Sequence record: MH719082.1
Length of the DNA stretch: 64,000 nt
From: Escherichia phage vB_EcoM_IME392
Strand: one strand, 5' to 3'
Shown: positions 1 to 64,000 of the stretch, one piece after another
How the letters are laid out: every line of letters begins with the position of its first letter
Position numbering within the stretch: position 1 is the first letter of the stretch
Notes under the pieces: model-generated
What the model was told of the DNA's origin: nothing
Databases searched by the model: none
Seen by the model: the letters and a program-made list of their open reading frames with translations, nothing else
Translations under genes and position numbers: made by a program

Positions 1-58
1 GTCCAGATTCGATCAATTTTTGAGCTTCAGACACGATGTTCTCATCTAAGATCTGCAT
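1..58 (-). CDS. hypothetical protein (partial; only N-terminus in window)
   Basis: ATG at 56-58 on minus strand with AGGAG RBS; frame open to window edge. Confidence 0.35.
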   Translation of the reverse strand, partial: MQILDENIVSEAQKLIESG

Positions 59-60
59 CG

Positions 61-240
61 TTACTCCTTAATATTTTTCCATGTTGCTGATTCAATATCG
101 TAGTCGTCTCGGCATGGGTTATCCAGTCTCATGCCTCCGCACTCCCCGAACTCCACATCTACGAAATCCTTAATATCGGAATCAGATGCTGTGTCCGGTA
201 CTTCGACGACTAAGGTTACTTCGATAAATTTGCGGCCCAC
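61..240 (-). CDS. small acidic hypothetical protein (59 aa)
   Basis: GTG start with AGGAG 6 nt upstream; stop overlaps RBS of next gene; below ORF-track length cutoff. Confidence 0.35.
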   Translation of the reverse strand: MGRKFIEVTLVVEVPDTASDSDIKDFVDVEFGECGGMRLDNPCRDDYDIESATWKNIKE

Positions 241-248
241 AGTAACTC

Positions 249-467
249 CTACTTATTCGGAGTAATGATGCATGGTGCAGCAGCAGTGATCACTACCGGA
301 TTACCACTACTGTCCCAGATGGTGGTTGCGGCAGTCTCAATTACGTAGCGTTGCGCATTAGGCTCGCTATACAGAGACCGACCATCCGGACCGAAGCATT
401 CGATATTTACTGATGCACTAGCCATTCCGCTTGTTGCAAGAAGAGCAACTACAAGAATCTTTTTCAT
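249..467 (-). CDS. small secreted protein (signal-peptide-like N-terminus)
   Basis: ORF track; N-terminal MKKILVVALLATSGMASA hydrophobic segment. Confidence 0.45.
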   Translation of the reverse strand: MKKILVVALLATSGMASASVNIECFGPDGRSLYSEPNAQRYVIETAATTIWDSSGNPVVITAAAPCIITPNK

Positions 468-627
468 CGTTAGTTCCTTTCGTTTTACGTAAATCGTTAC
501 ACTTACCCAGCAAAGTCTTAACTGAATTAAGATCTGAGTTTAGCTTAGATAAGCGATCTTTTAATAAAGCCAATCTGAACAGGAGTATCATAACTACCCC
601 TATCAATACTCCGATCGTTATAGCCAT
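418..627 (-). CDS. small membrane-anchored protein (N-terminal TM helix)
   Basis: ORF track; AITIGVLIGVVMILLF hydrophobic helix; overlaps start of 249-467 ORF. Confidence 0.45.
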   Translation of the reverse strand: MAITIGVLIGVVMILLFRLALLKDRLSKLNSDLNSVKTLLGKCNDLRKTKGTNDEKDSCSCSSCNKRNG

Positions 628-629
628 GG

Positions 630-962
630 TTACCCCAGTTCGATGAATATCCTCTCGTTGCGGTAGTTAGAGGACATAGAGTAGCTTACCTTAAATCCTA
701 GAGCACGGTACAGATTAGACAGCACCGTAGTGTTGGTAGTCTTGCCATCCTTATTCAGGAGTGCTCGGTCTCCCTTAAATGCTTCGTCCAGCTGGGTAAG
801 ATGGACATCCGCACTGAAGTGAGTGATCAGCATCTTATTGATAGCGTCGAAACCATCGTTCCAGTGTTCGTCCAGGAACTTCAGGGCATTCTCTTTATCT
901 ACCTGCTGCTTATGTTCACGAGCCAGACGTACGTGTTCTGCAGTTGCAATAATGTTACTCAT
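630..962 (-). CDS. hypothetical protein (110 aa)
   Basis: Internal ATG at 962 with AGGAGA RBS; ORF-track start at 1016 is probably over-extended. Confidence 0.5.
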   Translation of the reverse strand: MSNIIATAEHVRLAREHKQQVDKENALKFLDEHWNDGFDAINKMLITHFSADVHLTQLDEAFKGDRALLNKDGKTTNTTVLSNLYRALGFKVSYSMSSNYRNERIFIELG

Positions 963-1024
963 AATATCTCCTAAGATTAACAGCAATATTAATAGATGGT
1001 ACTCATAGAGCACCATCGATAATA

Positions 1025-1270
1025 CTACTCAGCGAAACTAACGCCTAACCTCTCCAGCTCTAGTCGCTTATCATCAATACGGCGAGATAACTCGCTAAGA
1101 ACTGCTGGACGTATTGCATCAATGAAGGCATCGTCCTGGTACTGAGATTGGATAGTGATACCCAACGCCACATGACCAGTACTTTCTTCGATGATATTGT
1201 ACTGCCTTTCCAGTTCTTTAAGAGCCTGCATACCGTAGTGAATCTTATCTACATCGGCTGCCTTAACCAT
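1025..1270 (-). CDS. hypothetical protein
   Basis: ORF track; co-directional tight packing. Confidence 0.45.
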   Translation of the reverse strand: MVKAADVDKIHYGMQALKELERQYNIIEESTGHVALGITIQSQYQDDAFIDAIRPAVLSELSRRIDDKRLELERLGVSFAE

Positions 1271-1271
1271 A

Positions 1272-1469
1272 TTACCCTATTTTAGTAAATCGCCCATCCT
1301 CCATCTCGGAGGCGCGTCGGACCCATTTCTTAAAGTCCTTACCACGATAGACATAGGCACGCTCATTAGTTTCTTCCAGATATACTTCATCATCCAGAAT
1401 ATGATAATGATTACCAGACTTCTCGTGTAGGACTTTATCCCCAGGATTAAACATGCTCATTATGTGCAA
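1272..1469 (-). CDS. hypothetical protein
   Basis: ORF track; co-directional tight packing. Confidence 0.4.
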   Translation of the reverse strand: MHIMSMFNPGDKVLHEKSGNHYHILDDEVYLEETNERAYVYRGKDFKKWVRRASEMEDGRFTKIG

Positions 1470-1645
1470 TGTGCTCCCACTTCACGAATAATGACATCCT
1501 GCTGTTCCGGAGTCATGGGATTAGCAATAGCGCTAGCCATCTCTCCGAAGTTACCGATTAACTCATGGCCTACCTGCATCTGGGTAAGCAGCTCTGATAA
1601 CTTAACATAGTCATCAGTCTTTACTCTGATCTGCACAAACTTCAT
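1460..1645 (-). CDS. hypothetical protein
   Basis: ORF track; overlaps neighbours by a few nt as in operon. Confidence 0.4.
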   Translation of the reverse strand: MKFVQIRVKTDDYVKLSELLTQMQVGHELIGNFGEMASAIANPMTPEQQDVIIREVGAHCT

Positions 1646-1899
1646 TTACGGAGATCCGTGTAGACATAGTTCTGATGCTCGGTACGAGTTACCAGACCCA
1701 GCTTACCTTTACTGGTGACTGCGTACTGAACACCATCTTCGTTGATCAGTTTGTAGTTATCAGCACGTACCCTCTCGCCACGTTTATCTTCAGGCTCAAG
1801 AATAGTTGCTTCTATGGTGTTATTGGGATGAATGATGGCTTTCTCCACCACCATATCCACATGTACCGATACACCTAATCGGCCATCAAGAGAAGGCAT
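1642..1899 (-). CDS. hypothetical protein
   Basis: ORF track; ATG at 1897-1899. Confidence 0.45.
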   Translation of the reverse strand: MPSLDGRLGVSVHVDMVVEKAIIHPNNTIEATILEPEDKRGERVRADNYKLINEDGVQYAVTSKGKLGLVTRTEHQNYVYTDLRK

Positions 1900-2062
1900 G
1901 TAATTTAACTCCCATCTTTTGGTATTTCTTGCGGATCTTCTGAACTACGCGATCCTGGTTACGTCTGGTATTCTTACGCATACCATTAATAGCTTCTTCC
2001 ATCTCACGATGCATAGCGTTACGCATCTTATCGTTAAGACTCAATTCCTGACGTTCTCCCAT
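1886..2062 (-). CDS. small basic protein (58 aa, Lys/Arg-rich)
   Basis: ATG at 2062 preceded by GAGGAGG RBS; stop overlaps next start; below ORF-track cutoff. Confidence 0.45.
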   Translation of the reverse strand: MGERQELSLNDKMRNAMHREMEEAINGMRKNTRRNQDRVVQKIRKKYQKMGVKLHAFS

Positions 2063-2083
2063 GTGTCCTCCTCTTTGAACACT

Positions 2084-2114
2084 TTAACAGCCTTTGGAAC
2101 CCTATAAAGAGCGG
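2084..2114 (-). promoter_or_regulatory. 31-bp conserved intergenic motif (putative phage-RNAP promoter)
   Basis: TTAACAGCCTTT..AAAGAGCGG on + strand; about 22 nt upstream of minus-strand start at 2062. Confidence 0.5.
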
Positions 2115-2116
2115 TT

Positions 2117-2746
2117 TTATTTAGGTATCCATGAATACTTCAAATCCCATGGTCTCGGAGTACCATGGAAGCATACTACCGCAACTCCATTAGGCACCGA
2201 CCCGTTTCCGGTAGACCTATGACAGTAATGCTCCTGGTCAGGACCTACTACTGATACCTTGTAGGAACAGAATTTACCTGGGTATAGATCCTGTATGCGA
2301 GGTACTCCATTAAAGAATGGGCAGATAAACTCCTGATCACCACCTACAGAGTGATTAGCCATGAATCTATCTGGGCTAACTATCCAGGCATTCCAGATGC
2401 GCTCAGCTAAGATAGGCTCAACACGCATCACGCTACTGTTAACCATCCCAGTATGATACCAGTCACGAAGAATAGTTGATTCGTCGCAATTAAGCAAGAA
2501 CGTAATATCGTCGATAATTGCTGTGTCTAAGTCGAAGAACACGAACGGCTCCTGGATAGTGAATAACTCCATCTTACTCCACCAGCCAGGATAATCATAC
2601 TTCATAGGTATCCACTCAACTCCTTCGATAGGCTCTTTAGAGATACATGCATATCTCGTACCCTCTGGGAGTTGTCTACCTACCCATTTAACGTGATCTT
2701 CTGTGAAGTCCTTACCCTTACGAAATACCGTAACCACTAACGACAT
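2117..2746 (-). CDS. hypothetical protein (209 aa)
   Basis: ORF track; adjacent to glycosyltransferase genes. Confidence 0.55.
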   Translation of the reverse strand: MSLVVTVFRKGKDFTEDHVKWVGRQLPEGTRYACISKEPIEGVEWIPMKYDYPGWWSKMELFTIQEPFVFFDLDTAIIDDITFLLNCDESTILRDWYHTGMVNSSVMRVEPILAERIWNAWIVSPDRFMANHSVGGDQEFICPFFNGVPRIQDLYPGKFCSYKVSVVGPDQEHYCHRSTGNGSVPNGVAVVCFHGTPRPWDLKYSWIPK

Positions 2747-3705
2747 TTAGTCTTCTCCATATGTTTAAATCCCTGGATCATGTTCTTAGCCACGTTATCC
2801 CAGGTACAATCTTTAACCTTATCAGCAATCTTGGTTCTGTTAAGCTTAGGGAGTATTTCATCCCAGTTTATCTTAGCACCAACTATGTGATGCTCCACAG
2901 ATTCCAGACGATCCTTAGGAATTAGTCCTTCCTTAGTTACTACCAGAGCTCCGCACCGAGCCGCTTCCAGGACAGTAAGACCTAACGACTCTTTATGAGT
3001 AACTATGAAGATGTCGCAGCATCTGATTAATGCAGCGAACTCCTGACTGCTTACTCCTCCCCGACGATACTCCTCAACACTTATATTCTCCTCGTCGATA
3101 ACGCATAATCCATTATCGGTAAGAGTGTAAGATACGTGAGGAACCGGAATATGCTTAAGGTTCATCATCATGGTTAGGGAGTAATCGAAGTCCGACAGAT
3201 CAAATAGAGGATGGTCTACGAATATCCTAAGTATACCATCTGACATTTTCTCTGGGTGGAATAGCTTATCATCAGCTGCCCACCCTACCTGCCAGTTATT
3301 ATCCAGATGTCTTTTCAGACGACTCGGATTGTCTAAGTACTTATAGGTATCATCTCGAAGAGTGAAAGTTACATCTACCTGTTTACAGTCCAGCATCGAA
3401 CCATCATAGATATGGGTAACTAATCCCTTAAAGTTCTTTTTAAGGTACTCACCTATCTCGTGAGGGATCTGGGTGAATGGTCTTACTCCTACGTATAGGA
3501 TATGATCACACTCCTCTTCCCTAGCTATTTCTAATACCTGATCGGCATAAACATGTGGATTAATCGAATCGTGGTATTCTGGCCAGAATACCAACTCTAC
3601 TCCGTTATCCTCCAGAGCGCCTCGGAGATGATATTTCCACATGGTACTGAAGTTGGTTATCTGATGTGAACTACCAGGACAATTCGCTATATACAGTAAC
3701 TTCAT
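2737..3705 (-). CDS. GT-B fold glycosyltransferase (GT4-like)
   Basis: C-terminal ESLGLTVLEAARCGALVV matches the E-x7-E sugar-donor motif region of GT4 enzymes. Confidence 0.6.
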   Translation of the reverse strand: MKLLYIANCPGSSHQITNFSTMWKYHLRGALEDNGVELVFWPEYHDSINPHVYADQVLEIAREEECDHILYVGVRPFTQIPHEIGEYLKKNFKGLVTHIYDGSMLDCKQVDVTFTLRDDTYKYLDNPSRLKRHLDNNWQVGWAADDKLFHPEKMSDGILRIFVDHPLFDLSDFDYSLTMMMNLKHIPVPHVSYTLTDNGLCVIDEENISVEEYRRGGVSSQEFAALIRCCDIFIVTHKESLGLTVLEAARCGALVVTKEGLIPKDRLESVEHHIVGAKINWDEILPKLNRTKIADKVKDCTWDNVAKNMIQGFKHMEKTKCR

Positions 3706-4306
3706 TCACCCATTCCTCAACAGTAGTTTTACGAGTCCCACCAATCCCTGATAAGGACTGAATATTTATCTTCTCTGTAGCCGACTTAATTAAAATAGGA
3801 AGATGGCTAAGGTTATTTGGTACCCCACCAGATATTCTTGGTTCTGGACTACCATCTACCCCAACCAACAAGAGATCAGTGTAACCCATATGATAAGCTA
3901 ATCCGATCGCCCCATAAGCGCTATTCCCAGAACTGATTACATCAGGATCCTCAGATAACCCAGGAACTGCTCTCCATCTCCACAACCACCATAGGGGAGT
4001 GCCGTAGATAGGCTCCTCCCCACGATGTTCGTCCCGCTTAAGTAAGTGTGCTCCATAATCTGAATACAGATGCATATCTGCTTCGTCAACAGCTAGATAA
4101 TAACGAGTACCCATCTTAGGGTTTTGGATACGACATAGATTAGCTTGGCTAGGGTCTAGGGTAAAGAAGTAATTAGCTCTGGGTAGCCACTCTATCGCTC
4201 CGTTAACTGCAAATATCGGTATCTCATGTGGAGGAGTAAATCCTCTTGCCGATGGTCCATCTGCTACAATTATAGCAGGTCTTCTATACTTAGCCTCTCG
4301 AAGCAT
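3671..4306 (-). CDS. MptE/Maf-like (DUF115) or GT42-like transferase, paralog 1
   Basis: ADGPS motif and VGVDGS block resembling the GNGPS / GxDF motifs of sialyltransferase-like and Maf proteins; paralogous to next gene. Confidence 0.4.
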   Translation of the reverse strand: MLREAKYRRPAIIVADGPSARGFTPPHEIPIFAVNGAIEWLPRANYFFTLDPSQANLCRIQNPKMGTRYYLAVDEADMHLYSDYGAHLLKRDEHRGEEPIYGTPLWWLWRWRAVPGLSEDPDVISSGNSAYGAIGLAYHMGYTDLLLVGVDGSPEPRISGGVPNNLSHLPILIKSATEKINIQSLSGIGGTRKTTVEEWVNEVTVYSELSW

Positions 4307-4806
4307 GTTATTTTAGTCCTTCTGGTACAATTGATTACAGCAATACTATCTGGAAGGTATTTCTTGACCAAGTAATAGTCCTCCATCCATTTAGCAACTG
4401 TTTCCAGATCGGGATTAGTTAATTTACCAATATGATCCCCGTGGAAATGGCTGCCCTCAGAGATATCGCAGTCATATCCAAGAAGTACTATCTCTTTAGG
4501 AGCGAATACGCTGGCTAAGAAGATAGCTTGAGCACCTGAGTTATAGCAACTATTCAAGTAGAAGAACTGTTTCACATCTGGATGATTCTCTACCGGAAGA
4601 TGGCTATACTTAGAGCAAGTGCTTGGAATATTATCATAATTATACTCCCACCAGATAGGATCGAATCCATAAACTATGTTGGGAGGTCTGGATGAGAACA
4701 TGGCGTTGTTAGCGCTAATAACCAAGTCGGACTTACTAGCAAGTAGTAAATAATCCTCCTCGGTTAGAGAAGGACCGCTAGCTACACACATTATTCTCTT
4801 TATCAT
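4270..4806 (-). CDS. MptE/Maf-like (DUF115) or GT42-like transferase, paralog 2
   Basis: ASGPSLTEEDY and LLGYDCD...HFHGDH motifs; tandem paralog of 3671-4306. Confidence 0.4.
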   Translation of the reverse strand: MIKRIMCVASGPSLTEEDYLLLASKSDLVISANNAMFSSRPPNIVYGFDPIWWEYNYDNIPSTCSKYSHLPVENHPDVKQFFYLNSCYNSGAQAIFLASVFAPKEIVLLGYDCDISEGSHFHGDHIGKLTNPDLETVAKWMEDYYLVKKYLPDSIAVINCTRRTKITCFERLSIEDLL

Positions 4807-5519
4807 AAGTACTGTCTAACCTCTGGGCTAAGGATCGTATCCATAATAGCTGAAGTACATTCCCCATCAACCCAGTCACCAAGTACTTCAGTCAATGCTG
4901 AGTTAATTGCGGTAGTCATGTACTCTTTAAGGAGTAATGCCTCTTCGTTAATGTAGTCGGTTACGTCCTTAACGAAAGTAGCTACTGACTCAAAAGCACC
5001 ATCCAGAGTAGCCTTAAGTTCCTGAGCCTTAGCCAGAAGATCTTCAGTATCGTCCAGACCCAGGAACTCTGCAATACTATCGGCTGCTCCCCCAACGGCC
5101 TCGGTGACAGTATTCAGTACTCGTTGCCCAATACCACCGACGATACCCATCACAGAATTAAATGGGGTACATGCAGTAGCTACACCGAATTTATCCATAG
5201 CTGCTGCGTAGTTCTTGGCTATGTTAATTCGGGAGTACATATTCTGTACAGATTCATCACCGTAGGCAACTAGCGTAGAGATGCTGGATAGGTTACCATC
5301 CATAGCCAACTGAACCATGTTAATGTAGGATGAGTCAATACCAGCCTTACGAAGAGCCTCAGCCTTAAGTGCCGAAGGATTCTGCAGCTGGCTTAATCCG
5401 CTAACCACAGACTGGGTTTTCTCACCAGCTACTGCACCTATATCGCTGAGTGGGTTAACAGTGCCACGACCAGCTTGTAGAATCTGGAATACTTTATTCT
5501 TATCAACCATTATCCCCAT
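4803..5519 (-). CDS. hypothetical protein (Ala/Gly-rich)
   Basis: ORF track. Confidence 0.5.
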   Translation of the reverse strand: MGIMVDKNKVFQILQAGRGTVNPLSDIGAVAGEKTQSVVSGLSQLQNPSALKAEALRKAGIDSSYINMVQLAMDGNLSSISTLVAYGDESVQNMYSRINIAKNYAAAMDKFGVATACTPFNSVMGIVGGIGQRVLNTVTEAVGGAADSIAEFLGLDDTEDLLAKAQELKATLDGAFESVATFVKDVTDYINEEALLLKEYMTTAINSALTEVLGDWVDGECTSAIMDTILSPEVRQYL

Positions 5520-5740
5520 ACCTCTTTTCGTTCTAAGTAGCCACGACCTTCACATACTGGGCAAGTTATTATATCTCTGCCATCTCCGGATGGAGACGTC
5601 TTGCCAGTACCATCACAAGATCGACATTCTTTTATATCCCCAGACTTTCTTTTACGCTCTCTATTTAGAGCAGCTTCTTCGGTGTCCCATAAGGATCCGT
5701 CATTAGCTCTATACTTAGTTGTTACTATCTTGTCAACCAT
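5510..5740 (-). CDS. DnaJ-type zinc-finger small protein
   Basis: Two CxxCxGxG repeats (CRSCDGTGK, CPVCEGRGY). Confidence 0.5.
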   Translation of the reverse strand: MVDKIVTTKYRANDGSLWDTEEAALNRERKRKSGDIKECRSCDGTGKTSPSGDGRDIITCPVCEGRGYLERKEVWG

Positions 5741-5765
5741 CGTTAAACTCCGTACGTAAAAATAA

Positions 5766-5783
5766 GGGAGACCGAAGTCTCCC
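5766..5783 (-). terminator. intrinsic terminator (UUCG-tetraloop hairpin plus U-tract)
   Basis: Minus-strand RNA GGGAGAC-UUCG-GUCUCCC followed by UUAUUUUU. Confidence 0.6.
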
Positions 5784-5788
5784 TATGA

Positions 5789-6106
5789 TTATTTTATTCT
5801 GGTGATTCTTCTGTAGTCTGTGTCTATATGCTCGCCTACTTCCAGCTTAAGGACATACCCATCCCAGAACCATGATGAGTCCATAGTGGAACCGGGAGCA
5901 CGAGTAGCCAGGAAATCTGGAGGCATGTTACCCTTACAGAAAATAGGCTTAGAGTTCTCGAAATCCAGATGAGTAATCTTGAACTCTTTCTCACGAATAC
6001 CCTGGCACCCTTCGCAGTTACACGGTCTCTCGAGTGGTCTGCAGAATACGCAATGACAGTTATTCATAAGATAGTTTTCTTTCTTATGAGGATGTACGTG
6101 ACTCAT
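5789..6106 (-). CDS. Cys-rich putative zinc-binding protein
   Basis: CHCVFC...CNCEGC cluster near N-terminus. Confidence 0.45.
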   Translation of the reverse strand: MSHVHPHKKENYLMNNCHCVFCRPLERPCNCEGCQGIREKEFKITHLDFENSKPIFCKGNMPPDFLATRAPGSTMDSSWFWDGYVLKLEVGEHIDTDYRRITRIK

Positions 6107-6522
6107 TTGCTTAAGTCCGTAATCTGGATGATGCGAGAAGCATTCTGGGCAAAGTCTTCTGCAGTACTAATCGGATAGCATACTGCCCAGGAGTGTACTT
6201 CACGAAGACGAGCTGTCAGCTTATCGATAACTTCAGCAGCACGATACATGAGATCATACTCTTCACTATCACAGTTTTCCTGACTGGCTATGGAGCGAAG
6301 AGCCATGGTGATGGGTACAGTACGGTTATGGAAGTGCGGGCTAGTTACAGTCAGCAGCTCTCCCTTCTCGTCCTTATCTCCCTCCAGATTAATGACATCT
6401 TCAATAGTCATCAGGAGGCTAGGCAGATCCAGTTGTTGGATATCTTCACGGATGATGCCTTTAGCTACCAGCATTTTAGTTACTGCGGCCGCCAGGATCT
6501 CATAAGCATTATCTTTGTTCAT
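6103..6522 (-). CDS. hypothetical protein (139 aa)
   Basis: Internal ATG at 6522 with GGAGA RBS. Confidence 0.45.
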   Translation of the reverse strand: MNKDNAYEILAAAVTKMLVAKGIIREDIQQLDLPSLLMTIEDVINLEGDKDEKGELLTVTSPHFHNRTVPITMALRSIASQENCDSEEYDLMYRAAEVIDKLTARLREVHSWAVCYPISTAEDFAQNASRIIQITDLSK

Positions 6523-6742
6523 CGTACTTCTCCAATGTATAGTTACCACTGCTGCTAGGATAGAGGTGAATAACTCCTTCAGGAAATCCCCTATGACCTC
6601 TTAATTCGTCCTCGGTCTGGGGAGCTTTAACGCAGTCTTTAGGGCTAACCCTATACAGCTCGCATAATCTGTGGAATGATATATGATGCATATCACCATC
6701 GGCACTTAATACAGGTCCTGGGTGAACAACATATTTAACCAT
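6509..6742 (-). CDS. hypothetical protein (77 aa)
   Basis: ATG at 6742 with GAGGAT RBS; ORF-track start at 6775 is GTG. Confidence 0.4.
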   Translation of the reverse strand: MVKYVVHPGPVLSADGDMHHISFHRLCELYRVSPKDCVKAPQTEDELRGHRGFPEGVIHLYPSSSGNYTLEKYDEQR

Positions 6743-6769
6743 TATTTTATCCTCAATGATACCGACATA

Positions 6770-6787
6770 GGACACCCGAAGATGTCC
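6770..6787 (-). terminator. UUCG-tetraloop hairpin (terminator-like)
   Basis: GGACAUC-UUCG-GGUGUCC downstream of ACP-like gene; weak U-tract. Confidence 0.4.
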
Positions 6788-6796
6788 TATAGCTTA

Positions 6797-7051
6797 TCAC
6801 TGGTTCAGAACTGCCACGATCTTTTCTGCCACCTGCTCCAGAGTATCGTCGCTATCATAGTCGAAGTCTGGGATACAGTCTTCCATACCCAGTTCATCTT
6901 CAACACGCATGATGATCTCCACTTCATCCAGAGAATCTGCACCTAACTGCTCACCAGTAGTAGTTTCAGTTACTTCCAGAATATCAACCATCATGATGTC
7001 AGCTACTGCAGATCGCAGCGCATCTTTAACCTGTTCCAAAGTTACAGACAT
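6797..7051 (-). CDS. acyl carrier protein-like
   Basis: QLGADSLDEVEIIMRVEDELG matches the ACP phosphopantetheine-attachment DSL motif and helix II; 84 aa, acidic. Confidence 0.7.
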   Translation of the reverse strand: MSVTLEQVKDALRSAVADIMMVDILEVTETTTGEQLGADSLDEVEIIMRVEDELGMEDCIPDFDYDSDDTLEQVAEKIVAVLNQ

Positions 7052-8994
7052 TATTCAGCTCCAATGATTTTACGGAATTGATCTTCGGTAACGATCTTGG
7101 TACCCTTAGCTTCGGCAGCCTTAAACTTACTGGACTGACTCGGCTTGTCGCATACCAGATATTCTGCGTCGCCGATACCGACTTCGACTACGCCGTATTT
7201 GATCCAGGAGTTAACCAGTTCGCTACGAGGCTTACTAAGCTTACCAGTTAAGCAGATCTTGAACTTGCCTTCCGGAAGCGGTTCCTCTACCTTAGAGGCT
7301 ACCCAGTTCAGAGGAAGATTCAGTACCTTCAGGATTACTTCCTGATTCTCTGCAATCTTCTTAGCTACGGAACCCATGCAGGCATCATAGATTGCCTTAC
7401 AGATTTCGTAGTCCTCGGTATTGACCTGGATACCATCATTAACCATGTCGTGGAAGCTATTGTTACGCAATACACGAATCATCTGGTCGCGAGTCACCGC
7501 AGTGGCAATACGCACTCCTGTTGCATAACCAAGACCATCCGTCCAGGTACAGGTCAGCATGTGGTCCATAGAGATAGGACGATCCTTCATATTGAAGAAG
7601 GACTGACGAGTAAGCTGGAGAGGGCCATCGTACATCTCTACCATACTGAACACTGGATGAGATGGGCCAGTCTCGATGATATCGTTCATCATGGCAACAT
7701 CATCCAGTTTAGCCTGCTCGGCAAACTTGTTGATATTCATGCCACCGAGACCCTTAGGAGCGAAGTCACGGATTATTGTACGAATAACCATCGGGTCTAA
7801 CTTAGTCTTGATGCGGATGTGCACACCATCCCAGAAGGTACGTACCCCATCGACAAACTCAGGAATTACCGCAGTGACGGGTTCCACGACTTCTTCGATA
7901 TGAGGAATTACCTCGTTACGGCGACTGATCTTGATCTTAGCGCCAGGTCCGATACCAGCACTCTTGATGTACTCAGCATTCCACCCGGATGCATAAGTTA
8001 CATTAACGCCACTCATGTCTACCGTCTCGAACTCAACAGTAGGCACGACTCGGCCGTAACCACTAACTACCCAGTGTACTTTAACCACGGTAGTGTCGTA
8101 GAATGCTGATTGGTACTTGATCTTATAGTGGACAGTATTCTTGCCCAGCATATTCTCATCCCAGTCAACATTCAGAGATCCCAGAACTACGCCATCCAGC
8201 AGGTAGTTGCAGATGGGATCTTCGCGGAACTTAGATGGCGGGTTAGCCACCAGCCAGGTATTGACATAACCAGCAGGAAGAACGAAGTACTTAACCACTT
8301 TGAAACCAGCCTTACTTAAGCATAGCAGCAGCTGGTTGTAGTCATCCATCCATGTCTCGTGATCCACATCCTCGTAGAATGCGGTTACAGAATATGCAAC
8401 CACATCCAGCAGTTCCATTAATGCAGGATCACTGTATTTAGCCAGAGCAATACCAGAGGCAGCATTACGCTGGTTACTGTACTCGTGGCTGATACGCTCG
8501 AACTTATCATCAGGAATAACGATTTCGCAGCGGACTTCTTTAATACCCTTAGGAACCTGGCGAGGAAACTCGGCACACTCCAGATTCTTCGTGATGTCCA
8601 GACCAGTGACGCCGTCGTGACGAGTTAAGCCACGGACGAAGTTACCGTCGTAGTCGTAATACAGAACTACCGAGATGCCGTCCAGTTTAGCCGAAGCGAC
8701 GAATCCCTTAACTTCTTCGTGACCATGGAGGAAGTTAAATCCCTCTTCCACAGCACCGATCTTAACCTGGTCAAGACCACCCACGAATGAACCATGTGGA
8801 CACTTAGCCAGATGTTCAGCAGCTTCGGTTACTCCCCAGCCTGGGGTGGTGAGGAGTGGGTTAGTAGGATCCAGCTCAGCTAATTTCTCGGTAAGAGCAT
8901 CGAACTCTTCGTCCGTAATAATGGGCTGGTCACCATTATAATATGCATTAGCCGCATTCTTAATTTGCTCTATCAGAGCAGCGACTTTTTCCAT
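7051..8994 (-). CDS. ligA: NAD-dependent DNA ligase
   Basis: N-terminal NAD-ligase block (YYNGDQPIITDEEFDAL), 647 aa, C-terminal BRCT-like segment. Confidence 0.85.
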   Translation of the reverse strand: MEKVAALIEQIKNAANAYYNGDQPIITDEEFDALTEKLAELDPTNPLLTTPGWGVTEAAEHLAKCPHGSFVGGLDQVKIGAVEEGFNFLHGHEEVKGFVASAKLDGISVVLYYDYDGNFVRGLTRHDGVTGLDITKNLECAEFPRQVPKGIKEVRCEIVIPDDKFERISHEYSNQRNAASGIALAKYSDPALMELLDVVAYSVTAFYEDVDHETWMDDYNQLLLCLSKAGFKVVKYFVLPAGYVNTWLVANPPSKFREDPICNYLLDGVVLGSLNVDWDENMLGKNTVHYKIKYQSAFYDTTVVKVHWVVSGYGRVVPTVEFETVDMSGVNVTYASGWNAEYIKSAGIGPGAKIKISRRNEVIPHIEEVVEPVTAVIPEFVDGVRTFWDGVHIRIKTKLDPMVIRTIIRDFAPKGLGGMNINKFAEQAKLDDVAMMNDIIETGPSHPVFSMVEMYDGPLQLTRQSFFNMKDRPISMDHMLTCTWTDGLGYATGVRIATAVTRDQMIRVLRNNSFHDMVNDGIQVNTEDYEICKAIYDACMGSVAKKIAENQEVILKVLNLPLNWVASKVEEPLPEGKFKICLTGKLSKPRSELVNSWIKYGVVEVGIGDAEYLVCDKPSQSSKFKAAEAKGTKIVTEDQFRKIIGAE

Positions 8995-9026
8995 CTTTGT
9001 TATTCCTTACGGTTGGATTGACACTT

Positions 9027-9056
9027 TAACAGCCTTTTAGCACCCTAAAAGAGCGG
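9027..9056 (-). promoter_or_regulatory. 31-bp conserved intergenic motif (putative phage-RNAP promoter)
   Basis: Abuts stop of upstream gene; about 33 nt upstream of ligase start at 8994; internal hairpin CTTTTAG-cacc-CTAAAAG. Confidence 0.5.
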
Positions 9057-9058
9057 AA

Positions 9059-9832
9059 TTAGCGATTCTCAGGTTCTACGTATTCCAGGCCCAGCAGCTG
9101 ATACAGTTCTTCCTCAGAGGAATTAGTATCCACACGCTCACCAGTCTCTACATTAAACAGGCCGTACTCATTAAGAGTCATGCCCATACGCTTAGCCACC
9201 GAACGCATGTGTACGTTATTCTGCATTGATCCTGTGGAGTGAAGTAAGCATGCATTCCAGGATTCTTCTGGACATATCTTGATATCGAACTCCAGACCAG
9301 TAGCGCAGTGTACGAAGCGGATCTTTTTATCCCCACCATAAACTTCTTCCATACCGGTAAGACGGAAGGCATGGCGAACCACTTCTGGAGGGTAAGTAGT
9401 GATCAGATCAACATCGCGAATCCACATCTTACCGCGACGTACTGAACCAGCAGTAGAGATCCGACCAGCAGATCCTTCAGCTAATCCTAACTTAGCCACT
9501 TCCATAAGGTAGGATTCTATGATATCCTTAAACTCGGTAGAGTAGGCAACACGCCCTTCTGGGACTTTAGACATAAGTTCAATGAACTTAGGAGTCATGG
9601 TACCATACTTGGCGAATGCTTCTAACTCGCTAGCAATCCCAGCACCGATCCATGGGATTGTAGTGAAGTTCATCTGGGAAGTTACACCATACGGGTAATC
9701 ATCCAGGGAACGGGCTGCACGATCATACGCCCGAACATGCCACATCGAGTCACCATGAGCTTTCTTAAGCTCGGCTATTTGGCGAAGGTGGCGAACAGCA
9801 TCAATACGGAAGGTCATCCTAACAGGCTCCAA
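9059..9832 (-). CDS. DNA polymerase beta-like (family X) nucleotidyltransferase
   Basis: GSVRRGKMWIRDVDLI matches Pol beta GSFRRG...DMDVLL catalytic motif. Confidence 0.6.
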   Translation of the reverse strand: MEPVRMTFRIDAVRHLRQIAELKKAHGDSMWHVRAYDRAARSLDDYPYGVTSQMNFTTIPWIGAGIASELEAFAKYGTMTPKFIELMSKVPEGRVAYSTEFKDIIESYLMEVAKLGLAEGSAGRISTAGSVRRGKMWIRDVDLITTYPPEVVRHAFRLTGMEEVYGGDKKIRFVHCATGLEFDIKICPEESWNACLLHSTGSMQNNVHMRSVAKRMGMTLNEYGLFNVETGERVDTNSSEEELYQLLGLEYVEPENR

Positions 9833-9982
9833 AACAGAGTTCTAAAAGTGGCGAATCCGCTGATAATGATGGTGGCCAACACCACCATCCAGAAATACTT
9901 TTTAGGGATATTCCAGACCAGACGACGAATCACCGTGTGCATTGCTGTGGTGAGTAATTGATCAAGAGTCGGAATTTTCATT

Positions 9983-10354
9983 TTATCGTACCTGAACTTG
10001 CTCGAGACCCACAATTCCTTCCAGGCTAGGAAGGAGCATCGACATCAGCTTGATATAACGAGCTGTGTCGCCTTCGCTAAGATCAACACACCAGAGATTC
10101 GGAGAACCGAAGATGCCTGGCCACTTAGGAGTGCGAGGACCGTATGTAACCATCAGGCCAGTATTAGCTTTTGAGGCTTCGTGGATTTTAGCCTTCCACT
10201 CATCGTAGACTTCTGGGTTAGCTTTAGGATCCATCACGAAATAGGCGAGGCAGTGACTTCCCTCCAGATAAGTGGAGTTAGACAGCATTGTACGCTCACC
10301 AGGCTGGTAAGAATCAACACGACAAACGGTAACGTCTTTTTCTAAGTTAGTCAT
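9983..10354 (-). CDS. hypothetical protein
   Basis: ORF track; AAGGAA RBS. Confidence 0.5.
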   Translation of the reverse strand: MTNLEKDVTVCRVDSYQPGERTMLSNSTYLEGSHCLAYFVMDPKANPEVYDEWKAKIHEASKANTGLMVTYGPRTPKWPGIFGSPNLWCVDLSEGDTARYIKLMSMLLPSLEGIVGLEQVQVR

Positions 10355-10365
10355 GATAGGGTTCC

Positions 10366-10473
10366 TTATGCGAAGTGGAAGATAGAAATAACAGCAGCCC
10401 AGAATGCAAAGCTCACGCCAAATACCAGAGCCCAGCTGTAACGATCTACGAAGCGGATGAGTTTAGTTGACAT
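10366..10473 (-). CDS. small hydrophobic peptide (35 aa, one predicted TM helix)
   Basis: ATG at 10473 with GGAG RBS; MSTKLIRFVDRYSWALVFGVSFAFWAAVISIFHFA; not in ORF track (short). Confidence 0.35.
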   Translation of the reverse strand: MSTKLIRFVDRYSWALVFGVSFAFWAAVISIFHFA

Positions 10474-10511
10474 TATTTTCTCCAAAATTAGATTATACTA
10501 AGTTAGTGGAC

Positions 10512-10586
10512 TGGGGCCGCCGGAGGCCGCCCCACCCAAAAGAACGGGCTTTAAACCCGTTCATAATTCGTTTATTTGAAAAATAA
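10512..10586 (-). repeat. composite conserved intergenic element, family B, copy 1
   Basis: GC-rich hairpin + CACCCAAAAGAACGGGCTTTA + spacer + CGTTTATTTGAAAAATAA. Confidence 0.5.
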
Positions 10587-10588
10587 TT

Positions 10589-10831
10589 TTACCACTGCTC
10601 GATAGACTTCTCTACTGCTTGTGGAAAGAGAGTCTTAGCCTTTTCCATAGCCATCTGGGATGGACCACTATGGTCCCAGTTAGGCAGCAAGTGCATCTCA
10701 GTAGGCTTAGGGAACAGACCGCGCAGCTTATTAACGCAGCTGGCGTAGACAGCATCAGAGCGAGTAAGGTGCTGGGAGCGGATATAATCGTTATACTGCC
10801 GTTGATCTTTGGCGAATACCAGAATGGCCAT
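10589..10831 (-). CDS. hypothetical protein
   Basis: ORF track. Confidence 0.45.
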   Translation of the reverse strand: MAILVFAKDQRQYNDYIRSQHLTRSDAVYASCVNKLRGLFPKPTEMHLLPNWDHSGPSQMAMEKAKTLFPQAVEKSIEQW

Positions 10832-11286
10832 TATTTATAATCCCTAATTAATTTTAAGATATCTTCGTTTAATACAGATGCGAGGTTAGGCTTATCTTCC
10901 AGAATACGTTTAGCATTCAGGATCTCAGACTTCCTCTTAGATAGAGGCTTATCCCGATTAATGAGATAAGCCAATTTCTCCTGGGTATCGACTAAGATAC
11001 CAGTAAGAGTCGGATGGAACCACTTAACCTGCTTGTCATAAGCATCCTGTTCAGTAGTTCCGTGGAAGAGTAATCCTTCGCTCACCAGCTTCAGACAGGT
11101 AGAGATGTTTGCCATGTTCACAGAATTATTATCTGTGCGGCATTCATAACCACCATTCTCTACAGCTGTATGCAGGATCTTGGTTCTGTCCATTAATTTA
11201 AAAGCCATCAGCGAACCTATAGATTCCGATTTCAGATTTATCCTGGTCAGATAAGTGACCCTGACGGTACATAACCAATCCATCAC
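10831..11286 (-). CDS. hypothetical protein
   Basis: ORF track; true start may be internal. Confidence 0.45.
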   Translation of the reverse strand: MMDWLCTVRVTYLTRINLKSESIGSLMAFKLMDRTKILHTAVENGGYECRTDNNSVNMANISTCLKLVSEGLLFHGTTEQDAYDKQVKWFHPTLTGILVDTQEKLAYLINRDKPLSKRKSEILNAKRILEDKPNLASVLNEDILKLIRDYK

Positions 11287-11358
11287 GAGTCCGGATTATG
11301 TCATCTGGGCAGATAGGCTTTAGCCTACTTATGACCATCAATGCTCTTACCCATTCCA

Positions 11359-11565
11359 TTAGCGGACCTTAGTTAAGTTGCCTCCGCTCACGTAAGGATG
11401 TTGTGAGCGGTAGACTGTTGAACTGAATTCCTGGGTAATAGACTTACATCCACTTCTATACCCAGGATCGTCAGGACTGCGAGGAGTATTCATGGCGGAG
11501 CCTTCCCGAATCATCTTCAGGAAGCGCTCCTCCTGCTCCTTAGTTTTAAAGAGCTTATATCCCAT
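11359..11565 (-). CDS. hypothetical protein (68 aa)
   Basis: Internal ATG at 11565 with GAGGT RBS. Confidence 0.4.
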   Translation of the reverse strand: MGYKLFKTKEQEERFLKMIREGSAMNTPRSPDDPGYRSGCKSITQEFSSTVYRSQHPYVSGGNLTKVR

Positions 11566-11572
11566 AATTACC

Positions 11573-11869
11573 TCAGAAGGAGATATGGACGTCGACAGGA
11601 TGCTTCGTAGCAGGAGTAGACTGCTCCACATCTGACAGTTTAGAGAACAGATCCTGGAGAGGAATGATCTCGCCTTCGACGAAGAGGTTATCCACGCTCT
11701 TGATTACTTTCGCCTTATTTTTATCCAGCACGATAAACGTCGTGGAGATAAAGTAGTCATGGTAGCGAGTATTCGGATGGAGATCGATATTAGTGATCTC
11801 TGCCAGATTCTTAGACTGGGCCGCACGCAGCAGGGCTCGGTGCTTAGACTTAATGATTACGGAAGGCAT
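11573..11869 (-). CDS. hypothetical protein
   Basis: ATG at 11869 with GGAG RBS. Confidence 0.45.
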   Translation of the reverse strand: MPSVIIKSKHRALLRAAQSKNLAEITNIDLHPNTRYHDYFISTTFIVLDKNKAKVIKSVDNLFVEGEIIPLQDLFSKLSDVEQSTPATKHPVDVHISF

Positions 11870-11871
11870 GG

Positions 11872-12252
11872 TTAGCTCCACATTAGATTTGTTGTTATCA
11901 GTGTATAGGTATGACTGATTGCAGCTAAGGCGGTCAGCATCTTCGACAATTTAACCAGGAACTTAATTTGATCCACAGCCAGATTCTCGTGTTGCTCATC
12001 AAGAAGAGCTGAGGTCCTTAAGGACAGACCCAGCAGATCTATAGGTTGAGCAACTCGCTCCGCTAAGCTTCCGCATAGACCATCTTCGGTTTCCACCTGA
12101 ATTAATTGGTCTACAATAGTGTTGTAGTGAATCGGGAGGAGGTCATCCTTGTTAATAGTGTCCCGTAACCCAACAAGACTCGTCGTTACGATCTTGACGT
12201 TATCTTCATCTACTACGTGGCCACCAACTACGGCTCTGAAGTATACAGACAT
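11872..12252 (-). CDS. hypothetical protein
   Basis: ORF track. Confidence 0.45.
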   Translation of the reverse strand: MSVYFRAVVGGHVVDEDNVKIVTTSLVGLRDTINKDDLLPIHYNTIVDQLIQVETEDGLCGSLAERVAQPIDLLGLSLRTSALLDEQHENLAVDQIKFLVKLSKMLTALAAISHTYTLITTNLMWS

Positions 12253-12261
12253 AGCGGCACC

Positions 12262-12573
12262 TTACTTATTCAGGTCGAGGAAGAAACGAGCACGATGGCT
12301 TAGAGAGTATAAATTGCACGGACGACCACCCTCTTCCGAGGCAGTAGTCGTTTTGATCAACCAGCCATCCTTCTCCAACTTATTACATACATAGTAGATG
12401 GATGTACGAGGGATTTGACCCAGTGATGCTTTGCTATCAGCAAAGACAGTTAACTCGTTGATCGTGGCTCCCGAAGCGGTTCCGGAGATATACCACAGAA
12501 TCATCGAGGAAGAATTAGATAGACGATACAGACGAGAGATAAGGAACAGTTTAGCGATATCGATGTTTTTCAT
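12262..12573 (-). CDS. putative winged-helix DNA-binding regulator
   Basis: Small protein with helix-turn-helix-like core; TATAAT and AGGAG upstream. Confidence 0.45.
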   Translation of the reverse strand: MKNIDIAKLFLISRLYRLSNSSSMILWYISGTASGATINELTVFADSKASLGQIPRTSIYYVCNKLEKDGWLIKTTTASEEGGRPCNLYSLSHRARFFLDLNK

Positions 12574-12604
12574 AATAACTCCTAACAGATTAGATTATAC
12601 TATA

Positions 12605-13018
12605 TTAACGGAAAGATTCGTTCGCAGCTACGGTGCATAGGGACGGAAGGATCAGATCATTAGCGTCACTGAGATCTTCCTTAGTCGCACCAGTTTTCTC
12701 TACGGATAGAGTTGTAACTACTTCTACCGGATCCAGATGAATCAGGGAGCGGATCACTGCTGGCTTACCATCAGACCCTATACCATTAAACTGGACGATT
12801 GCTGACTTATGCCCATGATCCATAACAGGCAGGACCATCGCTTCTTTAGCAGAGTACAACACTTCAGCAAGACTGTACTCTGGACACTCTTCCACATACG
12901 ACTTAGCCAAGAGTGCAGTAATGACATCAGCTTCCATAGCAGAAGCTACACGAGGATCTTTACCAGCATGGGCTGTGACTGATGCCAGAATCAAAGAAGC
13001 AGCAATTAATTTCTTCAT
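12605..13018 (-). CDS. secreted/periplasmic protein
   Basis: N-terminal signal peptide MKKLIAASLILASVTAHA. Confidence 0.55.
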   Translation of the reverse strand: MKKLIAASLILASVTAHAGKDPRVASAMEADVITALLAKSYVEECPEYSLAEVLYSAKEAMVLPVMDHGHKSAIVQFNGIGSDGKPAVIRSLIHLDPVEVVTTLSVEKTGATKEDLSDANDLILPSLCTVAANESFR

Positions 13019-13030
13019 TTTATCACCAAG

Positions 13031-13249
13031 TTATGCAATACGAGTTACGGAAAGTTCGGTTTTAACATCGCGTGTGTCAGCACGCATCGGCAGGTACTCT
13101 ATCTCCTGATAAGCAAGCTCCGGCTCCATAAATTTGTACCACGTCTGGAATTGCTCTATCAGCTTACGAGCACTCGGAGCATTACCCTGGATGGTGAAGG
13201 AGTGGACACCATTGACCTGGACAGCAAGACGGTAGCGGAGCTTGTTCAT
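13031..13249 (-). CDS. hypothetical protein (72 aa)
   Basis: Internal ATG at 13249 with AAGGGGA RBS. Confidence 0.4.
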   Translation of the reverse strand: MNKLRYRLAVQVNGVHSFTIQGNAPSARKLIEQFQTWYKFMEPELAYQEIEYLPMRADTRDVKTELSVTRIA

Positions 13250-13259
13250 GAGGATCCCC

Positions 13260-13634
13260 TTATTTTGCTTCTTTAGTGAAAGTCGGACGACGAACCATGA
13301 TTTCGCCATTCATACCAACCACGAACTGAGCAATACGGTGGCCATTCGAACCACCATCGTGGTGCTCGTAGCGGTAACCAACTTCGAACCATGCACCAGT
13401 CTTGTCATCCAGAGGGCCTCCGGAGATATGGATCCACATGGATTTGAACATCGGGATGTTCATCTGGCACATAACGTCCTCGGTAGAACCACTCACGTAA
13501 ACCTGACCACGTACTTCGCGGACTTCTGGAGTAGCCACCAAACCGGACATATTGATCATTGATTCTACTTCTGCCAGCATGTTCTCGAAAGCAGTTTTAG
13601 CGTCGAACTTTTGAATGAATTCTTGGTTAGTCAT
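13260..13634 (-). CDS. hypothetical protein (124 aa)
   Basis: ATG at 13634 with GGAG RBS; ORF-track start at 13748 runs through a terminator hairpin. Confidence 0.5.
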   Translation of the reverse strand: MTNQEFIQKFDAKTAFENMLAEVESMINMSGLVATPEVREVRGQVYVSGSTEDVMCQMNIPMFKSMWIHISGGPLDDKTGAWFEVGYRYEHHDGGSNGHRIAQFVVGMNGEIMVRRPTFTKEAK

Positions 13635-13666
13635 AATTAGCTCCAAATTATAAAGGGGAAGAATTA

Positions 13667-13684
13667 GGAGGACCGAAGTCCTCC
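13667..13684 (-). terminator. UUCG-tetraloop hairpin (terminator-like)
   Basis: GGAGGAC-UUCG-GUCCUCC followed by U-rich sequence. Confidence 0.5.
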
Positions 13685-13693
13685 AGATTGGAA

Positions 13694-13978
13694 TCAGAAC
13701 TGGACGTCTACTTCTTCGAAGATCGCTTCGAACAGACCATCCTCGCACTTAGCCACCACGGCACCGGTACCTGGGTCCAGCATCTCGACTGTATCAGAAC
13801 CGTCGGAAGCGAAGTGACTTTCTTCAGGAAACACTTCTGGACCAGTGTAAGCTTTGAAACCGATGATCTTTTCACCAACCGCACTTACCCAGTTGGAATT
13901 GTAGTTTACTGAAACACCCATGTAGTCAGTTACCAGAGTGTCATTTGCCAGAGCAGCGAGCAGTTGAGCGATTTTCAT
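13694..13978 (-). CDS. hypothetical protein (94 aa)
   Basis: ATG at 13978; ORF-track start at 14038 would overlap a conserved intergenic element. Confidence 0.45.
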   Translation of the reverse strand: MKIAQLLAALANDTLVTDYMGVSVNYNSNWVSAVGEKIIGFKAYTGPEVFPEESHFASDGSDTVEMLDPGTGAVVAKCEDGLFEAIFEEVDVQF

Positions 13979-14011
13979 AGTTTTATCCCAAATTAGACGA
14001 TTTGATGAACC

Positions 14012-14093
14012 GGGAAGCGCCTTGACGCCCCCGCCCACAAGAACGGGCTTTAGGACGGTTCAAAAATCGTTTATTTGAAAAATAAAACGTTTT
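14012..14093 (-). repeat. composite conserved intergenic element, family B, copy 2
   Basis: Same core CCCACAAGAACGGGCTTTA...AAAAATCGTTTATTTGAAAAATAA. Confidence 0.5.
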
Positions 14094-14442
14094 ATTTTTC
14101 GTGTCGAACGATGGTATCAATACAGTCCATATCCATGATAACGAAGATTACAGACTCCCCATTATCTTCCACTACCTTAAGCACCTGCCATCCTTGCTCC
14201 ATAAAGACTTCTCTCATAGCGGCAAGATCTCGCACATGCATAAGCTCGGTAACTGTAATCACTCTGGGACGAATGAACTTCTTCAGAGTTATCTCGTAAA
14301 GATAGGTCCCATAGTTCTTGTAGAGATTATCTACATTACAGGTATACAGACCTAACTCGGGACCCCACCCCTGCGATAAGGTCTGGATGAGCTCATAACT
14401 AGGCCAATCCCATTTATGCTTACTACGATGATACAGAATCAT
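14092..14442 (-). CDS. hypothetical protein
   Basis: ORF track. Confidence 0.45.
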   Translation of the reverse strand: MILYHRSKHKWDWPSYELIQTLSQGWGPELGLYTCNVDNLYKNYGTYLYEITLKKFIRPRVITVTELMHVRDLAAMREVFMEQGWQVLKVVEDNGESVIFVIMDMDCIDTIVRHEK

Positions 14443-14728
14443 TAGCTACCACCTTATGATAAAATCTTCCGGTAGTGTGGATTACAGTAGCTATGTACTT
14501 AGCGTCCACTTCAGTGCCTAGCAGATTAGATACCGCCTTAATTACAGTTGCTGCTGGGTGTTTATGGTTAATTACCACATCCAGCATCTTACGATCGGCA
14601 GATGGGAAGAACTTCTTATTCCGACGAGCAATATTCTTAACCACCATGTTGGGATCATCGGATGTGTAACCAGCTATGGCCATGGTGGTCAGTAAGTCAA
14701 AGAATTCGACTGGTTTAGTGGACTTCAT
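14423..14728 (-). CDS. hypothetical protein
   Basis: ORF track. Confidence 0.45.
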   Translation of the reverse strand: MKSTKPVEFFDLLTTMAIAGYTSDDPNMVVKNIARRNKKFFPSADRKMLDVVINHKHPAATVIKAVSNLLGTEVDAKYIATVIHTTGRFYHKVVANDSVSS

Positions 14729-14783
14729 ATCGTACCTTAACGAGTAAATAAAAATAGGCTGTTAACCGAGGGCGCTCCCCAAG

Positions 14784-14813
14784 TTAACAGCCTTTGGACC
14801 GTATTAAACGGCG
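14784..14813 (-). promoter_or_regulatory. 31-bp conserved intergenic motif (variant)
   Basis: TTAACAGCCTTTGG...AAACGGCGG; additional upstream inverted copy GGCTGTTAAC forming 10-bp stem. Confidence 0.45.
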
Positions 14814-15148
14814 GCAGTCAGGAAGTTACTGGAGATCAGGAAATCATCCAGAGCTACTTCTGTATTCTTAGGAGTATTGTCTAACTCCCATTCACCTACT
14901 CCCAAACGGATCTTAGCCACGCCAGGAGCAATCTCTTCAATAGCTAGCTTAGAGCCACCGATTATCTGGAGGCGAAGAGCATTTACAGCTACTGCATACC
15001 CAGAGAACGCAGTCTCTACCTGGTGACGGAACTCCTGGTCGGAATTAACCTTAGCAGCGTAAGCAGCAGGTTCCATACCCAGTTGCTTAGCATACATCAG
15101 ATGAAACATGTCCAGGTTAATTTTGTTACCAGTAGTCTTCTTAGTCAT
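14804..15148 (-). CDS. hypothetical protein
   Basis: ORF track. Confidence 0.45.
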   Translation of the reverse strand: MTKKTTGNKINLDMFHLMYAKQLGMEPAAYAAKVNSDQEFRHQVETAFSGYAVAVNALRLQIIGGSKLAIEEIAPGVAKIRLGVGEWELDNTPKNTEVALDDFLISSNFLTAAV

Positions 15149-15665
15149 TCTTGATTTCCTCAGCAGTTACGCCAGTGATGTTTAAATACAGATCGGTAGG
15201 TAATTCTGGTAGGGTAGAGACATCCAGATTCTCTACGTCCTTAGCCAGAGTTATGTGAGGAGAGTATTCCGCACTGATCTCAGACGGCACCTCTCCAGAG
15301 GCACGGAGTCGATAGTTAAACGACTGTAGCAGATCGCTATCGAACGCCAGCACCAGGTAGTTAGCATTCTCACCAAAGATCTCATAGCGAGGATTCTTCA
15401 GATGAAGTTTGCTACCCACCAGATCAGCAATAGTTCCCTCATCCGGAGCACCAGTCCCCGGAGCATACATAAGGGTGCAGTGGTTATCGTGACCGGTATC
15501 GAAGTTAAGCTTATCATAATCAGCTACTTCGGAGATAACCTGCTTAAGATTATCTATCCAGGCATCAGAGTCTGGACAGAATTTTACCGAGGAGTAACCC
15601 TCGTCCACGGACTGTACAAGTCCTAACACTACTTCAGCTTTATTCATTTTTATCACCATGGCCAT
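15141..15665 (-). CDS. 2H phosphoesterase superfamily protein (LigT-like)
   Basis: Two H-x-T-x motifs (HCTLMY, HITLAK) with spacing typical of 2H phosphoesterases. Confidence 0.5.
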   Translation of the reverse strand: MAMVIKMNKAEVVLGLVQSVDEGYSSVKFCPDSDAWIDNLKQVISEVADYDKLNFDTGHDNHCTLMYAPGTGAPDEGTIADLVGSKLHLKNPRYEIFGENANYLVLAFDSDLLQSFNYRLRASGEVPSEISAEYSPHITLAKDVENLDVSTLPELPTDLYLNITGVTAEEIKND

Positions 15666-15952
15666 GGTAGTTTATTTTCGGGCTCCTGCCTATAGTAGGA
15701 GCATTTGATACCCAACGATTCCACAATACTTACAGGAATCTTATCAGTTACTTCAGAGTCTTGATAGATTGGTCCGAATACTGATACGTTTGGATCTTGC
15801 AACAGTTCAGATACTAATCCGGCTTCTTCATAAGTATCGAAGAATGCTGCGGTAGTATCCGGATTACAGCCGAGACCGGTCCATGAGGTGTAAAACTCGT
15901 TTACTCCACAGAGAGCACCGTGCTCCTTATGCACCACTAAAAATCCCAGCAT
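15653..15952 (-). CDS. hypothetical protein
   Basis: ORF track. Confidence 0.4.
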   Translation of the reverse strand: MLGFLVVHKEHGALCGVNEFYTSWTGLGCNPDTTAAFFDTYEEAGLVSELLQDPNVSVFGPIYQDSEVTDKIPVSIVESLGIKCSYYRQEPENKLPWPW

Positions 15953-16457
15953 CTGTGTATCCTTTAAGTTTATTTCTATACTTAACCATTTCCTGCTTAG
16001 CTATCTCATCGCAGAGATTATTTACTTTGTAGCGAGGATTATTGAACTTCTGATGACCTTTGACATGCTTAACCTTAATGGACTTAGGGTTAAGATCGCG
16101 AAGCATTTCCATATGCTTATCTATGAATTCCTTTAGTGCCCATTCGCAATCGCATTGGACGACTACTCTAACGCCATCGAACGCTGTCTTAGTCATGGCG
16201 AACCATAAGGTCTTCATGATCCCTTCTAGCTCTGCCCAGTTATTATCTGCAGCAGTAAATCCTCCGCGAGTTATATGAGCTCGCTGCTCACCAGGAAGAC
16301 GAATCCATCCTCCGAAGCCAGCAGCCTTACTCTTATGACAGTACGATGCATCTGAGAAGATTGTTATATACCCAGTAGGGTCCAGACCGCGTTCGGGAGT
16401 ACCCTCAAAGTGGATAACTCTACCAACATCTTTCTCACCGATAGCAGGTTTCTTCAT
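15927..16457 (-). CDS. RNase H (type 1-like)
   Basis: IFSDASY, WAELEGI and VKHVKGH...NNLCDEIAKQ blocks matching RNase HI catalytic DEDD arrangement. Confidence 0.7.
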   Translation of the reverse strand: MKKPAIGEKDVGRVIHFEGTPERGLDPTGYITIFSDASYCHKSKAAGFGGWIRLPGEQRAHITRGGFTAADNNWAELEGIMKTLWFAMTKTAFDGVRVVVQCDCEWALKEFIDKHMEMLRDLNPKSIKVKHVKGHQKFNNPRYKVNNLCDEIAKQEMVKYRNKLKGYTDAGIFSGA

Positions 16458-18025
16458 TACATATCCACCGTAGTTGCCTGGAATAAACCGACTACCATTT
16501 CATGGCTTGGTTTGACTACCGGACTATCGAAGTCGATAGAGCTATTGATGTTCTGGTTAACCATCATCAGGCTACGTACTTCCCAGCAAGCACGATCAGT
16601 CAGTACACGGTGAATTGCTGCGGTATCACCATCCACGTCCATGTTCTGACCACCCATAGCCATCGGAGGAACCTGAATCTCCTTACCCATGTGAGGTCTG
16701 ACCTTAAATCCCCATACTGAGTAACGGTGTAGGGATGGCGCACGGTTCATGAACACCGTAGCATTCTCACACAGTCTCCAGCATACTTCCAGAGCTACTC
16801 GGGACTTATTCTTGTACATACGCTGGACTTTATTGCTGATGTCGTACATGTTGTACCCTTCGTTAGTCGGGCCACCATATAAGTTCTCCAGCTCACCCAG
16901 GATGTCTGGCTGAAGTAATTCGTACATCATCTTGAACGGTACACCAAGAGTATCCAGCGGAAGATGAGGAGCCGAAGTAACTACAGAACGACCGGAGTAA
17001 TCAACGCGCTTACCTAACAGGTTACCACGGATTCGACCACCCTTACCTTTAAGGTTATTGATCATCGGCTTAATTAAATTACCTCGATAGTCCTTAGTAC
17101 CCTCCAGGATTAGTCCGTTAACCATCTTCTGCATTACAATAGATTCACGAGGAATCAGAGATAACAGCGCTTCGCTGGCCTCGGCAGTATCGCGAATACT
17201 TCTGATACGGATAGCATGGCGCAGGATTCGCAGGTAGAGTAAGTTAGTTGGATGATACGACATTACCCCATTACTGATACCAACATCACGATAGCTAGGA
17301 GGATTCACCAGCACCGTAGTGTTATAGAAGTCGCTGAACTCCGTATAACCACTATTGATTACTGTAGGATCTTCGCATTCTTCGATATAGGCTTTCATAT
17401 CAGCATGGTTAGCTACCAATGCCTGGATAAGGCTTAGGAGACCTAATTCAGATGACTCATGCTCGGACATACGGCGGATCTTGATCATTACTACTGCGAG
17501 GCGCTTCGTGCTATCCTGAACTGGGATAGTGTTAGAGTAGAACATCGCATACTTCTCACGATCTTCATATTCCGGAAGAGCAGCATTAGCCTCACGAACC
17601 CGCTCCCGATCATCGCCAACCATCTTAGCTGCCAAACCAGCTTCCTGGACTACGAAGCGGTATTTACCGATAAGGAACTGACCGAACTCTCGCTCTGGAA
17701 ACCCGAATAACGCAGCCATGCGTTTGATAGCTAATGGATTCACATAAGGAACGATCGTCTCGATGTGACCCATACGGCGGCGACGAGATTCACGATGCAT
17801 CGCTACCATACCGCATACATTACACGGAGGCGCTCCCATAACCATCTGGTTACCACACTCACACTTACCAGTTACCAGAGGTCCGAAGATACGCTGGCAG
17901 AATAACCCACCAGTGAATGGCTTAGGATCATGGAACTTAAGGTTATACATGCCCATACTGGTTACTTCACCACTGGACTCGGCACGGATTACAGCATCAG
18001 TTGCAATAGATAACTTTAATTTCAT
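16457..18025 (-). CDS. multisubunit RNA polymerase beta-prime subunit, N-terminal portion
   Basis: GLFCQRIFGP...CECG zinc motif, RRRRMGHIE, NLLGKRVDYSGRSVV, NRAPSLHR and NMDVDGD (variant of NADFDGD) in canonical order. Confidence 0.85.
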   Translation of the reverse strand: MKLKLSIATDAVIRAESSGEVTSMGMYNLKFHDPKPFTGGLFCQRIFGPLVTGKCECGNQMVMGAPPCNVCGMVAMHRESRRRRMGHIETIVPYVNPLAIKRMAALFGFPEREFGQFLIGKYRFVVQEAGLAAKMVGDDRERVREANAALPEYEDREKYAMFYSNTIPVQDSTKRLAVVMIKIRRMSEHESSELGLLSLIQALVANHADMKAYIEECEDPTVINSGYTEFSDFYNTTVLVNPPSYRDVGISNGVMSYHPTNLLYLRILRHAIRIRSIRDTAEASEALLSLIPRESIVMQKMVNGLILEGTKDYRGNLIKPMINNLKGKGGRIRGNLLGKRVDYSGRSVVTSAPHLPLDTLGVPFKMMYELLQPDILGELENLYGGPTNEGYNMYDISNKVQRMYKNKSRVALEVCWRLCENATVFMNRAPSLHRYSVWGFKVRPHMGKEIQVPPMAMGGQNMDVDGDTAAIHRVLTDRACWEVRSLMMVNQNINSSIDFDSPVVKPSHEMVVGLFQATTVDM

Positions 18026-18040
18026 TTTAATTTCTCCTAA

Positions 18041-18760
18041 TCAAGGCTTAGCGACGACAGTATAGGCTTCACGAACGATTTCACGAGCTACTTTAGCCGC
18101 ATGCTGAGTACCACAATACTGATGCATGTATTTGAACTGCACAGGTTGTTGCTGGCGAAGATGATTGATATAGCGACGAAGAGTAGGATGTGTGACACTC
18201 TGGTCAGCACCACTCACTACCATCATAAACGCAAACATCTTCAAACTAGCTTCACGTTTAGCAGGATATTTCTGCATGATGTAATCGATTACACCGTTCA
18301 CCAGGAGCTTCAGATCACGAGAACGCGCTATGGGTGATTTCTGGTCTGGGCTAATGGAAGCAGGATCGATTAATTCCACACGACTTTCGCCATCATCGTC
18401 CGTTACGAGAGTAGACTCGTTAAAGGACATTATGTGACGACGATCCATCGTTTCTTTATCTTCGTGACGAGTATCACCAGTTTTAGCCATATAACCAGTT
18501 GGGTTAACTACCCGAAGATACTCATGCGACACGATAGAGTCAGCAACGTATGGATTATTATTGACACGAGCAATGTTACGGTCTAGAGAACGTAAATCTC
18601 CTGAATCTAATGCGCTATCATAGAAGGATAAGTCGATGTACTCGTCCCCAGTGTTAGCAATGTTGAATGTTTCATGGAACTTATAGTTAGCGGTCATTGG
18701 TCTATCCCAATTAGAGAATTCAAAGAGCGACCGCGAGGCCGCTCGGTTACCTGCTATCAA
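18041..18760 (-). CDS. hypothetical protein (between the two RNAP genes)
   Basis: ORF track. Confidence 0.5.
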   Translation of the reverse strand: MIAGNRAASRSLFEFSNWDRPMTANYKFHETFNIANTGDEYIDLSFYDSALDSGDLRSLDRNIARVNNNPYVADSIVSHEYLRVVNPTGYMAKTGDTRHEDKETMDRRHIMSFNESTLVTDDDGESRVELIDPASISPDQKSPIARSRDLKLLVNGVIDYIMQKYPAKREASLKMFAFMMVVSGADQSVTHPTLRRYINHLRQQQPVQFKYMHQYCGTQHAAKVAREIVREAYTVVAKP

Positions 18761-19095
18761 AGCGCGAAGTAATACCAGTCACCATAAACGCGAATCAGCA
18801 CTTCCTGACTTTCTGCGTCCACATTAGTGAAGTAGAAGCTACCGAATCCGAACTCCAGAGACTCACCAGTCTGCATGAGATCTGCCATTTCATCCATGAA
18901 CTTATCGAAGTCTGGATCACGGTCCTGAACTACAGCGACTTCCACCTCCTTGGCGTACAATTCAGAACGACCAATATGAGGAGCAGCCTGGCGGAACTCC
19001 ATTACAGCACCACGAGCCAGATTTTCCTCAGCAGCATCCCGAACAGAGTCAGTATCGATTGTAGCGAAAGATTTAATCGCATTTAAACGTGACAT
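18757..19095 (-). CDS. hypothetical protein
   Basis: ORF track. Confidence 0.45.
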   Translation of the reverse strand: MSRLNAIKSFATIDTDSVRDAAEENLARGAVMEFRQAAPHIGRSELYAKEVEVAVVQDRDPDFDKFMDEMADLMQTGESLEFGFGSFYFTNVDAESQEVLIRVYGDWYYFAL

Positions 19096-19123
19096 AGTAT
19101 TAGCTCCAAATTAGATTATCCAG

Positions 19124-19196
19124 TGAAGCGCGACCGCACCCCACCCAAAAGAACGGGCTTTATGAGCTCCCAAAAATCGGTTATTTGAAAAATAAA
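19124..19196 (-). repeat. composite conserved intergenic element, family B, copy 3
   Basis: CACCCAAAAGAACGGGCTTTA...CCCAAAAATCGGTTATTTGAAAAATAA. Confidence 0.5.
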
Positions 19197-19202
19197 TTTC
19201 AA

Positions 19203-19895
19203 TTATTTTTGGTTAGGAGGCATCTTGCGAGAGCGACGATAGTTAATCATCGTACATGCACAGTTACGCTTATCCTGAGTCTCATAGATAATTGCGCTGG
19301 ATAATTCCACATTAGACAATAGCAGAGTCATTACCCGACCTTGGGAAGACAGATCCTGGATGCGCTGCTTATTGATGAACTCTCTTACGGTTTCCTTAGA
19401 GTACAGCTTACGATCTCTACGTCCGCAAGTAATCACGTCTTCTATGGGGACCACCATATCCCCTAGTTCCTTAATTATGAAACGATCATCTGTTATGATA
19501 ATAGGGAACGACTTCAATAGTTCTTCCACAATCCGTAGAATACCATTGCCCATTCCGTAATACCGCCGATTACTAATATCGTCAATAAGATTATGTCGAT
19601 ATTTTTCATTAATATAGGTTTTGTGGGTAGCCAACAGATAGTACAGTTGCATACCACCGAACCCTTCACATGCCAGATTTCTCCGGAGTACCGCCTTACT
19701 TCCTGCGATAGTGAAGTTTCTGATAGGATACCAATCAGTGGTCCAAAAGTCGTCTATGTCGTCTATATGCGACTCTATTCCATTATACCAGACTGGCTGT
19801 AGGGCATCTGTACCTATGAATTTACGACCCTCGTAGCATATACTGTCCCCTACCGTATGGATCAGCAGGGGATTATAGATCTTGCCCACATCCAT
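19203..19895 (-). CDS. hypothetical protein
   Basis: ORF track. Confidence 0.5.
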   Translation of the reverse strand: MDVGKIYNPLLIHTVGDSICYEGRKFIGTDALQPVWYNGIESHIDDIDDFWTTDWYPIRNFTIAGSKAVLRRNLACEGFGGMQLYYLLATHKTYINEKYRHNLIDDISNRRYYGMGNGILRIVEELLKSFPIIITDDRFIIKELGDMVVPIEDVITCGRRDRKLYSKETVREFINKQRIQDLSSQGRVMTLLLSNVELSSAIIYETQDKRNCACTMINYRRSRKMPPNQK

Positions 19896-19903
19896 CTCCC
19901 AAG

Positions 19904-21418
19904 TTATTTGTTATTCAGATTTAACCCAGCAATGATCATCTCGGAACGGGTTCCGAAGCTAACATCACCATTAAGCACCGCCGAGGTAAGACGCTGCTTA
20001 ACGTTACCGTGGCCGATAGACTTCAACCAGCTAGGATGCTTCGTAGGGATGGCATCAGCTTTAATCGCCAGTACCTCACCTTTATCACCCATGCTGCGAA
20101 CGCCGATTCGTCCGTTATTCATCTTAACTAGATCAGTACATCCACGAGCAATGATCTCATGGTGAATCGATGCGATACCGATACCGATGTCGTCGAAGAT
20201 ATGCTTAAGCTGGATTGATGCTAGCTCTGCACCCTTAATAGCCGAACCAGTTTCGTGGGCAAGATCCGTGATGCACTTATACTTAGACTCAGATACCTGA
20301 GCCACCGCAGTACCTCGGCCACCTACCGTCTTCAGGATATCAGCCAAGGTATTACTTACCGAGGTACCGAATTCCTTAAGCGTAGTCGAACCAGATGTAT
20401 GCTTACCACGAAGACCAGCCTGAGTAGATGGTTCAGATATATGCTGCGCCGACGCCGTTCCAATACCGAAGTTAATCGGGAAGAAGTTAGCTGGCTTAGC
20501 CGGATCCATACCGCAGCAATGCTGACATACCCCACCCTTAGTTGATTCACAGGTAATCGGGCTAAGAACTTTCACATTACCTTCTTCATCTGCTAACTGA
20601 TCAACATTCTCTTTAGTGACCATTACTCGGTCGCTAGTGAATCGATACAGTGCCGATTTCTTAGGTAAGGTAATCACTTCCTTAGTTCCACAGTCCTCTT
20701 CGACAATAGACAGCTCTCTGGAACAGTTAACTAGCTGGCGAGCGAACCACCCAGTCGCAGGTACCAGGAAGAAGTTACCAGCCAGACCCTTACGTGCAGG
20801 TCCGCAGGTATTGAAGTAGTTGATCGGAGATAATCCAGAGCTTAAGTTCTCCATGATCGGCATCGGCATGATCTTACCAGTCATACCCACCAGAAGACCC
20901 TTAGCTACCACCATCGAACGAACCTGGGGAGGAGATACACGAGCACCGGATACACCCATCGCATACAGAGGATTATGACGGTCCACTTCTTTGAACCAGC
21001 GATCAGTACATTCGTTGATCACCTTATCAGCAGCAGCCAGACGATCCTCATACCCCATCTTACCAAGCTCCTGGGTCATAGCTGGGAAGTCAATACCGAA
21101 GTCAAACTTAGTATCGTCATAGCACAGGCTAAGTCCAGACATAGTTGCTTTATGGAATCCGAACTGCTGCAACTTATGTAATCTACGCCCAGCTACTTCC
21201 GGAGTGTAGTTATTATTGATGTGAGAGACGATCTTCGCAGATTCCTTCTTATCGATTTCTTTCTCTGGAAGATAGCCACTGATTTCCCAAATAAACAGTC
21301 GACCGATAGTAGTTTCTTTAGGACCATCAGAGAAGTAAAAACGCACCGGAGTGGTGTAGGTTGCTTCTTTCATATCAATAAGACGGTGTAATTCATTCAA
21401 GGACTTTGATACGATCAT
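19904..21418 (-). CDS. multisubunit RNA polymerase beta-prime subunit, C-terminal portion
   Basis: GVSGARVSPPQVRSM...GPARKGLAGN, EEDCGT, GVCQHCCGMD, ASAQHISEPSTQ blocks colinear with bacterial beta-prime C-terminal half. Confidence 0.8.
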   Translation of the reverse strand: MIVSKSLNELHRLIDMKEATYTTPVRFYFSDGPKETTIGRLFIWEISGYLPEKEIDKKESAKIVSHINNNYTPEVAGRRLHKLQQFGFHKATMSGLSLCYDDTKFDFGIDFPAMTQELGKMGYEDRLAAADKVINECTDRWFKEVDRHNPLYAMGVSGARVSPPQVRSMVVAKGLLVGMTGKIMPMPIMENLSSGLSPINYFNTCGPARKGLAGNFFLVPATGWFARQLVNCSRELSIVEEDCGTKEVITLPKKSALYRFTSDRVMVTKENVDQLADEEGNVKVLSPITCESTKGGVCQHCCGMDPAKPANFFPINFGIGTASAQHISEPSTQAGLRGKHTSGSTTLKEFGTSVSNTLADILKTVGGRGTAVAQVSESKYKCITDLAHETGSAIKGAELASIQLKHIFDDIGIGIASIHHEIIARGCTDLVKMNNGRIGVRSMGDKGEVLAIKADAIPTKHPSWLKSIGHGNVKQRLTSAVLNGDVSFGTRSEMIIAGLNLNNK

Positions 21419-21437
21419 TACTTAATTCTCCAAATTA

Positions 21438-21752
21438 TTATGCAGCTACGGATAAGTTTTCAAGGTAACTAACCACTCGGTCGGAATGGCGGAAGATCTT
21501 CGGATCCTGAGGTAAGTCAGTAGCGAAGTTGTGGAAGATCTTGTAGTAGATCTCCCGACGCTGCTCGTCGTTCTTATGAGGAACTCGAACAGTTATGGAA
21601 ATAGTCTGATCTCCCTTATCCACCAGGATGTACGGGAAACCTGTAGAGGAAGCAAATACCCCACGGTAGTTAACACGGTCGAACAGATTACTGAGCATCT
21701 GATACGATTTACGCTGGCGGAAAGTAGCCTTAGACAGATCAAAGTACTGCAT
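21438..21752 (-). CDS. hypothetical protein (104 aa)
   Basis: Internal ATG at 21752 with GGAGA RBS. Confidence 0.4.
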   Translation of the reverse strand: MQYFDLSKATFRQRKSYQMLSNLFDRVNYRGVFASSTGFPYILVDKGDQTISITVRVPHKNDEQRREIYYKIFHNFATDLPQDPKIFRHSDRVVSYLENLSVAA

Positions 21753-22083
21753 TGATAATCTCCTCAGCCTGATGATCAACCAGGAATACTCCACACTGAC
21801 CATCATAACCAATACGCTGCGAATTAAAGCCGTACACAGTAATAACTTCTGATATCCCATCGATAGGATCAGTTTCACCAGAACGAATCACTGGGTAACG
21901 ACCAGACAGGATATACTGCTCAATCACCATGGCCCAGTGATCGTTATGAGACGACCCAGCCACAACCTTATCAGGATCGGTGAGGATCAGGTCAGCGAAC
22001 TTACGCAGAGCGGCCTCCTCGAAGCCATCAACATCTGCCAAGGTTACCAGACCATGCTCCTTCTTGAACTCGTCACTAATCAT
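21739..22083 (-). CDS. hypothetical protein
   Basis: ORF track. Confidence 0.45.
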   Translation of the reverse strand: MISDEFKKEHGLVTLADVDGFEEAALRKFADLILTDPDKVVAGSSHNDHWAMVIEQYILSGRYPVIRSGETDPIDGISEVITVYGFNSQRIGYDGQCGVFLVDHQAEEIINAVL

Positions 22084-22547
22084 AAAGCCTCCAGAACTAA
22101 GTGGACGTTATTCCCTACGCTGTCATTTACAACGATATGGGATTTAAACTTATACATTTCGTTGATCACATCAGTCATGTGAATCACCGGAATATACACT
22201 CGGTCAGAACCAACTACTGCAACTTCATTAAGCCAGTCATAGTCGATTTCATGGGTCTTCAGGAGATTTATGAGATCACGGTACATAAGGCTTACAGACT
22301 TGATTCCACCACTCATACGAGCAGACCAGTCTGTAGCCGGAACTGATTCAATTTCCTTCCTACCTTTCATCTTACGGCGAAAGATGGCGGACTGAACGTT
22401 CCATAACTCTGAGAATTCTTGATCGGGGATTTCTCGACCATGCTTGGTCCGAGAGACCAGTCGAGCTTGAGGATCGGCATTAGGACGGAACTGCTCAGCG
22501 ATAGAAGGAGCAGCTTGTTGGAAGGCAGCGAAAAGGGATGTAGACAT
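22080..22547 (-). CDS. hypothetical protein (155 aa)
   Basis: Internal ATG at 22547 with GGAGA RBS; longer ORF would overlap conserved element. Confidence 0.45.
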   Translation of the reverse strand: MSTSLFAAFQQAAPSIAEQFRPNADPQARLVSRTKHGREIPDQEFSELWNVQSAIFRRKMKGRKEIESVPATDWSARMSGGIKSVSLMYRDLINLLKTHEIDYDWLNEVAVVGSDRVYIPVIHMTDVINEMYKFKSHIVVNDSVGNNVHLVLEAL

Positions 22548-22584
22548 GACTTTCTCCAGTCTTTCAAGGTCGCAGGCAACGCGA

Positions 22585-22675
22585 CGGATCATTCGGCGGG
22601 AAACGCCCCGCCCCAAGTGAACGGGCTGTGGGGCGTCTCAAACTTCGCCAGGAAGCGTCTTTTTGAAACTATTTT
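22585..22675 (-). repeat. composite conserved intergenic element, family B, divergent copy
   Basis: GGCGGG-aaacg-CCCCGCC hairpin + CCCAAGTGAACGGGCT... + T-rich tail. Confidence 0.35.
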
Positions 22676-22678
22676 TGA

Positions 22679-22918
22679 TTAGAATCCCTGGGTAGCAATC
22701 ATGTAAACCAGGTTAGTTATCCCAGCCTCATCCGAGGAATCAAGGCCGATTCCTTTAAGGACTTCTGCAGGAACATGCTCACGAATAGCCGGAACCAGAG
22801 CAGCATGGTTACCTTTATCAAACTCTTCCCAAGACTCAGCTGGGATTGCCTCGACCAGTTCACTGAAAGAGGTGGTAGTGATGATTTCATCGTAGCGGGA
22901 TTGAGAAATGATTGTCAT
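22679..22918 (-). CDS. hypothetical protein
   Basis: ORF track; TATAAT and GGAG upstream. Confidence 0.45.
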   Translation of the reverse strand: MTIISQSRYDEIITTTSFSELVEAIPAESWEEFDKGNHAALVPAIREHVPAEVLKGIGLDSSDEAGITNLVYMIATQGF

Positions 22919-22943
22919 GATTTAACTCCGTATTATAATGAAC

Positions 22944-23048
22944 GGCGAAGCGGCCAACCCGCTCCACCCAAAAGAACGGGCTTATCTGACGTCCAAAGTT
23001 CGTTTTATTTTTCAAAAACATTTCGACAATGAAAAATATTTTTGAAAA
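22944..23048 (-). repeat. composite conserved intergenic element, family B, copy 4
   Basis: CACCCAAAAGAACGGGCTTA...GTTCGTTTTATTTTTCAAAAA...TTTGAAAAATA. Confidence 0.45.
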
Positions 23049-23051
23049 ATA

Positions 23052-23065
23052 GGCCATCCCTGGCC
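23052..23065 (-). terminator. intrinsic terminator-like hairpin
   Basis: GGCCA-GGGA-UGGCC followed by UAUUUUUC, just after stop of 23073-24533. Confidence 0.45.
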
Positions 23066-23072
23066 TAATGAA

Positions 23073-24533
23073 TCAGCGAGCTTTGCTGATTGCCTGGGTA
23101 ATACGTTGGGACTGTTTACGCCAGGATTGCTGCAGACGAGGATTAAGCTTCATGATTACAGACATAATCATGGCTAGTACTCCGCGCTTAGCCTTAGGAC
23201 TACCAGACTTAGCATCCTTCAGGTATTTACGAGCCACAGTTTTAATATCCTGGGATGGCCAGGTCTTAATGACTGGTGACTTAACCTGCTTAGCTAGCGC
23301 TACGAAAATTACCAGAGTGCTGATAAGGTCGGAGGTACGTACAGAGCCTTTACCACCCATCAGTACTTCGATAACCTTGTTAACGCGACGGAGCACTTCC
23401 GACGGAGCTGCTTCGTCTACTCCCTCAGGCATAGCCGTACTCTCAGAAGCAGATAGCTTCCAGGAGTTAGCAGTAGCCATATCGGTAGTGTAACATGCTG
23501 ACAGCTCATCGTCGGATGCTTCGGACAGATTCATGAACTCGTTCTTAGTCGGGTTCCAAACCATATCCTTGTACTTAATGTACCAGCGACCACCATCGTC
23601 TTTGATCATATCAGGGACTTCACCCTTAGACAGATCTTCGTTGACAGATCGTCCCATCAACCAGCGGTAAACAGGTTTCAGATCCCAGCGACCATCAGGA
23701 GTAACCTTCACATCCTGGCCAGTCAGATCCTTAATTACCTGAGTTACGTTATCGCCAGTCTGGTTGATCTTATGGTTAGTCACCAGCTGCGCTACGGACT
23801 TCTTATTACCCTGATCGTCGGTACGTTCTGCACCACGTAAGATCATGGTGGAGTTAATCTGGTCCATAGTGAATCCAGCATCGATAAGACGCTTGATCTG
23901 AGCCATGACCTGATCATACTCCTTCGGCAGCTTATCTACGAACTCGTTGAGCTGCAGACCAGCACCAGCAGTCATGCTACCACGACCCGCCGCATCACCG
24001 GTAGTCAGTCGAGCAATAACAACCAGTTTAGAACTGGAAGATAGCTTAGGATGGTTAATGAATTTCGACAGAAAATCATTTACCGTAGTGATCTCTTCAG
24101 GGTTATTAGCACGGTTGCTAGATGCCAGTTCTGTGAACATACCCATAGCGGAACCATCCGGAGTCTCATAAGCATCCATCATATTCAGCTGGGTAGAACC
24201 ACCTTCCCCATCTTCGGCGAAGAATGCATCAGCTGAGAACGTACCAGAACGAACTTCTTTCTGGACGAACTCACGCATCAGGTTCTTAGCCATCTGAGGA
24301 GACATCATCATCAGGTAGGAATAGTAGTCACGCAGGTTAGCATCACTGGTATTCTGCATCTTGCGGAACATAGTGTACCACTGGGATGAACGACCATTCT
24401 TCTCGATGTCAGCAATCGCATGATCCAACATACGCTGGTCAATAAATCGCTCAACGTCAGCAAGCGCCTCGTCTACTTCTTCGCCGAATCCAGCAACAGA
24501 TAGCAGGACAGCGGCTTTATTTAAGTTTTCCAT
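23073..24533 (-). CDS. hypothetical protein (486 aa)
   Basis: ORF track; followed by hairpin plus U-tract. Confidence 0.55.
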   Translation of the reverse strand: MENLNKAAVLLSVAGFGEEVDEALADVERFIDQRMLDHAIADIEKNGRSSQWYTMFRKMQNTSDANLRDYYSYLMMMSPQMAKNLMREFVQKEVRSGTFSADAFFAEDGEGGSTQLNMMDAYETPDGSAMGMFTELASSNRANNPEEITTVNDFLSKFINHPKLSSSSKLVVIARLTTGDAAGRGSMTAGAGLQLNEFVDKLPKEYDQVMAQIKRLIDAGFTMDQINSTMILRGAERTDDQGNKKSVAQLVTNHKINQTGDNVTQVIKDLTGQDVKVTPDGRWDLKPVYRWLMGRSVNEDLSKGEVPDMIKDDGGRWYIKYKDMVWNPTKNEFMNLSEASDDELSACYTTDMATANSWKLSASESTAMPEGVDEAAPSEVLRRVNKVIEVLMGGKGSVRTSDLISTLVIFVALAKQVKSPVIKTWPSQDIKTVARKYLKDAKSGSPKAKRGVLAMIMSVIMKLNPRLQQSWRKQSQRITQAISKAR

Positions 24534-24638
24534 CTTAAATCCTTATTTAAGTGATCACACGCGAGAAATAAATGGGATGATCAGTCCCTACTCGCTAAGT
24601 GGTGAACGGATTCATCCGTGTAGTCTCCGTCCACCAGA

Positions 24639-24669
24639 TTAACAGCCTTTCGAGTCATCAAAAGAGCGG
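24639..24669 (-). promoter_or_regulatory. 31-bp conserved intergenic motif
   Basis: Consensus match; about 105 nt upstream of start at 24533. Confidence 0.5.
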
Positions 24670-24671
24670 TT

Positions 24672-24941
24672 TTATCGAATTAGCCCATACTTCCATGCCA
24701 TTACATGCGCAGGTTCGTTATGAGCGAAGAATGCGGTACCCTTCTTGGTAGTAAGCACCAAACATGGCTTATTTCCCATCATATCAGCCATGCTAGCTAC
24801 CACAGTCTTCTCAGACCCAGGCTTAGCCGGATCAATGCCCATAGCTATTTTATGAGCAGTTGTCTTACCAGGACGTCTCGGATTAGATACCAAGACTTTA
24901 GGGGAGGCCTTTCGGCCACCCTTACGCTGCTTTCTCGCCAT
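24672..24941 (-). CDS. small basic protein
   Basis: ORF track; Lys/Arg-rich N-terminus. Confidence 0.4.
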   Translation of the reverse strand: MARKQRKGGRKASPKVLVSNPRRPGKTTAHKIAMGIDPAKPGSEKTVVASMADMMGNKPCLVLTTKKGTAFFAHNEPAHVMAWKYGLIR

Positions 24942-27900
24942 GTTTAGGCTCCAGAGTTATTTTAGCCTTAAGCTCGATATACTTACATCCCCAGCCTGTA
25001 CCGTCGGAACGAATACCGGATTTGGAGTTGAAGCTGTTAGCTATAGAGTTTAACTTCTCCTTCTCCTTAAGGATCTCTACGTATGGAGTCCACTGGCTAT
25101 ACTGATCGAGAGCTTCCAGTAGTTTTTCCAATGCAGACTCACGACCCTCAACGATCAGCCATCCGGAACCATCTTCGTTAACTCCATAGTCATCCAGACC
25201 CATCAAGGAACCTCCCCGAGCACCGAATTCGATATCAGTGCGCATAGGCATATCCCAGAGTTCACGAATAGCTCCCTCCATATTCTCACGAGTCTTCTGG
25301 AATACCTTGAACATCTCGTTGATTCCGGATGTGGTATCCAAGGAGTCGTGGACCATGATGTGAGTCTCGGCTTCCATATTGGACTGCTTAAAGTCCTCAT
25401 CCAGGAAATACATACCTGCACCAGCAACCATCGACGAAGTATTCTGGATAGGGTAGTTCACCGAAGTAGAGTTAACGTTGGTACCTTCCAGGTTGATACG
25501 GTTACCGAAGTAGCCATAAGCATACCCAGTCTCGAAGCCATTTTTCTTGGTAGCATCAATCCATGCCTTAAGACCGGTAAACTTACCGAATACCGTGTCC
25601 ATCAGATTCTGAGCACGCTCCATATCACCACCAGTAGCAACCATCGCTACCGATTCAAGGCTAGACTGGTATACTAATGCGAAGTTAATCGCCTTACCAC
25701 CCTTACGCTCAACATCAGTTACTTCAGGTTCAGACTTCTGGTATGCAATAGAGCTAACGAATCGGTGCATGTCACCACCAGATGAGAATACGTTCTTCAT
25801 ATCCGAGTCATCGGCGAACACGCTAACCATCACCAGCTCAGCCTGGCTAAAGTCCTGGTGATACCACAGACCACCCTCCGGCTTAGATACCCAGATGTTA
25901 CGCAGAGTACTGTCGCCAGGAACGTTATGAATACCTGCCTGCCAACGGGATGTAATCGCAGCCAACGAGTTAAAGTCCGGAGTCATGATGTAACAATCTT
26001 CACCATCCTGCAACTTCGGATTATCCCAGTCGTACTTACGAACTCGCAGTGGAGGTAGACCATCACGTAGCTTAGCTGCCCATACCGTCTGACGTCCTAC
26101 CTTACCATCAATGTACGTAGCAATCTGTTTGTAGTGACGCTTATACATCTTCAGGTCAACCATCATACGGAACGATGTATTCCAGGTAGACTCGTCGTCA
26201 GGATTAACTCCCAGCATCAACTGGTGAATAGCCAATTGAGCATCGAGAACATCCGCTTTAAACTTATTCGTGAATCGCTCTTCATAAGCTTCCAGACCGT
26301 CCTGGACGCACATGGCAATTAACTCTCGAACATGCTTAGACTCAGCAGTATCCCCGAATTGGATGATCCTGGTTAAGATCTCATCTACCGGAAACTCCCG
26401 GAAGAATTCCTTCTCCAGCTTCTCCGAATCCTTAGGCACGAATCCCTTAGAGATCGCTAGCAGGGTTTTATCCCAGTAGTCATGCACCTTAAGCTGGTCC
26501 ATTACAGACCATAGCATGGTACACATCTCGACTTCATCGGTAAGATAGGCTTTCCAGAACTTCTCCTTATTAGCCTTATCGTTACTGTTAGGGTTGAAGA
26601 ATCCAGACAGATCAGCAATCTTCCCAGCCAGAGTAGTAACCATCTTACGGCGCTCTTGGCCACCAGGAGTGTACCATACGTTCTCGTACGGCAACTCTCG
26701 ATAGATAAAGTCACGAGCTGTAAGCATCTGGTCAGGAGGTAACTTAAGGTTAGGAATTAGGCTAACCAAGTGCTCCGACATTTTGCTCATGCAATAGTCG
26801 TACTCTTTAGTCGCCTCTTCGTCATCCCAACGAATACCGTTAGCTTCAAAGATAGATGCCAGGTATGGATGTAACATATATACGTTATACCCATCCTTAT
26901 ACTTATCGTAAAACATCTCGTGGATGAACACACCGTACGCGGAGTCATAGCAGCAGTACTCCCCAAGAATCTCACGAGGAATCGCACCCCACTCATATGG
27001 GTAGAACGATGCCAAGTAAATAATCTCGGATTCTTCGAGCTCCTCCGATAGTTCGGCTATCTTATCCAGCATAAACTGGTTGAAGTTAACAGGAACACGA
27101 TTCTTAGCTGCCTTAGTCGGAGCCGCTTCCACGAGTTTCTCGTACTCAGCTTTAAGAGCTAGGTGATGCTCAATATTGAACTCACCGGACTGAATCTCGG
27201 CAATCTGTTCAGGAGTACAACGCTTCTTCATATCCTTGAAGATAGCTGCCCAACGATCCTTCCATTCGTGTACCGACCCTTCCCAGAAGTCTGCATGTAA
27301 ATAACGACGAGCAGCATCTTTCAACGAGCTTCGTTCGCCATGCATAGTCAGAGTTACAATCGCATCTATAAACTTACAGAATACGTCTAACCAGTGCCAC
27401 GTAGTCTTAATCTCGTACGGGCAGTTAAACGCCACGATCTGTTCCTGGAACTTAACCAGGAAGTCACGCAGGAATCCGAGCTGCTCCGGAGTCTCTTTAC
27501 CGGTAACATTATACCATACAGACTTGGCATCCTTATCACCAATCTTCTTAGCGATACTGAATCCAGTGATCCGGAAGTCTACCGAGAATAAATCAGCTGC
27601 GTTAGACTCATAGTCGAGGCCGAGATAGCCTTTGTACCCAGACCACATAATGTCGTTAAGGAACTCCTGGAGGCCGTTCCAGTCGACGAATTCCCACTCT
27701 ACATTATACTCGGATTCTTTCTGGCCGAATACCAGAAACTTAAAACGATCAATCCACGAATCCAGTAGGCCAGGATCAGAATCCAGATTACGTTCAACCT
27801 GGGCATGGTGCATGACTACAGCTAGCTTAAAGTTATACTCCGGTATGTTACCCAGAGGGAACTTCAGCAACTTATCCAGAGTCTTCTTATGCGTGTAACC

Positions 27901-28209
27901 TGGAGATATAGTCGCAGCTAATTGGCGACCCAAAGTCATTACATGCTTAACGCCATGCTTTTCACACAGCTCGTAAAAGTTGAGACCATCCTTATCACGG
28001 ATTTCGTCTATGTTAGACAGCTCTTCGAAAGTACCATCTCTGTTGATCTCTATCAGACCAACTTTGTTATGTACCCCAGCTGTAATTAGCGCTACATCAA
28101 GAGTTTGGCCAGCATTCGATGCAGCAAACGGAGGAGCATCATTATTCTCGCGCTCGTCCCCGATAATGACATAGTCTACTTCGCCAACTAAATTGTGATT
28201 CAGAAACAT
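24922..28209 (-). CDS. family A DNA polymerase
   Basis: Motif A DFSQAELV, motif B RKGGKAINFALVYQ, motif C VHDSLD; ATG at 28209 with GGAG RBS (ORF-track start at 28221 is TTG). Confidence 0.8.
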   Translation of the reverse strand: MFLNHNLVGEVDYVIIGDERENNDAPPFAASNAGQTLDVALITAGVHNKVGLIEINRDGTFEELSNIDEIRDKDGLNFYELCEKHGVKHVMTLGRQLAATISPGYTHKKTLDKLLKFPLGNIPEYNFKLAVVMHHAQVERNLDSDPGLLDSWIDRFKFLVFGQKESEYNVEWEFVDWNGLQEFLNDIMWSGYKGYLGLDYESNAADLFSVDFRITGFSIAKKIGDKDAKSVWYNVTGKETPEQLGFLRDFLVKFQEQIVAFNCPYEIKTTWHWLDVFCKFIDAIVTLTMHGERSSLKDAARRYLHADFWEGSVHEWKDRWAAIFKDMKKRCTPEQIAEIQSGEFNIEHHLALKAEYEKLVEAAPTKAAKNRVPVNFNQFMLDKIAELSEELEESEIIYLASFYPYEWGAIPREILGEYCCYDSAYGVFIHEMFYDKYKDGYNVYMLHPYLASIFEANGIRWDDEEATKEYDYCMSKMSEHLVSLIPNLKLPPDQMLTARDFIYRELPYENVWYTPGGQERRKMVTTLAGKIADLSGFFNPNSNDKANKEKFWKAYLTDEVEMCTMLWSVMDQLKVHDYWDKTLLAISKGFVPKDSEKLEKEFFREFPVDEILTRIIQFGDTAESKHVRELIAMCVQDGLEAYEERFTNKFKADVLDAQLAIHQLMLGVNPDDESTWNTSFRMMVDLKMYKRHYKQIATYIDGKVGRQTVWAAKLRDGLPPLRVRKYDWDNPKLQDGEDCYIMTPDFNSLAAITSRWQAGIHNVPGDSTLRNIWVSKPEGGLWYHQDFSQAELVMVSVFADDSDMKNVFSSGGDMHRFVSSIAYQKSEPEVTDVERKGGKAINFALVYQSSLESVAMVATGGDMERAQNLMDTVFGKFTGLKAWIDATKKNGFETGYAYGYFGNRINLEGTNVNSTSVNYPIQNTSSMVAGAGMYFLDEDFKQSNMEAETHIMVHDSLDTTSGINEMFKVFQKTRENMEGAIRELWDMPMRTDIEFGARGGSLMGLDDYGVNEDGSGWLIVEGRESALEKLLEALDQYSQWTPYVEILKEKEKLNSIANSFNSKSGIRSDGTGWGCKYIELKAKITLEPKHGEKAA

Positions 28210-28238
28210 GTTTAACTCCAAAAATAAACCTCCGCCAA

Positions 28239-28270
28239 TTTAACAGCCTTTTAGGCCGCTAAAAAGGCGG
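28239..28270 (-). promoter_or_regulatory. 31-bp conserved intergenic motif
   Basis: Consensus match immediately upstream of DNA polymerase RBS. Confidence 0.5.
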
Positions 28271-28278
28271 AGGTATCT

Positions 28279-29916
28279 TTAGATGAGGGTCTGTAGGAAC
28301 CACTCGGGCACTTGACCCTTAAGGTTATCCAGCAGTCTCTGGAAGGATGGGTCCATCATGTAGGTTACTGCGAAATCGTCATGGCTACGTACAGCACGAC
28401 CACTACCCTGGATGATGGCTATCATAGGCTGGATATTATACCACTCGGGATCACGCACTTTCTTACGCTCTACCCAGAGATCACCCAGATTAGGATAGGA
28501 GATCTTGAAGAATACCTGGAATCTGGCAAGATCGCCATGTAAGTCCACACCCTCCAGAATAGATGGAGACACGATAATACGACCAGGAGTCATCAGCTTA
28601 GTGATGTCTCGCACTTCCCTAGAGGTGGGAATATACATACGGTCAGCATACTTACTTAACTTCTTGATCTCCTCAGCATTAGCATACGATGCAGAGTGAA
28701 CCAGTCCGCAAGCAGTGTCATCTCCCAGACCCTCCAGGAAGTTATCCAGAGCTTCTACATATTCCGGGAACACATCCGCCTTAGTCTTGAAGTTCATGCT
28801 GGGAAGAGAACGTTCCACAATAAACGGACGATTCTCCAGAGGCCATGCATAATCAGTAGTGATTACTTCCGTATCATCCATGCTCAGTTTCAGATCATAG
28901 ATAAGATTAAACGGAGTAGCAGTCATCAGCAGACGATACTCTGGATGCATAATCAAGCTAGCTGAAGAGTCCAGTACTTCCAGTGGCTTGAACTTAAACA
29001 TCAGATCTCGCTCACCAGTATCTTCGTACAGTACCCACTGATCTGGATCCGTAGCGATGATTGTATTAATCCCGGACACGGTCTCTGAAGCCAGGCTAGC
29101 TCGCGATTCCAGAGGTCCCAGTTTACTCGCGATCAGCGACTCTACCTGAGCCTTGTTACCGATAGCATCGAACTTCTCGATAGCCTTCTCCAGATCACGA
29201 ATCTGGGCGTATAGAACAGATTTAGCCTGGGTAAGATATGGCAGCAGGTCGAAGATGTAGTTGATCTTGAAGTGCTTAGTCTTCTGAATCTCAGCAACCG
29301 GAATGTAATCCCCCATGTCGAATTCTGGAGTTAGGTCCATAAGACGACTGATGTTGATAGTAACTTCGGAGCGATCAATAAGAGATCCTGGCAGAGTATG
29401 GGCTTCATCCGCCACCAGCAGTCCTTCTGCAGTGTACTTACCATCCGCAGTAAAGAAGAATGCATAGTTAAGGTTCTTAAGTGGTGAATCTTTCCACGCA
29501 TTACGAGCTGCCGCATACTCACAGCACCCGTCCGTCTTACGATAGCGGCAGGTAGGGTGATGTTTCTTCTTCGGAGGAATAGGCAGAGTAAGGTCTGTAT
29601 GGCAGCTATAGTTCGTAGCACCCATCAACTGCTTCATATCCTTAAAGTCGCGAAGATACTGCTGCTGGAGAGCGATAGTCTTGGTAATGAATAGAGAATC
29701 GGTCTCGAACAGCTGATTAATTACTTCGGCTACGATTCGAGAGATCCACGATTTACCAGCACCGGTAGGAGCATTCAGCAGCACCGTCTTCTTATTCTTG
29801 TTAATGAACGCATCCAGAATTCTGATAATAGTTTCGCGCTGATTAGCTCGATAGCTAAAGTCCGGGAACGTCTCCTCCACTACGCTATCGAGGATTCCTT
29901 CGACATCATATTGCAT
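28279..29916 (-). CDS. DinG/Rad3-like SF2 DNA helicase with Fe-S cysteine cluster
   Basis: Walker A NAPTGAGKS, DEAH box, Cys cluster CHTD...CRYRKTDGCC, motif VI QGSGRAVR. Confidence 0.6.
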   Translation of the reverse strand: MQYDVEGILDSVVEETFPDFSYRANQRETIIRILDAFINKNKKTVLLNAPTGAGKSWISRIVAEVINQLFETDSLFITKTIALQQQYLRDFKDMKQLMGATNYSCHTDLTLPIPPKKKHHPTCRYRKTDGCCEYAAARNAWKDSPLKNLNYAFFFTADGKYTAEGLLVADEAHTLPGSLIDRSEVTINISRLMDLTPEFDMGDYIPVAEIQKTKHFKINYIFDLLPYLTQAKSVLYAQIRDLEKAIEKFDAIGNKAQVESLIASKLGPLESRASLASETVSGINTIIATDPDQWVLYEDTGERDLMFKFKPLEVLDSSASLIMHPEYRLLMTATPFNLIYDLKLSMDDTEVITTDYAWPLENRPFIVERSLPSMNFKTKADVFPEYVEALDNFLEGLGDDTACGLVHSASYANAEEIKKLSKYADRMYIPTSREVRDITKLMTPGRIIVSPSILEGVDLHGDLARFQVFFKISYPNLGDLWVERKKVRDPEWYNIQPMIAIIQGSGRAVRSHDDFAVTYMMDPSFQRLLDNLKGQVPEWFLQTLI

Positions 29917-30872
29917 ATTAAGTTCTCTCTTCTGTCTAATACGGACTGGATGAACTCATCAGTACCATTCTGCAGTTTCCGTATTAGTAATTCCTCAGGA
30001 TCCTCACCATCGCTGTAGACTACTCGCAGTTGACGAATACTCTTCACCTTCTGTCTTACGCTATTGCGCAGTTCAAAAGATAAATCCGTACTGTCAAGAA
30101 ATATCTGACCTTCTTCCGGGAAGAACTGACTCATCATCCTGGCCTGGGTATCGGTGAGGAAAGATCCCTGGACAGCTAATGGGTTATCGTAGCCTAACAG
30201 CAACATTGCGAAAGCATCAAACATACCCTCGCATAAGCTGAACTTAGTCATACCTCCGTACAGACTAGTCTTCAGAGCACGATTCGGACTATAGATATAC
30301 TTATCCCCAGGAGGAATATGGTATTTCCTTTTACCTATCGGCTCGTACAGACGCATCGTATAAGATATGATCTTACCCTTAAAATACATAGGAGCTGCCA
30401 CACCTACTCCCTTAAGTTCGCGGATCTGGAAATAATCTTCCATACCCTGCAGGAGCGGGTTGCGGTTAGCCAAATATTCTTTACAGAAATCAGATGGAGG
30501 ATCAAACATCCTCTCATACTGAATCTCTGGAACCGAAGATAAACTCCGGACTACCTGCTTATCTGAATGAGCTATCCATCCACGGATAGTTAGCTCTAAT
30601 TCTAACTCTTCCTTACTCTTATTCGAGAAAGGTATGAACTTACAATGGCAACGATGGCATATGCCAGTCTGCTTATTGTAGTTCCAGTAAAATGTCCACT
30701 TAGAGTTTGGTTCCCCCATAAGTTCACAGGTAGGACACAGTCGGAGCTCCTCCCCCTTATGTTCGTTAGCTATCTGGACATTACCAGGATACTTATCTGC
30801 TTCGAACATGTAAACTCTGGGAGTAACCCTAACCAAGTATTCATTTATACGAGTTAGAGACTCAATTTCCAT
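29880..30872 (-). CDS. DnaG-type DNA primase (zinc ribbon plus TOPRIM)
   Basis: CPTC...CHRCHC zinc ribbon; EGMFDAF and DSTD acidic TOPRIM-like motifs. Confidence 0.55.
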   Translation of the reverse strand: MEIESLTRINEYLVRVTPRVYMFEADKYPGNVQIANEHKGEELRLCPTCELMGEPNSKWTFYWNYNKQTGICHRCHCKFIPFSNKSKEELELELTIRGWIAHSDKQVVRSLSSVPEIQYERMFDPPSDFCKEYLANRNPLLQGMEDYFQIRELKGVGVAAPMYFKGKIISYTMRLYEPIGKRKYHIPPGDKYIYSPNRALKTSLYGGMTKFSLCEGMFDAFAMLLLGYDNPLAVQGSFLTDTQARMMSQFFPEEGQIFLDSTDLSFELRNSVRQKVKSIRQLRVVYSDGEDPEELLIRKLQNGTDEFIQSVLDRRENLICNMMSKESSIA

Positions 30873-31185
30873 AGACTAAACTCTGACCTGCATGGATGCG
30901 TACTGCATGGTTCTTGTTAGAGTTAGTCAGACGAATCCACTTATTACCTTCGTCTGTAGAGAATACCTGAGCAGTTAAGCCCAGGTAAGATACAGAAAGA
31001 TTAGAGATAGAGTCTACAGTTACCGTACTATCTACCGGAAACTCTACCGATGAGCCAGCTCCAACAATGTAGCCACTCTTACGCAGCTTCATCGGAGCAA
31101 TACGACTACTGTGCTGATCGTCAGCACCAATTGTCCGAGCGAACGAGCTCTCAACGTAAACAGTTTCAGGAATATTAATCTGCAT
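30862..31185 (-). CDS. hypothetical protein (107 aa)
   Basis: Internal ATG at 31185 with AAGAGG RBS. Confidence 0.4.
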   Translation of the reverse strand: MQINIPETVYVESSFARTIGADDQHSSRIAPMKLRKSGYIVGAGSSVEFPVDSTVTVDSISNLSVSYLGLTAQVFSTDEGNKWIRLTNSNKNHAVRIHAGQSLVYGN

Positions 31186-31774
31186 TGCCAATAGCCTCTT
31201 TAACCAGGTGCTCGATTGAACTACCATGTGCCATATGGAGAAGAGACTGGAGAGTACCCATCCATACATCATCACTCACTTCGTCTTTGTACTTATTGAA
31301 GCAGGTACTGAAGATGTTGCGGCAGTTCTCCAGCTCGCTTTCGCCAAAGAAGATGTTACCCATGCTGAACTCAGTCATGATCTCACGAGATACCGCAATC
31401 GCATCTGCAACTTTACAGATGAACTTAGCTTCGGCAGATGCAGGAGTGCGGAAAGTAGGAAGTACCTCTTCCCAGATTTCCTGCTCAACTTTATTCAGAG
31501 TCTCTTTTAACTCTGGGAAGCGAGCCTTAGCAGTGTAGGGGACATCACCTGTAAAGATCTCTGGAATGTCGTGAACCAACGAGTACTGATTTACTTCCAG
31601 ACCCTGCTCAGCAGTTAAAAATCCATCCATCACCAGTTTCTGAACAATCAGAGTAGAGTAGTAAGTAACTTCGAAGCTATGCTCCGAGATAGTAGAGCGA
31701 TGAGACAGTACTTGCTTACCTGCGAAGCGATTCACGTTATTGGTACACACTGGTACCTTAAAAAGATCTTTCAT
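31175..31774 (-). CDS. HD-domain phosphohydrolase (YfbR-like 5'-deoxynucleotidase)
   Basis: H...HD...D signature (HSFEV ... HDIPEIFTGDVP). Confidence 0.55.
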   Translation of the reverse strand: MKDLFKVPVCTNNVNRFAGKQVLSHRSTISEHSFEVTYYSTLIVQKLVMDGFLTAEQGLEVNQYSLVHDIPEIFTGDVPYTAKARFPELKETLNKVEQEIWEEVLPTFRTPASAEAKFICKVADAIAVSREIMTEFSMGNIFFGESELENCRNIFSTCFNKYKDEVSDDVWMGTLQSLLHMAHGSSIEHLVKEAIGNAD

Positions 31775-31826
31775 GTAATTTCTCCTAAGTTACAAAAATA
31801 AAGGTATGGAAGTTGCCTCCCACACC

Positions 31827-31857
31827 TTAACAGCCTTTCGAGCCCTAAAAAGAGCGG
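31827..31857 (-). promoter_or_regulatory. 31-bp conserved intergenic motif
   Basis: Consensus match upstream of HD-domain gene start at 31774. Confidence 0.5.
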
Positions 31858-32931
31858 TTATTCCAGAATGAACGGAGACTTATCCCAGAGGCGGTTCGCG
31901 ACCCATTTCACGAATGGTGAATTAACCAGATGCTCGCACTGGATAGACATGTGAGCTCCAGTAGTCTTGCACAGGTAATGAGCACCTGCTAACCACATCA
32001 TCACATCCAGAGTTGATCCTGGTTGGAACTCTCGACCAACATCTTCCATTACGTATTCTAGAATACTGTGATCGCTATTATAACGAGAAGCAGCATCTTC
32101 AAGAGTAGCGATGTAATGCTGGAAGTAGGTACGGATCTTATACCAGGAATTAAGTGATCCGAGATCAATCGTAGTTACCGGAGCTTCATTAATGTCGTCA
32201 ACATAAGCTCGGATATTACTTACCTGCTTCTTGATGTTCGACACTTCCGGATACCAGTGGAGATCATCCGTCATCACCACATAGTTGCCCATATCTACTT
32301 TGAGCATAGTTGCGATGATTTCCTGGATGATCGTGAACTCCACCAGATTAACGTTAGTCAATCCCCAGATTAGATCATTACTACGGTTGAATACCGTGCA
32401 GTCCAGACCACCATTACGGTACTTAAACGATAGAGCAATGTTGCAGATCATATCTGCGGTATTGATGCTGCCGATGCTGTTTACCAAACCTACATCAGAA
32501 TCACGGCTGGGATCGTGAATAGTAGCCACGCACTTACGGTTACCCAGGTCAGAACGGAGGCGGTCTGTTACAGTCTGGAGTTGATCGTAGTTATACAGAC
32601 GCTCACCGTAAGCACCACGCCAGGTAACCATATCATCGCTAAACATCTTAGCGCGAGGAACCATAATCGACATCCAGTTATCGATTGCATAGCCACCAGA
32701 CAGTACCCACAATACTTCCCCCATAATTCCGAGGATATTGTCTTTACGTTCTGGATGAGCCATCCAACGATTAATCGGATTACTTAACTCAACTACAGCA
32801 TGACCGATGGATACTACCGCCGAAGAGTTAACAGAAGTTCTGGACTTCTGCAACTCACCAGCCTTATCCATAGTATTGATGCTGTTAACCAGGATTTCAG
32901 TATTACTGTTACCGCGAATTACCGAGATCAT
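31858..32931 (-). CDS. thymidylate synthase-fold pyrimidine methylase/hydroxymethylase
   Basis: ADMICNIALSF...LDCTVFNRSNDLIWGLTNVNLVEFTII colinear with ThyA PCH...[26 protein letters not shown] core, catalytic Cys retained. Confidence 0.6.
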   Translation of the reverse strand: MISVIRGNSNTEILVNSINTMDKAGELQKSRTSVNSSAVVSIGHAVVELSNPINRWMAHPERKDNILGIMGEVLWVLSGGYAIDNWMSIMVPRAKMFSDDMVTWRGAYGERLYNYDQLQTVTDRLRSDLGNRKCVATIHDPSRDSDVGLVNSIGSINTADMICNIALSFKYRNGGLDCTVFNRSNDLIWGLTNVNLVEFTIIQEIIATMLKVDMGNYVVMTDDLHWYPEVSNIKKQVSNIRAYVDDINEAPVTTIDLGSLNSWYKIRTYFQHYIATLEDAASRYNSDHSILEYVMEDVGREFQPGSTLDVMMWLAGAHYLCKTTGAHMSIQCEHLVNSPFVKWVANRLWDKSPFILE

Positions 32932-33662
32932 TTAGAGTCCTTACGCACTGAATCAATAGACTTAACTGCAGAGGACAGTAACTCCAGACGGGCCTCCTGA
33001 GGGATCATACCAGATGGCTCATTCAGGATCATAATACCTTTACCAGTATTAGTAAAACGAGCTGTGATTGATCCAGGATACACCGGATGATTCAGAGTTA
33101 CAGAATTACACAACGCAGCACCGAATCGCTCCTCGTAGGCACGCATAGTTACCTTAAGGAGAGTAGAACTGACTGCTACAGAGTATTCCGGATCAACAAC
33201 ACGGAAGTTATTGTCCTCAATACTCTTATCCTTCGTATTGAAGAACAGAGTCATGTTATAATAATCAATAGACTCGTTACTGAGACGTAATGCCTCATCA
33301 CGAGCTTCCTGGCTAGCAAACATACTGTTATGCAGCAGGAAGTAAACGTACGAATCGAATACCGCACGATCACTGACGATCAACTCGCCACGATTGTAGG
33401 CATCCTTGAACATCTGAGTTCGCTGACGAATAAGACGCAGCTGGAACTCTACCGCTTCCATAGGATCTTCCACAGCTAAGCGCAGAATATCCATATGGGA
33501 TGTTACTCCCAGAGGAAGATGGTCACGAGTCTGTACTGCACGGAAGGTACATTCGGTTGATTCTTCCCAGCCTTTAGCCAGAGTAGATTTACCGGTACCC
33601 TGCGCACCAGACATAATTACACTGTAGCCTGGGATACTATAGTCTCTCATTATTCTCTCCAA
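32928..33662 (-). CDS. P-loop nucleotide/nucleic-acid kinase
   Basis: Walker A SGAQGTGKST near N-terminus; 244 aa. Confidence 0.55.
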   Translation of the reverse strand: MERIMRDYSIPGYSVIMSGAQGTGKSTLAKGWEESTECTFRAVQTRDHLPLGVTSHMDILRLAVEDPMEAVEFQLRLIRQRTQMFKDAYNRGELIVSDRAVFDSYVYFLLHNSMFASQEARDEALRLSNESIDYYNMTLFFNTKDKSIEDNNFRVVDPEYSVAVSSTLLKVTMRAYEERFGAALCNSVTLNHPVYPGSITARFTNTGKGIMILNEPSGMIPQEARLELLSSAVKSIDSVRKDSK

Positions 33663-33682
33663 TTAAGAATCTTTCCCACATT

Positions 33683-33713
33683 TTAACAGCCTTTCAAGAC
33701 CCTAAAAGAGCGG
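33683..33713 (-). promoter_or_regulatory. 31-bp conserved intergenic motif
   Basis: Consensus match about 20 nt upstream of kinase start at 33662. Confidence 0.5.
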
Positions 33714-33739
33714 ACTAAAAAGGCTGGTGTAAATGTGAA

Positions 33740-34711
33740 CTAGCTAAACTTATACCAGCGAGGTCTCATACGGATCTCGTGATTCAGTTTATGTAGTTTC
33801 GAGAATTCGCAGAATGAGTTGGTGAACATCTGACGAGTATAGAACCGCTCATCCTCCGGCATGAAGTGGAACCATTTCTCCGGCTCCCATGCATACCCGA
33901 AATGAGCACATATCTCTTTGATGTTCTGATACCACCATTCCACGAACATCTGGTAGCCGCAAGGAGGGTTCTGGTCATTAAGCATGTACCATACCCCATC
34001 CTGCGTCCCGGGTCCACATACGATAGCATCGTTATCTGTGTACGCAGTCTCTTTAGAGTAGGACATAGTTGCCCAGCATTGATATGCCATGAACGGACCT
34101 AATCCAGATACCTGTAACAGATGCTCGATGGCCTCGGTAGCGAACGGAGACTTCCATGCCAGTAAGATAGGATCACTGTAGGTCTTCACCAGATAGGCTC
34201 TGGCAGCTACACTGTACTTAATATCCTCTGGACATACTTCATTAGCCATCTTAACTGCTGTGCTAAGGAAGTAGGCATTTGATTGCTGTGGAGCAGTGAA
34301 CGGAGGACCATCCTCATAACGACGTAGCTCTTCACGACCCATGTTATGTATGTCGTCATAGCTCATCTCATAAAGAGGAAGGACTCTGCGGAAGCGATCC
34401 ATATATGAATCACCACGGTTTATCATCTGGAAGAGTACCACGTTAAGCGCCTTACTCTCCCAGCTTAGGGAATCGTTCTCCAGAATGTTCTTGATAGCCC
34501 ATACTGTTTCACGATCGTGCTTACGGAACACGTTAGTGAATTTAAACTTACTAATCCACTTATGTTCTGTCCACGGAGGAGGTAGCTTAAGTATCTCCTT
34601 CTTATAATAAACCTCAGTCCGCTCGCGGTTATACTCCACATACTCACGTAGCTCCTCGGGATTTATCATCCCGAGTAACCCGTCGAAGTGCAAACCTAAC
34701 GGTTTAGACAT
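33740..34711 (-). CDS. hypothetical protein (323 aa) in modification cluster
   Basis: ORF track; position between kinase and glycosyltransferase. Confidence 0.5.
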   Translation of the reverse strand: MSKPLGLHFDGLLGMINPEELREYVEYNRERTEVYYKKEILKLPPPWTEHKWISKFKFTNVFRKHDRETVWAIKNILENDSLSWESKALNVVLFQMINRGDSYMDRFRRVLPLYEMSYDDIHNMGREELRRYEDGPPFTAPQQSNAYFLSTAVKMANEVCPEDIKYSVAARAYLVKTYSDPILLAWKSPFATEAIEHLLQVSGLGPFMAYQCWATMSYSKETAYTDNDAIVCGPGTQDGVWYMLNDQNPPCGYQMFVEWWYQNIKEICAHFGYAWEPEKWFHFMPEDERFYTRQMFTNSFCEFSKLHKLNHEIRMRPRWYKFS

Positions 34712-35790
34712 TAAAGAATACCTTCTTTGGTAAAGTAGTCTATTACTTCATCCTGAAGTTCTTGTGCGTAATCCTTGCGCAGATATAGATTCTCATACTG
34801 ATGTTTCAGCAGAGCATCACGATCTTTCAGTTTCTCTGCAATCTCCGCATTACTGGAGACGATCAGAGGAGCCAGTAGCTCTTCGGGGACGCCGCTCCGG
34901 ATTATTGTTCCAGCAGCATCTTTATCCACCAGCATCAGAGTACCAGAGCTCAGGTATTCGTAATAACGGTTAGGTGGGCTGGTATAGAACGAATTACTGG
35001 AGTTCCAGTCTTCGATAAGCAGTACCGCTGCATATTTAGCCACTTCATCCAGCATCTCTGACAGCTTAAACTTAGGCAGCCAGTTAATCGGAGCAGCAGG
35101 TCCCAGCCACTTACGTTCTTTAGGATCCAGCTCTTCCCAGTTTTCCTGCTCGTAGCCGTCAAATCCTGCAAGACCACCAGTATGTTTAGCGATGGACATC
35201 TGAGCTTTGTAGCTCGGCACCGACATAAACAGTTCCAGACCATCTTGCTGGGAGAAGTACTGAGTGAACTTATGGAAGCGGCCTTCACGAGCAGCACCGT
35301 AATACAGCAGGCTATTGTCCGGCTTATCTGACGATCCATAGCGAGGCTTACGACCAGGAACGTAGGTAAGACGGTTCCAGTTAATGTGATGATAGTTCTC
35401 TTCGCTAGGAGAATACTGATTACCCCAGGAAGTACGTTCAAATGCTGCTACAACTTTAAATACAGTAGCTGCGGTGATGTGTCTCCACTGCGGACCCTGG
35501 ATACGCATCTTAGACGAGTAATCCTGTCCAATCCAGTAGAACTTAGCTCCGACATCTGCCTGGTCTACCCAGAACTTATACATCTCGTCGCGGAACTTAC
35601 AGAAGGTAGGAACACCATTGATGGCGATAATCACGTCATATTTAGTGCCATCTTCCATAGCCTTAACGAACTTAGGAGTATCGTCCAACAGGTCAGCTTG
35701 AAGTCCGTAGGCTAACCAGGAAGCCAGAGTATTACTGGCAATGATGGATTTATCGCTGCATGGCGAAAAGTTAGTTACTGCAATCTTCAT
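34711..35790 (-). CDS. putative glycosyltransferase (GT-B-like)
   Basis: N-terminal MKIAVTNFSP and C-terminal GTLMLVDKD segments resemble T-even DNA beta-glucosyltransferase; similarity is weak and from memory. Confidence 0.4.
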   Translation of the reverse strand: MKIAVTNFSPCSDKSIIASNTLASWLAYGLQADLLDDTPKFVKAMEDGTKYDVIIAINGVPTFCKFRDEMYKFWVDQADVGAKFYWIGQDYSSKMRIQGPQWRHITAATVFKVVAAFERTSWGNQYSPSEENYHHINWNRLTYVPGRKPRYGSSDKPDNSLLYYGAAREGRFHKFTQYFSQQDGLELFMSVPSYKAQMSIAKHTGGLAGFDGYEQENWEELDPKERKWLGPAAPINWLPKFKLSEMLDEVAKYAAVLLIEDWNSSNSFYTSPPNRYYEYLSSGTLMLVDKDAAGTIIRSGVPEELLAPLIVSSNAEIAEKLKDRDALLKHQYENLYLRKDYAQELQDEVIDYFTKEGIL

Positions 35791-35817
35791 GTTTAATTTC
35801 TCCGTAGGCTGTCACAA

Positions 35818-35850
35818 TTTAACAGCCTTTTAGCTCATCAAAGAAGCGAG
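35818..35850 (-). promoter_or_regulatory. 31-bp conserved intergenic motif (variant)
   Basis: TTAACAGCCTTTTAG...AAAGAAGCGAG; upstream GGCTGT forms hairpin with ACAGCC. Confidence 0.45.
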
Positions 35851-36872
35851 TTAGCTGATGCCCAGCTCAGCCAGTTATCGTTGAGATCGGTCAGGTAGGA
35901 GTAATCCTTATTCAGACCGAATACAGTACGGTTAGTTCCGTCGAACTTCATTATACCAGCGCCAGGAGCTCTGATGATTGCATCTTCCGTAGCCAGACAA
36001 TATTCTTTCAAGTATTCCTGGATGTTGGGACGAATACGACGGAAGGAACTATCTGCCGAGTCATAGTGGAACATATCTGCGCAGTGCCACTGTACGTAGG
36101 ATTTATCCGGACGGCTGAGTAGTTCATTACGGGTAACCATATCTTTAGGAGAATATCCCAGCTTAGCTACAGTGACTTCGTGAATACCTCCACCATTAGA
36201 CGAAGTATCCATCAGCCAGTTTTCGTCCCAGTAGAACGAAGTACCAGTACCAGTTACCTGTCCAACCTTCCAGCCCATCGCCATACCTTTAAACAACAGG
36301 TAGCAATCTTCTCCTACGGTCAACTGTTGGAAGGTTATATCGAACAGCCAGAACATCTTCTCACTGGTCTTGACCATGATACCGAGGTCAGTGGCCGGAG
36401 CAGTGTTATTATGTGACTGACGATCGCATAGTTCAACAATCTTGTAGTTACGATTCTTGAAGCTACGGACGAACGCCATCTCAAACTCAGATCCCTCGAA
36501 GTCTATAACGGAACGGTCCAGATGGAAAATATTATCTGCGAACCAGACATCATCATCCACGAAGTAGCAGATGTCTGGACACCAGTTCTGATCCTCCATT
36601 AAAATCCATGCCTTATCAAGAGCATGAGCTCGGATTCTTCCGATTACCGGATTATCGTACTTAGGACGATGCCAGAAATTAAACTGCTCGTCCCCACCGA
36701 ACTGCTCTTCCAGAACTGCCTTATCTTCTTCGGAGGCATCCTGCATAAAGTAGAAGAAACGATACTCGATAGAGTCGTCAGTCTTCTTAGCATCTTTGAA
36801 CGACTGAATCTGACGGAGTACCGACTTCATACGATGATAGGTTGGGATGATAAAAGCCACTTTGGTAGTCAT
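35838..36872 (-). CDS. GT-A fold glycosyltransferase (family 2-like)
   Basis: IIPTYHR N-terminal block and DDD (DxD) motif. Confidence 0.5.
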   Translation of the reverse strand: MTTKVAFIIPTYHRMKSVLRQIQSFKDAKKTDDSIEYRFFYFMQDASEEDKAVLEEQFGGDEQFNFWHRPKYDNPVIGRIRAHALDKAWILMEDQNWCPDICYFVDDDVWFADNIFHLDRSVIDFEGSEFEMAFVRSFKNRNYKIVELCDRQSHNNTAPATDLGIMVKTSEKMFWLFDITFQQLTVGEDCYLLFKGMAMGWKVGQVTGTGTSFYWDENWLMDTSSNGGGIHEVTVAKLGYSPKDMVTRNELLSRPDKSYVQWHCADMFHYDSADSSFRRIRPNIQEYLKEYCLATEDAIIRAPGAGIMKFDGTNRTVFGLNKDYSYLTDLNDNWLSWASANSLL

Positions 36873-36878
36873 ATTTAT

Positions 36879-37490
36879 TTATCCAATTTGACGAACTAAG
36901 CGAAACCCTTCGGCGTACGGCCACTGGGCAGAATATCCACGTAAGGTGGCTAGAGCTAAGATACTCTGGGTATCTCGGTCTGACTTAATCTGGGAGTCGA
37001 ATCGTCCCATAGCCTGGCACTTACACTCAATATCGTCCTTATTCAGACGCTCGAAGTAATTAGGTTCCATCTGACCGAACTGGGTCAGGGACTCGGCATA
37101 CTCATATTCCAGGATAAGCCAGTTATACGCTCGGAGAGCTACACGAGCAGCATGATTAACTAGTTGATGGTCCTGGTGTAGGCTACTGAACGGAATATAG
37201 ACTACATCCGGCCTGATTTTAGCAACATAGTCCGCAATATCCTTAGCCAATTGCGGAATATCCTTCTGAGTCATACCATCGCCTGTGGAGGCATCGTTAC
37301 GCTCCAGGCAATGTACTTCTTTGATATTCGGATAGACACCGAATGCTGCTTCGGCTTCACCACGACGGGTCTCGTCCGGAGCAGTTACTTCGAGGATGAA
37401 AAATTGGTCGTCGCGGAATTTGCTCATAATACCTCCGCAACCCAGAATCTCATCATCGTGATGTGGGCTGATAATCAATCGTGACTTCAT
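36879..37490 (-). CDS. PIG-L/LmbE family N-acetylglucosaminyl deacetylase
   Basis: SPHHDDEILGCGG matches the PIG-L zinc-binding HPDDE motif. Confidence 0.7.
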   Translation of the reverse strand: MKSRLIISPHHDDEILGCGGIMSKFRDDQFFILEVTAPDETRRGEAEAAFGVYPNIKEVHCLERNDASTGDGMTQKDIPQLAKDIADYVAKIRPDVVYIPFSSLHQDHQLVNHAARVALRAYNWLILEYEYAESLTQFGQMEPNYFERLNKDDIECKCQAMGRFDSQIKSDRDTQSILALATLRGYSAQWPYAEGFRLVRQIG

Positions 37491-37514
37491 TATTAATCCT
37501 CGCTACACAAAAAT

Positions 37515-37541
37515 GGGGTTAGGCCGTAGAGACCTAACCCC
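37515..37541 (-). terminator. intrinsic terminator (9-bp hairpin plus U-tract)
   Basis: GGGGUUAGG...CCUAACCCC followed by AUUUUUGUG. Confidence 0.55.
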
Positions 37542-37557
37542 GTACGCCTCTGACACC

Positions 37558-37588
37558 TTAACAGCCTTTTAGGTCATCAAACAGGAGG
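37558..37588 (-). promoter_or_regulatory. 31-bp conserved intergenic motif (variant, overlaps 3' end of transporter CDS)
   Basis: Left half conserved; right half diverged where it overlaps last codons of 37577-38959. Confidence 0.4.
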
Positions 37589-38959
37589 AGTTTCCTTAGC
37601 CAAGAATACTTTAGGTACAAAGATCTTGAGGAACCCGAATAGAATACACAATACCCCAATCAGTACCGGAACAGCCGATACAGCTACCAGAGTCTTCGTT
37701 ACAGTTACTACGTCACCACCTGCCCAGTTAAGTGCAGCAGCAACTACACCCATGCTTACAATCCAGAATACACGAGTTCTAGGAGCGGTCATGGACTCTA
37801 CCGTAATACCTGCTGAGTCATGACCTGTAATAAAGAACAGAATCACAGACACGAGGGTAATTACTGAGAATATCCATCCGCCTGGGAAATTAGCCAGAAG
37901 CTGGAAGATATCCTGAGCACCATGTTGCAAACCGGCTACACCGAATACGGTAAACCATACGTTACTGATAATGGTAGGGAACAGTACACATCCCAGGATC
38001 AGTTCGCGAATAGTACGGCCGTAAGAGATACGTGCCACAAACGCTCCGACGAATAATGCCCAACCTACCCAGGCTGCATAGTAAGCATAAGGCCAGCTAG
38101 CCAGCCATTGCTTCTCTTCAGCAGTACTGCCAATGTTTACCGACATAGGAATAATCTGGAGCAGATAGCTGCCAGAATAGGTGATGGTCTTCCAGAGGTA
38201 TTCAAAGAATGTACCACTTACAGCAACGAATGCCATAATAGATAGAGCTACGATTACATTATATCTGGATAACCACTTAACCCCACGATCGACACCAGTT
38301 ACGGCACTAAGTACAGTGCCCAGAGTCAGGAGTGCGATAATGGTGTAAGGACCAACATCCACACCAAGGAACTCTTTAAATCCAGAACTGATCGGGCCTA
38401 CTGCGTAGACGAACGACAGGGTTAAGCCTATGATGGTCGAGAAGAGTAAGCTTATCGTATTAAGGTTATTCAGAGTTCGGGACTTGAATAACTGATTAAG
38501 CGGACGGTCTTCACCACGTACATGCAGTAAGTACCCGAATGCCACCCCTACGACTGCATACACAGCCCATGCATTAAGTCCCCAGTCAAAGAAGGTAGTT
38601 ACCATATTCTGACGTTCGGACATACCCTCCTGATGATGGTACATAGGTTCGAGTACGCCATAATAAATCATGGATACACCCATACCGGTACTAAACATCA
38701 TAGAGTAATAGGTAAAGCGATTGTATTTCGGAGTACCTTTACCCAGCTTAATGTTACCATGTTTGCTGAATACAAAGAATGCCAGGAACGCCAGGAAGAT
38801 CAGCGAAGACCAGGTAAATATGAATCCATACTGAGATATAAATACAGACTTACTCCAGTCCATTACAGCACCAAACTGGGTGGGAGCAAACATAATGGCG
38901 AGTACAATACCCACCGTTACCAGCACCGTCCCCCAGGTAACTACCTTTGAATCGGACAT
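37577..38959 (-). CDS. BCCT family transporter (betaine/carnitine/choline-type)
   Basis: Multi-pass membrane protein; FVGAFVARISYGRTIRE matches the BCCT signature. Confidence 0.8.
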   Translation of the reverse strand: MSDSKVVTWGTVLVTVGIVLAIMFAPTQFGAVMDWSKSVFISQYGFIFTWSSLIFLAFLAFFVFSKHGNIKLGKGTPKYNRFTYYSMMFSTGMGVSMIYYGVLEPMYHHQEGMSERQNMVTTFFDWGLNAWAVYAVVGVAFGYLLHVRGEDRPLNQLFKSRTLNNLNTISLLFSTIIGLTLSFVYAVGPISSGFKEFLGVDVGPYTIIALLTLGTVLSAVTGVDRGVKWLSRYNVIVALSIMAFVAVSGTFFEYLWKTITYSGSYLLQIIPMSVNIGSTAEEKQWLASWPYAYYAAWVGWALFVGAFVARISYGRTIRELILGCVLFPTIISNVWFTVFGVAGLQHGAQDIFQLLANFPGGWIFSVITLVSVILFFITGHDSAGITVESMTAPRTRVFWIVSMGVVAAALNWAGGDVVTVTKTLVAVSAVPVLIGVLCILFGFLKIFVPKVFLAKETPPV

Positions 38960-38962
38960 TGA

Positions 38963-39871
38963 TTATTCCTCAATTACGCCCTTAGCGATTAACTGGCGAC
39001 GGACGTATGCGTAGCCAGCAGGTGAAGTAGCGAGGACGATGTCCGCACTACGGAAGTTGGTTTCGATATAGAAGCACTCCTGAAGATCCCGAGTACAGAA
39101 GAGCTCAGTACTCATCATACCCTCGCGTACGTTACATGCATCTGCAACGAATTGCGCAACATCTTCGAAGTGGTCTACCGAATGACTATAGCCGAATCCA
39201 CGGGCATCAGTAGATATAACGTAGTTAGGGCAGTACGGAGTGAAGTCAGTATCTTCGTAGGATTTACCCTGGATAGTGAAGATATCTGCATAGTCCTTGA
39301 ACCCGCTCGGGCTAACCAGAAGATCCCAGGCAACTACCATACCATCGATAACATCTGCCTGAAGTACCAGAGAGGTAGTATATTCGTCCGGTGCCTTATC
39401 GCAGACCAAAATTGGGGAGTCTCCCAGAAGGTCCGACATAGTGCCCGCACCCTTGCCCCCGTGAACACGATCACGGCGTACAAACGCCTCCTGAGGCCTC
39501 TGGTACAGTCTGAACGACGGTACAATCAGCGAATCAGGCAGAGTTCCCAGGTTAGCTTCGGAGCGAAGGCAGGATAATTGGTCAGCTTTAGACCACGTAC
39601 TTTCGATAGCGTGCAGATCGTTACCGATTTTGGTATAGATATAGCTTTCCGGATTACGGCACTTACCCTGATTCAACTCTTCGATAACCGAGTCGAAATA
39701 AGGAAGTCGTACTGATCCCTCACGAGGAGCAGTTAACGCTACTGAGCCATGCTTGGTATGATCCTGATCAACTACCATAACCTGGTCCAGACTTACACCC
39801 ATCTTAAGAATCTGGGATAATGTAGCTGCCGTGTGATTAGTGCAGCCAATCATCAAATCTAACTTCTTCAT
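38963..39871 (-). CDS. hypothetical enzyme-sized protein (302 aa)
   Basis: ORF track; 4 nt downstream of transporter gene. Confidence 0.5.
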   Translation of the reverse strand: MKKLDLMIGCTNHTAATLSQILKMGVSLDQVMVVDQDHTKHGSVALTAPREGSVRLPYFDSVIEELNQGKCRNPESYIYTKIGNDLHAIESTWSKADQLSCLRSEANLGTLPDSLIVPSFRLYQRPQEAFVRRDRVHGGKGAGTMSDLLGDSPILVCDKAPDEYTTSLVLQADVIDGMVVAWDLLVSPSGFKDYADIFTIQGKSYEDTDFTPYCPNYVISTDARGFGYSHSVDHFEDVAQFVADACNVREGMMSTELFCTRDLQECFYIETNFRSADIVLATSPAGYAYVRRQLIAKGVIEE

Positions 39872-39898
39872 TTTAATTCCTCAGTTAACTTGTACAAC

Positions 39899-39928
39899 CT
39901 AACAGCCTTTCGAACCCTAAAAAGAGCG
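39899..39928 (-). promoter_or_regulatory. 31-bp conserved intergenic motif (variant)
   Basis: CTAACAGCCTTTCGAACCCTAAAAAGAGCG about 27 nt upstream of start at 39871. Confidence 0.45.
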
Positions 39929-39942
39929 AAATAATAGATATC

Positions 39943-39964
39943 TAGCCATCTCGTAAGATGGCTA
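39943..39964 (-). terminator. terminator-like hairpin
   Basis: UAGCCAUC-loop-GAUGGCUA downstream of methyltransferase gene; U-rich tail. Confidence 0.4.
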
Positions 39965-39972
39965 TGTATATA

Positions 39973-40713
39973 TTACTTTAATTCGGAGAGATCTGCGATC
40001 TTCACCTTAGCTGATACATCCCAGATTCCTTCACCAAATCCGGTATCTTCCAGCAGCTTAGGCACTTCACGTTTCTGTACCTTAGATTGCTCGTACTTAA
40101 GCAGAGGAATATTACCGGTCTTATCTGATTGATCCCACAGATAAGTAGCAGCACCGATGTTATCGAACAGTGCGAGATCTGGATTAAACTGGGTAAGGAG
40201 TCGGCAGTCCCAGTGAGACTTATGTTCCTCGAAAGGATTAGTTTCCGTGCCACGCTGACGATACTCATAGTTAGGAGTACCGATCACGATTTTAGCCTTA
40301 GACTGGAATAGCTTAGACAACACCATAAGCCCGTCTTCGCTATCCAGATGCTCCAACACATCCAGCCAGATAATAGTGCCGAATTTATCCAGCTCTTCAA
40401 TAGGAAGATCTTTCAACAGTTCAACGATATTGCAGATATAGATATCGCTATATACATTTACACTGCCTTTGATGTAGTCTTCGCAGATGTCCAGACCTGT
40501 AATCTGACCATCGAATCCTGCGTTACGGAGAGCAAGACCAATTTCTCCACGACCTAATCCCATATCCAGGATTGGCCCGGAGATAATTTCGTTACGGAGC
40601 ATCCATTGGAGAAAGTGCTTCTGGACTAAGTAGGAGGTGCCTCCGTTGCCCAGTGAAGCCTTCGTGACCTTAGTACCAGGAACGAAATTACACTCGATAT
40701 GTTTACCAAACAT
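39973..40713 (-). CDS. class I SAM-dependent methyltransferase
   Basis: Motif I ILDMGLGRGEIG and downstream acidic WLDVLEH block. Confidence 0.6.
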   Translation of the reverse strand: MFGKHIECNFVPGTKVTKASLGNGGTSYLVQKHFLQWMLRNEIISGPILDMGLGRGEIGLALRNAGFDGQITGLDICEDYIKGSVNVYSDIYICNIVELLKDLPIEELDKFGTIIWLDVLEHLDSEDGLMVLSKLFQSKAKIVIGTPNYEYRQRGTETNPFEEHKSHWDCRLLTQFNPDLALFDNIGAATYLWDQSDKTGNIPLLKYEQSKVQKREVPKLLEDTGFGEGIWDVSAKVKIADLSELK

Positions 40714-40739
40714 GTTCTGTCCTCATTAGTTTCGACACC

Positions 40740-40770
40740 TTAACAGCCTTTGGAGCCGTAAAAGAAGTGG
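40740..40770 (-). promoter_or_regulatory. 31-bp conserved intergenic motif
   Basis: Between terminator hairpin and methyltransferase start at 40713. Confidence 0.5.
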
Positions 40771-40792
40771 TATTGTACATATTCAAAAATTA

Positions 40793-40810
40793 GGGTGGCC
40801 GAAGCCACCC
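40793..40810 (-). terminator. intrinsic terminator (UUCG-tetraloop hairpin plus U-tract)
   Basis: GGGUGGC-UUCG-GCCACCC followed by UAAUUUUUG. Confidence 0.6.
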
Positions 40811-40817
40811 TAGTTAG

Positions 40818-42065
40818 TTACAGTTTACCGATCATCTTCTGAATCATCTCGTCAGAAGTCTGATTCTCTACCTTAGCACGACGTTCTTGCAGATTAGCAA
40901 TGCGGTCGTCGTGATCTTTCTTACGTAGCATGCTGATGCTACGGCTAAGGCAGGAATTCAACACTTCCTGGGTAATACCGAGAGCTTTGATGATCTGAGC
41001 ATCAGACTTATCCTGCATAACCAGCTCGCCCACTTTAGGAAGAATCTGGTAAATCTCGATGTCTCGGTCAATCTTCTTAAGAGACTCAGTCTTATGGACG
41101 GAGAATGCCTGATTGTAGAGAGCCATCGTGACTGCAATCCAGTCGCGAATACCCATCGTCACCAGTTGACCATTGTAGGCTACCTGGATACGATGCGAGC
41201 GGTTCATGTAAGCAATATTCATGCATGCTTCGTGAACCTCGTCCATATCGATGGTCCTGATACGGGGAGCCTTCATTACTCGGATATAGATCTTATCCTT
41301 GGACATGTTCTTGACCAGGATCTTACCTTCTGATAACCACTTATTCAGGAACCCGATGCGAGGAGTAATTACCTCACCAGACCCGATGATGTCGATGGTG
41401 TCGGTATTGACGCGAGTTACCTTAAGGGTAAGGCCTAAGCGACCTACACCAGTTTCCCATAAGGACTTAAGGTCTGACTTACTCGGCACGATATCATACC
41501 CGTACTGAGCCTTAAGCAGATTATAATCGTCATGCTTGTAGGCTTCCAGCAGACTCTCGTAAGTGAATGCTGGGATACGGGACTGAATACCAGTAGCCCA
41601 TGAGAAGGTACCATACATCAGAGCATACGGAATAGGCACTGGAAGGTATGCGTATTCCATCTTCTCTTCACCTTCAACCTGCGGAACATAGTCCGCTAGA
41701 CCGAAGTAGTATTCTGCACGATCTTCGTTCAGGCCAACCTTCGTGTAACGAGGAGCAGCACCAGGAACTTCTTCCAGCAACTTAACGCCGAAAGATCCCT
41801 GACCATCAATAGCACCGATGCGAGCAAGACGGGAAATAGTCCCATCGATAGACTGGTCACCGAATGGGTGTAGCGACTGAGTTTCTGAGATAGCGCTCAG
41901 AGTCCCCACCAGCTTCCCACGAGCAATGCTATTCAGAGCCATGTAGATACGGCGCTGGGCAGGAATCAGGCCATCGATACCGGGAACTACACGATGAAGA
42001 GCACAATACACACTGTAGTCAGTGTAGTTCTTGGTGATGAATTCAGAAATCTTTACCTGTTCCAT
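40818..42065 (-). CDS. type II topoisomerase DNA-cleavage subunit (GyrA/gp52-like)
   Basis: DGLIPAQRRI and HPFGD blocks; APRYTK around predicted active-site Tyr. Confidence 0.7.
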   Translation of the reverse strand: MEQVKISEFITKNYTDYSVYCALHRVVPGIDGLIPAQRRIYMALNSIARGKLVGTLSAISETQSLHPFGDQSIDGTISRLARIGAIDGQGSFGVKLLEEVPGAAPRYTKVGLNEDRAEYYFGLADYVPQVEGEEKMEYAYLPVPIPYALMYGTFSWATGIQSRIPAFTYESLLEAYKHDDYNLLKAQYGYDIVPSKSDLKSLWETGVGRLGLTLKVTRVNTDTIDIIGSGEVITPRIGFLNKWLSEGKILVKNMSKDKIYIRVMKAPRIRTIDMDEVHEACMNIAYMNRSHRIQVAYNGQLVTMGIRDWIAVTMALYNQAFSVHKTESLKKIDRDIEIYQILPKVGELVMQDKSDAQIIKALGITQEVLNSCLSRSISMLRKKDHDDRIANLQERRAKVENQTSDEMIQKMIGKL

Positions 42066-42067
42066 AA

Positions 42068-44053
42068 TTACTCCTTAAACAGACCGTAGTCTTCTAACAG
42101 TTGGCGACGAGCACGAGATGAGTACAGCAACTTACGAGCGGCATCGAGATGCTCTTCATTATCATCGTAGGTTACCTGGATAAGACGGCGAGATTTCGAG
42201 TTAATGATGAATTGCTCAGTTTCTTCTTCGGTATATGACCCGAGTCCCTTACGACGTTCAACATAGCACTTATCGAAGTCGATCTTATCCTTCTCGTCAG
42301 CGTAGTAGAACTCGGTCTTCTTACCATTCTTAACTACATAGAACGGAGCTTCGAGTTTATACAGACGACCATCTTTAACCAGCTCTGGAGCATGGATAAG
42401 GAAGATTGAGCTAATGAGGTTACTGATGTGCTGACCATCAACATCAAGGTCGGTCATAATGATGATCTTACCGTAACGAGCCTTATCTATGTCAAACATC
42501 TGGCCCATACCACACCCGATAGTATTGATGATCGCCAGCAGCTCTGGGTTATTCACGAATTCCATGATATCCATGGAAGCCGAGTTACGCATCTTACCGC
42601 GAAGAGGAAGCACCGACTGATACTCATTACGCAACTTGATGATATTACCAGAAGCAGACGGACCCTCTGTGATGAACAGCTCACGAAGATCCCAGCGGTC
42701 GGACGGAGATTCGTAGATCTTCGCCATGTCACCATCCATAGCGGCCTTACGGTGATCATCACCCATCACCAGCTTAGACTTAATGAAGTCCATGTTGGAG
42801 AGTTTATTCAGGCTAGCTTTGTAAGCCAGGATCTTGGCAATCAGAGCATCAAAGAATTGCTTATTCTTCTCGTATACCAGGCTGAAGTAGAATGTGAGCT
42901 GACTCAGGCATTCTTTCTCGTAGAAGAAGTACTCGCCATAATAGTCGTAATCGTTGATTTGCTCATCATTCAGCATCAACTTATTCTTAGCCATGATTTC
43001 CCAGTCGCTCCAGGACATACCGAGGCCAGTTAACTTCTCCTTAGTCTGCGAGGAGAATGCTGTACGATAGCTGGAGAAGACGTTAGTGAACACGATCAAT
43101 CCCAGCTTAGCATCACCAACAGTGATAGCAGAGTTAACTTTATTCAGCATACCGCCGAGCGCTCTCGTGACCAGCTTCTCATGCAGACCACCATGCGGGT
43201 TATTGATCAAGTTGATCATGTCTACATGGGAGTAGGACATATTCTTATCAGAGTAGCCCAACTCACCAGAGAAGGTCAGACGATCGTTGAACGAGAACTC
43301 GTACTTGACTGTAGTATCGAGGAACAGCTTCTCATTCTCTGCAACATCACGACGAAAATCCCAGGTAGCCAGAGCTTCACCATTAACGGTGATAGTTGCA
43401 TCACGACCAATCAGGGAGATCTTCAGAGGAACAGTATCCACATCAGACCAGATGCTGCGGTACAGAGTCGCATCAGGCACCATGAAGACTGCTGTGGAGA
43501 AGTCGGTAGCCTTTAACGTCTCGAGCACTTCGTCTGGGAAGCCATCGTCGTGAAGATCATTCAGATCATTGATCACTCCATCGATTTCCATAACACCACG
43601 GCGGAATCCGAGGACATAGAACTGACCTGGCTCCATAGGGATGTGTGCCTTATCTCCCTGCATTACGCGACGGATTACAACGAATCGCTCGGACACTGCG
43701 TTAACAGCGGAGCTACCTACGCCATGGGTACCAGAGGTAATTTCACGGTTATCGCCCAGCTTAGAGCCAGCATGCAGATCTGTTACAGTAGAGAACAGAA
43801 TAGATTTAGACGGATCTTCCGGATCAGCGTAGATAGGAATACCACGTCCGTTATCGGTAACCAACTTGTAGGCTTCACGGTTAATGATCTGCACTAGGTT
43901 AGCATAACCATTAAGCAGCTCGTCCTCCGCATTATTGATTATTTCCTGGAGAGGATGAGTGTAGTTAATCGGGTCACCGAGATACATGGATACGTTCTGA
44001 CGAACGTTATCAGGGTAACGCAATCTTGTGATTTCAATAGCATGTTCTGACAT
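42068..44053 (-). CDS. type II topoisomerase ATPase/TOPRIM subunit (GyrB/gp39-like)
   Basis: GHKL ATPase motifs DNGRGIP and GTHGVGSS; TOPRIM-like EGPSASG. Confidence 0.75.
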   Translation of the reverse strand: MSEHAIEITRLRYPDNVRQNVSMYLGDPINYTHPLQEIINNAEDELLNGYANLVQIINREAYKLVTDNGRGIPIYADPEDPSKSILFSTVTDLHAGSKLGDNREITSGTHGVGSSAVNAVSERFVVIRRVMQGDKAHIPMEPGQFYVLGFRRGVMEIDGVINDLNDLHDDGFPDEVLETLKATDFSTAVFMVPDATLYRSIWSDVDTVPLKISLIGRDATITVNGEALATWDFRRDVAENEKLFLDTTVKYEFSFNDRLTFSGELGYSDKNMSYSHVDMINLINNPHGGLHEKLVTRALGGMLNKVNSAITVGDAKLGLIVFTNVFSSYRTAFSSQTKEKLTGLGMSWSDWEIMAKNKLMLNDEQINDYDYYGEYFFYEKECLSQLTFYFSLVYEKNKQFFDALIAKILAYKASLNKLSNMDFIKSKLVMGDDHRKAAMDGDMAKIYESPSDRWDLRELFITEGPSASGNIIKLRNEYQSVLPLRGKMRNSASMDIMEFVNNPELLAIINTIGCGMGQMFDIDKARYGKIIIMTDLDVDGQHISNLISSIFLIHAPELVKDGRLYKLEAPFYVVKNGKKTEFYYADEKDKIDFDKCYVERRKGLGSYTEEETEQFIINSKSRRLIQVTYDDNEEHLDAARKLLYSSRARRQLLEDYGLFKE

Positions 44054-44088
44054 AATTTCTCCGGTCAGGTTTAAATAAGCTCACACAG

Positions 44089-44120
44089 TTTAACAGCCTT
44101 TGGAGGCCTCAAAGGAGCGG
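44089..44120 (-). promoter_or_regulatory. 31-bp conserved intergenic motif
   Basis: Upstream of topoisomerase ATPase gene start at 44053. Confidence 0.5.
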
Positions 44121-44752
44121 TTCACGAACAGGACTAAATCCTCTACTCTGGACTTATCTACCCACTCTGTTCTTCCTGGTAAGGACCTATTAGACTCGGA
44201 GAAGAAAGATAATCTCACTTTTGATTCTAAATCCACTCCCTCTTCTTTAGGCATCTCGATTAAGATTAGCGGGGTCATACCGATGCCTAATCCATCTAAT
44301 CTTCTTTCTATATTTGAAGTAATCCCATATTTAGCATTTCCAGATTGGTCCAATACGATATAAAAGACCACCTTACCTTCTGGAATGGTAGATATCGCTA
44401 GGTTCTTAATCACAGAGTTAGCGTATTCAGGATTCAACCATCGTTTATGATTTGAAGAGGATATCACTTTAGACATCTTCTTCTGGTAGTTCTCATCTTC
44501 CCACATTTTAATGTTGCGATTAGTCATGGAAACAGACCTAGCCCTGGTGGCGCATTCTGATCTTCCACATGTAGGACGATAGCCCTTAATCACGGATTTA
44601 AAGGAGCAGGGTTTTCCACATGAACATATTTTTACAGGAAAGAATTTTAAGTAATATTCATGCGGAGTTAAGCCATGAGATTTGGCATGGGAGGGAAATG
44701 CCTGGCCTCTTACTTCGGCAGAGCATATTCTACATTTATGATTCATAATCAT
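44090..44752 (-). CDS. putative GIY-YIG-like endonuclease with N-terminal zinc-binding region
   Basis: FYIVL...YGITSNIERRL resembles GIY-(x10)-YIG with downstream Arg; N-terminal Cys/His cluster. Confidence 0.35.
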   Translation of the reverse strand: MIMNHKCRICSAEVRGQAFPSHAKSHGLTPHEYYLKFFPVKICSCGKPCSFKSVIKGYRPTCGRSECATRARSVSMTNRNIKMWEDENYQKKMSKVISSSNHKRWLNPEYANSVIKNLAISTIPEGKVVFYIVLDQSGNAKYGITSNIERRLDGLGIGMTPLILIEMPKEEGVDLESKVRLSFFSESNRSLPGRTEWVDKSRVEDLVLFVNRSFEASKGC

Positions 44753-44990
44753 ACCACTTAGTTAATTCAAGGAAGTCATCCATCGCGGAATTAAAGAAGG
44801 AGTCTATCTCCTTAGCCATTTCCTTGGCGAAGCGACCAGATTCGGTCGACATCACTACCTTAGCCTCGCCCATAGGGTGCTTGACCACTTCGTAGATTCC
44901 CAGATTTGGGTAATACACTATGCTGGATAGGAAGTTTACAGACTTAACCACCACAGTATTGAATTGAGTTACTTCCACCATCTTAATCAT
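44736..44990 (-). CDS. hypothetical protein
   Basis: ORF track. Confidence 0.4.
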   Translation of the reverse strand: MIKMVEVTQFNTVVVKSVNFLSSIVYYPNLGIYEVVKHPMGEAKVVMSTESGRFAKEMAKEIDSFFNSAMDDFLELTKWYDYES

Positions 44991-45226
44991 GCTTCACCTA
45001 CCATTTTCAGGAAGGTGTCTACCATAATCGGGTCGAAGCTATCGACATCGGCAGTATGCATCAGGGCGGAGAATAATGAGTTAGCCCAGTGCTCCGTAAC
45101 TCCGTCTTTACCTTCGAGAATTACGCAGTACTGATCTTTGGAAGGATGGTACTGAATCTTAGCAACATTGCGATTCGAGGTCAGGACCAAAATCTTGGTT
45201 CCCGAGATAGTGAAGATTCTAGACAT
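44987..45226 (-). CDS. hypothetical protein (79 aa)
   Basis: Internal ATG at 45226; longer ORF would overlap conserved element. Confidence 0.4.
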   Translation of the reverse strand: MSRIFTISGTKILVLTSNRNVAKIQYHPSKDQYCVILEGKDGVTEHWANSLFSALMHTADVDSFDPIMVDTFLKMVGEA

Positions 45227-45249
45227 ATAATAATCCCAAATTAGAAGAT

Positions 45250-45335
45250 CCGCAGCGGGAACGCCCCGCCACCCAAAAGAACGGGCTTTAGGAGGTCCCA
45301 TAAATCGTTTTATTTTTCATTATTTGAAAAATAAA
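45250..45335 (-). repeat. composite conserved intergenic element, family B, copy 5
   Basis: GCGGG-aacgc-CCCGC hairpin + CACCCAAAAGAACGGGCTTTA...AAATCGTTTTATTTTTCATTATTTGAAAAATAA. Confidence 0.5.
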
Positions 45336-45352
45336 ATAATCTACACAAAAAT

Positions 45353-45368
45353 GGGGTCCGAAGACCCC
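45353..45368 (-). terminator. intrinsic terminator (UUCG-tetraloop hairpin plus U-tract)
   Basis: GGGGUC-UUCG-GACCCC followed by AUUUUUGUG, just after stop of SbcCD-like gene. Confidence 0.6.
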
Positions 45369-45373
45369 ATCAA

Positions 45374-48139
45374 CTACTCTTCCATAAACGTAGTTACGTT
45401 ATTGGAAAGGTAGGCACCAATTTTAGTGTTATATCTCTGGAAGGTAGGAACATGGGTAACCAGGATGATGTGGTTAACCGGAATGTCCTGAAGAGCATCA
45501 ATAGCTACGTCCAGAGTATTTACGTCCAGATTTCGCAGAGACTCATCCAGAATCAGACATCCTGCTCCCTTACTGAGGCTAATCAGCTTACCGATGAACA
45601 GTACGTCCACCAGGTTCTGTTGGCCACCAGACAGATCAGCATACGGAATTAACAGATCTCCAACTTTGTATTGAACATCGAAGTCAATCTTGATAGCTCC
45701 GTTAGCCTGTTCACGAACAGTAGAAATTACCATATCTCCACCAGTCATCATAGCAGCTACTTCTTTGAAGATAGAAGCAGTTACATCGCCGCTATTAGTG
45801 AACAGGCTCTGATACTCAACCAGTTTCTGATACTTAGGCTGGAGAATAGCCAACTGCGCATTAGCATCGTCGAGTTTCTTCTGAGCCTCGTCCATACGAG
45901 TCTTCAGACTACGAAGAGTAGCCATAGCGCCGATGGTAGAGTTGATCTCGATTAGCTCCTGCTCCAGCTTAGCCACTTCCTCTTCGAGAACCTGCACGGA
46001 AGGATAGGACTTAGTCTTACTCTTAAGCACTTCCACGTCGCTATTAACGGTATGGATCTTCTGACGAAGAGTAGCCACATCGTTCAGCAGACCGGACTTA
46101 CGTCTTAGTTCGGCTAATTCACTATTCTTAACGTTAAGCTTCTCTCTGAGTTCATCAGACTTAGGAGCCTTACTGATCTCAGCCTCGACAGCATCCAGCT
46201 TAGTAACAGATGCAGATCCTTGGGTTTCGAGATCATCCATCTTAGCTCTGATAGACTTCTCTACTTCTTTAATGTCCTCTTCCTTAAGGGACTGCTTACA
46301 GGTTGGGCACGTAGTAGGGATGTTGCGCATCTCGGTCTCGAGCTTAGTTAACTCCTTCTCTAAGCGAGTTAACTCATTAGTCAGAGATTCACTCTGATTA
46401 TGCAGTGACCGGATGTTACCTTCTACTTCAGATACCTCGGCATCCAGAGTAGTGATTTCGTCCCGGACCTTAGCGAGAGCGGAGTTAACCTCCTCTTCGT
46501 TAAAGTCAATCTTGAACGCAGCCAGAGAATCTTCCAGCATCTGGAGACTCTGTAGCTTACTGTCCAGATTACCCAGCTCACGGATCTTCTGACGAATATC
46601 ATCAATCTGTGGCAGGATTCGAGACTTATCTTCTTCCAGATTACTCACGTCCTTAAGTTTGGAGAAGTCGTGATCCTCCATGGTCTTAAGGACTTCTTCC
46701 TGAGCAGTTACCTGGGTCTGATAGTTACTGATCTCTACCTTACAGTTCTTAGCCGAGGCCTTTGCGACAGCTTCGTACTGGTTAATTACGGTAAGACCGA
46801 GCATCTTCGTGATCAGGTTAATACGTTCGTTGAATCCGAACTGGCTCAAGAACGGAGGACTATTCTGGGAACGATACAGAAGATCGAAGTGTTCGAGGAA
46901 TGGCAACATCTCCCAGAGCTTAGCTTCACGCTCTCGGATACTACCACCATCCATCTCATCACCATCAATCCAGACTCGGAAAGTCTGACCACCAGCCCAA
47001 TGGCGACTGATCAGGAATTCACGACCACCATACTCTAGCATCACTTCTACCAGAAGATGGTCTTGACCGCGTCTCACCACGTTACGAGGACTGTCGCTAC
47101 CAGTTAAGCAGTAGTTAAGAGCTCTCAGCAACGAGGATTTACCGTTACCAGTTTCGCCGTAGAGATAAGTAAGACCTCGCTTAAAGTTAAGCTCCAGCTT
47201 ATCAATACTGCGGAAGTTCTCTACCTTAATACTATTCAAGGTAAAGTTAAGGTCGAAGACCGACTCGGAACGATCAACGTGGGTAGACATCTCATCATGG
47301 ATATCTTTAAGACCCTTTGCCCGAACGACTTTGTCGATTACTTCTTCAACATCGATAGATTTAACTGAGATGCGTGAAGCATCCATCATCTGAGCTCTTT
47401 CACGAACTACCAGATGAGGGTAATTATCCATACCGGCAGGTACTTCATCTTCCCAGTACATCTTGAGGTATTTGTAGGAGTCAGACTCTACCGGAACCCG
47501 CTGCCAGGAAAGATCTTTAAGATCCAGCAGCACCAAGCTACCGTCCTGACAGTCACCCATCCCGTGAGGAATAGGTACGTTAACCGAGTGGGTATGACCG
47601 ATGCTGATAGGACGATGGATGTCACCAGCAAATCCCAGCTCATACTTAGTATCGTCGAACTCCTGACCAAACATAGAGGACAGAGTAATGTGGCCAATAA
47701 GGACATCTACTTTATCTTCGATAAAACTGAAGTCCTGGGTAGGACGCCAGTCGCTAAAGGCGACCTTACGGCCACCTAAGTTCAGGATTTTACCATCGAC
47801 ATATTCTGCCTTACCAGCGAGGATCGGCACCAGTGAGTTCTGGTAGTGATCAGCATCTACTGATTTGGAGTTAATGTCGTGGTTACCCAGAATATAATAA
47901 ATCTCGGTAAACTGCTCACCGAGGATCTCCATAAACTGGGATGTAGCGTGTGCAATTTTAGGCTCATGCTGAGCCTTATGCACTAAGTCGCCAGCGATAG
48001 ACAGACAGGTTACTTTATGTTCCCTGCCCATCTCCGCCATACGATGAGCTAAACCGATAAACTGCTTTAAGCGAAACCCTTCCGAGTTATGCTGCTGAAA
48101 TTCATGGATATGAATATCAGCTACGATCAACATTTTCAT
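45374..48139 (-). CDS. fused SbcD/Mre11-like nuclease and SbcC/Rad50-like ATPase
   Basis: N-terminal metallophosphatase motifs (DIHIHE, GDLVH, GNHD, GHTH); then Walker A GETGNGKS, coiled coils with CPTC zinc hook, signature LSGGQQ and Walker B ILDES in one 921-aa ORF. Confidence 0.8.
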   Translation of the reverse strand: MKMLIVADIHIHEFQQHNSEGFRLKQFIGLAHRMAEMGREHKVTCLSIAGDLVHKAQHEPKIAHATSQFMEILGEQFTEIYYILGNHDINSKSVDADHYQNSLVPILAGKAEYVDGKILNLGGRKVAFSDWRPTQDFSFIEDKVDVLIGHITLSSMFGQEFDDTKYELGFAGDIHRPISIGHTHSVNVPIPHGMGDCQDGSLVLLDLKDLSWQRVPVESDSYKYLKMYWEDEVPAGMDNYPHLVVRERAQMMDASRISVKSIDVEEVIDKVVRAKGLKDIHDEMSTHVDRSESVFDLNFTLNSIKVENFRSIDKLELNFKRGLTYLYGETGNGKSSLLRALNYCLTGSDSPRNVVRRGQDHLLVEVMLEYGGREFLISRHWAGGQTFRVWIDGDEMDGGSIREREAKLWEMLPFLEHFDLLYRSQNSPPFLSQFGFNERINLITKMLGLTVINQYEAVAKASAKNCKVEISNYQTQVTAQEEVLKTMEDHDFSKLKDVSNLEEDKSRILPQIDDIRQKIRELGNLDSKLQSLQMLEDSLAAFKIDFNEEEVNSALAKVRDEITTLDAEVSEVEGNIRSLHNQSESLTNELTRLEKELTKLETEMRNIPTTCPTCKQSLKEEDIKEVEKSIRAKMDDLETQGSASVTKLDAVEAEISKAPKSDELREKLNVKNSELAELRRKSGLLNDVATLRQKIHTVNSDVEVLKSKTKSYPSVQVLEEEVAKLEQELIEINSTIGAMATLRSLKTRMDEAQKKLDDANAQLAILQPKYQKLVEYQSLFTNSGDVTASIFKEVAAMMTGGDMVISTVREQANGAIKIDFDVQYKVGDLLIPYADLSGGQQNLVDVLFIGKLISLSKGAGCLILDESLRNLDVNTLDVAIDALQDIPVNHIILVTHVPTFQRYNTKIGAYLSNNVTTFMEE

Positions 48140-48993
48140 GCCGACTCCAGTATCTTAGCCGTAACGGATCTGTTATATTTACCCAGTACACCATGGAAGT
48201 ACGGAGGGAATCTGAATCCTGGACAGAACTCTTCCAGAGTAGGTAGGATGCGCTGTTGCATCTGTACCTTAGACTCCTGTTCTTTAATGATGCTGTGGAC
48301 TTCTGTATCGGTTAGGATTCTGTCTAGACGCATCAGTTCCATATTAGAACGAATACGGAATTCAACCGATTGGCTTAAGCTACCATCTTTGTAGGCATTA
48401 ATCGCCTCCTTAACAGTGCTTAATCCAGTAGCCACTCCTGGAATGTTGTCGGAGCCGTCCCCGACGATGGCTTTGTAGATGAGATAATCCTTATGATCGT
48501 CCAGATCGTAGGTCTTCATTAACCAAGGAAGATCCACTAAACCATCGTCAGGATTTAAGACACAAGTATTCTCATTAATTGATAAGTACCAGTCACGGTC
48601 ACGAGAATGCAACATAACCGGACGTCCTGAATGAGCATAGTAGTAGCCTAAATCATCGGCTTCCACACCAGACACCTGGATACACTTAATACCCAATGCT
48701 GGGAAGATCTGCTCATGAAGTACATTCATAGCAGCCCACAATGCCTCAAAGCTCTCGTCATACTCACGATTAGCTTTATACTCCGGATTCTTATCTTTAG
48801 GCCTGTATCTCCACTTGCCTCGATCATATAGCATGATTAGCTCGGAGTTATATCCGTCTTCCTTAATCAACTTCGCTACACTACCAATAGTGGAGGAGAC
48901 CGTAGGACCTAAGTCCTGGGACTTACCGGCTGCGAACCAGTTACGAAGAGTCAGCCACTGACAATCGACTGGTATTAACGGGATGTCATTCAT
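48136..48993 (-). CDS. 5'-3' exonuclease / flap endonuclease
   Basis: GDGSDNIPGV helix-hairpin-helix motif typical of FEN / Pol I 5' nuclease family. Confidence 0.7.
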   Translation of the reverse strand: MNDIPLIPVDCQWLTLRNWFAAGKSQDLGPTVSSTIGSVAKLIKEDGYNSELIMLYDRGKWRYRPKDKNPEYKANREYDESFEALWAAMNVLHEQIFPALGIKCIQVSGVEADDLGYYYAHSGRPVMLHSRDRDWYLSINENTCVLNPDDGLVDLPWLMKTYDLDDHKDYLIYKAIVGDGSDNIPGVATGLSTVKEAINAYKDGSLSQSVEFRIRSNMELMRLDRILTDTEVHSIIKEQESKVQMQQRILPTLEEFCPGFRFPPYFHGVLGKYNRSVTAKILESA

Positions 48994-49019
48994 AGTCTAC
49001 CTAGAGCGTCAAAAATAAA

Positions 49020-49033
49020 GGGACCGAAGTCCC
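49020..49033 (-). terminator. intrinsic terminator (UUCG-tetraloop hairpin plus U-tract)
   Basis: GGGAC-UUCG-GUCCC followed by UUUAUUUUUG, after SSB-like gene. Confidence 0.6.
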
Positions 49034-49045
49034 TTTATTAGTTAA

Positions 49046-50056
49046 TTAATTTTTACGGAACTTGGCGAAACGGGAAGCTGCACCACCTTCTTCCTGACCT
49101 TCGTCAGACTTATCTTCGCCGGCATCTTCGACTTTATCTTCAGACTTCTCTTCGGACTTAGTTTCAGATTTATCTTCACCAGCTTCGTCAGACTTAGCCT
49201 GATCTTCGGTAGGCTCGGACTTAGCGTCAGACTTAGTATCTTCAACTTTATCGTCTGATTTAGCTTCTTCAGCCTTAGCCTCTTCCTCAGCTTTGAGCTC
49301 TTCGAAGCCATCTTCACCAACTAACGGCAGACCCTTAGCCTTACGCTGGGAGCGAATTTCGTCCAGATCTTTACGGACACGCTTAACCAGACCTACGTAC
49401 TTATCTTTATCGAAACCTTCACGAATATAAGCCTGAGACAGAGGCTGGTAAGTCTGATCCACAACTACCGGATCAGCTTTGCTGAACAGCGGAGTGAAAG
49501 TTACAGATCCCTGGTTACCACGTACCACGGTAATTTTAACCGGAGATCCTTTGACGTCTTTATCCAGCATACCTTCCAGAACTTCTGGAGAGTCTTCCGC
49601 CAGCGCCGTAATGAAGTCGGTCAGTGCGTTAGCCACTTTACCGTTACCGATCACCGCATACAGAGTATTCGGCTTCCAGTTATCAGACGGAGTGTCGGTT
49701 TTCTGCAGGAAGAAGTAGAACAGGATGTTGTACTTCAGACCGTATTTCCAGTGATTGTACTCATTCAGCTCTTCGAGCATGTCATCCAGCTCGGCATAGT
49801 TGAAGTTCTCAGGAAGATCTTCACAGTCAGACGGAGTCTGAATACCATAACTGAAGTAACCGTGAGTACGGACTTCGCGATACAGGTTACCGACAGGGTC
49901 AGTGATGATACGACCCTGATGGCTACCTTCTGGTAAGAACGTAGCATTTGGGAAGTTACCGGTACCGCCGGACTTCTCTTTACGTTCTTTCATTTTACCT
50001 GCGAGGGCTTTGATACCGGCTACGTCTAACTTCTTAACTTGAGTTTGTTCAGTCAT
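49046..50056 (-). CDS. putative ssDNA-binding protein with acidic low-complexity tail
   Basis: Position between nuclease and helicase genes; long acidic C-terminal region; terminator downstream; no diagnostic motif. Confidence 0.35.
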   Translation of the reverse strand: MTEQTQVKKLDVAGIKALAGKMKERKEKSGGTGNFPNATFLPEGSHQGRIITDPVGNLYREVRTHGYFSYGIQTPSDCEDLPENFNYAELDDMLEELNEYNHWKYGLKYNILFYFFLQKTDTPSDNWKPNTLYAVIGNGKVANALTDFITALAEDSPEVLEGMLDKDVKGSPVKITVVRGNQGSVTFTPLFSKADPVVVDQTYQPLSQAYIREGFDKDKYVGLVKRVRKDLDEIRSQRKAKGLPLVGEDGFEELKAEEEAKAEEAKSDDKVEDTKSDAKSEPTEDQAKSDEAGEDKSETKSEEKSEDKVEDAGEDKSDEGQEEGGAASRFAKFRKN

Positions 50057-50117
50057 CTTTGTGATCTCTATTTAAACAATGTTTCAACAATCATAATCAG
50101 AGTTGCCCTCTGACACC

Positions 50118-50148
50118 TTAACAGCCTTTCGACCCTCCAAAAGAGCGG
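50118..50148 (-). promoter_or_regulatory. 31-bp conserved intergenic motif
   Basis: Upstream of SSB-like gene start at 50056. Confidence 0.5.
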
Positions 50149-50152
50149 CGGA

Positions 50153-51193
50153 CTACACTTTACGCAATCGATCTATCATTTTAGCACGATGCTGCTCTTC
50201 TGTATTGATGATCGAGTACATACGAACCAACACTGACGGATCATTATCCACTCTGTTAGCCAACTTATCCAGAGCTCCTAAGTAGATACTGGTTTCTTCC
50301 TTGATTACCTTACGGACTGAGTCAGCGAAGGTAAATCCAATACTGTCTGGGTCGAACGTAATACCGTCCAGCATCACAGCCAGCATGACATTATCCTGGA
50401 AGATATCTGACTTAATGGAATCCAGCACGCTATTCTTGCGCACTGCTTCCAATATAGAAACTACCTTAGATACCTTCGGGAACCCTTTCCGGCCATTTAG
50501 TAATTCCAGGAAGGTAAAGAACTTGCCTATGTCTTTGATAGATGTGAGCAGCAGAAACAGTTCCGGATGGTGCTCTGCTAGGATCGACAGAAACATCATC
50601 TTCTCTGTATTCGTCTTAGGAATCAGATCCTGTATCGCTTTAATATCTACGTCGGTCACGATTGCTCCCATGTGTTCGAGTATGCGAGTCACGATGATCC
50701 TGTCTGTAAGATCAAGATGCTCGACCATAACCACTCCCCAGTCTAAATATAGCTGGATGATAGGTTTAAATCGTTTAGGGAGGAACTGATTCCAAAGATT
50801 AACATAGCGATGGACAGCTACCTCCTGTCGCACGCTGTAACTATTGCCTAACTCCAGAGCCTTGTAAAAATCTGAGTTCTCGGCTAATTCGGGTTCTAAC
50901 ATGTCGATCGATACTTGCTTTACTTCTTTCTTAATTATCGATTCTAGATGATCCCGAGTAACTTCTTCTGTAGTAGTTAACAGCATGTAGGTCAGGCTGG
51001 TTACTGCAGAAGATAATGCCTCTTCGGTCTGTCCTCTGAATTTATAATAAGTACACACCCGTCGGACGATCGCCAGGGATAGGGTGAATAGGGTACGAGA
51101 ATCCCTCTTCACTGAATTAATTTCCCTATTCACCAGTTCCACTAGCTTATCGACGGTAGCGTTCTCGAGGATCTCTACCATCTCTTTTATCAT
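50153..51193 (-). CDS. hypothetical protein (346 aa)
   Basis: ORF track. Confidence 0.5.
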   Translation of the reverse strand: MIKEMVEILENATVDKLVELVNREINSVKRDSRTLFTLSLAIVRRVCTYYKFRGQTEEALSSAVTSLTYMLLTTTEEVTRDHLESIIKKEVKQVSIDMLEPELAENSDFYKALELGNSYSVRQEVAVHRYVNLWNQFLPKRFKPIIQLYLDWGVVMVEHLDLTDRIIVTRILEHMGAIVTDVDIKAIQDLIPKTNTEKMMFLSILAEHHPELFLLLTSIKDIGKFFTFLELLNGRKGFPKVSKVVSILEAVRKNSVLDSIKSDIFQDNVMLAVMLDGITFDPDSIGFTFADSVRKVIKEETSIYLGALDKLANRVDNDPSVLVRMYSIINTEEQHRAKMIDRLRKV

Positions 51194-51417
51194 TTAAATA
51201 TCTTCCTTAAGCCAGCATCTGGATCTCCTTCGTCAACCAGATCTTGCTTCATGCTAACAGCATCATTGATAGATATTTTGAACTCCTCGTCTGTTACACG
51301 AGTTATAGTTCCGTACTTACTTTCTATGGAATTACCTGGGCTGATGGAACTAAGCACCATGAATACCATAGCTTCGTTGGGCAGGGTACCTACGATATCG
51401 GACAGCTTTACACTCAT
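51190..51417 (-). CDS. hypothetical protein
   Basis: ORF track. Confidence 0.4.
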   Translation of the reverse strand: MSVKLSDIVGTLPNEAMVFMVLSSISPGNSIESKYGTITRVTDEEFKISINDAVSMKQDLVDEGDPDAGLRKIFK

Positions 51418-51420
51418 ATA

Positions 51421-51870
51421 TTACCCCATACTTGATAAAGAGATAGACTTTTCGTCTAGTTCGCATACCTCCATGATTAAAATCAGGTATTCGTAATTAT
51501 CTTTATCGTTTATTAGTTTATCCATATTTAAGGTGATGGTGAACCGATCATCTATGCTAATAGCTTCCTTGACAGCATCTTCCACTGCTTTAATTAGGTT
51601 AGATACGTCACGAGTCCAGAATGACTGGCTAAACGAGAATATCATCCTAATATTCAGCATCACAGGCTTACCTTTATATACCAGGAAGTCTTCACGAGCT
51701 CCTTGCATATCTAGGGAGGATTTAACCCACTCTTTAAAGTCCTTGATGCTGGGGTCGAGATAGACCCATGATCTTCCTCCACGAGCCCTCCCGACTTTAT
51801 ACATCTCGTTTACGGAGGGGAAGTTCCCTCCGTATTGCAGCAGGTAGTTATGAGTTCCTAATACTTCCAT
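51421..51870 (-). CDS. RusA-like Holliday junction resolvase
   Basis: FPSVNEMY...RDVSNLIKAVEDA...DDRF pattern resembling RusA PPSxN...RDLDNLxKAxxDA...DD. Confidence 0.45.
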   Translation of the reverse strand: MEVLGTHNYLLQYGGNFPSVNEMYKVGRARGGRSWVYLDPSIKDFKEWVKSSLDMQGAREDFLVYKGKPVMLNIRMIFSFSQSFWTRDVSNLIKAVEDAVKEAISIDDRFTITLNMDKLINDKDNYEYLILIMEVCELDEKSISLSSMG

Positions 51871-53129
51871 TAGTTCCTCCGGCCACCTCTGCCACCATAA
51901 GTCTGCATACGTGAGTATACATCACGACCGATCTGCTCGATTTCACCATGAGATCGCATAATCCATGGAGAACTAACTCCATCTTTACCACGACGGCATT
52001 TAGCTACTTTCAAGATCCCGCAGTGTTTCTCACTACGAGGACTCAGACCTACGGTTATCATCATATCCACGTTCTGCTGTTTACGAGCAGACTCACCAGC
52101 CGAGTCGATATTCAGTTCTTCCTCGCCCCAGTATTGAATCTTAGGCTGGGAAGCAACGAATACCAGACGAGCAGGTTCGTAGATAGGTTTAGCAATAGAT
52201 GTAAGTATGTCATAGATATGACCACCATCATCATACATGCTACCAGTTTCAGGACGCTTAAGGTTAGAGTCATAGTCGACTACCAGACAGTCATAGCGTT
52301 TCTTACCGCGGCAACTATCCAGATACTCTTCCAAATCTTCAGCACCTAAGCTACGAGACGGAACCGTAATCAGATCGATATAGTTCAGGATCTCACGAAC
52401 GTCGTCGGTGAGATGTTTATTAAGTTCGGCAACTACCTTGGCATAAGGAGTACCGGTGATCACTGCCGTAGCACGAGATAGGAAGTCATAGCGAGTTAAG
52501 TCTCCAAGAGCTACCCATAACGTGCGGCGACCCTGTGTAGCAAATCCGAGGACTTCCTGTAGCATGATAGCAGACTTACCACCACCAGGACGACCTACGA
52601 ACTGAATTACCTGACCAGGAATATAGCCATTGAATACTGATGCTTCAGTAACCACATCCAGAGTAGACTGGAATACGCCATCTAAACCACCGATGTCATG
52701 CTCCATTACAGTATCTACATCCAGACCACCCAGAGTATGTACCGGAATAGTTGAAGTAAGACTACGAGGAATCTCGCGAATCATATCAATCAACATTCCG
52801 GTATCTTCGGAGTTAGCCTTCATGATCTCGGTCAGTTTACGTTCCTGATAGAACTTGAAGAAGTTATTTACAATCTTCTCTATTTCTTTAGGATCCGTAA
52901 CCAGACGGAAGTTTTCAGCTAACTCCACAAAGTTAGATATGTCCTCGGCAGGACATATTTCACCAAGTATCGAATGAATTACAGCTGGGGTAGCATCCGG
53001 TAACTTAATACCGGACTCCACGAGGGCTCTTGCAATCTCAGTAGACCAGGGAAGATCATTAATAGTGAGTCCCATAGACTCTTTGATCTTAGGGTTAAAC
53101 AAACTTGCTACGTGTGTGATCTCTGACAT
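51870..53129 (-). CDS. DnaB-like replicative helicase (RecA-fold ATPase)
   Basis: Walker A GRPGGGKS after a ~170-aa N-terminal domain; Walker B-like VVDYD. Confidence 0.55.
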   Translation of the reverse strand: MSEITHVASLFNPKIKESMGLTINDLPWSTEIARALVESGIKLPDATPAVIHSILGEICPAEDISNFVELAENFRLVTDPKEIEKIVNNFFKFYQERKLTEIMKANSEDTGMLIDMIREIPRSLTSTIPVHTLGGLDVDTVMEHDIGGLDGVFQSTLDVVTEASVFNGYIPGQVIQFVGRPGGGKSAIMLQEVLGFATQGRRTLWVALGDLTRYDFLSRATAVITGTPYAKVVAELNKHLTDDVREILNYIDLITVPSRSLGAEDLEEYLDSCRGKKRYDCLVVDYDSNLKRPETGSMYDDGGHIYDILTSIAKPIYEPARLVFVASQPKIQYWGEEELNIDSAGESARKQQNVDMMITVGLSPRSEKHCGILKVAKCRRGKDGVSSPWIMRSHGEIEQIGRDVYSRMQTYGGRGGRRN

Positions 53130-53138
53130 TTCTATGTC

Positions 53139-54779
53139 CTATTTGCGAAATGATACCTTAGCGTGACTGATTACTTTCAGTCTACTTTTAATAGTTTCCA
53201 TCTTGGACTTCATCTGCTTATTCAGCATATAGTTATGCTTATCGAAGAAGAGTCCTACCTTAACTGCATCACCACGAGCCGAACGACCGATCGTCTGAAT
53301 TACGCTCTTGTATGACTTACCAGTTAATGGTATAATAGAATCTAAGTTAGGGATGTCGATCCCTTCGGTACCTACGGATGTAGTAATCAGCACTTTGAAT
53401 GCTAAATCCTGAGCTAGTTCCTTGAGTTCATCAAGTCCCAACCCATCCGCTTCGCCTACAGGTGTCCAAACTACCGAACTCGAGAAGAATACAGTATCAA
53501 TTCCAATAGCATTCAGATTCTTAGCGATCTGAACACCATCCTCGACCTGCACCATCGGGATATAGGTTATTCCTTTACCACCGAATACTTCATTATAGGT
53601 TCGTTTAATAGCCTCAGCAGTCATCATGCTACCCATATGCAGGTACAAACTACCTAACATATACTCGGGTCGCTCTTTCTGATACTTGGCAATAACAGAT
53701 CTGTCTTCTGACATCTCAACCAGTATTTCTGTCAACTCTACCGGAACAGGTAGGTCGTGCTCAATAATGGATGGTCCGCAATATGCTAATACAGCCATCC
53801 CTTTACTTGATGCTCCGAACTTAAATCCTTCTACGAGTAAACTGACGCCTTCCAGAGAATCTCCGGTAGCCGTAGTTCCCCAGATATACTCGGGATCAAT
53901 TAGTTCGGTAAGTCTCTGCCAACCAGATGCAGAGAAGTGGTGAGCCTCGTCGGCTATAATACAGTTTACCTGTTTAAAGAACTCGGCATACTCACCTTTC
54001 TTGTATTTATTAGTTCTCTGGAGTCCAGCAGGATTAATAACGTTAATCGGGCTATTTACATCCAGATCCCACGGAATAGTTACCCCGTACTTCTCAGCAC
54101 GTAGAATAATCTCTTCCTTAACTCTGTTAGCGAAAGTATAGATTAGTACTTTCTCTGTCAGACCCGCTTCCAGTACAGATTCGGCAGTACCGATCAGCAG
54201 TTCTGTCTTACCAGCACCGGTATATAAGCCAATAATTCCGAACTTAGAGTGGCAGATAGCATCTGCTGCACTCATCTGAATTTTACCCTTCTCTGGCTTA
54301 GGGTGATTCTGATAGATATCTATCCATTTCTGGCTAAAGTTAAATGCTGGATCTTCCAGACTATTATCGAACTGGGTAGGATCATCAGCAGTAGCGAACG
54401 CTGTAGCTCCTGGAATTACATCAGCTCCAGAGTTAATCAGCTGATATAACATCTGACCGACGCCTAATTGGCAGTTAACCTCTCCAGAGAATAGACTCGT
54501 ATATTTAATTTCTTTACGAGTCGGTAACATTCTCTTCATCCGCCAATTGTATTCCATAACATCTTCGATGGCGGTAGCGAACATGTGAATCTGTTTCAGA
54601 GCTTCCTGATCGTCAGCCGTGATCTTGCACAGCATACGAGGCTCGCGAGTAAAATGTACATTGTACGTTTTACCTACAGACTCGTTCTTAATCTTGGCCA
54701 GTTCCATGCGGATAGCTTTAGACACATCCGGATTTACTTTAGCCTTCTTACCTACAAGATCCTCTAGCTTTACAGACAT
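53139..54779 (-). CDS. SF2 DEAH-box helicase (UvsW/Res-like)
   Basis: Walker A GAGKT, DEAH box IIADEAHH, motif VI TIGRSARG. Confidence 0.6.
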   Translation of the reverse strand: MSVKLEDLVGKKAKVNPDVSKAIRMELAKIKNESVGKTYNVHFTREPRMLCKITADDQEALKQIHMFATAIEDVMEYNWRMKRMLPTRKEIKYTSLFSGEVNCQLGVGQMLYQLINSGADVIPGATAFATADDPTQFDNSLEDPAFNFSQKWIDIYQNHPKPEKGKIQMSAADAICHSKFGIIGLYTGAGKTELLIGTAESVLEAGLTEKVLIYTFANRVKEEIILRAEKYGVTIPWDLDVNSPINVINPAGLQRTNKYKKGEYAEFFKQVNCIIADEAHHFSASGWQRLTELIDPEYIWGTTATGDSLEGVSLLVEGFKFGASSKGMAVLAYCGPSIIEHDLPVPVELTEILVEMSEDRSVIAKYQKERPEYMLGSLYLHMGSMMTAEAIKRTYNEVFGGKGITYIPMVQVEDGVQIAKNLNAIGIDTVFFSSSVVWTPVGEADGLGLDELKELAQDLAFKVLITTSVGTEGIDIPNLDSIIPLTGKSYKSVIQTIGRSARGDAVKVGLFFDKHNYMLNKQMKSKMETIKSRLKVISHAKVSFRK

Positions 54780-54781
54780 AA

Positions 54782-55321
54782 TTACTCCTCTTTACTCTGG
54801 TAAAGTAACTGGATATCTGCCGAGTTCTCGACATATTCCTGAGCTATTCGAATAGCTCTAACGACCATAGCCTTCTCTCCCCAGCTTAGGAATTCTGGGG
54901 TAGCAGCCATCTTAACTACTAACTCGCGAGAAAGATCTTCGATACACTTAATCTTGTTCGAGACCTTAGGGAACGCAAGTCTATTATTAATAGTTATACG
55001 ATCAGCAGGAATCTGGGTGAAGGTCTCGCTGAATAGTCTATCGAAATCTCCGATATTTAATTCAGTGAAATAACCCTTACCCTCTTCTGTATCGAATATA
55101 CCATGAACAACTACTTCTTGTCGAATAGATACATTTAGTAAGTACTTCGAGTTCAACAAGATAACGTAGATGCTCGAATAGCTCCGAAGATCTCGTTTCC
55201 ATGCTGATAGGGACTCAGTAGGTGATCCCTTGTATTCTACTCCCGAATTCAGAAGCATCTTACAAAATGGGTCTAGGCTGTTAATTACTACAGTACTCAT
55301 TGTATTCTCCTCACGTGCCAC
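54782..55321 (-). CDS. hypothetical protein
   Basis: ORF track. Confidence 0.45.
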   Translation of the reverse strand: MAREENTMSTVVINSLDPFCKMLLNSGVEYKGSPTESLSAWKRDLRSYSSIYVILLNSKYLLNVSIRQEVVVHGIFDTEEGKGYFTELNIGDFDRLFSETFTQIPADRITINNRLAFPKVSNKIKCIEDLSRELVVKMAATPEFLSWGEKAMVVRAIRIAQEYVENSADIQLLYQSKEE

Positions 55322-55323
55322 AG

Positions 55324-55355
55324 TTTAACAGCCTTTCGACGCTAATTAAAGGTGG
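55324..55355 (-). promoter_or_regulatory. 31-bp conserved intergenic motif (variant)
   Basis: Immediately upstream of start at 55321; overlaps stop of 55346-55657. Confidence 0.45.
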
Positions 55356-55657
55356 TCTTTAACAGTTCCCAGGATAGCTTCTCTGGTGTGGATTAGGCCA
55401 GATCGATTAATCTCTACTTTGGTGGTAGTCACCATTTCGAATACTTCCAGCTCAATACCAGGATGAGCCATGCATGTATGAATCAATACAGACAGAGCAT
55501 CATCATAGCTGGGATAACCAGTGGCATATTTATGATTGTCGTTCCACAGGCGGTCGGTTGCATGCCTGCGTTCGCTGATGTAAGATATCTTACCTTCTTT
55601 CATCCGGCCTACATAATACTTAGCTTCGGAATTATCCGAAATATGTAACGTTTCCAT
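55346..55657 (-). CDS. hypothetical protein (103 aa)
   Basis: ATG at 55657 with AGGAGA RBS; ORF-track start at 55696 is over-extended. Confidence 0.5.
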   Translation of the reverse strand: METLHISDNSEAKYYVGRMKEGKISYISERRHATDRLWNDNHKYATGYPSYDDALSVLIHTCMAHPGIELEVFEMVTTTKVEINRSGLIHTREAILGTVKDHL

Positions 55658-55701
55658 AATTTCTCCTAATGGGGAGTTTTTACCTCCCCCGAGCAAAGGT
55701 A

Positions 55702-55947
55702 TTAGAATGGGCTATGACGAGATTCCGTTACTTGCAGACCGGAGAGGATCTGACCGATAAAGTCATAGCTTACACCATCTTCTACAGATGTAATCTTAAC
55801 TTCATTGGTATTTTCGATCTTCTGGCCAGTTGCCAGTAATCCGTTAGGGAGGACGACGCCTACGAATTCACGAGTATCGACTGGCTTACGAAAGTGCTTC
55901 TTAGCTGGTTTCTTATGTCTCATGAACGGATTGTTATTATAAGGCAT
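55702..55947 (-). CDS. small basic protein
   Basis: ORF track; Lys/Arg-rich N-terminus. Confidence 0.4.
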   Translation of the reverse strand: MPYNNNPFMRHKKPAKKHFRKPVDTREFVGVVLPNGLLATGQKIENTNEVKITSVEDGVSYDFIGQILSGLQVTESRHSPF

Positions 55948-56254
55948 TGTCTGATTCCCCTTTTATAGTATGATCTTTGAAAACTCTTAAACTATACGGA
56001 TTCTCTATTTCTTCGAACTGTAGACCATCAAAGCCATGTATCATATTCACATAGTTCATACTATACATAGTAATTCTGATTTGCCAGATCGTCGAATTAG
56101 AGGACTTACGAAATACTCTACACGGCTCACTAACTACAGCACCCTTAATCTTCCCAAGTTCCCTGAGAATACCAGTTATGTCCTCGATCTCGCAGAACGA
56201 TTGAAAGATGCGGGATGGACATCGTCTTATGGGACTAACGTCTGAACCATACAT
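55937..56254 (-). CDS. doubtful ORF
   Basis: ORF track only; no convincing RBS at any candidate start. Confidence 0.25.
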   Translation of the reverse strand: MYGSDVSPIRRCPSRIFQSFCEIEDITGILRELGKIKGAVVSEPCRVFRKSSNSTIWQIRITMYSMNYVNMIHGFDGLQFEEIENPYSLRVFKDHTIKGESDNAL

Positions 56255-56310
56255 AATTTTACATAATAGGTAAGTTGGACACAGAAGGACGCAGTCACGC
56301 CTCCACCGTT

Positions 56311-56341
56311 TTAACAGCCTTTTAGGTCATTAAAACGGCGG
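56311..56341 (-). promoter_or_regulatory. 31-bp conserved intergenic motif (variant)
   Basis: TTAACAGCCTTTTAGGTCATTAAAACGGCGG; abuts stop of GT32-like gene. Confidence 0.45.
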
Positions 56342-56348
56342 AGTTCAA

Positions 56349-57140
56349 TCAGTACCGAGGATCAGTATCCTGATAGTCGCGAATTAGGTCATAGACGAGC
56401 ACATCCAGACGAGTAGCATCTTCACGTTTCATGCGGGTAGGTCTGTACATATGGATACATACACAATGCTTAGACCAGACCTTAGCAGTCTGACGCTCCG
56501 TAAGTTCTTTACGGTCGATAATGTACTTCTCGAATGCGTGATAAGAGATAGGCTTTGATACTTCGACATGCTGGCACATATCGAGGAACTGCGGGTAGTC
56601 GTCAGTTAAGAAGCGACTGAATACGTCCTGGTAATAAGAGTAGTTAGGGAATTTACCACCCTGCTCCAGAGATAACGCATGAGTCTCGATCTCCTTCAAC
56701 ATCAGAGCCATAAATTCCTGATTATTGCTGGGAGAGGTCCACATGTTTATCTCGCAGTAATCTAACCGAGGGGAATAAACACGTACCTGAGTCTCGTGAG
56801 GAGTATACGTTTCGTGAGGGCTTCTGATAAAGAGAGTATCAGCATCTACATAGGAGTAACCACGAAGATCCATCATTACCTGAATCTTGAGTCGCAGATA
56901 GTCACATACAGAGGCCATCTTAGCCTTAGTTTTCAGGATATTATACGCCTTCTCCATAATAGGATCTCTGGCGAATAAATCCTGGATCATAACGCAACGG
57001 CAACCTTCGATAATATTCTCTTCGTTATCGATCACCAGTACATGATCATTAGGTCCGTATTTCTGTAAGGACTTAATGCATTCCCGAACATGGATAGGCA
57101 TTTTGGGTCCTACCCAAAGCTGGAAATAATTCTGACTCAT
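56349..57140 (-). CDS. putative DXD-type glycosyltransferase (GT32-like)
   Basis: N-terminal YFQLWVG and CDYLRLKI...GYSYVDADT resembling the GT32 sugar-binding region. Confidence 0.4.
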   Translation of the reverse strand: MSQNYFQLWVGPKMPIHVRECIKSLQKYGPNDHVLVIDNEENIIEGCRCVMIQDLFARDPIMEKAYNILKTKAKMASVCDYLRLKIQVMMDLRGYSYVDADTLFIRSPHETYTPHETQVRVYSPRLDYCEINMWTSPSNNQEFMALMLKEIETHALSLEQGGKFPNYSYYQDVFSRFLTDDYPQFLDMCQHVEVSKPISYHAFEKYIIDRKELTERQTAKVWSKHCVCIHMYRPTRMKREDATRLDVLVYDLIRDYQDTDPRY

Positions 57141-57239
57141 AGTTACCTCTATGTTATTTATTTTAAACTGGATAGGGACTAATAAAGTAAATAGTAATTA
57201 AATACTTATTAATCTTCCTCTTATCTAATGCTAAGGGAA

Positions 57240-57770
57240 GCGTACTCGAGGAGTACAGAAGCTTAGCGAAGAGCGGAGTAACCATTTGATTTAAACAGTC
57301 ACCGTAGAGAGCGAAGGAGTCGCGCCCGCTTGAGGCGGCGCGACCTCCGCTTCACCAATCCTACCGGATGGACGCCTGCGACCACCCGAGCCTACCCCTG
57401 CCTCACTCACTAAAGCCACTTCGGGCTTTACCTCGTTCCGCTACGCGATACGCAGGCAGATAGCTACACTAAGTCCCCTGGAGATGGCTAGTAAGTATCC
57501 GTTACCAGACCATGTCCAACCTAACATTGACGAAGCCAGGGACTAGGCACTCCTCGCCAATAAGCTACATTAGGATTTATGTCCGTATTTCGAAGATAGG
57601 CCGATCGGGGAGACTATGCATTCATCTCTGCTCAACCAGGAAGCACCGATTAGGGTAAATACCCAAACTATCTTCTTAATGTCACTCCTCCCAGACCGCT
57701 TCGGGACTTAGCTTAAGTCTTATCCGAATAATCTGGCATCTACGACGGACCGTAGTGTATGGAGCGTACT
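57240..57770 (-). ncRNA. ORF-free structured region (candidate ncRNA or long structured leader)
   Basis: No ORF of 60 aa or more in any frame; multiple strong hairpins (e.g. GGAGUCGCGCCCGC-loop-GCGGCGCGACCUCC at 57313-57347); lies between a 31-bp motif copy and gene start at 57140. Confidence 0.35.
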
Positions 57771-57774
57771 GCAA

Positions 57775-57805
57775 TTTAACAGCCTTTTGACTCATCAAAA
57801 GAGCG
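57775..57805 (-). promoter_or_regulatory. 31-bp conserved intergenic motif
   Basis: Internal perfect hairpin CTTTTGA-ctca-TCAAAAG; precedes the ORF-free structured region. Confidence 0.5.
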
Positions 57806-57923
57806 TAATTAGGGCCCGATTATTTCACTTAGCTTCCATCCGTTCGGGCCAACACGGATCGTACATGACGTTACCGTCGTTTCAAGTCACTCGGATTATT
57901 AGTTCCCGGTGCTCATATAAAGA

Positions 57924-58002
57924 TGGTGCCACGTAGGGAATCGAACCCTATATCAGGTAAACGTCTAGCCGTAGACTGCTGAGTGCCCTCAGCTACCCTA
58001 TC
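57924..58002 (-). ncRNA. tRNA-like element (canonical T-arm and CACCA 3' end, no canonical anticodon arm)
   Basis: UAGGG-UUCGAUU-CCCUA T-arm followed by ACGUGGCACCA; upstream perfect hairpin GCUGAG-GGCA-CUCAGC; acceptor pairing not found. Confidence 0.3.
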
Positions 58003-58104
58003 ACTTAACCGAACCATCGGCAAATCTTTCACAGATACTTACACGTGATTTTCTCTGATCGGATCTGGTGATTCCTCGGAGTCGAACCGAGGAGTGGCAT
58101 AATA

Positions 58105-58180
58105 TGGTGGTCCATACTGGTTTCGAACCAGTGACCAAGCGATTATGAGTCGCCTGCTCTCACCACTGAGCTAATGGACC
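58105..58180 (-). tRNA. tRNA-Met (anticodon CAU; could be initiator, elongator or lysidine-Ile)
   Basis: Manual cloverleaf: acceptor GGUCCAU/AUGGACC, D-arm GCUC/GAGC, anticodon stem GGCGA/UCGCU with loop CUCAUAA, T-arm ACUGG-UUCGAAA-CCAGU, encoded ACCA. Confidence 0.8.
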
Positions 58181-58649
58181 GAACTAGATTGAGCGATAGG
58201 CTATGGAGTACCTTACCATCGGGCGTCTTTCGCTAAATAGCCCATCATGGGCTACCGCAGGGGCATGACACCTATCGCTCAAATTGGTCGGGATCGTGGC
58301 CCACGTCGGAGGATTTGCCAAACTCCCCATTATCATAGCCTAAGCTATCCAGACGGCCGTAACTACCCTGCTCCGGTACATGCGATAATGGGGACGTATC
58401 CAAAGATGTGGAGATCCCGTTAAAATATCTTAAGCTTCTCGCTATGTGTGTCCTACACTCTACCCTTGCGGGGTACCGGAGGATGAATCCGAACTTCCTG
58501 CGACCACACACGGAGGCCCTTGCAGACGTGCTTTATTGCGCTCATCCTGGCATAGCGAGAACTTAAGATATCTATTGATGCGCACCAGATAAGTATTTCC
58601 CAAGCCATGAACTTAATCTGGGATCTTGACCTATCCAGTGCGACTTATG
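58181..58649 (-). ncRNA. structured inter-tRNA region with long-range helices
   Basis: 12-bp inverted repeat TTGAGCGATAGG / CCTATCGCTCAA (58190-58201 and 58271-58282); 17-bp interrupted repeat 58431-58448 / 58551-58567. Confidence 0.3.
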
Positions 58650-58725
58650 TGGTACTCCCTACTGGATTCGAACCAGTGACCGTCGGTTTAGAAGACCGAT
58701 GCTCTATCCTCTGAGCTAAGGGAGC
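58650..58725 (-). tRNA. tRNA-Arg (anticodon UCU)
   Basis: Manual cloverleaf: acceptor GCUCCCU/AGGGAGU, D-arm GCUC-AGAGGAUA-GAGC, anticodon stem UCGGU/ACCGA with loop CUUCUAA, T-arm ACUGG-UUCGAAU-CCAGU, encoded CCA. Confidence 0.8.
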
Positions 58726-59302
58726 TTAACTTTAGGATGACCTCTTAGCTTACCATCGCGAAAGCTACATGGAGTGTAGTTAACGTGAACTAAGAGGTCA
58801 TCATAAAATCAGTTACTGACGAATTATACTTTCCCAACCATCCACATATACTGCGTTGGCTATGTAAAGAATGCAGAACAAGCCAACGATTAAAGGATTA
58901 ATCATTGTACTTCTCCATTTAATTAAGTTACCTGCTTACTGTTACAGGGACGCCGTTCGTCGCGCCAGATTACCAATTGGCGTATTAAGCCAATCTCGCC
59001 AACCGCGTAACGCCATTGGCTGGTATCACATAGGCTTGTAGCCCTCAGTCAACCTATCCTGAGGATGAAGATCAGATACTCTCTAACGGCGGGATTGATA
59101 GTCCCAGAGTACGATCTCTTTGCCATTCTCGTATGACCTAGGAGACGACTGCCCTGGTTAAGGAGACCAGACAGCTGATATGGTTTAGTTTATTTTTAAT
59201 TTGAGTCCCACTCATACCTTACAGACTCAAGCACTGCAGACCACCATGAAGCCGACTCGTACGCTAACAGTCGACACCACGGATCCATGAAACTCCAACA
59301 AT

Positions 59303-59332
59303 TTAACAGCCTTTCGACTCATCAAAAGAGTG
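59303..59332 (-). promoter_or_regulatory. 31-bp conserved intergenic motif
   Basis: Consensus match at upstream edge of tRNA region. Confidence 0.5.
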
Positions 59333-59485
59333 TTAAATTGTCCGCTCCCTATCACCGAGCACTGTGATGATGGGAAAATAGGGAGCGAAGCGATTCCTAA
59401 GTTTTATCTCTTCTCTAAGTGATTAACCGTTACATACGATGTACCTTCTCGAAAGAATTAAGCCGGTATTGGCACTTCAGACACT

Positions 59486-59516
59486 TTAACAGCCTTTCGA
59501 CCGTACAAAAGAGCGG
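59486..59516 (-). promoter_or_regulatory. 31-bp conserved intergenic motif
   Basis: Exact 31-mer identical to copy at 61173-61203. Confidence 0.5.
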
Positions 59517-59521
59517 CGTAA

Positions 59522-60064
59522 TTAGACGCTCGCCTCAGGCACTTTAACAGCCTTTGGACGTGTAAAAAGAGCGGGATTATACCATTCTGGGGTACGATAG
59601 AAAGAGATCTTACGACCCTCTTTCTTCCAGAAGTAGAATTTATCGTTGAGGTAGTTACGGTACTTCTCGTAGACTGTCTCACCAGGAGCACCTGATACAC
59701 ATGCATACGGAGTCATATCGGTCTCTGGACCTACTACCAGATTTTTAGGTAGTGCCACAAGACGGGATAAAATTTCTTCGGTTGCATGGAGCCGTCCGGT
59801 ACGTTCAAAGAATAGCATGCATAAATAGCTTGCCAAGTCACGAACGAAGTTGTAGTTACCTGACGATTCACGAACCCACTTAGCACACGGATGATTAACA
59901 TGCGTCTGCTTATAAATACCCTCGATAGCGTTTTCGCCATCCAGAACATGATGAGCAGTAGATAATAACTGAGCACACTCAATAATCATTTTATTCTGGT
60001 GCATAGGCATACAGTGGTCCATAGCACATTCTAACGCATCTTCGTGAGTACGGAAAATATTCAC
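59522..60064 (-). CDS. hypothetical protein (C-terminal 23 codons coincide with a copy of the 31-bp motif)
   Basis: ORF track; GTG start with AGGAG RBS. Confidence 0.45.
   Translation of the reverse strand: MNIFRTHEDALECAMDHCMPMHQNKMIIECAQLLSTAHHVLDGENAIEGIYKQTHVNHPCAKWVRESSGNYNFVRDLASYLCMLFFERTGRLHATEEILSRLVALPKNLVVGPETDMTPYACVSGAPGETVYEKYRNYLNDKFYFWKKEGRKISFYRTPEWYNPALFTRPKAVKVPEASV
59544..59574 (-). promoter_or_regulatory. 31-bp conserved motif copy inside annotated CDS 3' end
   Basis: Tandem with copy at 59486; encodes last 23 codons of ORF 59522-60064. Confidence 0.4.
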
Positions 60065-60148
60065 AATAATTACTCCTAACGTGGTTGCTTACTTTAAGTC
60101 TCTCGTGAAAGATTTAGAGTAAGCATCGGAGGAATTACCTCCGACACT

Positions 60149-60179
60149 TTAACAGCCTTTCGACGGCACAAAAGAGCGG
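60149..60179 (-). promoter_or_regulatory. 31-bp conserved intergenic motif
   Basis: About 85 nt upstream of start at 60064. Confidence 0.5.
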
Positions 60180-60181
60180 TT

Positions 60182-60343
60182 TTAAATTTTACATGCATCT
60201 CCGCAGTCGTCGTCACCAGGCTGGCTGATAACTTCGTCTACGTTAACCATGCGATCTTCTACACGACGAGATGCCTCGTCTAATTCTTCCTGAGATGGGA
60301 GATTGGAGAAATCCAATTCTTCACCAGATTTATTGCCTGACAT
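60182..60343 (-). CDS. small acidic protein (53 aa)
   Basis: Internal ATG at 60343 with GGAG RBS. Confidence 0.35.
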   Translation of the reverse strand: MSGNKSGEELDFSNLPSQEELDEASRRVEDRMVNVDEVISQPGDDDCGDACKI

Positions 60344-60812
60344 AATCACTCCACACGTTAATAACTTCTTTACCACAGGATTTAGCATAGGCTACACAGT
60401 TACCTGTGCCACCCGAACTACCATCCCATAGGGCTAATCCCATCTGACTACGGTTAACCATGTATCGGTTACGCACCATCATCTTGAAGGAATCATACCC
60501 AGGCTCGGACACTATAATTGTGCGACGACTTTTTCTGCATAGCTCAGTCCATTTTTCTGTATCTGCAGATCGCCACATTTTGGGTTGGTCAATCATAGGG
60601 ATTGTTGCAAAGTATGGTATTCCGAGATTGGCACATGCCTGAGCACATGCCATATCCCATCCTAACGCCATACCTATAAACCAGCAGTCCACGCTATTCT
60701 TAGCTGTAAGCTCCTGGATGTGATGTTCGGCAAACTGGGTAAGATGATCATGGCTAAAGTTATCCCATCCACCCAGCTTATCTGGCCTATGACCAGTCAC
60801 GAACATAAACAT
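60330..60812 (-). CDS. YpsA/DUF1273-like (SLOG superfamily) nucleotide-binding protein
   Basis: FVTGHRP N-terminal block and IGMALGWDMACAQAC resemble YpsA LAITGYKP ... ISGQLGVELWAAEAA. Confidence 0.45.
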   Translation of the reverse strand: MFMFVTGHRPDKLGGWDNFSHDHLTQFAEHHIQELTAKNSVDCWFIGMALGWDMACAQACANLGIPYFATIPMIDQPKMWRSADTEKWTELCRKSRRTIIVSEPGYDSFKMMVRNRYMVNRSQMGLALWDGSSGGTGNCVAYAKSCGKEVINVWSDYVRQ

Positions 60813-61153
60813 TACTTCTTGCCCATCTTAGCCTGCATAGCACGGACGGTATCCATGGCGCTGGCCAATTTGGCTGAAGTATCCTGCGGACCATCTTCTT
60901 CTAGCTGTTTCTTAAGGGACTCCATACGATCAGTAGTACCCTTAGTATCCATCTCGATTAATTCGTTGATGGTCGAACCACCCACGTTAGGTAACTTACC
61001 CAGCTGAGTAAGATCCTTAACTTCTGGGATTTTAACATGAAGTTGAATAGACTGGGATGCTCTCGCGAACGACCCAGCACGACGATTGTCTCCTACCTTA
61101 TTGTACAGGGAAGATAGGTTACCCAGGAACGTAATGATATCAGCAGTTTTCAT
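60812..61153 (-). CDS. small helix-hairpin-helix-like protein
   Basis: ATG at 61153 with GGAGG RBS; LPNVGGSTINELIE resembles an HhH motif; ORF-track start at 61195 lies inside the 31-bp motif. Confidence 0.35.
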   Translation of the reverse strand: MKTADIITFLGNLSSLYNKVGDNRRAGSFARASQSIQLHVKIPEVKDLTQLGKLPNVGGSTINELIEMDTKGTTDRMESLKKQLEEDGPQDTSAKLASAMDTVRAMQAKMGKK

Positions 61154-61172
61154 ATTTGATTCCTCCAACAAG

Positions 61173-61203
61173 TTAACAGCCTTTCGACCGTACAAAAGAG
61201 CGG
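61173..61203 (-). promoter_or_regulatory. 31-bp conserved intergenic motif (outermost copy at strand-switch region)
   Basis: 20 nt upstream of start at 61153; identical to copy at 59486. Confidence 0.5.
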
Positions 61204-61349
61204 TTTTTACTCAAAAAGACTCTTAAAATTATGTTTTCGAGCTTTACAGGACGCCCCTGCGGTCTAAAGATAGGCCTCAAAAGGGTGTTTTTGTGAAGGT
61301 TGTCCGAGGCCCGTCCGTGACGTCTTCAATTATAAACAGGAGAAATACA

Positions 61350-61823
61350 ATGGGCGAGTTAGCTAAGCAAAACTTAAGTACTATTCAAAAGGGTCTTTCC
61401 TTAGTTAATTCGGAGGGCTCTGAATCCGTAAACGTTAAAGCCCTACAAGGTAAAGAAATAGGCTTACAGATTCTTCAGTTAGGTCTGGCAGAATCCGAGG
61501 CTAACCGAGTAGCAAAGCTTAACGGGATTATAGAGATCCTGGAAAAGAAAATATTCGATCCTGAGCGATTAGATAGACTTACCGAGAAGGAGCAGATCGA
61601 GAGATATCAGCTGGCCTTAGCTAGCGCATCTCAATCGGCAGCATTCGTTAAATCGACCATCGGCTCGATTAACTGGACAGCTATCGAAGTTTCTCTCTTA
61701 AGTCTGGCATCCGCCATTGAGACAGCCAACGAAGGTCAGTCTCCTAAGGATCGTAAAGACATGTCTACTATTGCCAATAACTTGATTAAGCAGTTGGCAG
61801 AAGGCATTGGTCCTAAGGGGTAA
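61350..61823 (+). CDS. hypothetical protein (possible small terminase subunit by position)
   Basis: ATG at 61350 with AGGAG RBS; immediately upstream of terminase-like ATPase. Confidence 0.45.
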   Translation: MGELAKQNLSTIQKGLSLVNSEGSESVNVKALQGKEIGLQILQLGLAESEANRVAKLNGIIEILEKKIFDPERLDRLTEKEQIERYQLALASASQSAAFVKSTIGSINWTAIEVSLLSLASAIETANEGQSPKDRKDMSTIANNLIKQLAEGIGPKG

Positions 61824-61826
61824 GCC

Positions 61827-63653
61827 ATGGCTGATGCATTAGATGAGTTTATTGAAGCATGTGGCTCTAGACTCGAAGCTATGCATCAGTTAGCATTGAT
61901 GAGTGGCTACGAGGAGCGGGTTCCAACGATCCAAGAGTTCGTAATGGATCCATACTACCTGGGTAAGTCCTTGGTAGATGCTGATGGTGTCTGCTCGGTC
62001 TATCCTATTTGGATGGATGCTCTGGCTAAGATTTATCCTACTCCGTACACTTCACCAGCCGTAGAGATTTATCTCACTGGTGGTATCGGTCTTGGTAAGT
62101 CTACTGCTGCTAAGATTATCACTCTCTATGACTTGTGCAAATTGCTATGTCTTAGAGATCCTCGTGCACATTTTAAACTTCTGCCATCCACAGTAATTCG
62201 CTGGATGCTGATGAACGCCACTAAAGGTCTGTCCTACGATGTACTCTATGCAGAGATCATCGAGTGGATAGAGAATAGCCCATTCTTCAAAGGTAAGATG
62301 ACTGGTGGTAAGAATCCTCGTACTCTGTTCATTAAGAACGTAGACTTAGGATTCGGTTCTCGTGGTCAAGATGCTCTGGGTCAGGCTACCGTAGGTGCCA
62401 TCTTCTCAGAGATAAACGACATGACCGTAGTTCACGGTCAAGCAGAAGATAACTTTGATACCATCTATACTCGTATGAACTCTCGTTTCGGGGGTAAAGG
62501 GGTAGAGATGATTGGCCACTTGATTCTGGACTCTTCGAATAAGGGAAACCGTTCCTTTATCGATGTTCGTCTAGAGGATAAGGCCAAGAAAGGAATTCAC
62601 GACTATCTGTTATTCAGATACGCTCACTGGGAAGCTAAATGGCACCTCGGCGGGTATTCTGGGGAAATGTTCTACGTCTATGCTGGTGACCAGTATCGAG
62701 ATCCGTTTATCTTCGATGAGAATACTCTCAAGATTAAAGACGGTCTGGAGCCATCTCGTATTATCTCTGTACCTGTTGAACATAGACAGGAATTCGAGAC
62801 TAACATTGTTAAGTCTCTTAGGGATCTTGCAGGTGTGTCCACATTCGGTACATGGTCGTTCATCTCGTCCTACGAGGTGCTTAACCGAGCTGCTGATCAC
62901 ATTAACCCTACTGAATCTAACGTGGTGGTTCTGGACTTCTTCGATAAGGAGCAGACTCTTCACCAGACTATAGATATTCCTAGACTTGCCTTCCTTAATA
63001 AGAAGGATAGGTTCATCCATATTGACTTGGGTCTTAAGAACGACTCAACTGGTATAGCCTGTTCCTATCTCGATGGTTATGTTGACCAAGAGACTTACGA
63101 TCCTCTAACCAGTACGCGCATGGTTACTCGTGAACCTAAGATCGTTACTGAGTGGGCGTTAGAAATTACCTGCCAGCCTGGTCAGGAAGTTCCTATCTAC
63201 AAGATTAAGAACTTCTTAATAGAAGCATCTCAGCAGGGTTACCCAATTAAAATGGTAACCACCGATGGATACCAATCCACTAACTTACGTCAGGATTTAA
63301 CTCTGGCTGGGTTCGAGACTGCTCTGCTATCTGTTGACCGGACTAAAGATCCATATAACTACTTAAGGAACTCGATTCTCGAAGGTCGCAGCACTATTCC
63401 AGCTGTACCTAAGTTGATCAAAGAACTTAAGGAGCTAGAGGAAGGCGAAGGTAAATTCGACCATCCACCAGATGGCTCTAAGGATATCGCGGATGCCGTA
63501 TGTGGATCCCAATGGTCTGTTAAGGAGAATATCCATAAGATCGGGTCTACTGCTACGGTTGAAGATCTTCAAGTTGCACTCCACGAACTTAATAAGTCTA
63601 GGGATGCGAAGGAGATGTTTCGGAACATTATTAAGCAACGAGTGGGTGGCTAA
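61827..63653 (+). CDS. putative terminase large subunit
   Basis: 608 aa; Walker A GGIGLGKST near N-terminus; first gene pair after strand switch. Confidence 0.5.
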   Translation: MADALDEFIEACGSRLEAMHQLALMSGYEERVPTIQEFVMDPYYLGKSLVDADGVCSVYPIWMDALAKIYPTPYTSPAVEIYLTGGIGLGKSTAAKIITLYDLCKLLCLRDPRAHFKLLPSTVIRWMLMNATKGLSYDVLYAEIIEWIENSPFFKGKMTGGKNPRTLFIKNVDLGFGSRGQDALGQATVGAIFSEINDMTVVHGQAEDNFDTIYTRMNSRFGGKGVEMIGHLILDSSNKGNRSFIDVRLEDKAKKGIHDYLLFRYAHWEAKWHLGGYSGEMFYVYAGDQYRDPFIFDENTLKIKDGLEPSRIISVPVEHRQEFETNIVKSLRDLAGVSTFGTWSFISSYEVLNRAADHINPTESNVVVLDFFDKEQTLHQTIDIPRLAFLNKKDRFIHIDLGLKNDSTGIACSYLDGYVDQETYDPLTSTRMVTREPKIVTEWALEITCQPGQEVPIYKIKNFLIEASQQGYPIKMVTTDGYQSTNLRQDLTLAGFETALLSVDRTKDPYNYLRNSILEGRSTIPAVPKLIKELKELEEGEGKFDHPPDGSKDIADAVCGSQWSVKENIHKIGSTATVEDLQVALHELNKSRDAKEMFRNIIKQRVGG

Positions 63654-64000
63654 ATGGCAGAAAACGAAGTGGTCTCTAAGCAAGACTTAGATGACAAACC
63701 TGGTTCTCGCCAGGAGGTCTTAGCAAAGTTGCTAGACGATACCATCACTATGAAGCATAGTGATGGATTGTTGGGCACGGTACAGGCTTACCTTACCGAT
63801 CGCCTTACCAATATGGTAACCACTCGTGAAAAGTATTTCAACGAGCTGGCGAGATTTCGCTATAACTATATCACAGCTGGTATCTATGATATCATCTGCA
63901 ATGACGTGCTCACCAATACGGATGATGGTGGATTCGTCATAGAGATTGAAGGTGATGAAGAACTGACTCAGGAGGCGAACGAGCTAATTAAGGCTCTGGC
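63654..64000 (+). CDS. hypothetical protein (partial, continues past window end; portal by position?)
   Basis: ATG at 63654 overlapping stop of terminase gene; open to window edge. Confidence 0.35.
   Translation, partial: MAENEVVSKQDLDDKPGSRQEVLAKLLDDTITMKHSDGLLGTVQAYLTDRLTNMVTTREKYFNELARFRYNYITAGIYDIICNDVLTNTDDGGFVIEIEGDEELTQEANELIKAL

What the first reader, a model, noticed from the sequence alone, without database searches (positions are those of the whole stretch)
2084..61203. Family of at least 21 strand-specific 31-bp intergenic motifs, probably promoters for the phage RNA polymerase
Plus-strand consensus TTAACAGCCTTT-N(8-10)-AAAAGAGCGG (CCGCTCTTTT-N-AAAGGCTGTTAA on the coding strand). 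All copies share one orientation, nearly all sit between a stop codon and the next minus-strand RBS (20-105 nt before the start codon), and none occurs in the plus-strand module. The variable centre often forms a short hairpin with compensatory changes (CTTTTAG-cacc-CTAAAAG at 9034-9051; CTTTTGA-ctca-TCAAAAG at 57786-57803). Copies 59486-59516 and 61173-61203 are identical 31-mers. There is no sigma70-like -35/-10 pair. Because the window encodes a multisubunit RNAP, a phage-specific promoter class is the most economical explanation; an RNA processing site is the alternative. Position relative to terminator hairpins is not fixed (motif before hairpin at 37.5 kb, after hairpin at 39.9 and 40.8 kb).
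Basis: partly seen in the sequence, partly recalled or inferred. Interest (0 to 1): 0.8.

Follow-up and report, generated by a model that had tools for sequence, protein, structure and literature searches.

The report
Phage-specific promoter motif, repeated 21 times
A 35-base two-part sequence, repeated 21 times in one orientation in the gaps between the early and replication genes of an E. coli phage with chemically modified DNA, is most likely the phage's own promoter; related versions in distant relatives suggest it shows how this unstudied phage group turns on its genes.

Summary
The window holds exactly 21 copies, each scoring at least 40 bits, all on the coding (minus) strand and all in gaps between genes. 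Nothing scores between 8 and 40 bits. The window is about 95% identical to Escherichia phage EP_H11. That genome has 24 copies, all in the 73-kb early/replication arm and none in the structural arm.

The element has two boxes at fixed spacing: CCGCTCTTTT, N9, then AAAGGCTGTTAA-nn-TG. It is followed by a G-rich stretch and often a hairpin. Homologous two-box motifs with the same spacing occur in phages of Acinetobacter (Ab1-TPeters) and Ralstonia (RP13). No RNA structure is conserved; RNAalifold finds none.

I read it as a DNA-level promoter, with transcription starting at the invariant G seven bases after CTGT. That places the boxes near -30 and -10.

A second, related class (5 copies, ...AAAGCCCGTTCTTTTGGGTGGGG) sits upstream of the RNA polymerase beta' genes here, in a 58%-identity relative, and in RP13.

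Caveats:
- Only a split beta' is detectable. I found no beta and no sigma.
- The central "compensatory hairpin" is weak.
- Which polymerase reads the motif is inferred, not shown.

This is a new promoter consensus of a known kind. It has no experimental support yet.

The parts
2080..2114 (-). class 1 motif copy, CCGCTCTTTATAGGGTTCCAAAGGCTGTTAAAGTG (last G = predicted +1)
9022..9056 (-). class 1 copy, upstream of the NAD-dependent DNA ligase gene
14780..14814 (-). class 1 copy; its core AGGCTGTTAAC is the 5' arm of a terminator hairpin
24635..24669 (-). class 1 copy upstream of the conserved 486-aa gene; a hairpin starts at the predicted +1 and covaries in relative L104
28236..28270 (-). class 1 copy upstream of the DNA polymerase gene, enclosed by a terminator stem
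31823..31857 (-). class 1 copy; the terminator 5' arm starts 2 nt after CTGT
33679..33713 (-). class 1 copy
35815..35849 (-). class 1 copy
37554..37588 (-). class 1 copy, followed by a complete terminator (the exception to the overlap rule)
39895..39929 (-). class 1 copy (variant ...CTGTTAGG...), downstream of a terminator
40736..40770 (-). class 1 copy, downstream of a terminator
44086..44120 (-). class 1 copy upstream of the gyrB-like gene
50114..50148 (-). class 1 copy
55321..55355 (-). class 1 copy upstream of the helicase block
56307..56341 (-). class 1 copy, enclosed by a 12-bp long-range stem that covaries with EP_H11
57772..57806 (-). class 1 copy preceding about 600 nt of non-coding sequence
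59299..59333 (-). class 1 copy preceding the non-coding stretch with tRNA-Arg; a partial mirror copy lies on the + strand (14 bits)
59482..59516 (-). class 1 copy, in tandem 58 nt after the 59540 copy; absent from EP_H11
59540..59574 (-). class 1 copy
60145..60179 (-). class 1 copy
61169..61203 (-). class 1 copy in front of the first gene of the early arm, in the divergent region
45274..45315 (-). class 2 motif copy, AAATAAAACGATTTATGGGACCTCCTAAAGCCCGTTCTTTTG, preceded by a terminator
22969..23010 (-). class 2 copy heading the block that contains the beta' C-terminal half
19146..19187 (-). class 2 copy heading the block that contains the beta' N-terminal half
14036..14077 (-). class 2 copy
10537..10578 (-). 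class 2 copy
61295..61309 (+). possible third variant, GAAGGTTGTCCGAGG (EP_H11: GAAGGCTGTCCGAGG), about 35 nt upstream of the first late-arm start codon
   Evidence: weak, single copy
14746..14793 (-). terminator hairpin plus T-run whose 5' arm is the motif core
   Evidence: -31.3 kcal/mol for the stretch folded; conserved in EP_H11
28220..28273 (-). terminator (CCTCCGCC...GGCGGAGG plus T-run) that encloses the motif; stems covary in L104 and L105
31793..31828 (-). terminator whose 5' arm (AAGGTGTGGGAG) overlaps the 3' end of the motif; covaries in L104
37508..37541 (-). complete terminator lying wholly downstream of a class 1 copy
16457..18025 (-). RNA polymerase beta' N-terminal half (Rpb1 domains 1-2; NMDVDGD motif)
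19904..21418 (-). RNA polymerase beta' C-terminal half (Rpb1 domains 3-5)

Best explanation
The motif is a two-part promoter read at the DNA level by a phage-specified transcription machinery. That machinery is an RNA polymerase containing the phage's split beta', plus a specificity factor that has not been identified. Transcription is predicted to start at the invariant G seven bases after CTGT. This places CCGCTCTTTT at about -34 to -25 and AAAGGCTGTTAA at about -15 to -4, with T at -1 and a G-rich start (GTnGGAGG) that is often followed by a 5' hairpin. Class 1 (21 copies) heads the operons for replication, nucleotide metabolism, DNA modification, tRNAs and the first genes of the arm. A sister class (5 copies) heads the blocks that contain the beta' genes. 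In several places a terminator hairpin uses the promoter as its 5' arm or encloses it. Read-through transcripts from upstream therefore stop there, while transcripts that begin inside lack the full 5' arm and should continue. Shown here: the anatomy, strand and position rules, the conservation across phages, and the absence of a conserved RNA fold. Inferred: promoter function, the start site, and which polymerase reads it. The confidence of 0.6 is for the whole statement; that the motif is a promoter of some kind I put at about 0.75.
For: Distribution:
- 21 of 21 window copies and 24 of 24 EP_H11 copies are on the coding strand of the early arm, intergenic, with none in the structural arm.
- One copy precedes the first gene of the arm. 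A diverged type A-like copy appears to do the same in Ab1-TPeters, seen by eye in the divergent-region sequence but not picked up by the pattern scans. No sigma70-type promoter lies upstream of the window copy.
- Copies precede tRNA and non-coding DNA and occur in tandem, so the motif is not a translational element.

Architecture:
- Fixed two-box architecture, CTCT(T/A)(T/A)-N10-(A/G)A(C/G)C(T)TGT, in the E. coli, Acinetobacter and Ralstonia phages. The boxes start about 21 bp apart, roughly two helical turns. Box sequences differ between phages.
- In Ab1-TPeters the core occurs 29 times on the + strand and 5 on the - strand, against about 3 expected. 27 of the 29 are on the early-arm coding strand.
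- No conserved RNA structure: RNAalifold gives 0 pairs; the inner stem pairs are unpaired in 27-40% of cells; the CUUUU/AAAAG pairing is lost in Ab1 type A (CAAAA) and in RP13.

Start site:
- T/G at the same register is invariant in class 1 and present in class 2, Ab1 type B and 7 of 8 RP13 copies.
- Orthologous hairpins begin there and covary (window 24642 against L104 9893).
- In the tightest copies the Shine-Dalgarno sequence begins 3-6 nt after that G (window 61176, RP13 L012 49352).

Second class: it has the same layout and sits upstream of the beta' genes in the window, L105 and RP13.

Terminators: hairpins overlapping the motif are conserved by covariation in relatives at 80% and 58% protein identity.

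Literature:
- In jumbo phages that encode their own RNA polymerases, a conserved motif found bioinformatically upstream of early operons proved to be the virion-polymerase promoter (PMC7598289).
Against: - There are no transcript data. The start site is a prediction.
- Only beta' is detectable. No beta and no sigma-like protein was found, and the conserved 486-aa neighbour gave no fold match. The reading enzyme is therefore unknown.
- The beta' genes themselves sit behind motif-type elements. A phage polymerase must be delivered with the virion, which is untested for this phage, or the host enzyme must read at least one class.
- The copy at 37554-37588 is followed by a complete strong terminator before the next gene, which is awkward for a productive promoter.
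- In the E. coli phage the 3' box also fits an extended -10 element.
- The central stem shows a small excess of pairing.
Confidence: 0.6

Rival explanations
1. The motif is a promoter read by host sigma70 RNA polymerase. CTG-T-TAAnnT would act as an extended -10 element. The upstream CGCTCTTT box would be bound by a phage activator or by a re-targeted sigma region 4, as in T4 middle promoters (MotA box plus -10). The phage beta' would then serve another gene class, for example the late genes.
For: TGnTAnnnT is matched in 20 of 21 window copies, with T at hexamer position 6. The beta' genes lie downstream of motif-type elements, so a pre-existing polymerase is needed. No phage sigma or beta was found.
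Against: - There is no -35 hexamer, and sigma70-type promoters are not enriched (36 found against 33 expected).
- With TAAnnT at -12 to -7, the start would fall inside or after the Shine-Dalgarno sequence of the first gene (window 61176; also EP_H11 97495).
- RP13 (GACCTTGTrrg) and many Ab1 copies (CCTGTTTGGTT, CCTGTTTCGTT) lack the TA of a -10 element. Sigma70 -10 recognition is conserved across these hosts (general knowledge).
- The motif precedes the very first gene, leaving no time to make an activator unless one is injected.
Confidence: 0.13
2. The motif acts in RNA as a processing site. A phage or host endoribonuclease would cut long polycistronic transcripts at or next to the motif. This would give monocistronic mRNAs protected by flanking hairpins, as at the RNase III sites of T7 or the RegB sites of T4.
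For: The motif is intergenic and strand-specific. Hairpins lie on either side in various orders. There is a small excess of pairing in the centre.
Against: - No conserved secondary structure.
- The stem is not conserved in Ab1 type A or RP13, while the two boxes keep a fixed 10-nt spacer.
- A copy lies upstream of the first gene with no recognisable promoter before it.
- Three terminators would end the RNA within or just after the motif, leaving nothing to process downstream.
- Copies occur in tandem 58 nt apart.
Confidence: 0.12
3. The motif is a nut-like antitermination signal or some other signal that modifies the polymerase. The 5' half, CGCUCUUU, resembles boxA of lambda nut and rrn leaders. 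Polymerases passing the motif would become resistant to the terminators that follow.
For: CGCTCTTT matches the first 8 bases of the boxA consensus CGCUCUUUAACAA (from memory). Four copies sit immediately before or inside terminator hairpins.
Against: - 17 of 21 copies have no terminator after them.
- The upstream box is CTCAAA or CTCTTA in the Acinetobacter phage and CTCTAT in the Ralstonia phage, although boxA is conserved among Proteobacteria (general knowledge).
- The most conserved part is the 3' box, which has no counterpart in nut sites.
- In relative L105 the upstream box is degenerate while the 3' box is intact.
Confidence: 0.04
4. The motif is mainly a recombination or shuffling cassette, or an operator for a DNA-binding regulator, with no initiation activity of its own.
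For: Two copies 1.7 kb apart carry identical 31-mers. One copy is present in the window but absent from EP_H11. EP_H11 has a 0.9-kb gene inserted directly after the 24.6-kb copy. Repeated promoter-terminator cassettes (PeSLs) mediate such shuffling in T4-like phages (PMC4122927).
Against: Shuffling at PeSLs is a by-product of their being promoters plus terminators, so this does not compete with promoter function. A pure operator would not need strict co-orientation with genes, an invariant TG, or a G-rich start at fixed distance.
Confidence: 0.06

Closest known systems
Early promoters of jumbo phages that encode multisubunit RNA polymerases (phiKZ, AR9/PBS2), read by the virion polymerase
   Same: A phage-specific motif found bioinformatically upstream of early operons, co-oriented with the genes, in phages that carry beta'-like genes (PMC7598289). 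The window's beta' gives weak tblastn hits to polymerase subunits of Staphylococcus jumbo phages (S6, MarsHill) annotated as RNAP beta'.
   Different: Those motifs are single AT-rich blocks of about 10 nt centred at -10. This one is 35 nt, has two boxes and is not AT-rich. Those phages encode two full sets of beta and beta' pieces. Here only one split beta' is detectable.
AR9 non-virion polymerase late promoter, 5'-A(-11)ACA-N6-U(-1)A/G(+1)
   Same: The register is the same if the start is the invariant G: a 4-nt core at -11 to -8 (GCTG), six bases, then T(-1)G(+1). AR9 requires a non-canonical base (uracil) in its promoter. This phage is predicted to have hypermodified thymidine.
   Different: The core sequence is different. 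AR9 has no upstream box. AR9 reads the template strand, and which strand is read here is unknown. A requirement for modified T is untested.
Bacterial sigma-dependent two-part promoters (-35/-10, extended -10) and T4 middle promoters (MotA box plus -10)
   Same: Two boxes about two helical turns apart at roughly -30 and -10. The beta' is about 30% identical to enterobacterial RpoC. TGnTAnnnT is matched in the E. coli phage.
   Different: There is no TTGACA. The box sequences change between phages of different hosts. No sigma or MotA/AsiA-like protein was recognised.
T7-group promoters for single-subunit phage polymerases
   Same: Many near-identical copies in one orientation, sub-classes sharing a core, a G-rich start, a 5' stem-loop in the leader, and terminator-then-promoter order.
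   Different: T7 promoters are one contiguous 23-bp block (-17 to +6) read by a single-subunit enzyme. No such enzyme is encoded here.
PeSLs, the composite promoter-terminator motifs of T4-like phages (PMC4122927, PMC2839356)
   Same: A repeated intergenic cassette that combines a promoter with a stem-loop. Indels and gene swaps occur at the cassettes: a copy gain at 59482 and a gene inserted after the 24.6-kb copy in EP_H11.
   Different: PeSL promoters are ordinary sigma70 early promoters. Here the promoter is phage-specific, and the terminator can use the promoter itself as one arm.
boxA of lambda nut / rrn antitermination sites
   Same: CGCTCTTT is shared with the boxA consensus.
   Different: See the rivals above: the box is not conserved in relatives, there are far too many copies, and the 3' box has no counterpart.

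Membership tests
sigma70 -35/-10 promoter | TTGACA-like hexamer 16-18 bp upstream of a TATAAT-like hexamer | tested here: not met
   The consensus scan of 44-62 kb finds 36 sites against 33 expected, none at a motif copy. The -35 position holds CTTTTG.
extended -10 promoter | TGnTAnnnT placed so that transcription starts about 7 nt downstream, upstream of the ribosome-binding site | tested here: inconclusive
   The pattern is met in 20 of 21 window copies. The implied start truncates the Shine-Dalgarno sequence of the first gene, and the pattern is absent from RP13 and many Ab1 copies.
phage-polymerase-specific promoter (generic) | Many near-identical copies, all co-oriented with genes, intergenic, heading operons including the first one | tested here: met
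phage-polymerase-specific promoter (generic) | The motif co-varies with the phage-encoded polymerase across relatives | tested here: met
   Homologous two-box motifs occur in Ab1-TPeters, RP13, L104 and L105, each with its own box sequences.
phage-polymerase-specific promoter (generic) | Primary transcript 5' ends at a fixed distance; specific initiation by the phage enzyme in vitro | not testable with these tools
   No transcript data are available. No paper on transcription of this phage group was found.
phage-polymerase-specific promoter (generic) | A complete phage RNA polymerase is encoded | tested here: inconclusive
   The beta' halves are present with the catalytic NxDxDGD motif. No beta was found by tblastn, Pfam, PHROGs or hhalign.
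jumbo-phage virion-polymerase early promoter | A single AT-rich block of about 10 nt centred at -10 | tested here: not met
   The motif is two-part, and its 3' box is AAAGGCTGTTAA.
N4-type hairpin promoter | A conserved DNA hairpin (5-7 bp stem, 3-nt loop) at a fixed position | tested here: not met
   Only CTTT/AAAG is constant. The inner pairs are unpaired in 27-40% of cells, loops are 4-11 nt, and RNAalifold finds no structure. The definition of the N4 promoter is from memory.
structured cis-RNA / Rfam family | A conserved secondary structure with covariation, or a match to a curated model | tested here: not met
   Rfam gathering and E-value searches find only two tRNAs. RNAalifold gives 0 pairs.
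intrinsic terminator | A GC-rich hairpin directly followed by a U-run | tested here: not met
   Only 4 of 21 copies are associated with such a hairpin, and in those the hairpin is an extra feature that overlaps or follows the motif.
boxA / nut antitermination site | A boxA sequence conserved in line with the host Nus factors, transcribed from an upstream promoter, and few per genome | tested here: not met
   There are 21-24 copies. The box differs in the Acinetobacter and Ralstonia phages. The first copy has no upstream promoter candidate.

The most novel reading that the evidence does not exclude
The motif is read only on the phage's own hypermodified-thymidine DNA, by an unusual enzyme. That enzyme would be either a hybrid in which the phage's split beta' replaces the host beta' on host beta/alpha, or a polymerase whose second large subunit is unrecognisably divergent. 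In either case it would be guided by a non-sigma specificity factor. Modified T's in the invariant TGTT/T(-1) positions would then act as a self-versus-host mark, as uracil does for AR9. The two motif classes would form a cascade: class 2 switches on beta', and class 1 switches on replication.
Probability: 0.15. Interest if true: 0.85.

Novelty: new member of a known kind. Interest (0 to 1): 0.55.

Why it matters
The RP13-like or SP-15-like phages (EP_H11, Ab1-TPeters, RP13 and, more distantly, YerA41) have hypermodified thymidine and carry beta' genes. The one promoter prediction found for the group (YerA41) used a generic sigma70 tool, BPROM.

A conserved two-box element with a predicted start site, a sister class in front of the polymerase genes, and promoter-in-terminator composites together give a concrete, testable map of their transcription units. 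It also provides a handle for three things:
- purifying the specificity factor;
- asking whether base modification is part of promoter recognition;
- building expression cassettes for engineering these phages, some of which infect pathogens such as A. baumannii and R. solanacearum.

If the motif proves to be only a new consensus for a phage polymerase, it is a useful but unsurprising addition.

Tried and rejected
- Exact-pattern scans (CTCTTT-N10-AAAGGCTGTTA) of IMG/VR gave 5 single hits, and of the metagenome collection 89 single hits. All look like chance and none is a multi-copy contig.
- MH719082 (IME-392), named in a paper as a relative, is not in the phage collection.
- The sigma70 reading and the boxA/nut reading were considered and rejected (see rivals).
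- The central hairpin and an outer CCGCU/GGAGG helix were tested by column shuffling, the count of structure pairs and RNAalifold. Support is weak for the first and absent for the second.
- The search for a beta subunit failed: Salmonella RpoB tblastn against complete EP_H11 and Ab1 genomes (E > 0.1), Pfam and PHROGs on about 45 proteins, and hhalign of four conserved neighbour families against RpoB (probability below 1%).
- The search for a sigma factor failed: Pfam on 92 EP_H11 ORFs gave no Sigma70 domain at E < 1e-3.
- No clear repeated motif was found in the late arm, only one core-like string in the divergent region and a few TATAAATA-like strings.
- Vibrio phage Va2 (full-length beta') has a different repeated motif (gAACCTyt-N4-5-AACCTTGCT) that shares only CCTTG. 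I did not count it as homologous.
- An Rfam E-value search of the 2.4-kb non-coding stretch found only the two tRNAs.

Full report
**What the window is.** The window is about 95% identical to Escherichia phage EP_H11 (OP688485, 111 kb). Nearly all genes from 61.2 kb down to 1 are on the minus strand. They encode replication, nucleotide-metabolism and DNA-modification functions:
- a family A DNA polymerase, helicases, a primase-like protein, an NAD-dependent ligase, gyrB/topoisomerase II and an SbcCD-like nuclease;
- a thymidylate-synthase homologue, a 5-hmdU DNA kinase and glycosyltransferases;
- two halves of an RNA polymerase beta' subunit (16457-18025 and 19904-21418).

The plus-strand module starting near 61.3 kb opens the structural arm with the terminase. 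Two papers place EP_H11 among 'RP13-like' phages that are predicted to carry hypermodified thymidine.

**Checking the observation.** The 12-mer TTAACAGCCTTT occurs 20 times exactly plus once with one mismatch, always on the + strand. A weight matrix built from the copies finds exactly 21 sites of at least 40 bits on the coding strand. Nothing scores between 8 and 40 bits, and the other strand has essentially nothing. The arm is about 92.5% coding, and the copies sit in the gaps. In the complete EP_H11 genome there are 24 copies. All lie on the coding strand of the 73-kb early arm, and none lies in the 38-kb structural arm.

On the coding strand the full conserved element is CCGCTCTTTT-N9-AAAGGCTGTTAA-nn-TG, followed in about half the copies by nGGAGG (alignment A1).

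Four points in the finding need correction:
- Four copies face a 2.3-kb non-coding region with tRNA genes rather than an RBS.
- Some of the second-half 10-mer matches belong to another motif.
- The compensatory hairpin is weak.
- The motif extends to an invariant TG.

**Is it an RNA structure?** Only the outer CTTT/AAAG pairs are constant. The three variable inner pairs are paired in 58 of 96 cells, against 53.9 expected from column shuffling (p about 0.03). The count of structure pairs gives 79.6% cells paired for the central helix, but 27-40% of cells are unpaired at the inner pairs. A putative outer helix reaches 51%. RNAalifold on 40 distinct copies predicts no pairs. Rfam finds only the two tRNAs.

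**Relatives.** The beta' N-terminal half finds Acinetobacter phage Ab1-TPeters (37% identity), Ralstonia phage RP13 (35%) and more distant Vibrio and Rhizobium phages.

Ab1-TPeters has the same two-arm genome. It carries a strand-specific intergenic motif in two types:
- type A: AACTCAAAATTGActtCAAAAGCTGTTTAAagTGT;
- type B: nCTGTyTCTTAA-N9-AAAaCCTGTTaagtTGTnGGGG.

The core occurs 29 times on the + strand and 5 on the - strand, against about 3 expected. 27 of the 29 are on the early-arm coding strand.

RP13 has aACGaCTCTAT-N10-GACCTTGTrrg.

Two closer relatives were recovered through the 486-aa neighbour protein: L104 (80% identity) and L105 (58%). They keep CTAAAAGGCTGTTAAnnTG at orthologous gaps, while the upstream box degenerates in L105.

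Across the lineages, what is conserved is a pair of sequence boxes with a fixed 10-nt spacer. The box starts are about 21 bp apart. No pairing scheme is conserved: the U-rich arm becomes CAAAA in Ab1 type A and CTAT in RP13. This is the signature of protein recognition of DNA. Because the box sequences change with the phage rather than staying at the universal sigma70 consensus, the recognising factor is probably phage-encoded.

**Where transcription would start (inferred).**
- The TG at alignment columns 38-39 is invariant (G) or nearly invariant (T) in class 1.
- The same register holds T/G in class 2, in Ab1 type B and in 7 of 8 RP13 copies.
- The sequence after it is G-rich.
- Orthologous leader hairpins begin exactly there and covary: window GGTGGACGG...CCGTTCACC against L104 GGAGATGG...CCATCTCC.
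- In the tightest copies the Shine-Dalgarno sequence begins only 3-6 nt after that G.

With that G as +1, the boxes lie at -34 to -25 and -15 to -4. This is the geometry of a sigma-type two-part promoter. The core has the register G(-11)CTG(-8)-N6-T(-1)G(+1), which resembles the AR9 late promoter A(-11)ACA-N6-U(-1)R(+1). The alternative reading, CTG-T-TAAnnT as an extended -10, fits the E. coli phage. It would put the start inside the ribosome-binding site of the first gene, and it fails in RP13 and many Ab1 copies.

**A second class.** Five further intergenic, coding-strand elements lie at 45274-45315, 22969-23010, 19146-19187, 14036-14077 and 10537-10578. Their consensus is AAATAAACGAtTTtTG-N9-tAAAGCCCGTTCTTTTGGGTGGGG. 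Each is followed by a variable GC-rich hairpin and a conserved leader, ATCTAATTTGGAG. The layout parallels class 1: CGnTyTTTTG, then AAAGsCyGTT, then T/G and a G-run.

Class 2 heads the blocks that contain the beta' halves. The same association holds in L105 and in RP13, where the elements end ...CAGTTAGTTTGGGTGCGGG. Two related classes that share a core are what one expects of promoter classes. A single core-like string, GAAGG(T/C)TGTCCGAGG, lies before the first late gene.

**Relation to terminators.** At 28.2 kb a stem (CCTCCGCC...GGCGGAGG) plus T-run encloses the whole motif. At 14.8 kb the motif core is itself the 5' arm of a long hairpin plus T-run. At 31.8 kb the 5' arm begins two bases after CTGT.

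The 28.2-kb and 31.8-kb hairpins are kept through compensatory changes in L104 and L105. In each of the three sites, all or the first five bases of the 5' arm lie upstream of the predicted start. Read-through from upstream would therefore terminate, while transcripts born at the motif would lack the full 5' arm and should continue. This is a neat fit to the promoter model.

One copy (37.5 kb) is followed by a complete terminator and does not fit. Two copies (39.9 and 40.8 kb) and two class 2 copies have the ordinary terminator-then-promoter order.

**Which polymerase?** This is the weakest link. The beta' halves are about 30% identical to Salmonella RpoC and keep the catalytic aspartates (NMDVDGD).

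No RpoB-like protein is detectable in the complete EP_H11 or Ab1 genomes. No sigma domain was found either. The conserved 486-aa protein at the head of the polymerase region remains unassigned after a deep search, an AlphaFold model and two fold searches.

The beta' genes themselves sit behind class 2 elements. The initiating enzyme must therefore pre-exist at infection. [quoted passage not shown] That makes a packaged polymerase plausible here, but it is untested.

**Literature.** I found no description of promoters for this phage group. The paper on RNAP-encoding Caudovirales does not treat promoters. The YerA41 genome paper used a sigma70 predictor. Searches for EP_H11, RP13 and Ab1-TPeters gave nothing on transcription.

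**Verdict.** The promoter reading is the best supported: about 0.75 that it is a promoter of some kind, and about 0.6 that it is read by a phage-specified enzyme. RNA processing and a host-sigma70 reading are the main rivals. It is a new consensus of a known kind of element, and it becomes more interesting because of the second class, the promoter-in-terminator composites and the beta'-only polymerase puzzle.

Noticed in passing
window 45274-45315, 22969-23010, 19146-19187, 14036-14077, 10537-10578 (minus strand): A second intergenic motif class, AAATAAACGAtTTtTG-N9-tAAAGCCCGTTCTTTTGGGTGGGG, followed by a GC-rich hairpin and a conserved leader ATCTAATTTGGAG. It sits upstream of the beta' gene blocks. 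It is conserved in L105 (11672, 14448, 17581, 18826) and in RP13 (L012 20842, 24929, 29632).
   Followed up: yes
window 16457-18025 and 19904-21418; whole genomes of EP_H11 and Ab1-TPeters: Only a split beta' (about 30% identical to RpoC, catalytic NMDVDGD kept) is detectable. No RpoB-like or sigma-like protein was found by tblastn, Pfam, PHROGs or hhalign. Either beta is unrecognisably divergent or the phage beta' works with host subunits.
   Followed up: partly
window 57160-59450 (minus strand): A stretch of about 2.3 kb with no credible ORF. It contains tRNA-Arg(TCT) and tRNA-Met(CAT) plus GC-rich, structured-looking sequence, including strings that look like tRNA 3' halves (GGTTCGATTCCCTACGTGGCACCA near 57950; CCTCGGTTCGACTCCGAGGAATCACCA near 58085). 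ARAGORN and Rfam do not call these. Four class 1 motif copies feed into the stretch.
   Followed up: partly
window 28220-28273, 14746-14793, 31793-31828; L104 6268-6337 and 2636-2712; L105 6545-6620: Terminator hairpins that enclose the motif or use it as their 5' arm. The 28.2-kb and 31.8-kb hairpins are kept by compensatory changes in relatives at 80% and 58% protein identity; the 14.8-kb one is retained in EP_H11. They look like promoter-in-terminator composites.
   Followed up: yes
window 23073-24533 (minus strand): A 486-aa protein that heads the polymerase region. It has orthologues in L104, L105, Ab1-TPeters and RP13 and 27 homologues in the 1.84-billion-protein library. It is mostly helical and has no family or fold match. 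It is a candidate for a polymerase-associated or specificity factor.
   Followed up: yes
window about 24533-24640 against EP_H11 record 22571-23482 (L001 20517-21428): EP_H11 carries an extra 303-aa gene (no Pfam hit) inserted directly downstream of the class 1 copy, replacing the window's leader hairpin. Conversely, the window has an extra motif copy at 59482-59516 that EP_H11 lacks. The indels sit at the motifs, as at the PeSLs of T4-like phages.
   Followed up: partly
window 37577-38959 (minus strand): A full-length BCCT betaine/carnitine/choline transporter gene (Pfam E 1e-92) in a lytic phage genome, with its own strong terminator. This is unusual cargo.
   Followed up: no
window 33740-34711, 15141-15665, 9059-9832 (minus strand): A 5-hmdU DNA kinase domain (a preprint says this kinase could not be detected alongside the aGPT-Pplase gene in RP13, EP_H11 and IME92), an Acb1-like anti-CBASS domain, and a family X (pol beta-like) polymerase fragment.
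   Followed up: no
window 61295-61309 (+ strand); EP_H11 record about 97378: GAAGG(T/C)TGTCCGAGGCCCGTCC lies about 35 nt before the first structural-arm start codon. It resembles the cores of both motif classes in tandem and is the only such string in the late arm. A few TATAAATA-like strings occur in late-arm gaps.
   Followed up: partly
window 59299-59340, both strands: The 59303 copy is nearly palindromic. Its upstream box, TTTAACACTCTTTT, read on the other strand gives AAAGAGTGTTAAATTGT, a 14-bit partial copy of the motif pointing the opposite way.
   Followed up: no
L013 (Vibrio phage Va2, MW073017 54.6-96.1 kb): A different strand-specific intergenic repeat, gAACCTyt-N4-5-AACCTTGCTnnnTGAAT (7-8 copies), in a phage with an unsplit beta'. 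It shares only CCTTG with the RP13 motif.
   Followed up: partly

What the first reader, a model, noticed from the sequence alone, without database searches (positions are those of the whole stretch)
6797..9832. Acyl carrier protein, NAD-dependent ligase and Pol X-like nucleotidyltransferase in a row
A Pol beta-like catalytic motif (GSVRRG...RDVDLI) next to an NAD-dependent ligase suggests a self-contained gap-filling and sealing repair module, unusual for phages, which more often carry ATP-dependent ligases. The adjacent ACP-like protein with an intact DSL phosphopantetheine site has no obvious partner (no synthase, acyltransferase or PPTase in the window); it may act as a carrier in a modification pathway or as an acidic DNA-mimic.
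Basis: partly seen in the sequence, partly recalled or inferred. Interest (0 to 1): 0.5.

Follow-up and report, generated by a model that had tools for sequence, protein, structure and literature searches.

The report
Phage DNA-repair pair plus orphan carrier protein
The three genes are real, but the small repair polymerase and the NAD-type ligase are already annotated and published as this phage group's own uracil/abasic-site repair kit, and the acyl carrier protein next to them is a recently inserted orphan gene with no detectable link to repair.

Summary
On the minus strand lie a family-X DNA polymerase (9059..9817, 252 aa), a LigA-type ligase (7051..8994, 647 aa) and an acyl carrier protein (ACP) (6797..7051, 84 aa).

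The window is the first 64 kb of Escherichia phage vB_EcoM_IME392. The ligase and polymerase are exactly GenBank AXY86062.1 and AXY86063.1, already named "putative DNA ligase" and "family X polymerase". A 2025 preprint lists these same genes, at the same coordinates, as partners of a replicative PolA fused to a uracil-DNA glycosylase (UDG). It shows gap filling, AP-site cleavage and sealing for the YerA41 homologues.

I confirmed three things:
- A Pol-beta fold with an intact catalytic Asp triad.
- The ligase KLDG motif and the NAD-binding domain Ia.
- A family-4 UDG fold at the PolA N-terminus.

New details:
- This PolX clade lacks the fingers subdomain.
- It has Glu where the Pol beta dRP-lyase lysine sits.
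- The ligase has no zinc-finger cysteines.

The ACP is a genuine, selected gene (omega 0.155, Ser40 invariant). However, it sits on a roughly 680-bp cassette found only in the closest relatives. The next relative and all distant ones lack it. No PPTase or acyl-ACP enzyme was found. Its function stays unknown.

Overall: already known, with low interest.

The parts
9059..9817 (-). Family-X DNA polymerase (252 aa; identical to AXY86063.1). It has an 8-kDa-like N-terminal domain, palm and thumb, with no fingers/D subdomain. The catalytic residues are D135, D137 and D178. Glu64 sits where Pol beta K72 sits.
   Evidence: Pfam PF14716 and PF14791. Best PDB sequence hit is ttPolX 3au2, 3e-21. The AF2 model has pLDDT 92.5, and all top Foldseek hits are Pol beta, E about 1e-15. 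Alignments are, residue positions, and the exact GenBank match.
7051..8994 (-). LigA-type (NAD-dependent) DNA ligase (647 aa; identical to AXY86062.1). It has domain Ia, an adenylation domain with K103 in KLDG, an OB fold, no zinc-finger cysteines, and a weak BRCT-like C-terminus.
   Evidence: Pfam. PHROG 3869 at 9e-88. E. coli LigA 2owo at 1e-16, with the alignment showing the domain Ia residues. Clade alignment. No Cys between residues 262 and 482. Exact GenBank match.
6797..7051 (-). Acyl carrier protein (84 aa, pI 4.05, Ser40 in GADSLD). Its ATG overlaps the ligase stop (TAATG), with a GGAG 9 nt upstream. It is the last gene before a hairpin.
   Evidence: PF00550. PHROG 5934. PDB ACP hits. 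Junction sequence. Omega 0.155 against L009. All variants keep DSL.
6766..6791 (-). Eleven-pair hairpin with a UUCG loop directly after the ACP stop. It is one of six such minus-strand hairpins in the window and is the likely 3' end of the transcription unit.
   Evidence: Fold of -15.3 kcal/mol, z -2.66. Hairpin family listed.
9983..10354 (-). 123-aa protein of unknown function upstream of PolX. It is conserved with PolX and the ligase in all genus-level relatives, but was not found in the fetched PolX-flanking loci of Ab1-TPeters, the Vibrio phages or YerA41.
   Evidence: 58% identity in L013. phmmer against all loci. No Pfam hit.
10542..10562 (-). Terminator-like hairpin followed by a T-run. 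It marks the probable upstream boundary of the unit 123-aa gene / PolX / ligase / ACP.
24922..28209 (-). SP15-like family-A replicative DNA polymerase. Its N-terminal ~200 residues (27592..28209) adopt a family-4 UDG fold. It is the proposed source of the abasic sites that PolX and the ligase repair.
   Evidence: PF00476. Best PDB sequences are phiLo 9qhs at 2e-39 and YerA41 9qlh. The N-terminal AF2 model has pLDDT 82.6. Foldseek top hits are family-4 UDGs 1l9g, 1ui0 and 4zbx plus UdgX, E about 2e-5, and phiLo 9qhs.
48136..48993 (-). FEN-type 5'-3' exonuclease. It is a possible route for removing the 5'-dRP flap (long-patch), given that PolX lacks the lyase lysine. This role is inferred.
   Evidence: PF02739 at 8.5e-13.

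Best explanation
PolX and the LigA-type ligase are this phage's own gap-filling and nick-sealing enzymes.

- The replicative PolA carries an N-terminal UDG-fold domain. It removes stray uracil from a genome in which thymine is replaced via 5-hmdU and then hypermodified.
- PolX fills the resulting one-nucleotide gap, and may also incise the abasic site, as reported for the YerA41 enzyme.
- The ligase, charged with NAD+, seals the nick.
- The two genes are co-transcribed with a conserved 123-aa gene.

The ACP is not part of this machinery. It sits on a ~680-bp accessory cassette inserted exactly at the ligase stop codon, and it borrows the ligase's transcription and translation. It is most likely phosphopantetheinylated by host AcpS and acts on host acyl/lipid metabolism, like other orphan phage ACPs.

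Shown here: the folds, the catalytic motifs, the gene order and the distribution.

Inferred: all activities, the hand-off from PolA, and the ACP's role.
For: Identity of the genes:
- The ligase and PolX are exact matches to AXY86062.1 and AXY86063.1 of phage IME392.
- Their coordinates are identical to Suppl. Table 2 of bioRxiv 10.1101/2025.03.26.645540.

Published model for the group:
- PolX and a ligase co-occur with UDG-fused PolA in SP15-like phages.
- YerA41 PolX cleaves AP/THF sites and fills gaps.
- The YerA41 ligase, pre-incubated with NAD+, seals the nick.
- PolX co-elutes with PolA.

Confirmed here:
- PolX has a Pol beta fold and keeps D135, D137 and D178. It is 38% identical to YerA41 PolX over palm and thumb.
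- The ligase belongs to the same clade as the YerA41, SP-15 and RP13 ligases. KLDG and the domain Ia motif are invariant.
- The PolA N-terminus has a UDG fold.
- Thymidine-modification genes are in the window: a TS-like gene and a 5-hmdU DNA kinase.
- The PolX-ligase order is kept in relatives down to 58% and 73-74% identity.
- An unrelated minimal PolX lies one gene from an ATP-dependent ligase in other viral contigs.
- RP13 has an ExoIII gene three genes upstream of its ligase.

ACP as a separate cassette:
- Homology to L018 stops at the ligase stop and resumes inside the PinA-like gene.
- L018 has no ACP, and none was found in the fetched loci of other relatives: ligase flanks of Ab1-TPeters, RP13, SP-15, YerA41 and L019-L022, and PolX flanks of Ab1-TPeters, the Vibrio phages and L014.
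- Other phage ACPs are likewise orphans, in unrelated contexts.
Against: - No activity has been measured for the IME392 proteins.
- The window PolX differs from the tested YerA41 enzyme outside palm and thumb. It lacks the fingers subdomain. It has Glu64 in place of the dRP-lyase lysine. Removal of the 5'-dRP is therefore unexplained.
- No ExoIII or EndoIV family gene was found in the window.
- The UDG motifs are diverged: GD for GE and HH for HP. Glycosylase activity here is therefore unproven.
- The overlapping stop/start, shared operon and purifying selection of the ACP are also what a true partner would show.
Confidence: 0.75

Rival explanations
1. PolX and the ligase serve ordinary lagging-strand maturation rather than uracil repair. 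Host Pol I and LigA may cope poorly with 5-hmdU or hypermodified DNA. The phage would then bring its own gap filler and its only ligase, working with its RNase H and FEN.
For: - The window encodes RNase H (15927..16457), FEN (48136..48993), a primase-like protein and helicases.
- No second ligase was seen in any Pfam scan.
- The ligase clade tracks the phage group with hypermodified thymidine.
Against: - Replicative ligation does not need a PolX, and most phages do without one: PolX matched only 9 of 50,697 phage records.
- The preprint shows AP-site processing by the YerA41 PolX and a complex with the UDG-bearing PolA.
- The two roles are not exclusive.
Confidence: 0.15
2. The ACP is a working partner of the repair pair. 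It could be an acidic subunit that regulates or mimics DNA for the ligase or PolX. It could also be the carrier on which part of the thymidine hypermodification is built.
For: - The ACP start overlaps the ligase stop and has its own Shine-Dalgarno sequence.
- It shares a hairpin-bounded unit with the repair genes.
- Omega is 0.155 and Ser40 is invariant.
- The protein is very acidic, with 23 D+E against 4 K+R.
- In phiRSL1 an ACP follows an RtcB ligase, and in phiXF1 one lies between gyrB and gyrA.
- SP-15 lists an 'acyl carrier protein reductase' among its candidate modification genes.
Against: - The ACP is absent at the same site in L018, which keeps PolX and the ligase.
- It is absent from the fetched loci of every more distant relative: ligase flanks of Ab1-TPeters, RP13, SP-15, YerA41 and L019-L022, and PolX flanks of Ab1-TPeters and the Vibrio phages.
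- No PPTase, adenylating enzyme, ketosynthase or acyltransferase was found in the window or in the non-structural rest of the sister genome EP_H11.
- A DNA mimic would not need the conserved DSL site and helix II.
- Other phage ACPs sit among tRNAs and hypothetical genes.
Confidence: 0.08
3. PolX is a catalytically altered relative used mainly for DNA-end or gap binding, or for AP-site cleavage, and not for synthesis.
For: - The fingers subdomain is missing and the lyase lysine is replaced.
- A Vibrio phage homologue has lost two of the three catalytic Asp residues.
- Two minimal PolX relatives have Asn at the third position.
Against: - The window protein and its nearest relatives keep all three Asp residues, GS-RR and the thumb motifs.
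- ASFV PolX works with palm and thumb only (established knowledge).
- YerA41 PolX fills gaps.
Confidence: 0.05

Closest known systems
SP15-like / RP13-like phage repair set: UDG-fused PolA + PolX + NAD-dependent ligase (bioRxiv 10.1101/2025.03.26.645540; YerA41 and phiLo studied)
   Same: - The same genome is listed there.
- It has the same PolA subfamily and a UDG fold at the N-terminus.
- It has the same ligase clade.
- The PolX palm and thumb are 38% identical to YerA41.
   Different: - Here PolX and the ligase are adjacent and co-oriented. In YerA41, Ab1-TPeters and SP-15 they are far apart.
- The N-terminal half of PolX is a recognisable 8-kDa domain here, whereas in YerA41 no family-X hit covered the N-terminal ~150 residues.
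- The ACP cassette is not mentioned in that work.
Pol beta / bacterial PolX (ttPolX 3au2) short-patch base excision repair
   Same: 8-kDa domain, palm with a DxD...D triad, and thumb, with Pol beta as the top fold match.
   Different: - There is no fingers/D subdomain.
- There is no PHP domain.
- Glu64 replaces the Schiff-base lysine.
African swine fever virus PolX + AP endonuclease + ligase
   Same: A virus-encoded minimal PolX used with a viral ligase for repair of its own genome (cited; otherwise established knowledge).
   Different: - ASFV PolX has no 8-kDa domain.
- ASFV has a dedicated AP endonuclease and an ATP-dependent ligase.
- No AP endonuclease family was found here.
Orphan phage acyl carrier proteins (PHROG 5934 / 4154)
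   Same: A small acidic PP-binding protein with a DSL serine and no cognate enzymes nearby. It is discussed only as a putative modulator of host lipid metabolism.
   Different: Here it is translationally coupled to a DNA ligase and is confined to a very narrow clade.

Membership tests
DNA polymerase family X | Palm with three catalytic aspartates (Pol beta D190, D192, D256) | tested here: met
   D135 and D137 are invariant in a 16-sequence alignment. D178 sits in EFDIK.
DNA polymerase family X | Pol beta thumb domain and overall Pol beta fold | tested here: met
   PF14791 at 1e-20. All top 50 Foldseek hits are Pol beta, E about 1e-15, prob 1.0.
DNA polymerase family X | 8-kDa N-terminal domain | tested here: met
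   PF14716 at 7e-13, residues 13-78.
DNA polymerase family X | dRP-lyase nucleophile lysine (Pol beta K72) | tested here: not met
   The HMMER alignment to ttPolX puts Glu64 opposite that lysine. The same Glu is present in the whole phage clade.
DNA polymerase family X | Fingers / D subdomain with a second helix-hairpin-helix | tested here: not met
   There is a gap of about 60-70 columns relative to the longer PolX proteins. There was no PF14520, PF10391 or PF14792 hit.
DNA polymerase family X | Template-directed gap filling | not testable with these tools
   Shown only for the YerA41 homologue.
NAD-dependent DNA ligase (LigA) | Adenylation domain with KxDG lysine | tested here: met
   PF01653 at 6.7e-20. 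K103 in KLDG is invariant in the clade.
NAD-dependent DNA ligase (LigA) | Domain Ia with NMN-binding residues (E. coli Y22, D32, Y35, D36) | tested here: met
   PF22745 at 3.5e-7. The alignment to 2owo gives Y18, D28, F31 and D32. The E. coli residue numbers are from my own knowledge.
NAD-dependent DNA ligase (LigA) | OB-fold domain | tested here: met
   PF03120 at 3.5e-13.
NAD-dependent DNA ligase (LigA) | Cys4 zinc finger | tested here: not met
   There is no cysteine between residues 262 and 482. Only P0033 in the clade keeps the CxxC...C motif.
NAD-dependent DNA ligase (LigA) | HhH and BRCT C-terminal domains | tested here: inconclusive
   BRCT scored E 0.008, 16.8 bits, below the cut-off of 21.3, and there was no HhH family hit. 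The C-terminal TGKLS...SSK block is conserved.
NAD-dependent DNA ligase (LigA) | Use of NAD+ as AMP donor | not testable with these tools
   The YerA41 homologue was assayed after NAD+ pre-incubation.
Acyl carrier protein (PF00550) | PP-binding domain above the curated cut-off | tested here: met
   32.4 bits against 20.8.
Acyl carrier protein (PF00550) | DSL serine and acidic helix II | tested here: met
   GADSLDEVEIIMRVEDE aligns to the ACP motif GADSLDTVELIM. The serine is kept in all six variants.
Acyl carrier protein (PF00550) | Cognate PPTase or acyl-ACP enzymes encoded alongside | tested here: not met
   There were no such Pfam families among the 95 selected window ORFs, nor in 25 non-structural ORFs of the sister genome EP_H11.
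Acyl carrier protein (PF00550) | Phosphopantetheinylation in vivo | not testable with these tools
   Host AcpS is the assumed enzyme. This is an inference.
SP15-like phage replication-coupled uracil repair | SP15-like PolA with an N-terminal UDG domain | tested here: met
   Best PDB sequences are phiLo and YerA41 DNAP. The N-terminal model matches family-4 UDGs and phiLo. Sequence-only searches failed.
SP15-like phage replication-coupled uracil repair | Catalytically competent UDG motifs | tested here: inconclusive
   Motif A reads IIGDE...PPF and motif B reads MHHA, where more distant homologues have GEG...PF and NHP.
SP15-like phage replication-coupled uracil repair | PolX and ligase in the same genome | tested here: met

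The most novel reading that the evidence does not exclude
The ACP cassette is not a bystander. Holo-ACP may carry a building block for this genus's thymidine hypermodification. The nearby cluster includes a 5-hmdU DNA kinase, glycosyltransferase-like proteins, a PIG-L deacetylase, a methyltransferase and a BCCT transporter. Alternatively, the ACP may bind and tune the ligase. Either would be the first nucleic-acid role for a phage ACP.
Probability: 0.07. Interest if true: 0.65.

Novelty: already known. Interest (0 to 1): 0.25.

Why it matters
The polymerase-ligase pair illustrates how phages with heavily modified thymidine keep uracil out of their DNA without relying on host repair. This has already been proposed, and partly demonstrated, for this phage group, and these very genes are catalogued.

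The small additions here could guide biochemistry on the E. coli phage, which is easier to work with than YerA41:
- A PolX form without fingers and without the lyase lysine.
- A ligase without zinc-finger cysteines.
- The tight gene linkage in this genus.

The ACP adds one more case to the unexplained class of orphan phage ACPs. It comes with a natural control: a close relative that lacks the cassette.

Tried and rejected
- IMG/VR scans for relatives of PolX (alignment A1) and of the ligase found nothing.
- The word-based protein search for the ACP returned only 77-92% identical proteins, so no distant context could be drawn from it.
- Sequence-only detection of the UDG domain failed with phmmer against PDB, Pfam at E up to 5 and a 7-sequence profile against PDB. 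Only the structure model with Foldseek worked.
- An exhaustive representative search with the PolA N-terminus found only six other PolA fusions and no free-standing UDG.
- A search for an ACP partner (PPTase, AMP-binding, ketosynthase, acyltransferase, SDR) in the window and in EP_H11 was negative.
- A weak second HHH_8 hit (E 8.7e-4) appeared among the 52 pooled ORFs. I could not assign it to an ORF, and phmmer with the PolX N-terminus found no second copy.
- The 123-aa gene upstream of PolX was tested as a possible conserved partner. It is confined to the genus.
- I considered CCA-adding and antibiotic nucleotidyltransferases for PolX and rejected them on fold and sequence.
- MH719082 is not in the annotated phage collection. 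I therefore established identity through exact protein look-up.
Full report
**What is there.**
The region holds three co-oriented minus-strand genes.
- **ACP.** ORF 6797..7051 (84 aa) matches the phosphopantetheine-attachment family PF00550 above its curated cut-off. It also matches PHROG 5934, 'acyl carrier protein', and many solved ACPs. Its serine is Ser40 in GADSLD. The protein is strongly acidic, with pI 4.05.
- **Ligase.** ORF 7051..8994 (647 aa) has LigA domain Ia, the adenylation domain and the OB fold. It carries KLDG at 103-106. It aligns to E. coli LigA over residues 12-370 with the domain Ia residues in place.
- **PolX.** ORF 9059..9832 most likely starts at the ATG at 9817, giving 252 aa. 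It has the 8-kDa HHH_8 domain and the Pol beta thumb. Its best solved relative is Thermus PolX, followed by Pol lambda, mu and beta.

**Where the window comes from.**
- The region is 93% identical to Escherichia phage EP_H11.
- An exact-sequence look-up shows the ligase is AXY86062.1, 'putative DNA ligase'. The polymerase is AXY86063.1, 'putative DNA-directed DNA polymerase family X'. Both belong to Escherichia phage vB_EcoM_IME392, a 116,460-bp record.
- Supplementary Table 2 of bioRxiv 10.1101/2025.03.26.645540 lists IME392 genes at 7051-8994, 9059-9817 and 24922-28209. These are the window's own coordinates. The window is therefore the first 64 kb of that genome.
- The exact ACP sequence is on record only as a hypothetical protein of EP_H11, WBU87677.1.

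**What is already published.**
[quoted passage not shown] It makes four relevant points.
- All members except phiLo also encode a PolX and a ligase.
- YerA41 PolX cleaves abasic and THF sites to leave a 3'-OH, and it fills gaps.
- The YerA41 ligase then seals the nick. It was pre-incubated with NAD+.
- PolX co-elutes with PolA.

A second paper places IME392 and EP_H11 in the same 'RP13-like' group of phages with hypermodified thymidine. Neither paper mentions an ACP.

**My checks of that model in this window.**
- **PolA.** The 1099-aa PolA (24922..28221 as an ORF) is closest in the PDB to the phiLo and YerA41 polymerases.
- **UDG domain.** The N-terminal 200 residues of PolA gave no sequence hit to any solved structure or Pfam family. 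A model built on seven homologues (pLDDT 82.6) matches family-4 uracil-DNA glycosylases, UdgX and the phiLo polymerase. The motifs are diverged, with GD for GE and HH for HP, so activity is not established.
- **PolX fold.** The PolX model (pLDDT 92.5) matches only Pol beta structures at the top.
- **PolX catalytic residues.** D135, D137 and D178 are present. The protein is 38% identical to YerA41 PolX over palm and thumb only.
- **Thymidine-modification genes.** The window holds a thymidylate-synthase-like gene and a clear 5-hmdU DNA kinase.

**Differences from textbook enzymes.**
- *PolX.* The clade (window, P0006, P0007, Ab1-TPeters and Vibrio phage homologues) lacks the fingers/D subdomain. 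It also has Glu where Pol beta K72 and the Thermus PolX lysine lie. A canonical dRP-lyase step is therefore not expected.
- *AP incision and dRP removal.* No ExoIII or EndoIV family was found in the window. The phage FEN or host enzymes could remove the dRP. This is an inference.
- *Ligase.* The ligase has no cysteine between residues 262 and 482, so it has no Cys4 zinc finger. The same is true of the YerA41, SP-15 and RP13 ligases.
- *Rarity.* LigA-type ligases are not rare in phages: 741 records matched. PolX is rare: 9 of 50,697 records matched, and no PHROG family matched.

**Gene linkage.**
- The PolX-ligase order is kept in metagenomic relatives with 58% (PolX) and 73-74% (ligase) identity.
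- In Ab1-TPeters, YerA41 and SP-15 the two genes lie far apart.
- RP13 has an ExoIII gene near its ligase.
- An unrelated 159-aa PolX lies one gene from an ATP-dependent ligase in three other viral contigs.
- A terminator-like site at 10562..10542 and a UUCG-loop hairpin at 6766-6791 bracket the 123-aa gene, PolX, the ligase and the ACP.

**The ACP.**
- *It is a real, selected gene.* Six variants all keep DSL. Against the 77%-identical copy in L009, omega is 0.155, compared with 0.06 for its neighbours.
- *It is coupled to the ligase.* Its ATG overlaps the ligase stop (TAATG), and it has its own GGAG.
- *It has a narrow distribution.*
  - Only four clusters at 77-92% identity exist among 5.8 billion proteins.
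  - Contig L018 keeps the 123-aa gene, PolX and the ligase, yet goes straight from the ligase stop into the PinA-like gene.
  - The DNA alignment breaks exactly at the ligase stop and resumes about 765 bp later in the window, against about 83 bp in L018.
  - No ACP-like ORF exists in the ligase-flanking loci fetched for Ab1-TPeters, RP13, SP-15, YerA41 or the other metagenomic relatives, nor in the PolX-flanking loci fetched for Ab1-TPeters, the Vibrio phages and L014.
- *It shows a mosaic history.* The ACP DNA is 100% identical to EP_H11, while the ligase and PolX have dS of 0.25 and 0.60.
- *It has no partner enzymes.* No PPTase, adenylating enzyme, ketosynthase or acyltransferase family appears in the window. 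None appears in 25 non-structural ORFs of EP_H11 covering the rest of the genome.
- *Other phage ACPs are orphans too.* One follows RtcB in phiRSL1, one lies between gyrB and gyrA in phiXF1, and others sit among tRNAs or hypothetical genes. The literature offers only predictions of an effect on host lipid metabolism.

**Verdict.**
- The repair-module reading is right but already annotated and published for this genome.
- The 'unusual ligase type' argument is weak.
- The ACP is a genus-restricted accessory cassette of unknown function. Nothing found here ties it to repair.

Noticed in passing
window 37577..38959 (-), within 31858..40713: A 460-aa BCCT-family (betaine/carnitine/choline) transporter (PF02028, 1e-92) sits inside the putative thymidine-modification cluster. 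That cluster holds a TS-like gene, an AAA_28 kinase, a 5-hmdU DNA kinase, a weak GT-like protein, a PIG-L deacetylase and a SAM methyltransferase. Among phage records only EP_H11 has a close copy. The other hits are distant (<31% identity), mostly unannotated fragments or metagenome-derived records, and were not examined further.
   Followed up: partly
window 33740..34711 (-): There is a clear 5-hmdU DNA kinase (PF18723, 3e-35). The preprint on this phage group states that this kinase 'could not be detected' in these genomes.
   Followed up: no
window 5765-5784, 6766-6791, 13667-13684, 40791-40812, 45350-45371, 49014-49039 (-): Six minus-strand hairpins with 7-11 paired bases share a UUCG tetraloop. 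Three are followed by a run of five T, one by a T-rich tail and two, including the one after the ACP, by no T-run. They look like a phage-specific terminator or RNA-end family.
   Followed up: partly
window 6797..7051 versus EP_H11 (L001 15001..15255): The ACP gene is 100% identical at the DNA level between the two phages. The adjacent ligase and PolX have dS of 0.25 and 0.60. This points to a recent exchange of this small segment.
   Followed up: no
L010 7974..8228: In one metagenomic relative the ACP reading frame is broken near its 5' end, and only a 75-aa product from an internal ATG is called. This could be decay or an assembly error.
   Followed up: no
L004 4965..5762 (Vibrio phage 150E35-1): The PolX homologue annotated 'lyase domain protein' has lost two of the three catalytic aspartates (GLD for DVD, and N for D). 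It also lacks the lyase lysine.
   Followed up: no
window 2117..4806 (-): A GT1-like glycosyltransferase is followed by two proteins with weak MptE/DUF115-like matches. They may act in sugar decoration of DNA or of a surface structure.
   Followed up: no
window 15141..15665 and 6103..6549 (-): The window holds an Acb1-like (anti-CBASS) protein and a PinA-like (Lon inhibitor) protein. The PinA-like gene lies just downstream of the ACP cassette.
   Followed up: no
window 16457..18025, 19904..21418, 45374..48139 (-): The RNA polymerase beta' is split into two genes. A single 921-aa protein joins an Mre11-type phosphoesterase to a Rad50/SMC ATPase with a zinc hook.
   Followed up: no
L019 2233..2961: In a relative with a 43%-identical ligase, the gene directly after the ligase is a radical-SAM protein rather than an ACP. 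The slot after the ligase appears to be a variable insertion point.
   Followed up: no

What the first reader, a model, noticed from the sequence alone, without database searches (positions are those of the whole stretch)
10512..45335. Second repeat family: six ~80-bp composite elements (GC hairpin + CACCCAAAAGAACGGGCTTTA + A/T-rich tail)
Copies at 10.5, 14.0, 19.1, 22.6, 22.9 and 45.3 kb share a GC-rich hairpin (e.g. GCGGG-aacgc-CCCGC), the core CACCCAAAAGAACGGGCTTTA, a variable spacer and the tail (A)AAATCGTTTATTTGAAAAATAA. On the coding strand the core can fold as GAACGGG-loop-CCCGUUC followed by UUUU. Downstream genes are mostly small unknowns whose start codons are preceded by a second conserved block, (TA)TAATCTAATTTGG(A/G)G, which merges a TATAAT-like hexamer with the RBS. 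The family is distinct from the 31-bp motif and clusters in the 10-23 kb region of unknown small genes, suggesting a different temporal or polymerase class, or a combined terminator-promoter cassette.
Basis: seen in the sequence. Interest (0 to 1): 0.65.

Follow-up and report, generated by a model that had tools for sequence, protein, structure and literature searches.

The report
Second-class phage promoter–leader cassettes
Six copies of a roughly 110-bp cassette in this coliphage are most likely a second class of phage-specific promoter joined to a leader that starts with an RNA hairpin and ends in a strong ribosome-binding site. They drive the genes for the phage's own RNA polymerase beta-prime subunit and many small unknown genes, and they are a sister class of the commoner '31-bp' motif rather than an unrelated element.

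Summary
The six copies are real: exactly six exist, all intergenic, all on the coding (minus) strand, 63-82 nt before a start codon. Read on that strand each is: AT-rich block, AAACGA box, 10-nt spacer, core tAAAGCCCGTTCTTTTGGG, GC hairpin of variable sequence, U-rich ribosome-binding region, ATG.

The 21-copy '31-bp' family (F1) shares its skeleton in the same register, so this family (F2) is its sister class. One F1 copy heads the whole gene block, which argues that both are promoters.

The terminator fold proposed for the core exists in only one copy. The TATAAT-like block is not conserved. The GC hairpin is kept by copy-specific complementarity rich in G-U pairs, so it is a sense-strand RNA structure.

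F2 persists upstream of orthologous genes in a phage with only 30-47% protein identity. Breakpoints against the nearest relative, EP_H11, cluster at the cassettes, as with T4 PeSL cassettes.

Best reading (confidence 0.65): a class-specific, non-sigma-70 promoter plus a 5'-hairpin leader, in a probably thymidine-hypermodified phage. Its transcription start, the polymerase that reads it and its timing are inferred, not shown. New variant of a known kind; interest is moderate.

The parts
10471..10586 (-). F2 copy A, whole cassette: AT block 10572-10586, box plus core 10537-10573, hairpin 10507-10538, translation-initiation region and ATG 10471-10506. It drives a 35-aa membrane-like ORF and the 123-aa ORF at 9983-10354.
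13976..14085 (-). F2 copy B, whole cassette: AT block 14071-14085 (an AT palindrome runs on to about 14100), box plus core 14036-14072, hairpin 14006-14037, translation-initiation region and ATG 13976-14005. It heads a run of roughly ten small unknown ORFs.
19093..19195 (-). F2 copy C, whole cassette: AT block 19181-19195, box plus core 19146-19182, hairpin 19120-19147, translation-initiation region and ATG 19093-19119. It heads the operon of the 112-aa and 218-aa ORFs, the beta-prime N-terminal half (16457-18025), an RNase H-like gene and an Acb1-like gene.
22545..22674 (-). F2 copy D, the most diverged copy (core ACAGCCCGTTCActTGGGG): box plus core 22614-22650, hairpin 22595-22612, a second hairpin 22569-22585, ATG 22545-22547. 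It heads the operon of the 155-aa ORF and others through the beta-prime C-terminal half (19904-21418).
22916..23049 (-). F2 copy E, whole cassette: extended AT block 23004-23049, box plus core 22969-23005, hairpin 22944-22968, translation-initiation region and ATG 22916-22943. It drives the 79-aa ORF at 22679-22918.
45224..45334 (-). F2 copy F, whole cassette: AT block 45309-45334, box plus core 45274-45310, hairpin 45252-45272, translation-initiation region and ATG 45224-45251. It drives an 80-aa ORF. Homology with EP_H11 breaks exactly at the end of the hairpin.
23050..23067 (-). Conventional intrinsic terminator (TAGGCCAGGGATGGCCTA followed by TTTTT) ending the upstream gene, immediately 5' of copy E's AT block.
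   Evidence: It is conserved in the 80%-identity relative L169.
45353..45368 (-). Conventional terminator hairpin (GGGGTCTTCGGACCCC followed by ATTTTTGTGTAG) directly after the stop codon of gene 45374-48139, 5' of copy F.

Best explanation
Each element is a promoter-leader cassette read on the minus (coding) strand.

**The promoter part**
- The conserved block is AT-rich, then AAACGA, then N10, then tAAAGCCCGTTCTTTTG. It is a second class (F2) of the phage-specific promoter whose main class (F1) is CCGCTCTTTT, then N9, then AAAGGCTGTTAAnnTG.
- The same transcription machinery probably reads both. That machinery is a phage-encoded or phage-modified multisubunit RNA polymerase containing the split beta-prime encoded here. 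The two classes are told apart at a few positions (-16, -10, +4, +6, +10 to +13, +16/17).

**The leader**
- Transcription probably starts at the invariant TG just before the G-run. This is inferred.
- The mRNA would then begin GGGUGGGG... and fold at once into a 5'-terminal GC/G-U hairpin.
- An unstructured U-rich enhancer plus Shine-Dalgarno region (UCUAAUUUGGAG, then N7-9, then AUG) follows.
- The hairpin most likely stabilises the transcript against 5'-end-dependent decay. It could also be a protein-binding or pause signal. Both are inferred.

**Timing and evolution**
- F2 drives the beta-prime genes, an Acb1-like anti-defence gene and many small ORFs. F1 drives replication and nucleotide-metabolism genes. 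The two are therefore probably different temporal or regulatory classes, and F2 is plausibly the earlier one. This is inferred.
- The cassettes also act as recombination junctions for swapping small genes.
For: **Position and orientation**
- There are exactly six copies, all co-oriented with the genes, all intergenic, at a fixed 63-82 nt from an ATG.
- In the complete EP_H11 genome both motif classes occur only on the coding strand of the two blocks where the genes lie on the record's + strand. Neither occurs in the late structural block.

**Relationship to F1, and F1 as a promoter**
- The two families share a skeleton in the same register.
- They cross-detect each other.
- F1 at 61184 is the only conserved motif in the divergent intergenic region that heads the whole minus-strand gene block. 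No sigma-70-like site lies there.
- Some F1 copies sit 2-7 nt from the Shine-Dalgarno sequence. The transcription start must therefore lie within or at the end of the motif.

**Conservation under selection**
- A Logan contig (L163) whose proteins are 30-47% identical to the window's keeps F2-type cores (AAAGCGAGTTCTTTTGG) with the CGAA box, a GC hairpin and its own ribosome-binding block.
- These sit upstream of the orthologous 155-aa and 218-aa genes.
- Its DNA polymerase gene and its 403-aa gene (orthologous to the 486-aa gene here) keep F1-type cores.
- More distant relatives keep the layout of core, GC hairpin and ribosome-binding block: L164, L165 and Acinetobacter phage Ab1-TPeters.

**The hairpin is an RNA structure on the sense strand**
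- Mean folding energy is -16.5 kcal/mol, against -6.0 for the same segment downstream of F1 cores (Mann-Whitney p = 4e-4).
- The sense strand is more stable than the antisense strand in 17 of 18 copies, because of G-U pairs.
- Each copy's own 3' arm fits its 5' arm better than swapped arms do: 0 of 20000 permutations reach the observed value, and for the six window copies the true assignment is the best of 720.
- 95.8% of cells form standard pairs against 89% in shuffles, four pairs change on both sides, and slid controls give 39-67%.
- By my own reading of the two sequences, the stem substitutions and indels between the window and EP_H11 keep pairing.

**Other points**
- The Shine-Dalgarno region is unpaired in folds of the whole leader.
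- The phage encodes a split bacterial-type beta-prime, and both halves sit in F2-driven operons.
- Sigma-70-like promoters are not enriched.
Against: - There are no transcript data. The transcription start, the polymerase and the timing are all inferred.
- No beta subunit or sigma-like factor was found. The enzyme that would read these sites is therefore undefined.
- If F2 needs the phage beta-prime that it itself drives, then either a virion-borne enzyme or some other first promoter is required.
- Both classes have partial dyad symmetry (AACG..TTT, then N10, then AAA..CGTT). That is more typical of operators than of promoters.
- The hairpin's z-scores against dinucleotide shuffles are modest (mean about -2), and copy D scores +0.3 to +0.5.
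- The covariation alignment was fitted to the model.
- Paralogous copies may share sequence through gene conversion rather than through independent selection.
Confidence: 0.65

Rival explanations
1. Combined terminator-promoter cassette. The core (GAACGGG-loop-CCCGUUC followed by UUUU) terminates the upstream transcript, and a TATAAT-like block next to the RBS is a host sigma-70 -10 element that restarts transcription.
For: - Copy A does form a 9-bp stem followed by TTTT.
- Copies E and F have genuine terminators just upstream.
- TATAAT is present in copies A and E.
Against: - The stem is absent in five of the six copies and in all the relatives' copies (z of -1.4 or higher). The 3' arm is invariant while the supposed 5' arm varies freely.
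- TATAAT is not conserved. Copy B has AATCGT, F has GATCTT and D has none.
- No -35 partner exists on the coding strand, and sigma-70-like sites are below the chance count.
- A start about 7 nt after that hexamer would leave almost no leader before the Shine-Dalgarno sequence.
- Where true terminators exist, they are separate structures 5' of the AT block.
Confidence: 0.08
2. An RNA-level signal rather than a promoter. The conserved core plus hairpin would be transcribed from further upstream. It would then act as a processing site for a host or phage endoribonuclease, or as a nut/put-like antitermination or pause element. That would generate or protect the 5' ends of the downstream cistrons.
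For: - The hairpin is clearly selected at the RNA level.
- The left box of F1, CGCTCTTT, resembles the boxA consensus CGCTCTT(T)A. This is from my own knowledge and was not tested.
- The copies lie between co-oriented genes, where read-through is possible.
Against: - Conservation of the core is at the sequence level with fixed spacing, and shows no consistent pairing.
- An F1 copy sits alone at the head of the gene block, where a promoter is obligatory.
- F1 occurs as a tandem pair upstream of the tRNA region.
- No Rfam family matches, even at E of 1 or less.
- Copies E and F follow strong terminators, so little read-through RNA would reach them.
Confidence: 0.12
3. An operator for a dimeric phage regulator. 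The dyad AACG-N3-TTT-N10-AAA-N3-CGTT would bind a repressor or activator that switches the early block on or off. The actual promoter would be some other, weaker signal nearby.
For: - Partial dyad symmetry is centred near position -5.5 in F2 and -6 in F1 (my own reading of the consensus).
- In Ab1-TPeters the core contains the perfect palindrome AACAGCTGTT.
- A weak PadR-like hit falls in an F2-driven ORF, 12262-12573 (E = 0.0066, below the Pfam cut-off).
Against: - The two half-sites are consistently non-identical, and the imperfections are themselves conserved.
- The motif is strictly orientation-dependent relative to the genes: 27 of 27 here, and all copies in EP_H11.
- No alternative promoter signal was found.
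- This reading can coexist with the promoter reading.
Confidence: 0.1
4. A selfish or neutral repeat: recent local duplications, or a miniature mobile element with no role in expression.
For: - Breakpoints against EP_H11 cluster at the cassettes.
- The copies share about 60-80 bp of sequence.
Against: - Position upstream of orthologous genes is conserved in a phage with 30-47% protein identity.
- Orientation and distance to the ATG are strict.
- The hairpin shows covariation.
- There are no terminal inverted repeats or target-site duplications.
Confidence: 0.03

Closest known systems
PeSL (promoter-early stem-loop) cassettes of T4-type phages (Arbiol et al. 2010, PMC2839356; Comeau et al. 2014, PMC4122927)
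   Same: - Both are short composite regulatory cassettes repeated in regions of small, variable, mostly unknown early genes.
- Indel and replacement junctions between close relatives fall at the cassettes: 7 of 14 breakpoints here, P = 8e-6.
- A stem-loop and a promoter are combined in one unit.
   Different: - PeSLs are a terminator stem-loop followed by a host sigma-70 early promoter.
- Here the promoter-like core is not of the sigma-70 type.
- Here the conserved hairpin lies downstream of the core, in the 5' leader.
- A terminator is present upstream in only two of six copies.
- The phage is unrelated to T4 and carries its own beta-prime.
- No sequence homology to PeSLs was tested.
T7 class III phi10 promoter with the gene 10 leader (my own knowledge)
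   Same: - Both are a phage-specific promoter of about 20-40 bp.
- The transcript would start with a G-run that forms a 5'-terminal stem-loop.
- A U-rich translational enhancer and a Shine-Dalgarno sequence follow.
- The result is a compact high-expression cassette.
   Different: - T7 uses a single-subunit RNA polymerase and a 23-bp promoter of unrelated sequence.
- The start site here has not been mapped.
Promoters of jumbo-phage multisubunit RNA polymerases (phiKZ and AR9; review PMC7598289)
   Same: - The phage carries split homologues of bacterial beta-prime.
- Conserved motifs lie upstream of the phage operons.
- Distinct motif classes exist, presumably for different temporal classes.
- The DNA is (probably) modified.
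   Different: - The known consensuses are an AT-rich motif of about 10 nt at -10 (early), TATG (phiKZ late) and AACA-N6-T(A/G) (AR9 late). None resembles AAAGCCCGTTCTTTTG or AAAGGCTGTTAA.
- The beta-prime here is much closer to bacterial beta-prime (about 30% identity, E about 1e-45).
- No beta subunit and no second polymerase set were found.
- The genome is about 111 kb, so this is not a jumbo phage.
N4 virion RNA polymerase hairpin promoters (my own knowledge)
   Same: A conserved sequence is combined with a short GC hairpin, at early genes of a coliphage.
   Different: - In N4 the hairpin forms in template-strand DNA upstream of the start site, with a 3-nt loop.
- Here the template-strand version is less stable in 17 of 18 copies because the stems rely on G-U pairs.
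- Here the loops are 3-6 nt or longer, and the hairpin follows the conserved core.
Rho-independent (intrinsic) terminators
   Same: A GC-rich hairpin lies next to a T-run. Copy A's core does fit the pattern.
   Different: In the family the T-run precedes the GC hairpin rather than following it. The fold formed by the core itself is absent in five of six copies.

Membership tests
Sigma-70 promoter | A TTGACA-like -35 and a TATAAT-like -10 separated by 16-18 bp on the coding strand | tested here: not met
   The scan of 9-25 kb found 19 sites against 27 expected, and none lies on the coding strand within an F2 element. The TATAAT hexamer occurs in only two of six copies and has no -35 partner.
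Intrinsic terminator | A stable GC-rich stem-loop immediately followed by a U-run | tested here: not met
   The core fold is present only in copy A (z = -3.9) and absent in B-F and in the relatives. The conserved GC hairpin is followed by mixed sequence, not by a T-run.
T4-type PeSL cassette | Repeated composite cassettes that flank small variable ORFs, with indel junctions between close relatives falling at the cassettes | tested here: met
   7 of 14 breakpoints between the window and EP_H11 lie within -60 to +90 nt of an F1 or F2 core. Such zones cover 6.2% of the window; P = 8e-6.
T4-type PeSL cassette | Composition: a terminator stem-loop followed by a sigma-70-type early promoter | tested here: not met
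   The promoter-like core is not of the sigma-70 type. The conserved stem-loop lies 3' of the core. An upstream terminator is present in only copies E and F.
Jumbo-phage vRNAP/nvRNAP promoters | Consensus sequences: an AT-rich motif of about 10 nt at -10; TATG; AACA-N6-T(A/G) | tested here: not met
   I compared the consensus with those listed in PMC7598289 and found no resemblance on the coding strand.
Jumbo-phage vRNAP/nvRNAP promoters | Recognition by a phage-encoded multisubunit RNA polymerase (beta and beta-prime homologues present) | tested here: inconclusive
   A split beta-prime was found. No beta homologue turned up in 50 window and EP_H11 ORFs scanned with Pfam, 10 of them also with PHROGs and 3 against PDB sequences.
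N4-type hairpin promoter | A DNA hairpin on the template strand upstream of +1, with a 5-7 bp stem and a 3-nt loop | tested here: not met
   The template-strand fold is weaker in 17 of 18 copies. Loop sizes vary. The position relative to +1 cannot be tested with these tools.
Any Rfam RNA family | A covariance-model match | tested here: not met
   At gathering threshold only two tRNAs match in the window. A scan at E of 1 or less over 10300-23200 gave 0 hits.
Phage-specific promoter (generic) | A primary transcript 5' end at a fixed distance from the motif | not testable with these tools
   This needs dRNA-seq or 5'-RACE. The only evidence here is positional.

The most novel reading that the evidence does not exclude
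F2 and F1 could be the two promoter classes of a so far uncharacterised transcription system. It would belong to a clade of roughly 110-kb phages with thymidine-hypermodified DNA. These phages encode only a split, bacterial-type beta-prime and no detectable beta.

That points to one of two things: a hybrid host/phage RNA polymerase, or a very divergent phage enzyme. Either would read GC-containing bipartite promoters whose conserved T-tracts are recognised in their hypermodified form, as AR9 recognises uracil. F2 would additionally encode a 5' RNA hairpin with a conserved GCUUC 3' arm, which could serve as a dedicated regulatory handle.
Probability: 0.25. Interest if true: 0.75.

Novelty: new variant of a known kind. 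Interest (0 to 1): 0.45.

Why it matters
- **A testable promoter map.** If correct, this is a first promoter map for a poorly studied group of phages. Members include EP_H11 and probably IME392, with distant relatives infecting Acinetobacter and related sequences in unassigned metagenome contigs. These phages combine hypermodified thymidine with their own bacterial-type beta-prime. The map is 6 F2 and 21 F1 sites in this window, with a predicted start site.
- **Experiments it enables.** It gives defined DNA templates for asking which polymerase transcribes hypermodified DNA, and how two closely related promoter classes are told apart.
- **Genome evolution.** PeSL-like modular gene shuffling at regulatory cassettes would not be restricted to T4-type phages or to sigma-70 promoters.
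- **Practical use.** The cassette (promoter, 5' hairpin, strong ribosome-binding region) is a compact candidate expression module.

Tried and rejected
- **Exact-motif scans of public collections.** IMG/VR gave 0 hits for the F2 core and only chance single hits for the F1 pattern. GTDB genomes gave 37 single hits; the one inspected lay in a bacterial coding region and the rest look like chance matches. No relatives were found this way.
- **The search for related loci with the beta-prime N-terminal half in IMG/VR.** Nothing was found.
- **IME392 record.** It is not in the phage collection.
- **Literature.** I found no description of these motifs, or of transcription in EP_H11, IME392, RP13 or YerA41.
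- **Search for the beta subunit or a specificity factor.**
  - Pfam, PHROGs and PDB-sequence scans of the conserved neighbours of beta-prime and of the other large ORFs were negative.
  - The 486-aa conserved neighbour has 27 remote homologues but no Pfam domain.
  - Its AlphaFold model is mediocre (pLDDT 67, pTM 0.36, mostly helical).
  - That model has no PDB fold match with E below 0.6.
- **Alternative sigma factors, checked by eye.** The sigma-54 spacing GG-N10-GC fits only two or three of six copies. Sigma-32, sigma-E/ECF and sigma-28 have the wrong spacing. All were rejected.
- **Pairing between the upstream box and the core.** There is no consistent pairing or compensation across clades (and my own inspection).
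- **A motif for the late gene block.** None was evident in the EP_H11 late intergenic regions.


Full report
**What the window is.** Window 9000-24000 is 93.8% identical to Escherichia phage EP_H11 (OP688485.1, 111,373 bp), in reverse orientation. A full comparison shows the window covers EP_H11 positions 94.7-111.4 kb and 1-47.1 kb. Nearly all genes in the window lie on the minus strand, so the finding has to be read as its reverse complement.

The phage encodes the following:
- A split bacterial-type RNA polymerase beta-prime. Domains 1-2 are at 16457-18025 and domains 3-5 at 19904-21418.
- A family-A DNA polymerase, helicases, a ligase and gyrase subunits.
- A 5-hmdU DNA kinase (33740-34711). 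EP_H11 annotates the ORF corresponding to 31858-32931 as thymidylate synthase, and its counterpart in the relative L169 carries Pfam Thymidylat_synt.

Two papers list EP_H11 among phages predicted to carry hypermodified thymidine.

**Check of the observation.**
- The 21-nt core occurs 5 times with at most 3 mismatches, against 0 expected.
- A looser pattern finds all six copies, all on the minus strand.
- A position-weight-matrix scan separates exactly six copies (41-56 bits) from everything else (14 bits or less).
- A covariance model recovers the same six.

The first base of the 12-nt core (consensus AAAGCCCGTTCT), read on the minus strand, lies at:
- 10552 (copy A)
- 14051 (copy B)
- 19161 (copy C)
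- 22629 (copy D)
- 22984 (copy E)
- 45289 (copy F)

Every copy is intergenic, and its core lies 63-82 nt upstream of an ATG.

**Anatomy on the coding strand.** The order is as follows, taking position 0 as the first A of AAAG:
1. The stop codon of the upstream gene. In copies E and F a conventional hairpin-plus-T-run terminator follows it.
2. An AT-rich, partly palindromic block, TTATTTTTCAAATAA, at -34 to -20.
3. The box AAaCGA at -21 to -16, then tTtTG.
4. A 10-nt spacer that is loosely G(G/A)(G/A)AC-rich.
5. The core tAAAGCCCGTTCTTTTGGGtGGgG.
6. A GC-rich hairpin whose sequence differs from copy to copy.
7. A U-rich region with a Shine-Dalgarno sequence. It reads TCTAATTTGGRR in copies A, B, C and F.
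8. The ATG.

**What is not a family feature.**
- The proposed terminator fold GAACGGG...CCCGUUC followed by UUUU is strong in copy A (-11.7 kcal/mol, z = -3.9). It is absent in the other five copies and in all the relatives' copies (z of -1.4 or higher).
- The TATAAT hexamer is present only in copies A and E.
- Sigma-70-like sites are not enriched in 9-25 kb (19 against 27 expected), and none lies on the coding strand inside an element.

**Relationship to the '31-bp motif' (F1).**
- F1 has 21 exact AAAGGCTGTTAA cores in the window, all on the minus strand.
- Aligned on AAAG without any gap, the two families share C-18 G-17, T-13 to T-11, A0 A1 A2 G3, C5, G7 T8 T9 and T14 G15.
- The repeat finder pulled F2 copy D into an F1 family.
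- The best non-self hits of each family's matrix or model are copies of the other family.
- F2 is therefore a sister class of F1, not an unrelated element.

**Why promoters.**
1. In the complete EP_H11 genome both classes occur only on the coding strand of the two blocks where the genes lie on the record's + strand (1-59.6 kb and 97.5-111 kb). Neither occurs in the late structural block.
2. F1 at 61184 is the only conserved motif in the 196-bp divergent intergenic region that heads the entire minus-strand block. A promoter is obligatory there, and no sigma-70-like site is present.
3. In some F1 copies the Shine-Dalgarno sequence begins 2-7 nt after the invariant TG. Initiation must therefore occur within or at the end of the motif. 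By analogy I place the F2 start at the TG just before the G-run. This is an inference.
4. Conservation under deep divergence:
   - A syntenic Logan contig (L163) has a beta-prime N-terminal half 47% identical to the window's. It carries F1-type cores upstream of its DNA polymerase gene and its 403-aa gene.
   - L163 also carries four F2-type copies. Each has a CGAA box, the core AAAGCGAGTTCTTTTGG, a GC hairpin and L163's own ribosome-binding block, TTGTTTAGGAGTTA.
   - Two of those F2-type copies sit upstream of the orthologues of the genes behind window copies D and C (30% identity at 4e-28, and 37% at 5e-45).
   - Relatives at 74-80% identity (L162, L169) keep copies C and E.
   - More distant relatives keep the same layout (core, GC hairpin, ribosome-binding block) with drifted sequences. 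These are L164, L165 and Acinetobacter phage Ab1-TPeters, at 37-39% beta-prime identity.

**The hairpin.**
- The 38 nt starting at T14 fold with a mean of -16.5 kcal/mol in the six copies. The same segment downstream of F1 cores gives -6.0 (Mann-Whitney p = 4e-4).
- The mean z against dinucleotide shuffles is about -2.
- The sense strand is more stable than the antisense strand in 17 of 18 copies, because the stems contain many G-U pairs. This points to an RNA structure in the sense transcript, not to a template-strand DNA hairpin.
- Each 5' arm fits its own 3' arm better than other copies' arms do: -15.1 against -10.7 kcal/mol, 0 of 20000 permutations. For the six window copies the true assignment is the best of all 720.
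- On an alignment fitted to a covariance model, 95.8% of cells pair against 89% in shuffles. Four pairs change on both sides, and slid controls give 39-67%. That alignment leans towards the structure.
- By my own reading of the sequences, the stem substitutions and paired indels between the window and EP_H11 keep pairing, mostly through G-U intermediates.
- The stem begins 0-3 nt after T14. A transcript starting at the G-run would therefore carry a 5'-terminal hairpin.
- The Shine-Dalgarno region stays unpaired in folds of the whole leader.
- From established knowledge, 5'-terminal stem-loops protect E. coli mRNAs from 5'-end-dependent decay, and the T7 phi10/gene 10 leader has the same layout. 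The most likely role is therefore transcript stabilisation in a high-expression cassette. A protein-binding role is not excluded, because many 3' arms share GCTTC.

**Gene content and class.**
- F2 copies D and C head the operons that contain the two beta-prime halves.
- Copy C's operon also holds an RNase H-like gene and an Acb1-like anti-CBASS gene (27.7 bits against a cut-off of 27).
- Copies A, B, E and F precede small unknown ORFs.
- F1 precedes replication, nucleotide-metabolism and tRNA genes.
- The assignment of each gene to a class is the same in L163. This suggests a functional, probably temporal, distinction, with F2 plausibly the earlier class. That is an inference.

**Which polymerase.** This is unresolved.
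- No beta homologue or sigma-like protein was detected among the ORFs scanned.
- The conserved 486-aa neighbour has no Pfam domain. Its model is mediocre and mostly helical, and it has no fold match.
- Known jumbo-phage promoter consensuses do not resemble F1 or F2.

**Modular shuffling.** Of the 14 homology breakpoints between the window and EP_H11, 7 lie within -60 to +90 nt of an F1 or F2 core. Such zones cover 6.2% of the window (P = 8e-6). Examples:
- Two ORFs are inserted in the window between F1 14795 and the AT block of F2-B.
- An extra 112-aa ORF in the window follows F2-C, with the junction 11 nt into the ORF.
- In EP_H11 a different small gene follows the F2-F hairpin, with the junction exactly at the end of the hairpin.
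- A 303-aa ORF is present in EP_H11 immediately after the F1 core at 24650.

This is the behaviour described for PeSL cassettes in T4-type phages. The composition of the cassette here is different.

**Verdict.** It is wrong on the terminator, wrong on the TATAAT element, and wrong that the family is independent of the 31-bp motif. The best explanation is a class-specific, non-sigma-70 promoter fused to a 5'-hairpin leader and a strong translation-initiation region. The cassettes also serve as recombination junctions.

Noticed in passing
window, minus strand; first base of AAAGGCTGTTAA at 2095, 9037, 14795, 24650, 28251, 31838, 33694, 35830, 37569, 39910, 40751, 44101, 50129, 55336, 56322, 57787, 59314, 59497, 59555, 60160, 61184: The F1 ('31-bp') family has 21 copies with consensus aa..CCGCtcTTTT-N9-AAAGGCTGTTAAa.TGt..gA.g. 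Many copies carry a G(G/A)AGG about 18-22 nt after the start of the core, even where it cannot be the Shine-Dalgarno sequence. The left box equals the boxA-like string CGCTCTTT, and the whole element is a quasi-palindrome.
   Followed up: partly
window 14744-14795 (-) and 55273-55336: At F1 14795 the core AGGCTGTTAAC is repeated as an inverted copy 16 nt downstream, followed by ATTTTTATTT. This makes a terminator-like hairpin whose 5' arm is the promoter core itself. A second inverted F1 copy lies about 45 nt downstream of F1 55336, across the start codon.
   Followed up: no
window about 37500-37569 (-): F1 37569 is followed, not preceded, by a strong hairpin plus ATTTTTGTGTAG before the next gene (36879-37490). 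The same CCCCATTTTTGTGTAG tail occurs in the terminator upstream of F2 copy F.
   Followed up: no
window 16457-18025 (-), 19904-21418 (-), 18041-18697, 19203-19895, 23073-24533: The beta-prime is bacterial-type (about 30% identical to cellular beta-prime) and split in two, but no beta subunit is detectable anywhere. Three conserved syntenic neighbours (218, 230 and 486 aa) have no recognisable family. The 486-aa protein is predicted to be mostly helical and has no fold match.
   Followed up: partly
window 37577-38959 (-): A full-length BCCT betaine/carnitine/choline transporter gene (Pfam E = 1e-92) sits in a lytic phage genome. That is an unusual auxiliary gene.
   Followed up: no
window 33740-34711, 31858-32931, 2737-3705, 56349-57140, 36879-37490: A 5-hmdU DNA kinase, a thymidylate-synthase homologue (annotated as such in EP_H11, not scanned here), glycosyltransferase-like genes and a PIG-L-type deacetylase. 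Together they fit a glycosylated, hypermodified thymidine pathway.
   Followed up: partly
window 15141-15665 (-): An Acb1-like (anti-CBASS 2H-phosphodiesterase) gene lies in the F2-C operon. It scores 27.7 bits, just above the Pfam cut-off of 27.
   Followed up: partly
window + strand 10467-10494, 19089-19117, 22912-22939: Sigma-70-like matches on the antisense strand overlie the translation-initiation regions of copies A, C and E. The -35 is formed by the complement of ATGTCA/ATGACA, and the -10 by the complement of TAATCTA/TATAAT; the best match scores 11 of 12. The overall count of such sites is not above chance.
   Followed up: no
window 14103-14722, 18793-19084, 24477-24639, 44123-44761, 45246-45252, 58430-58931, 59516-59535, 5510-5790: These are the segments that differ from EP_H11 (gene insertions or replacements, and a tandem F1 duplication at 59497/59555). 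Half of the junctions abut F1 or F2 cassettes.
   Followed up: yes
window 58105-58180 and 58650-58725 (-): tRNA-Met(CAT) and tRNA-Arg(TCT) genes lie downstream of a cluster of F1 copies (59314, 59497, 59555).
   Followed up: no
F2 hairpin 3' arms, e.g. window 14010-14020, 19124-19134, 22946-22956; also L162, L163, L167: Many 3' arms share the string (C)GCTTC(N)C, which pairs through G-U with the conserved GGGGC of the 5' arm. The hairpin is therefore not free to vary entirely, and this could be a recognition motif.
   Followed up: no
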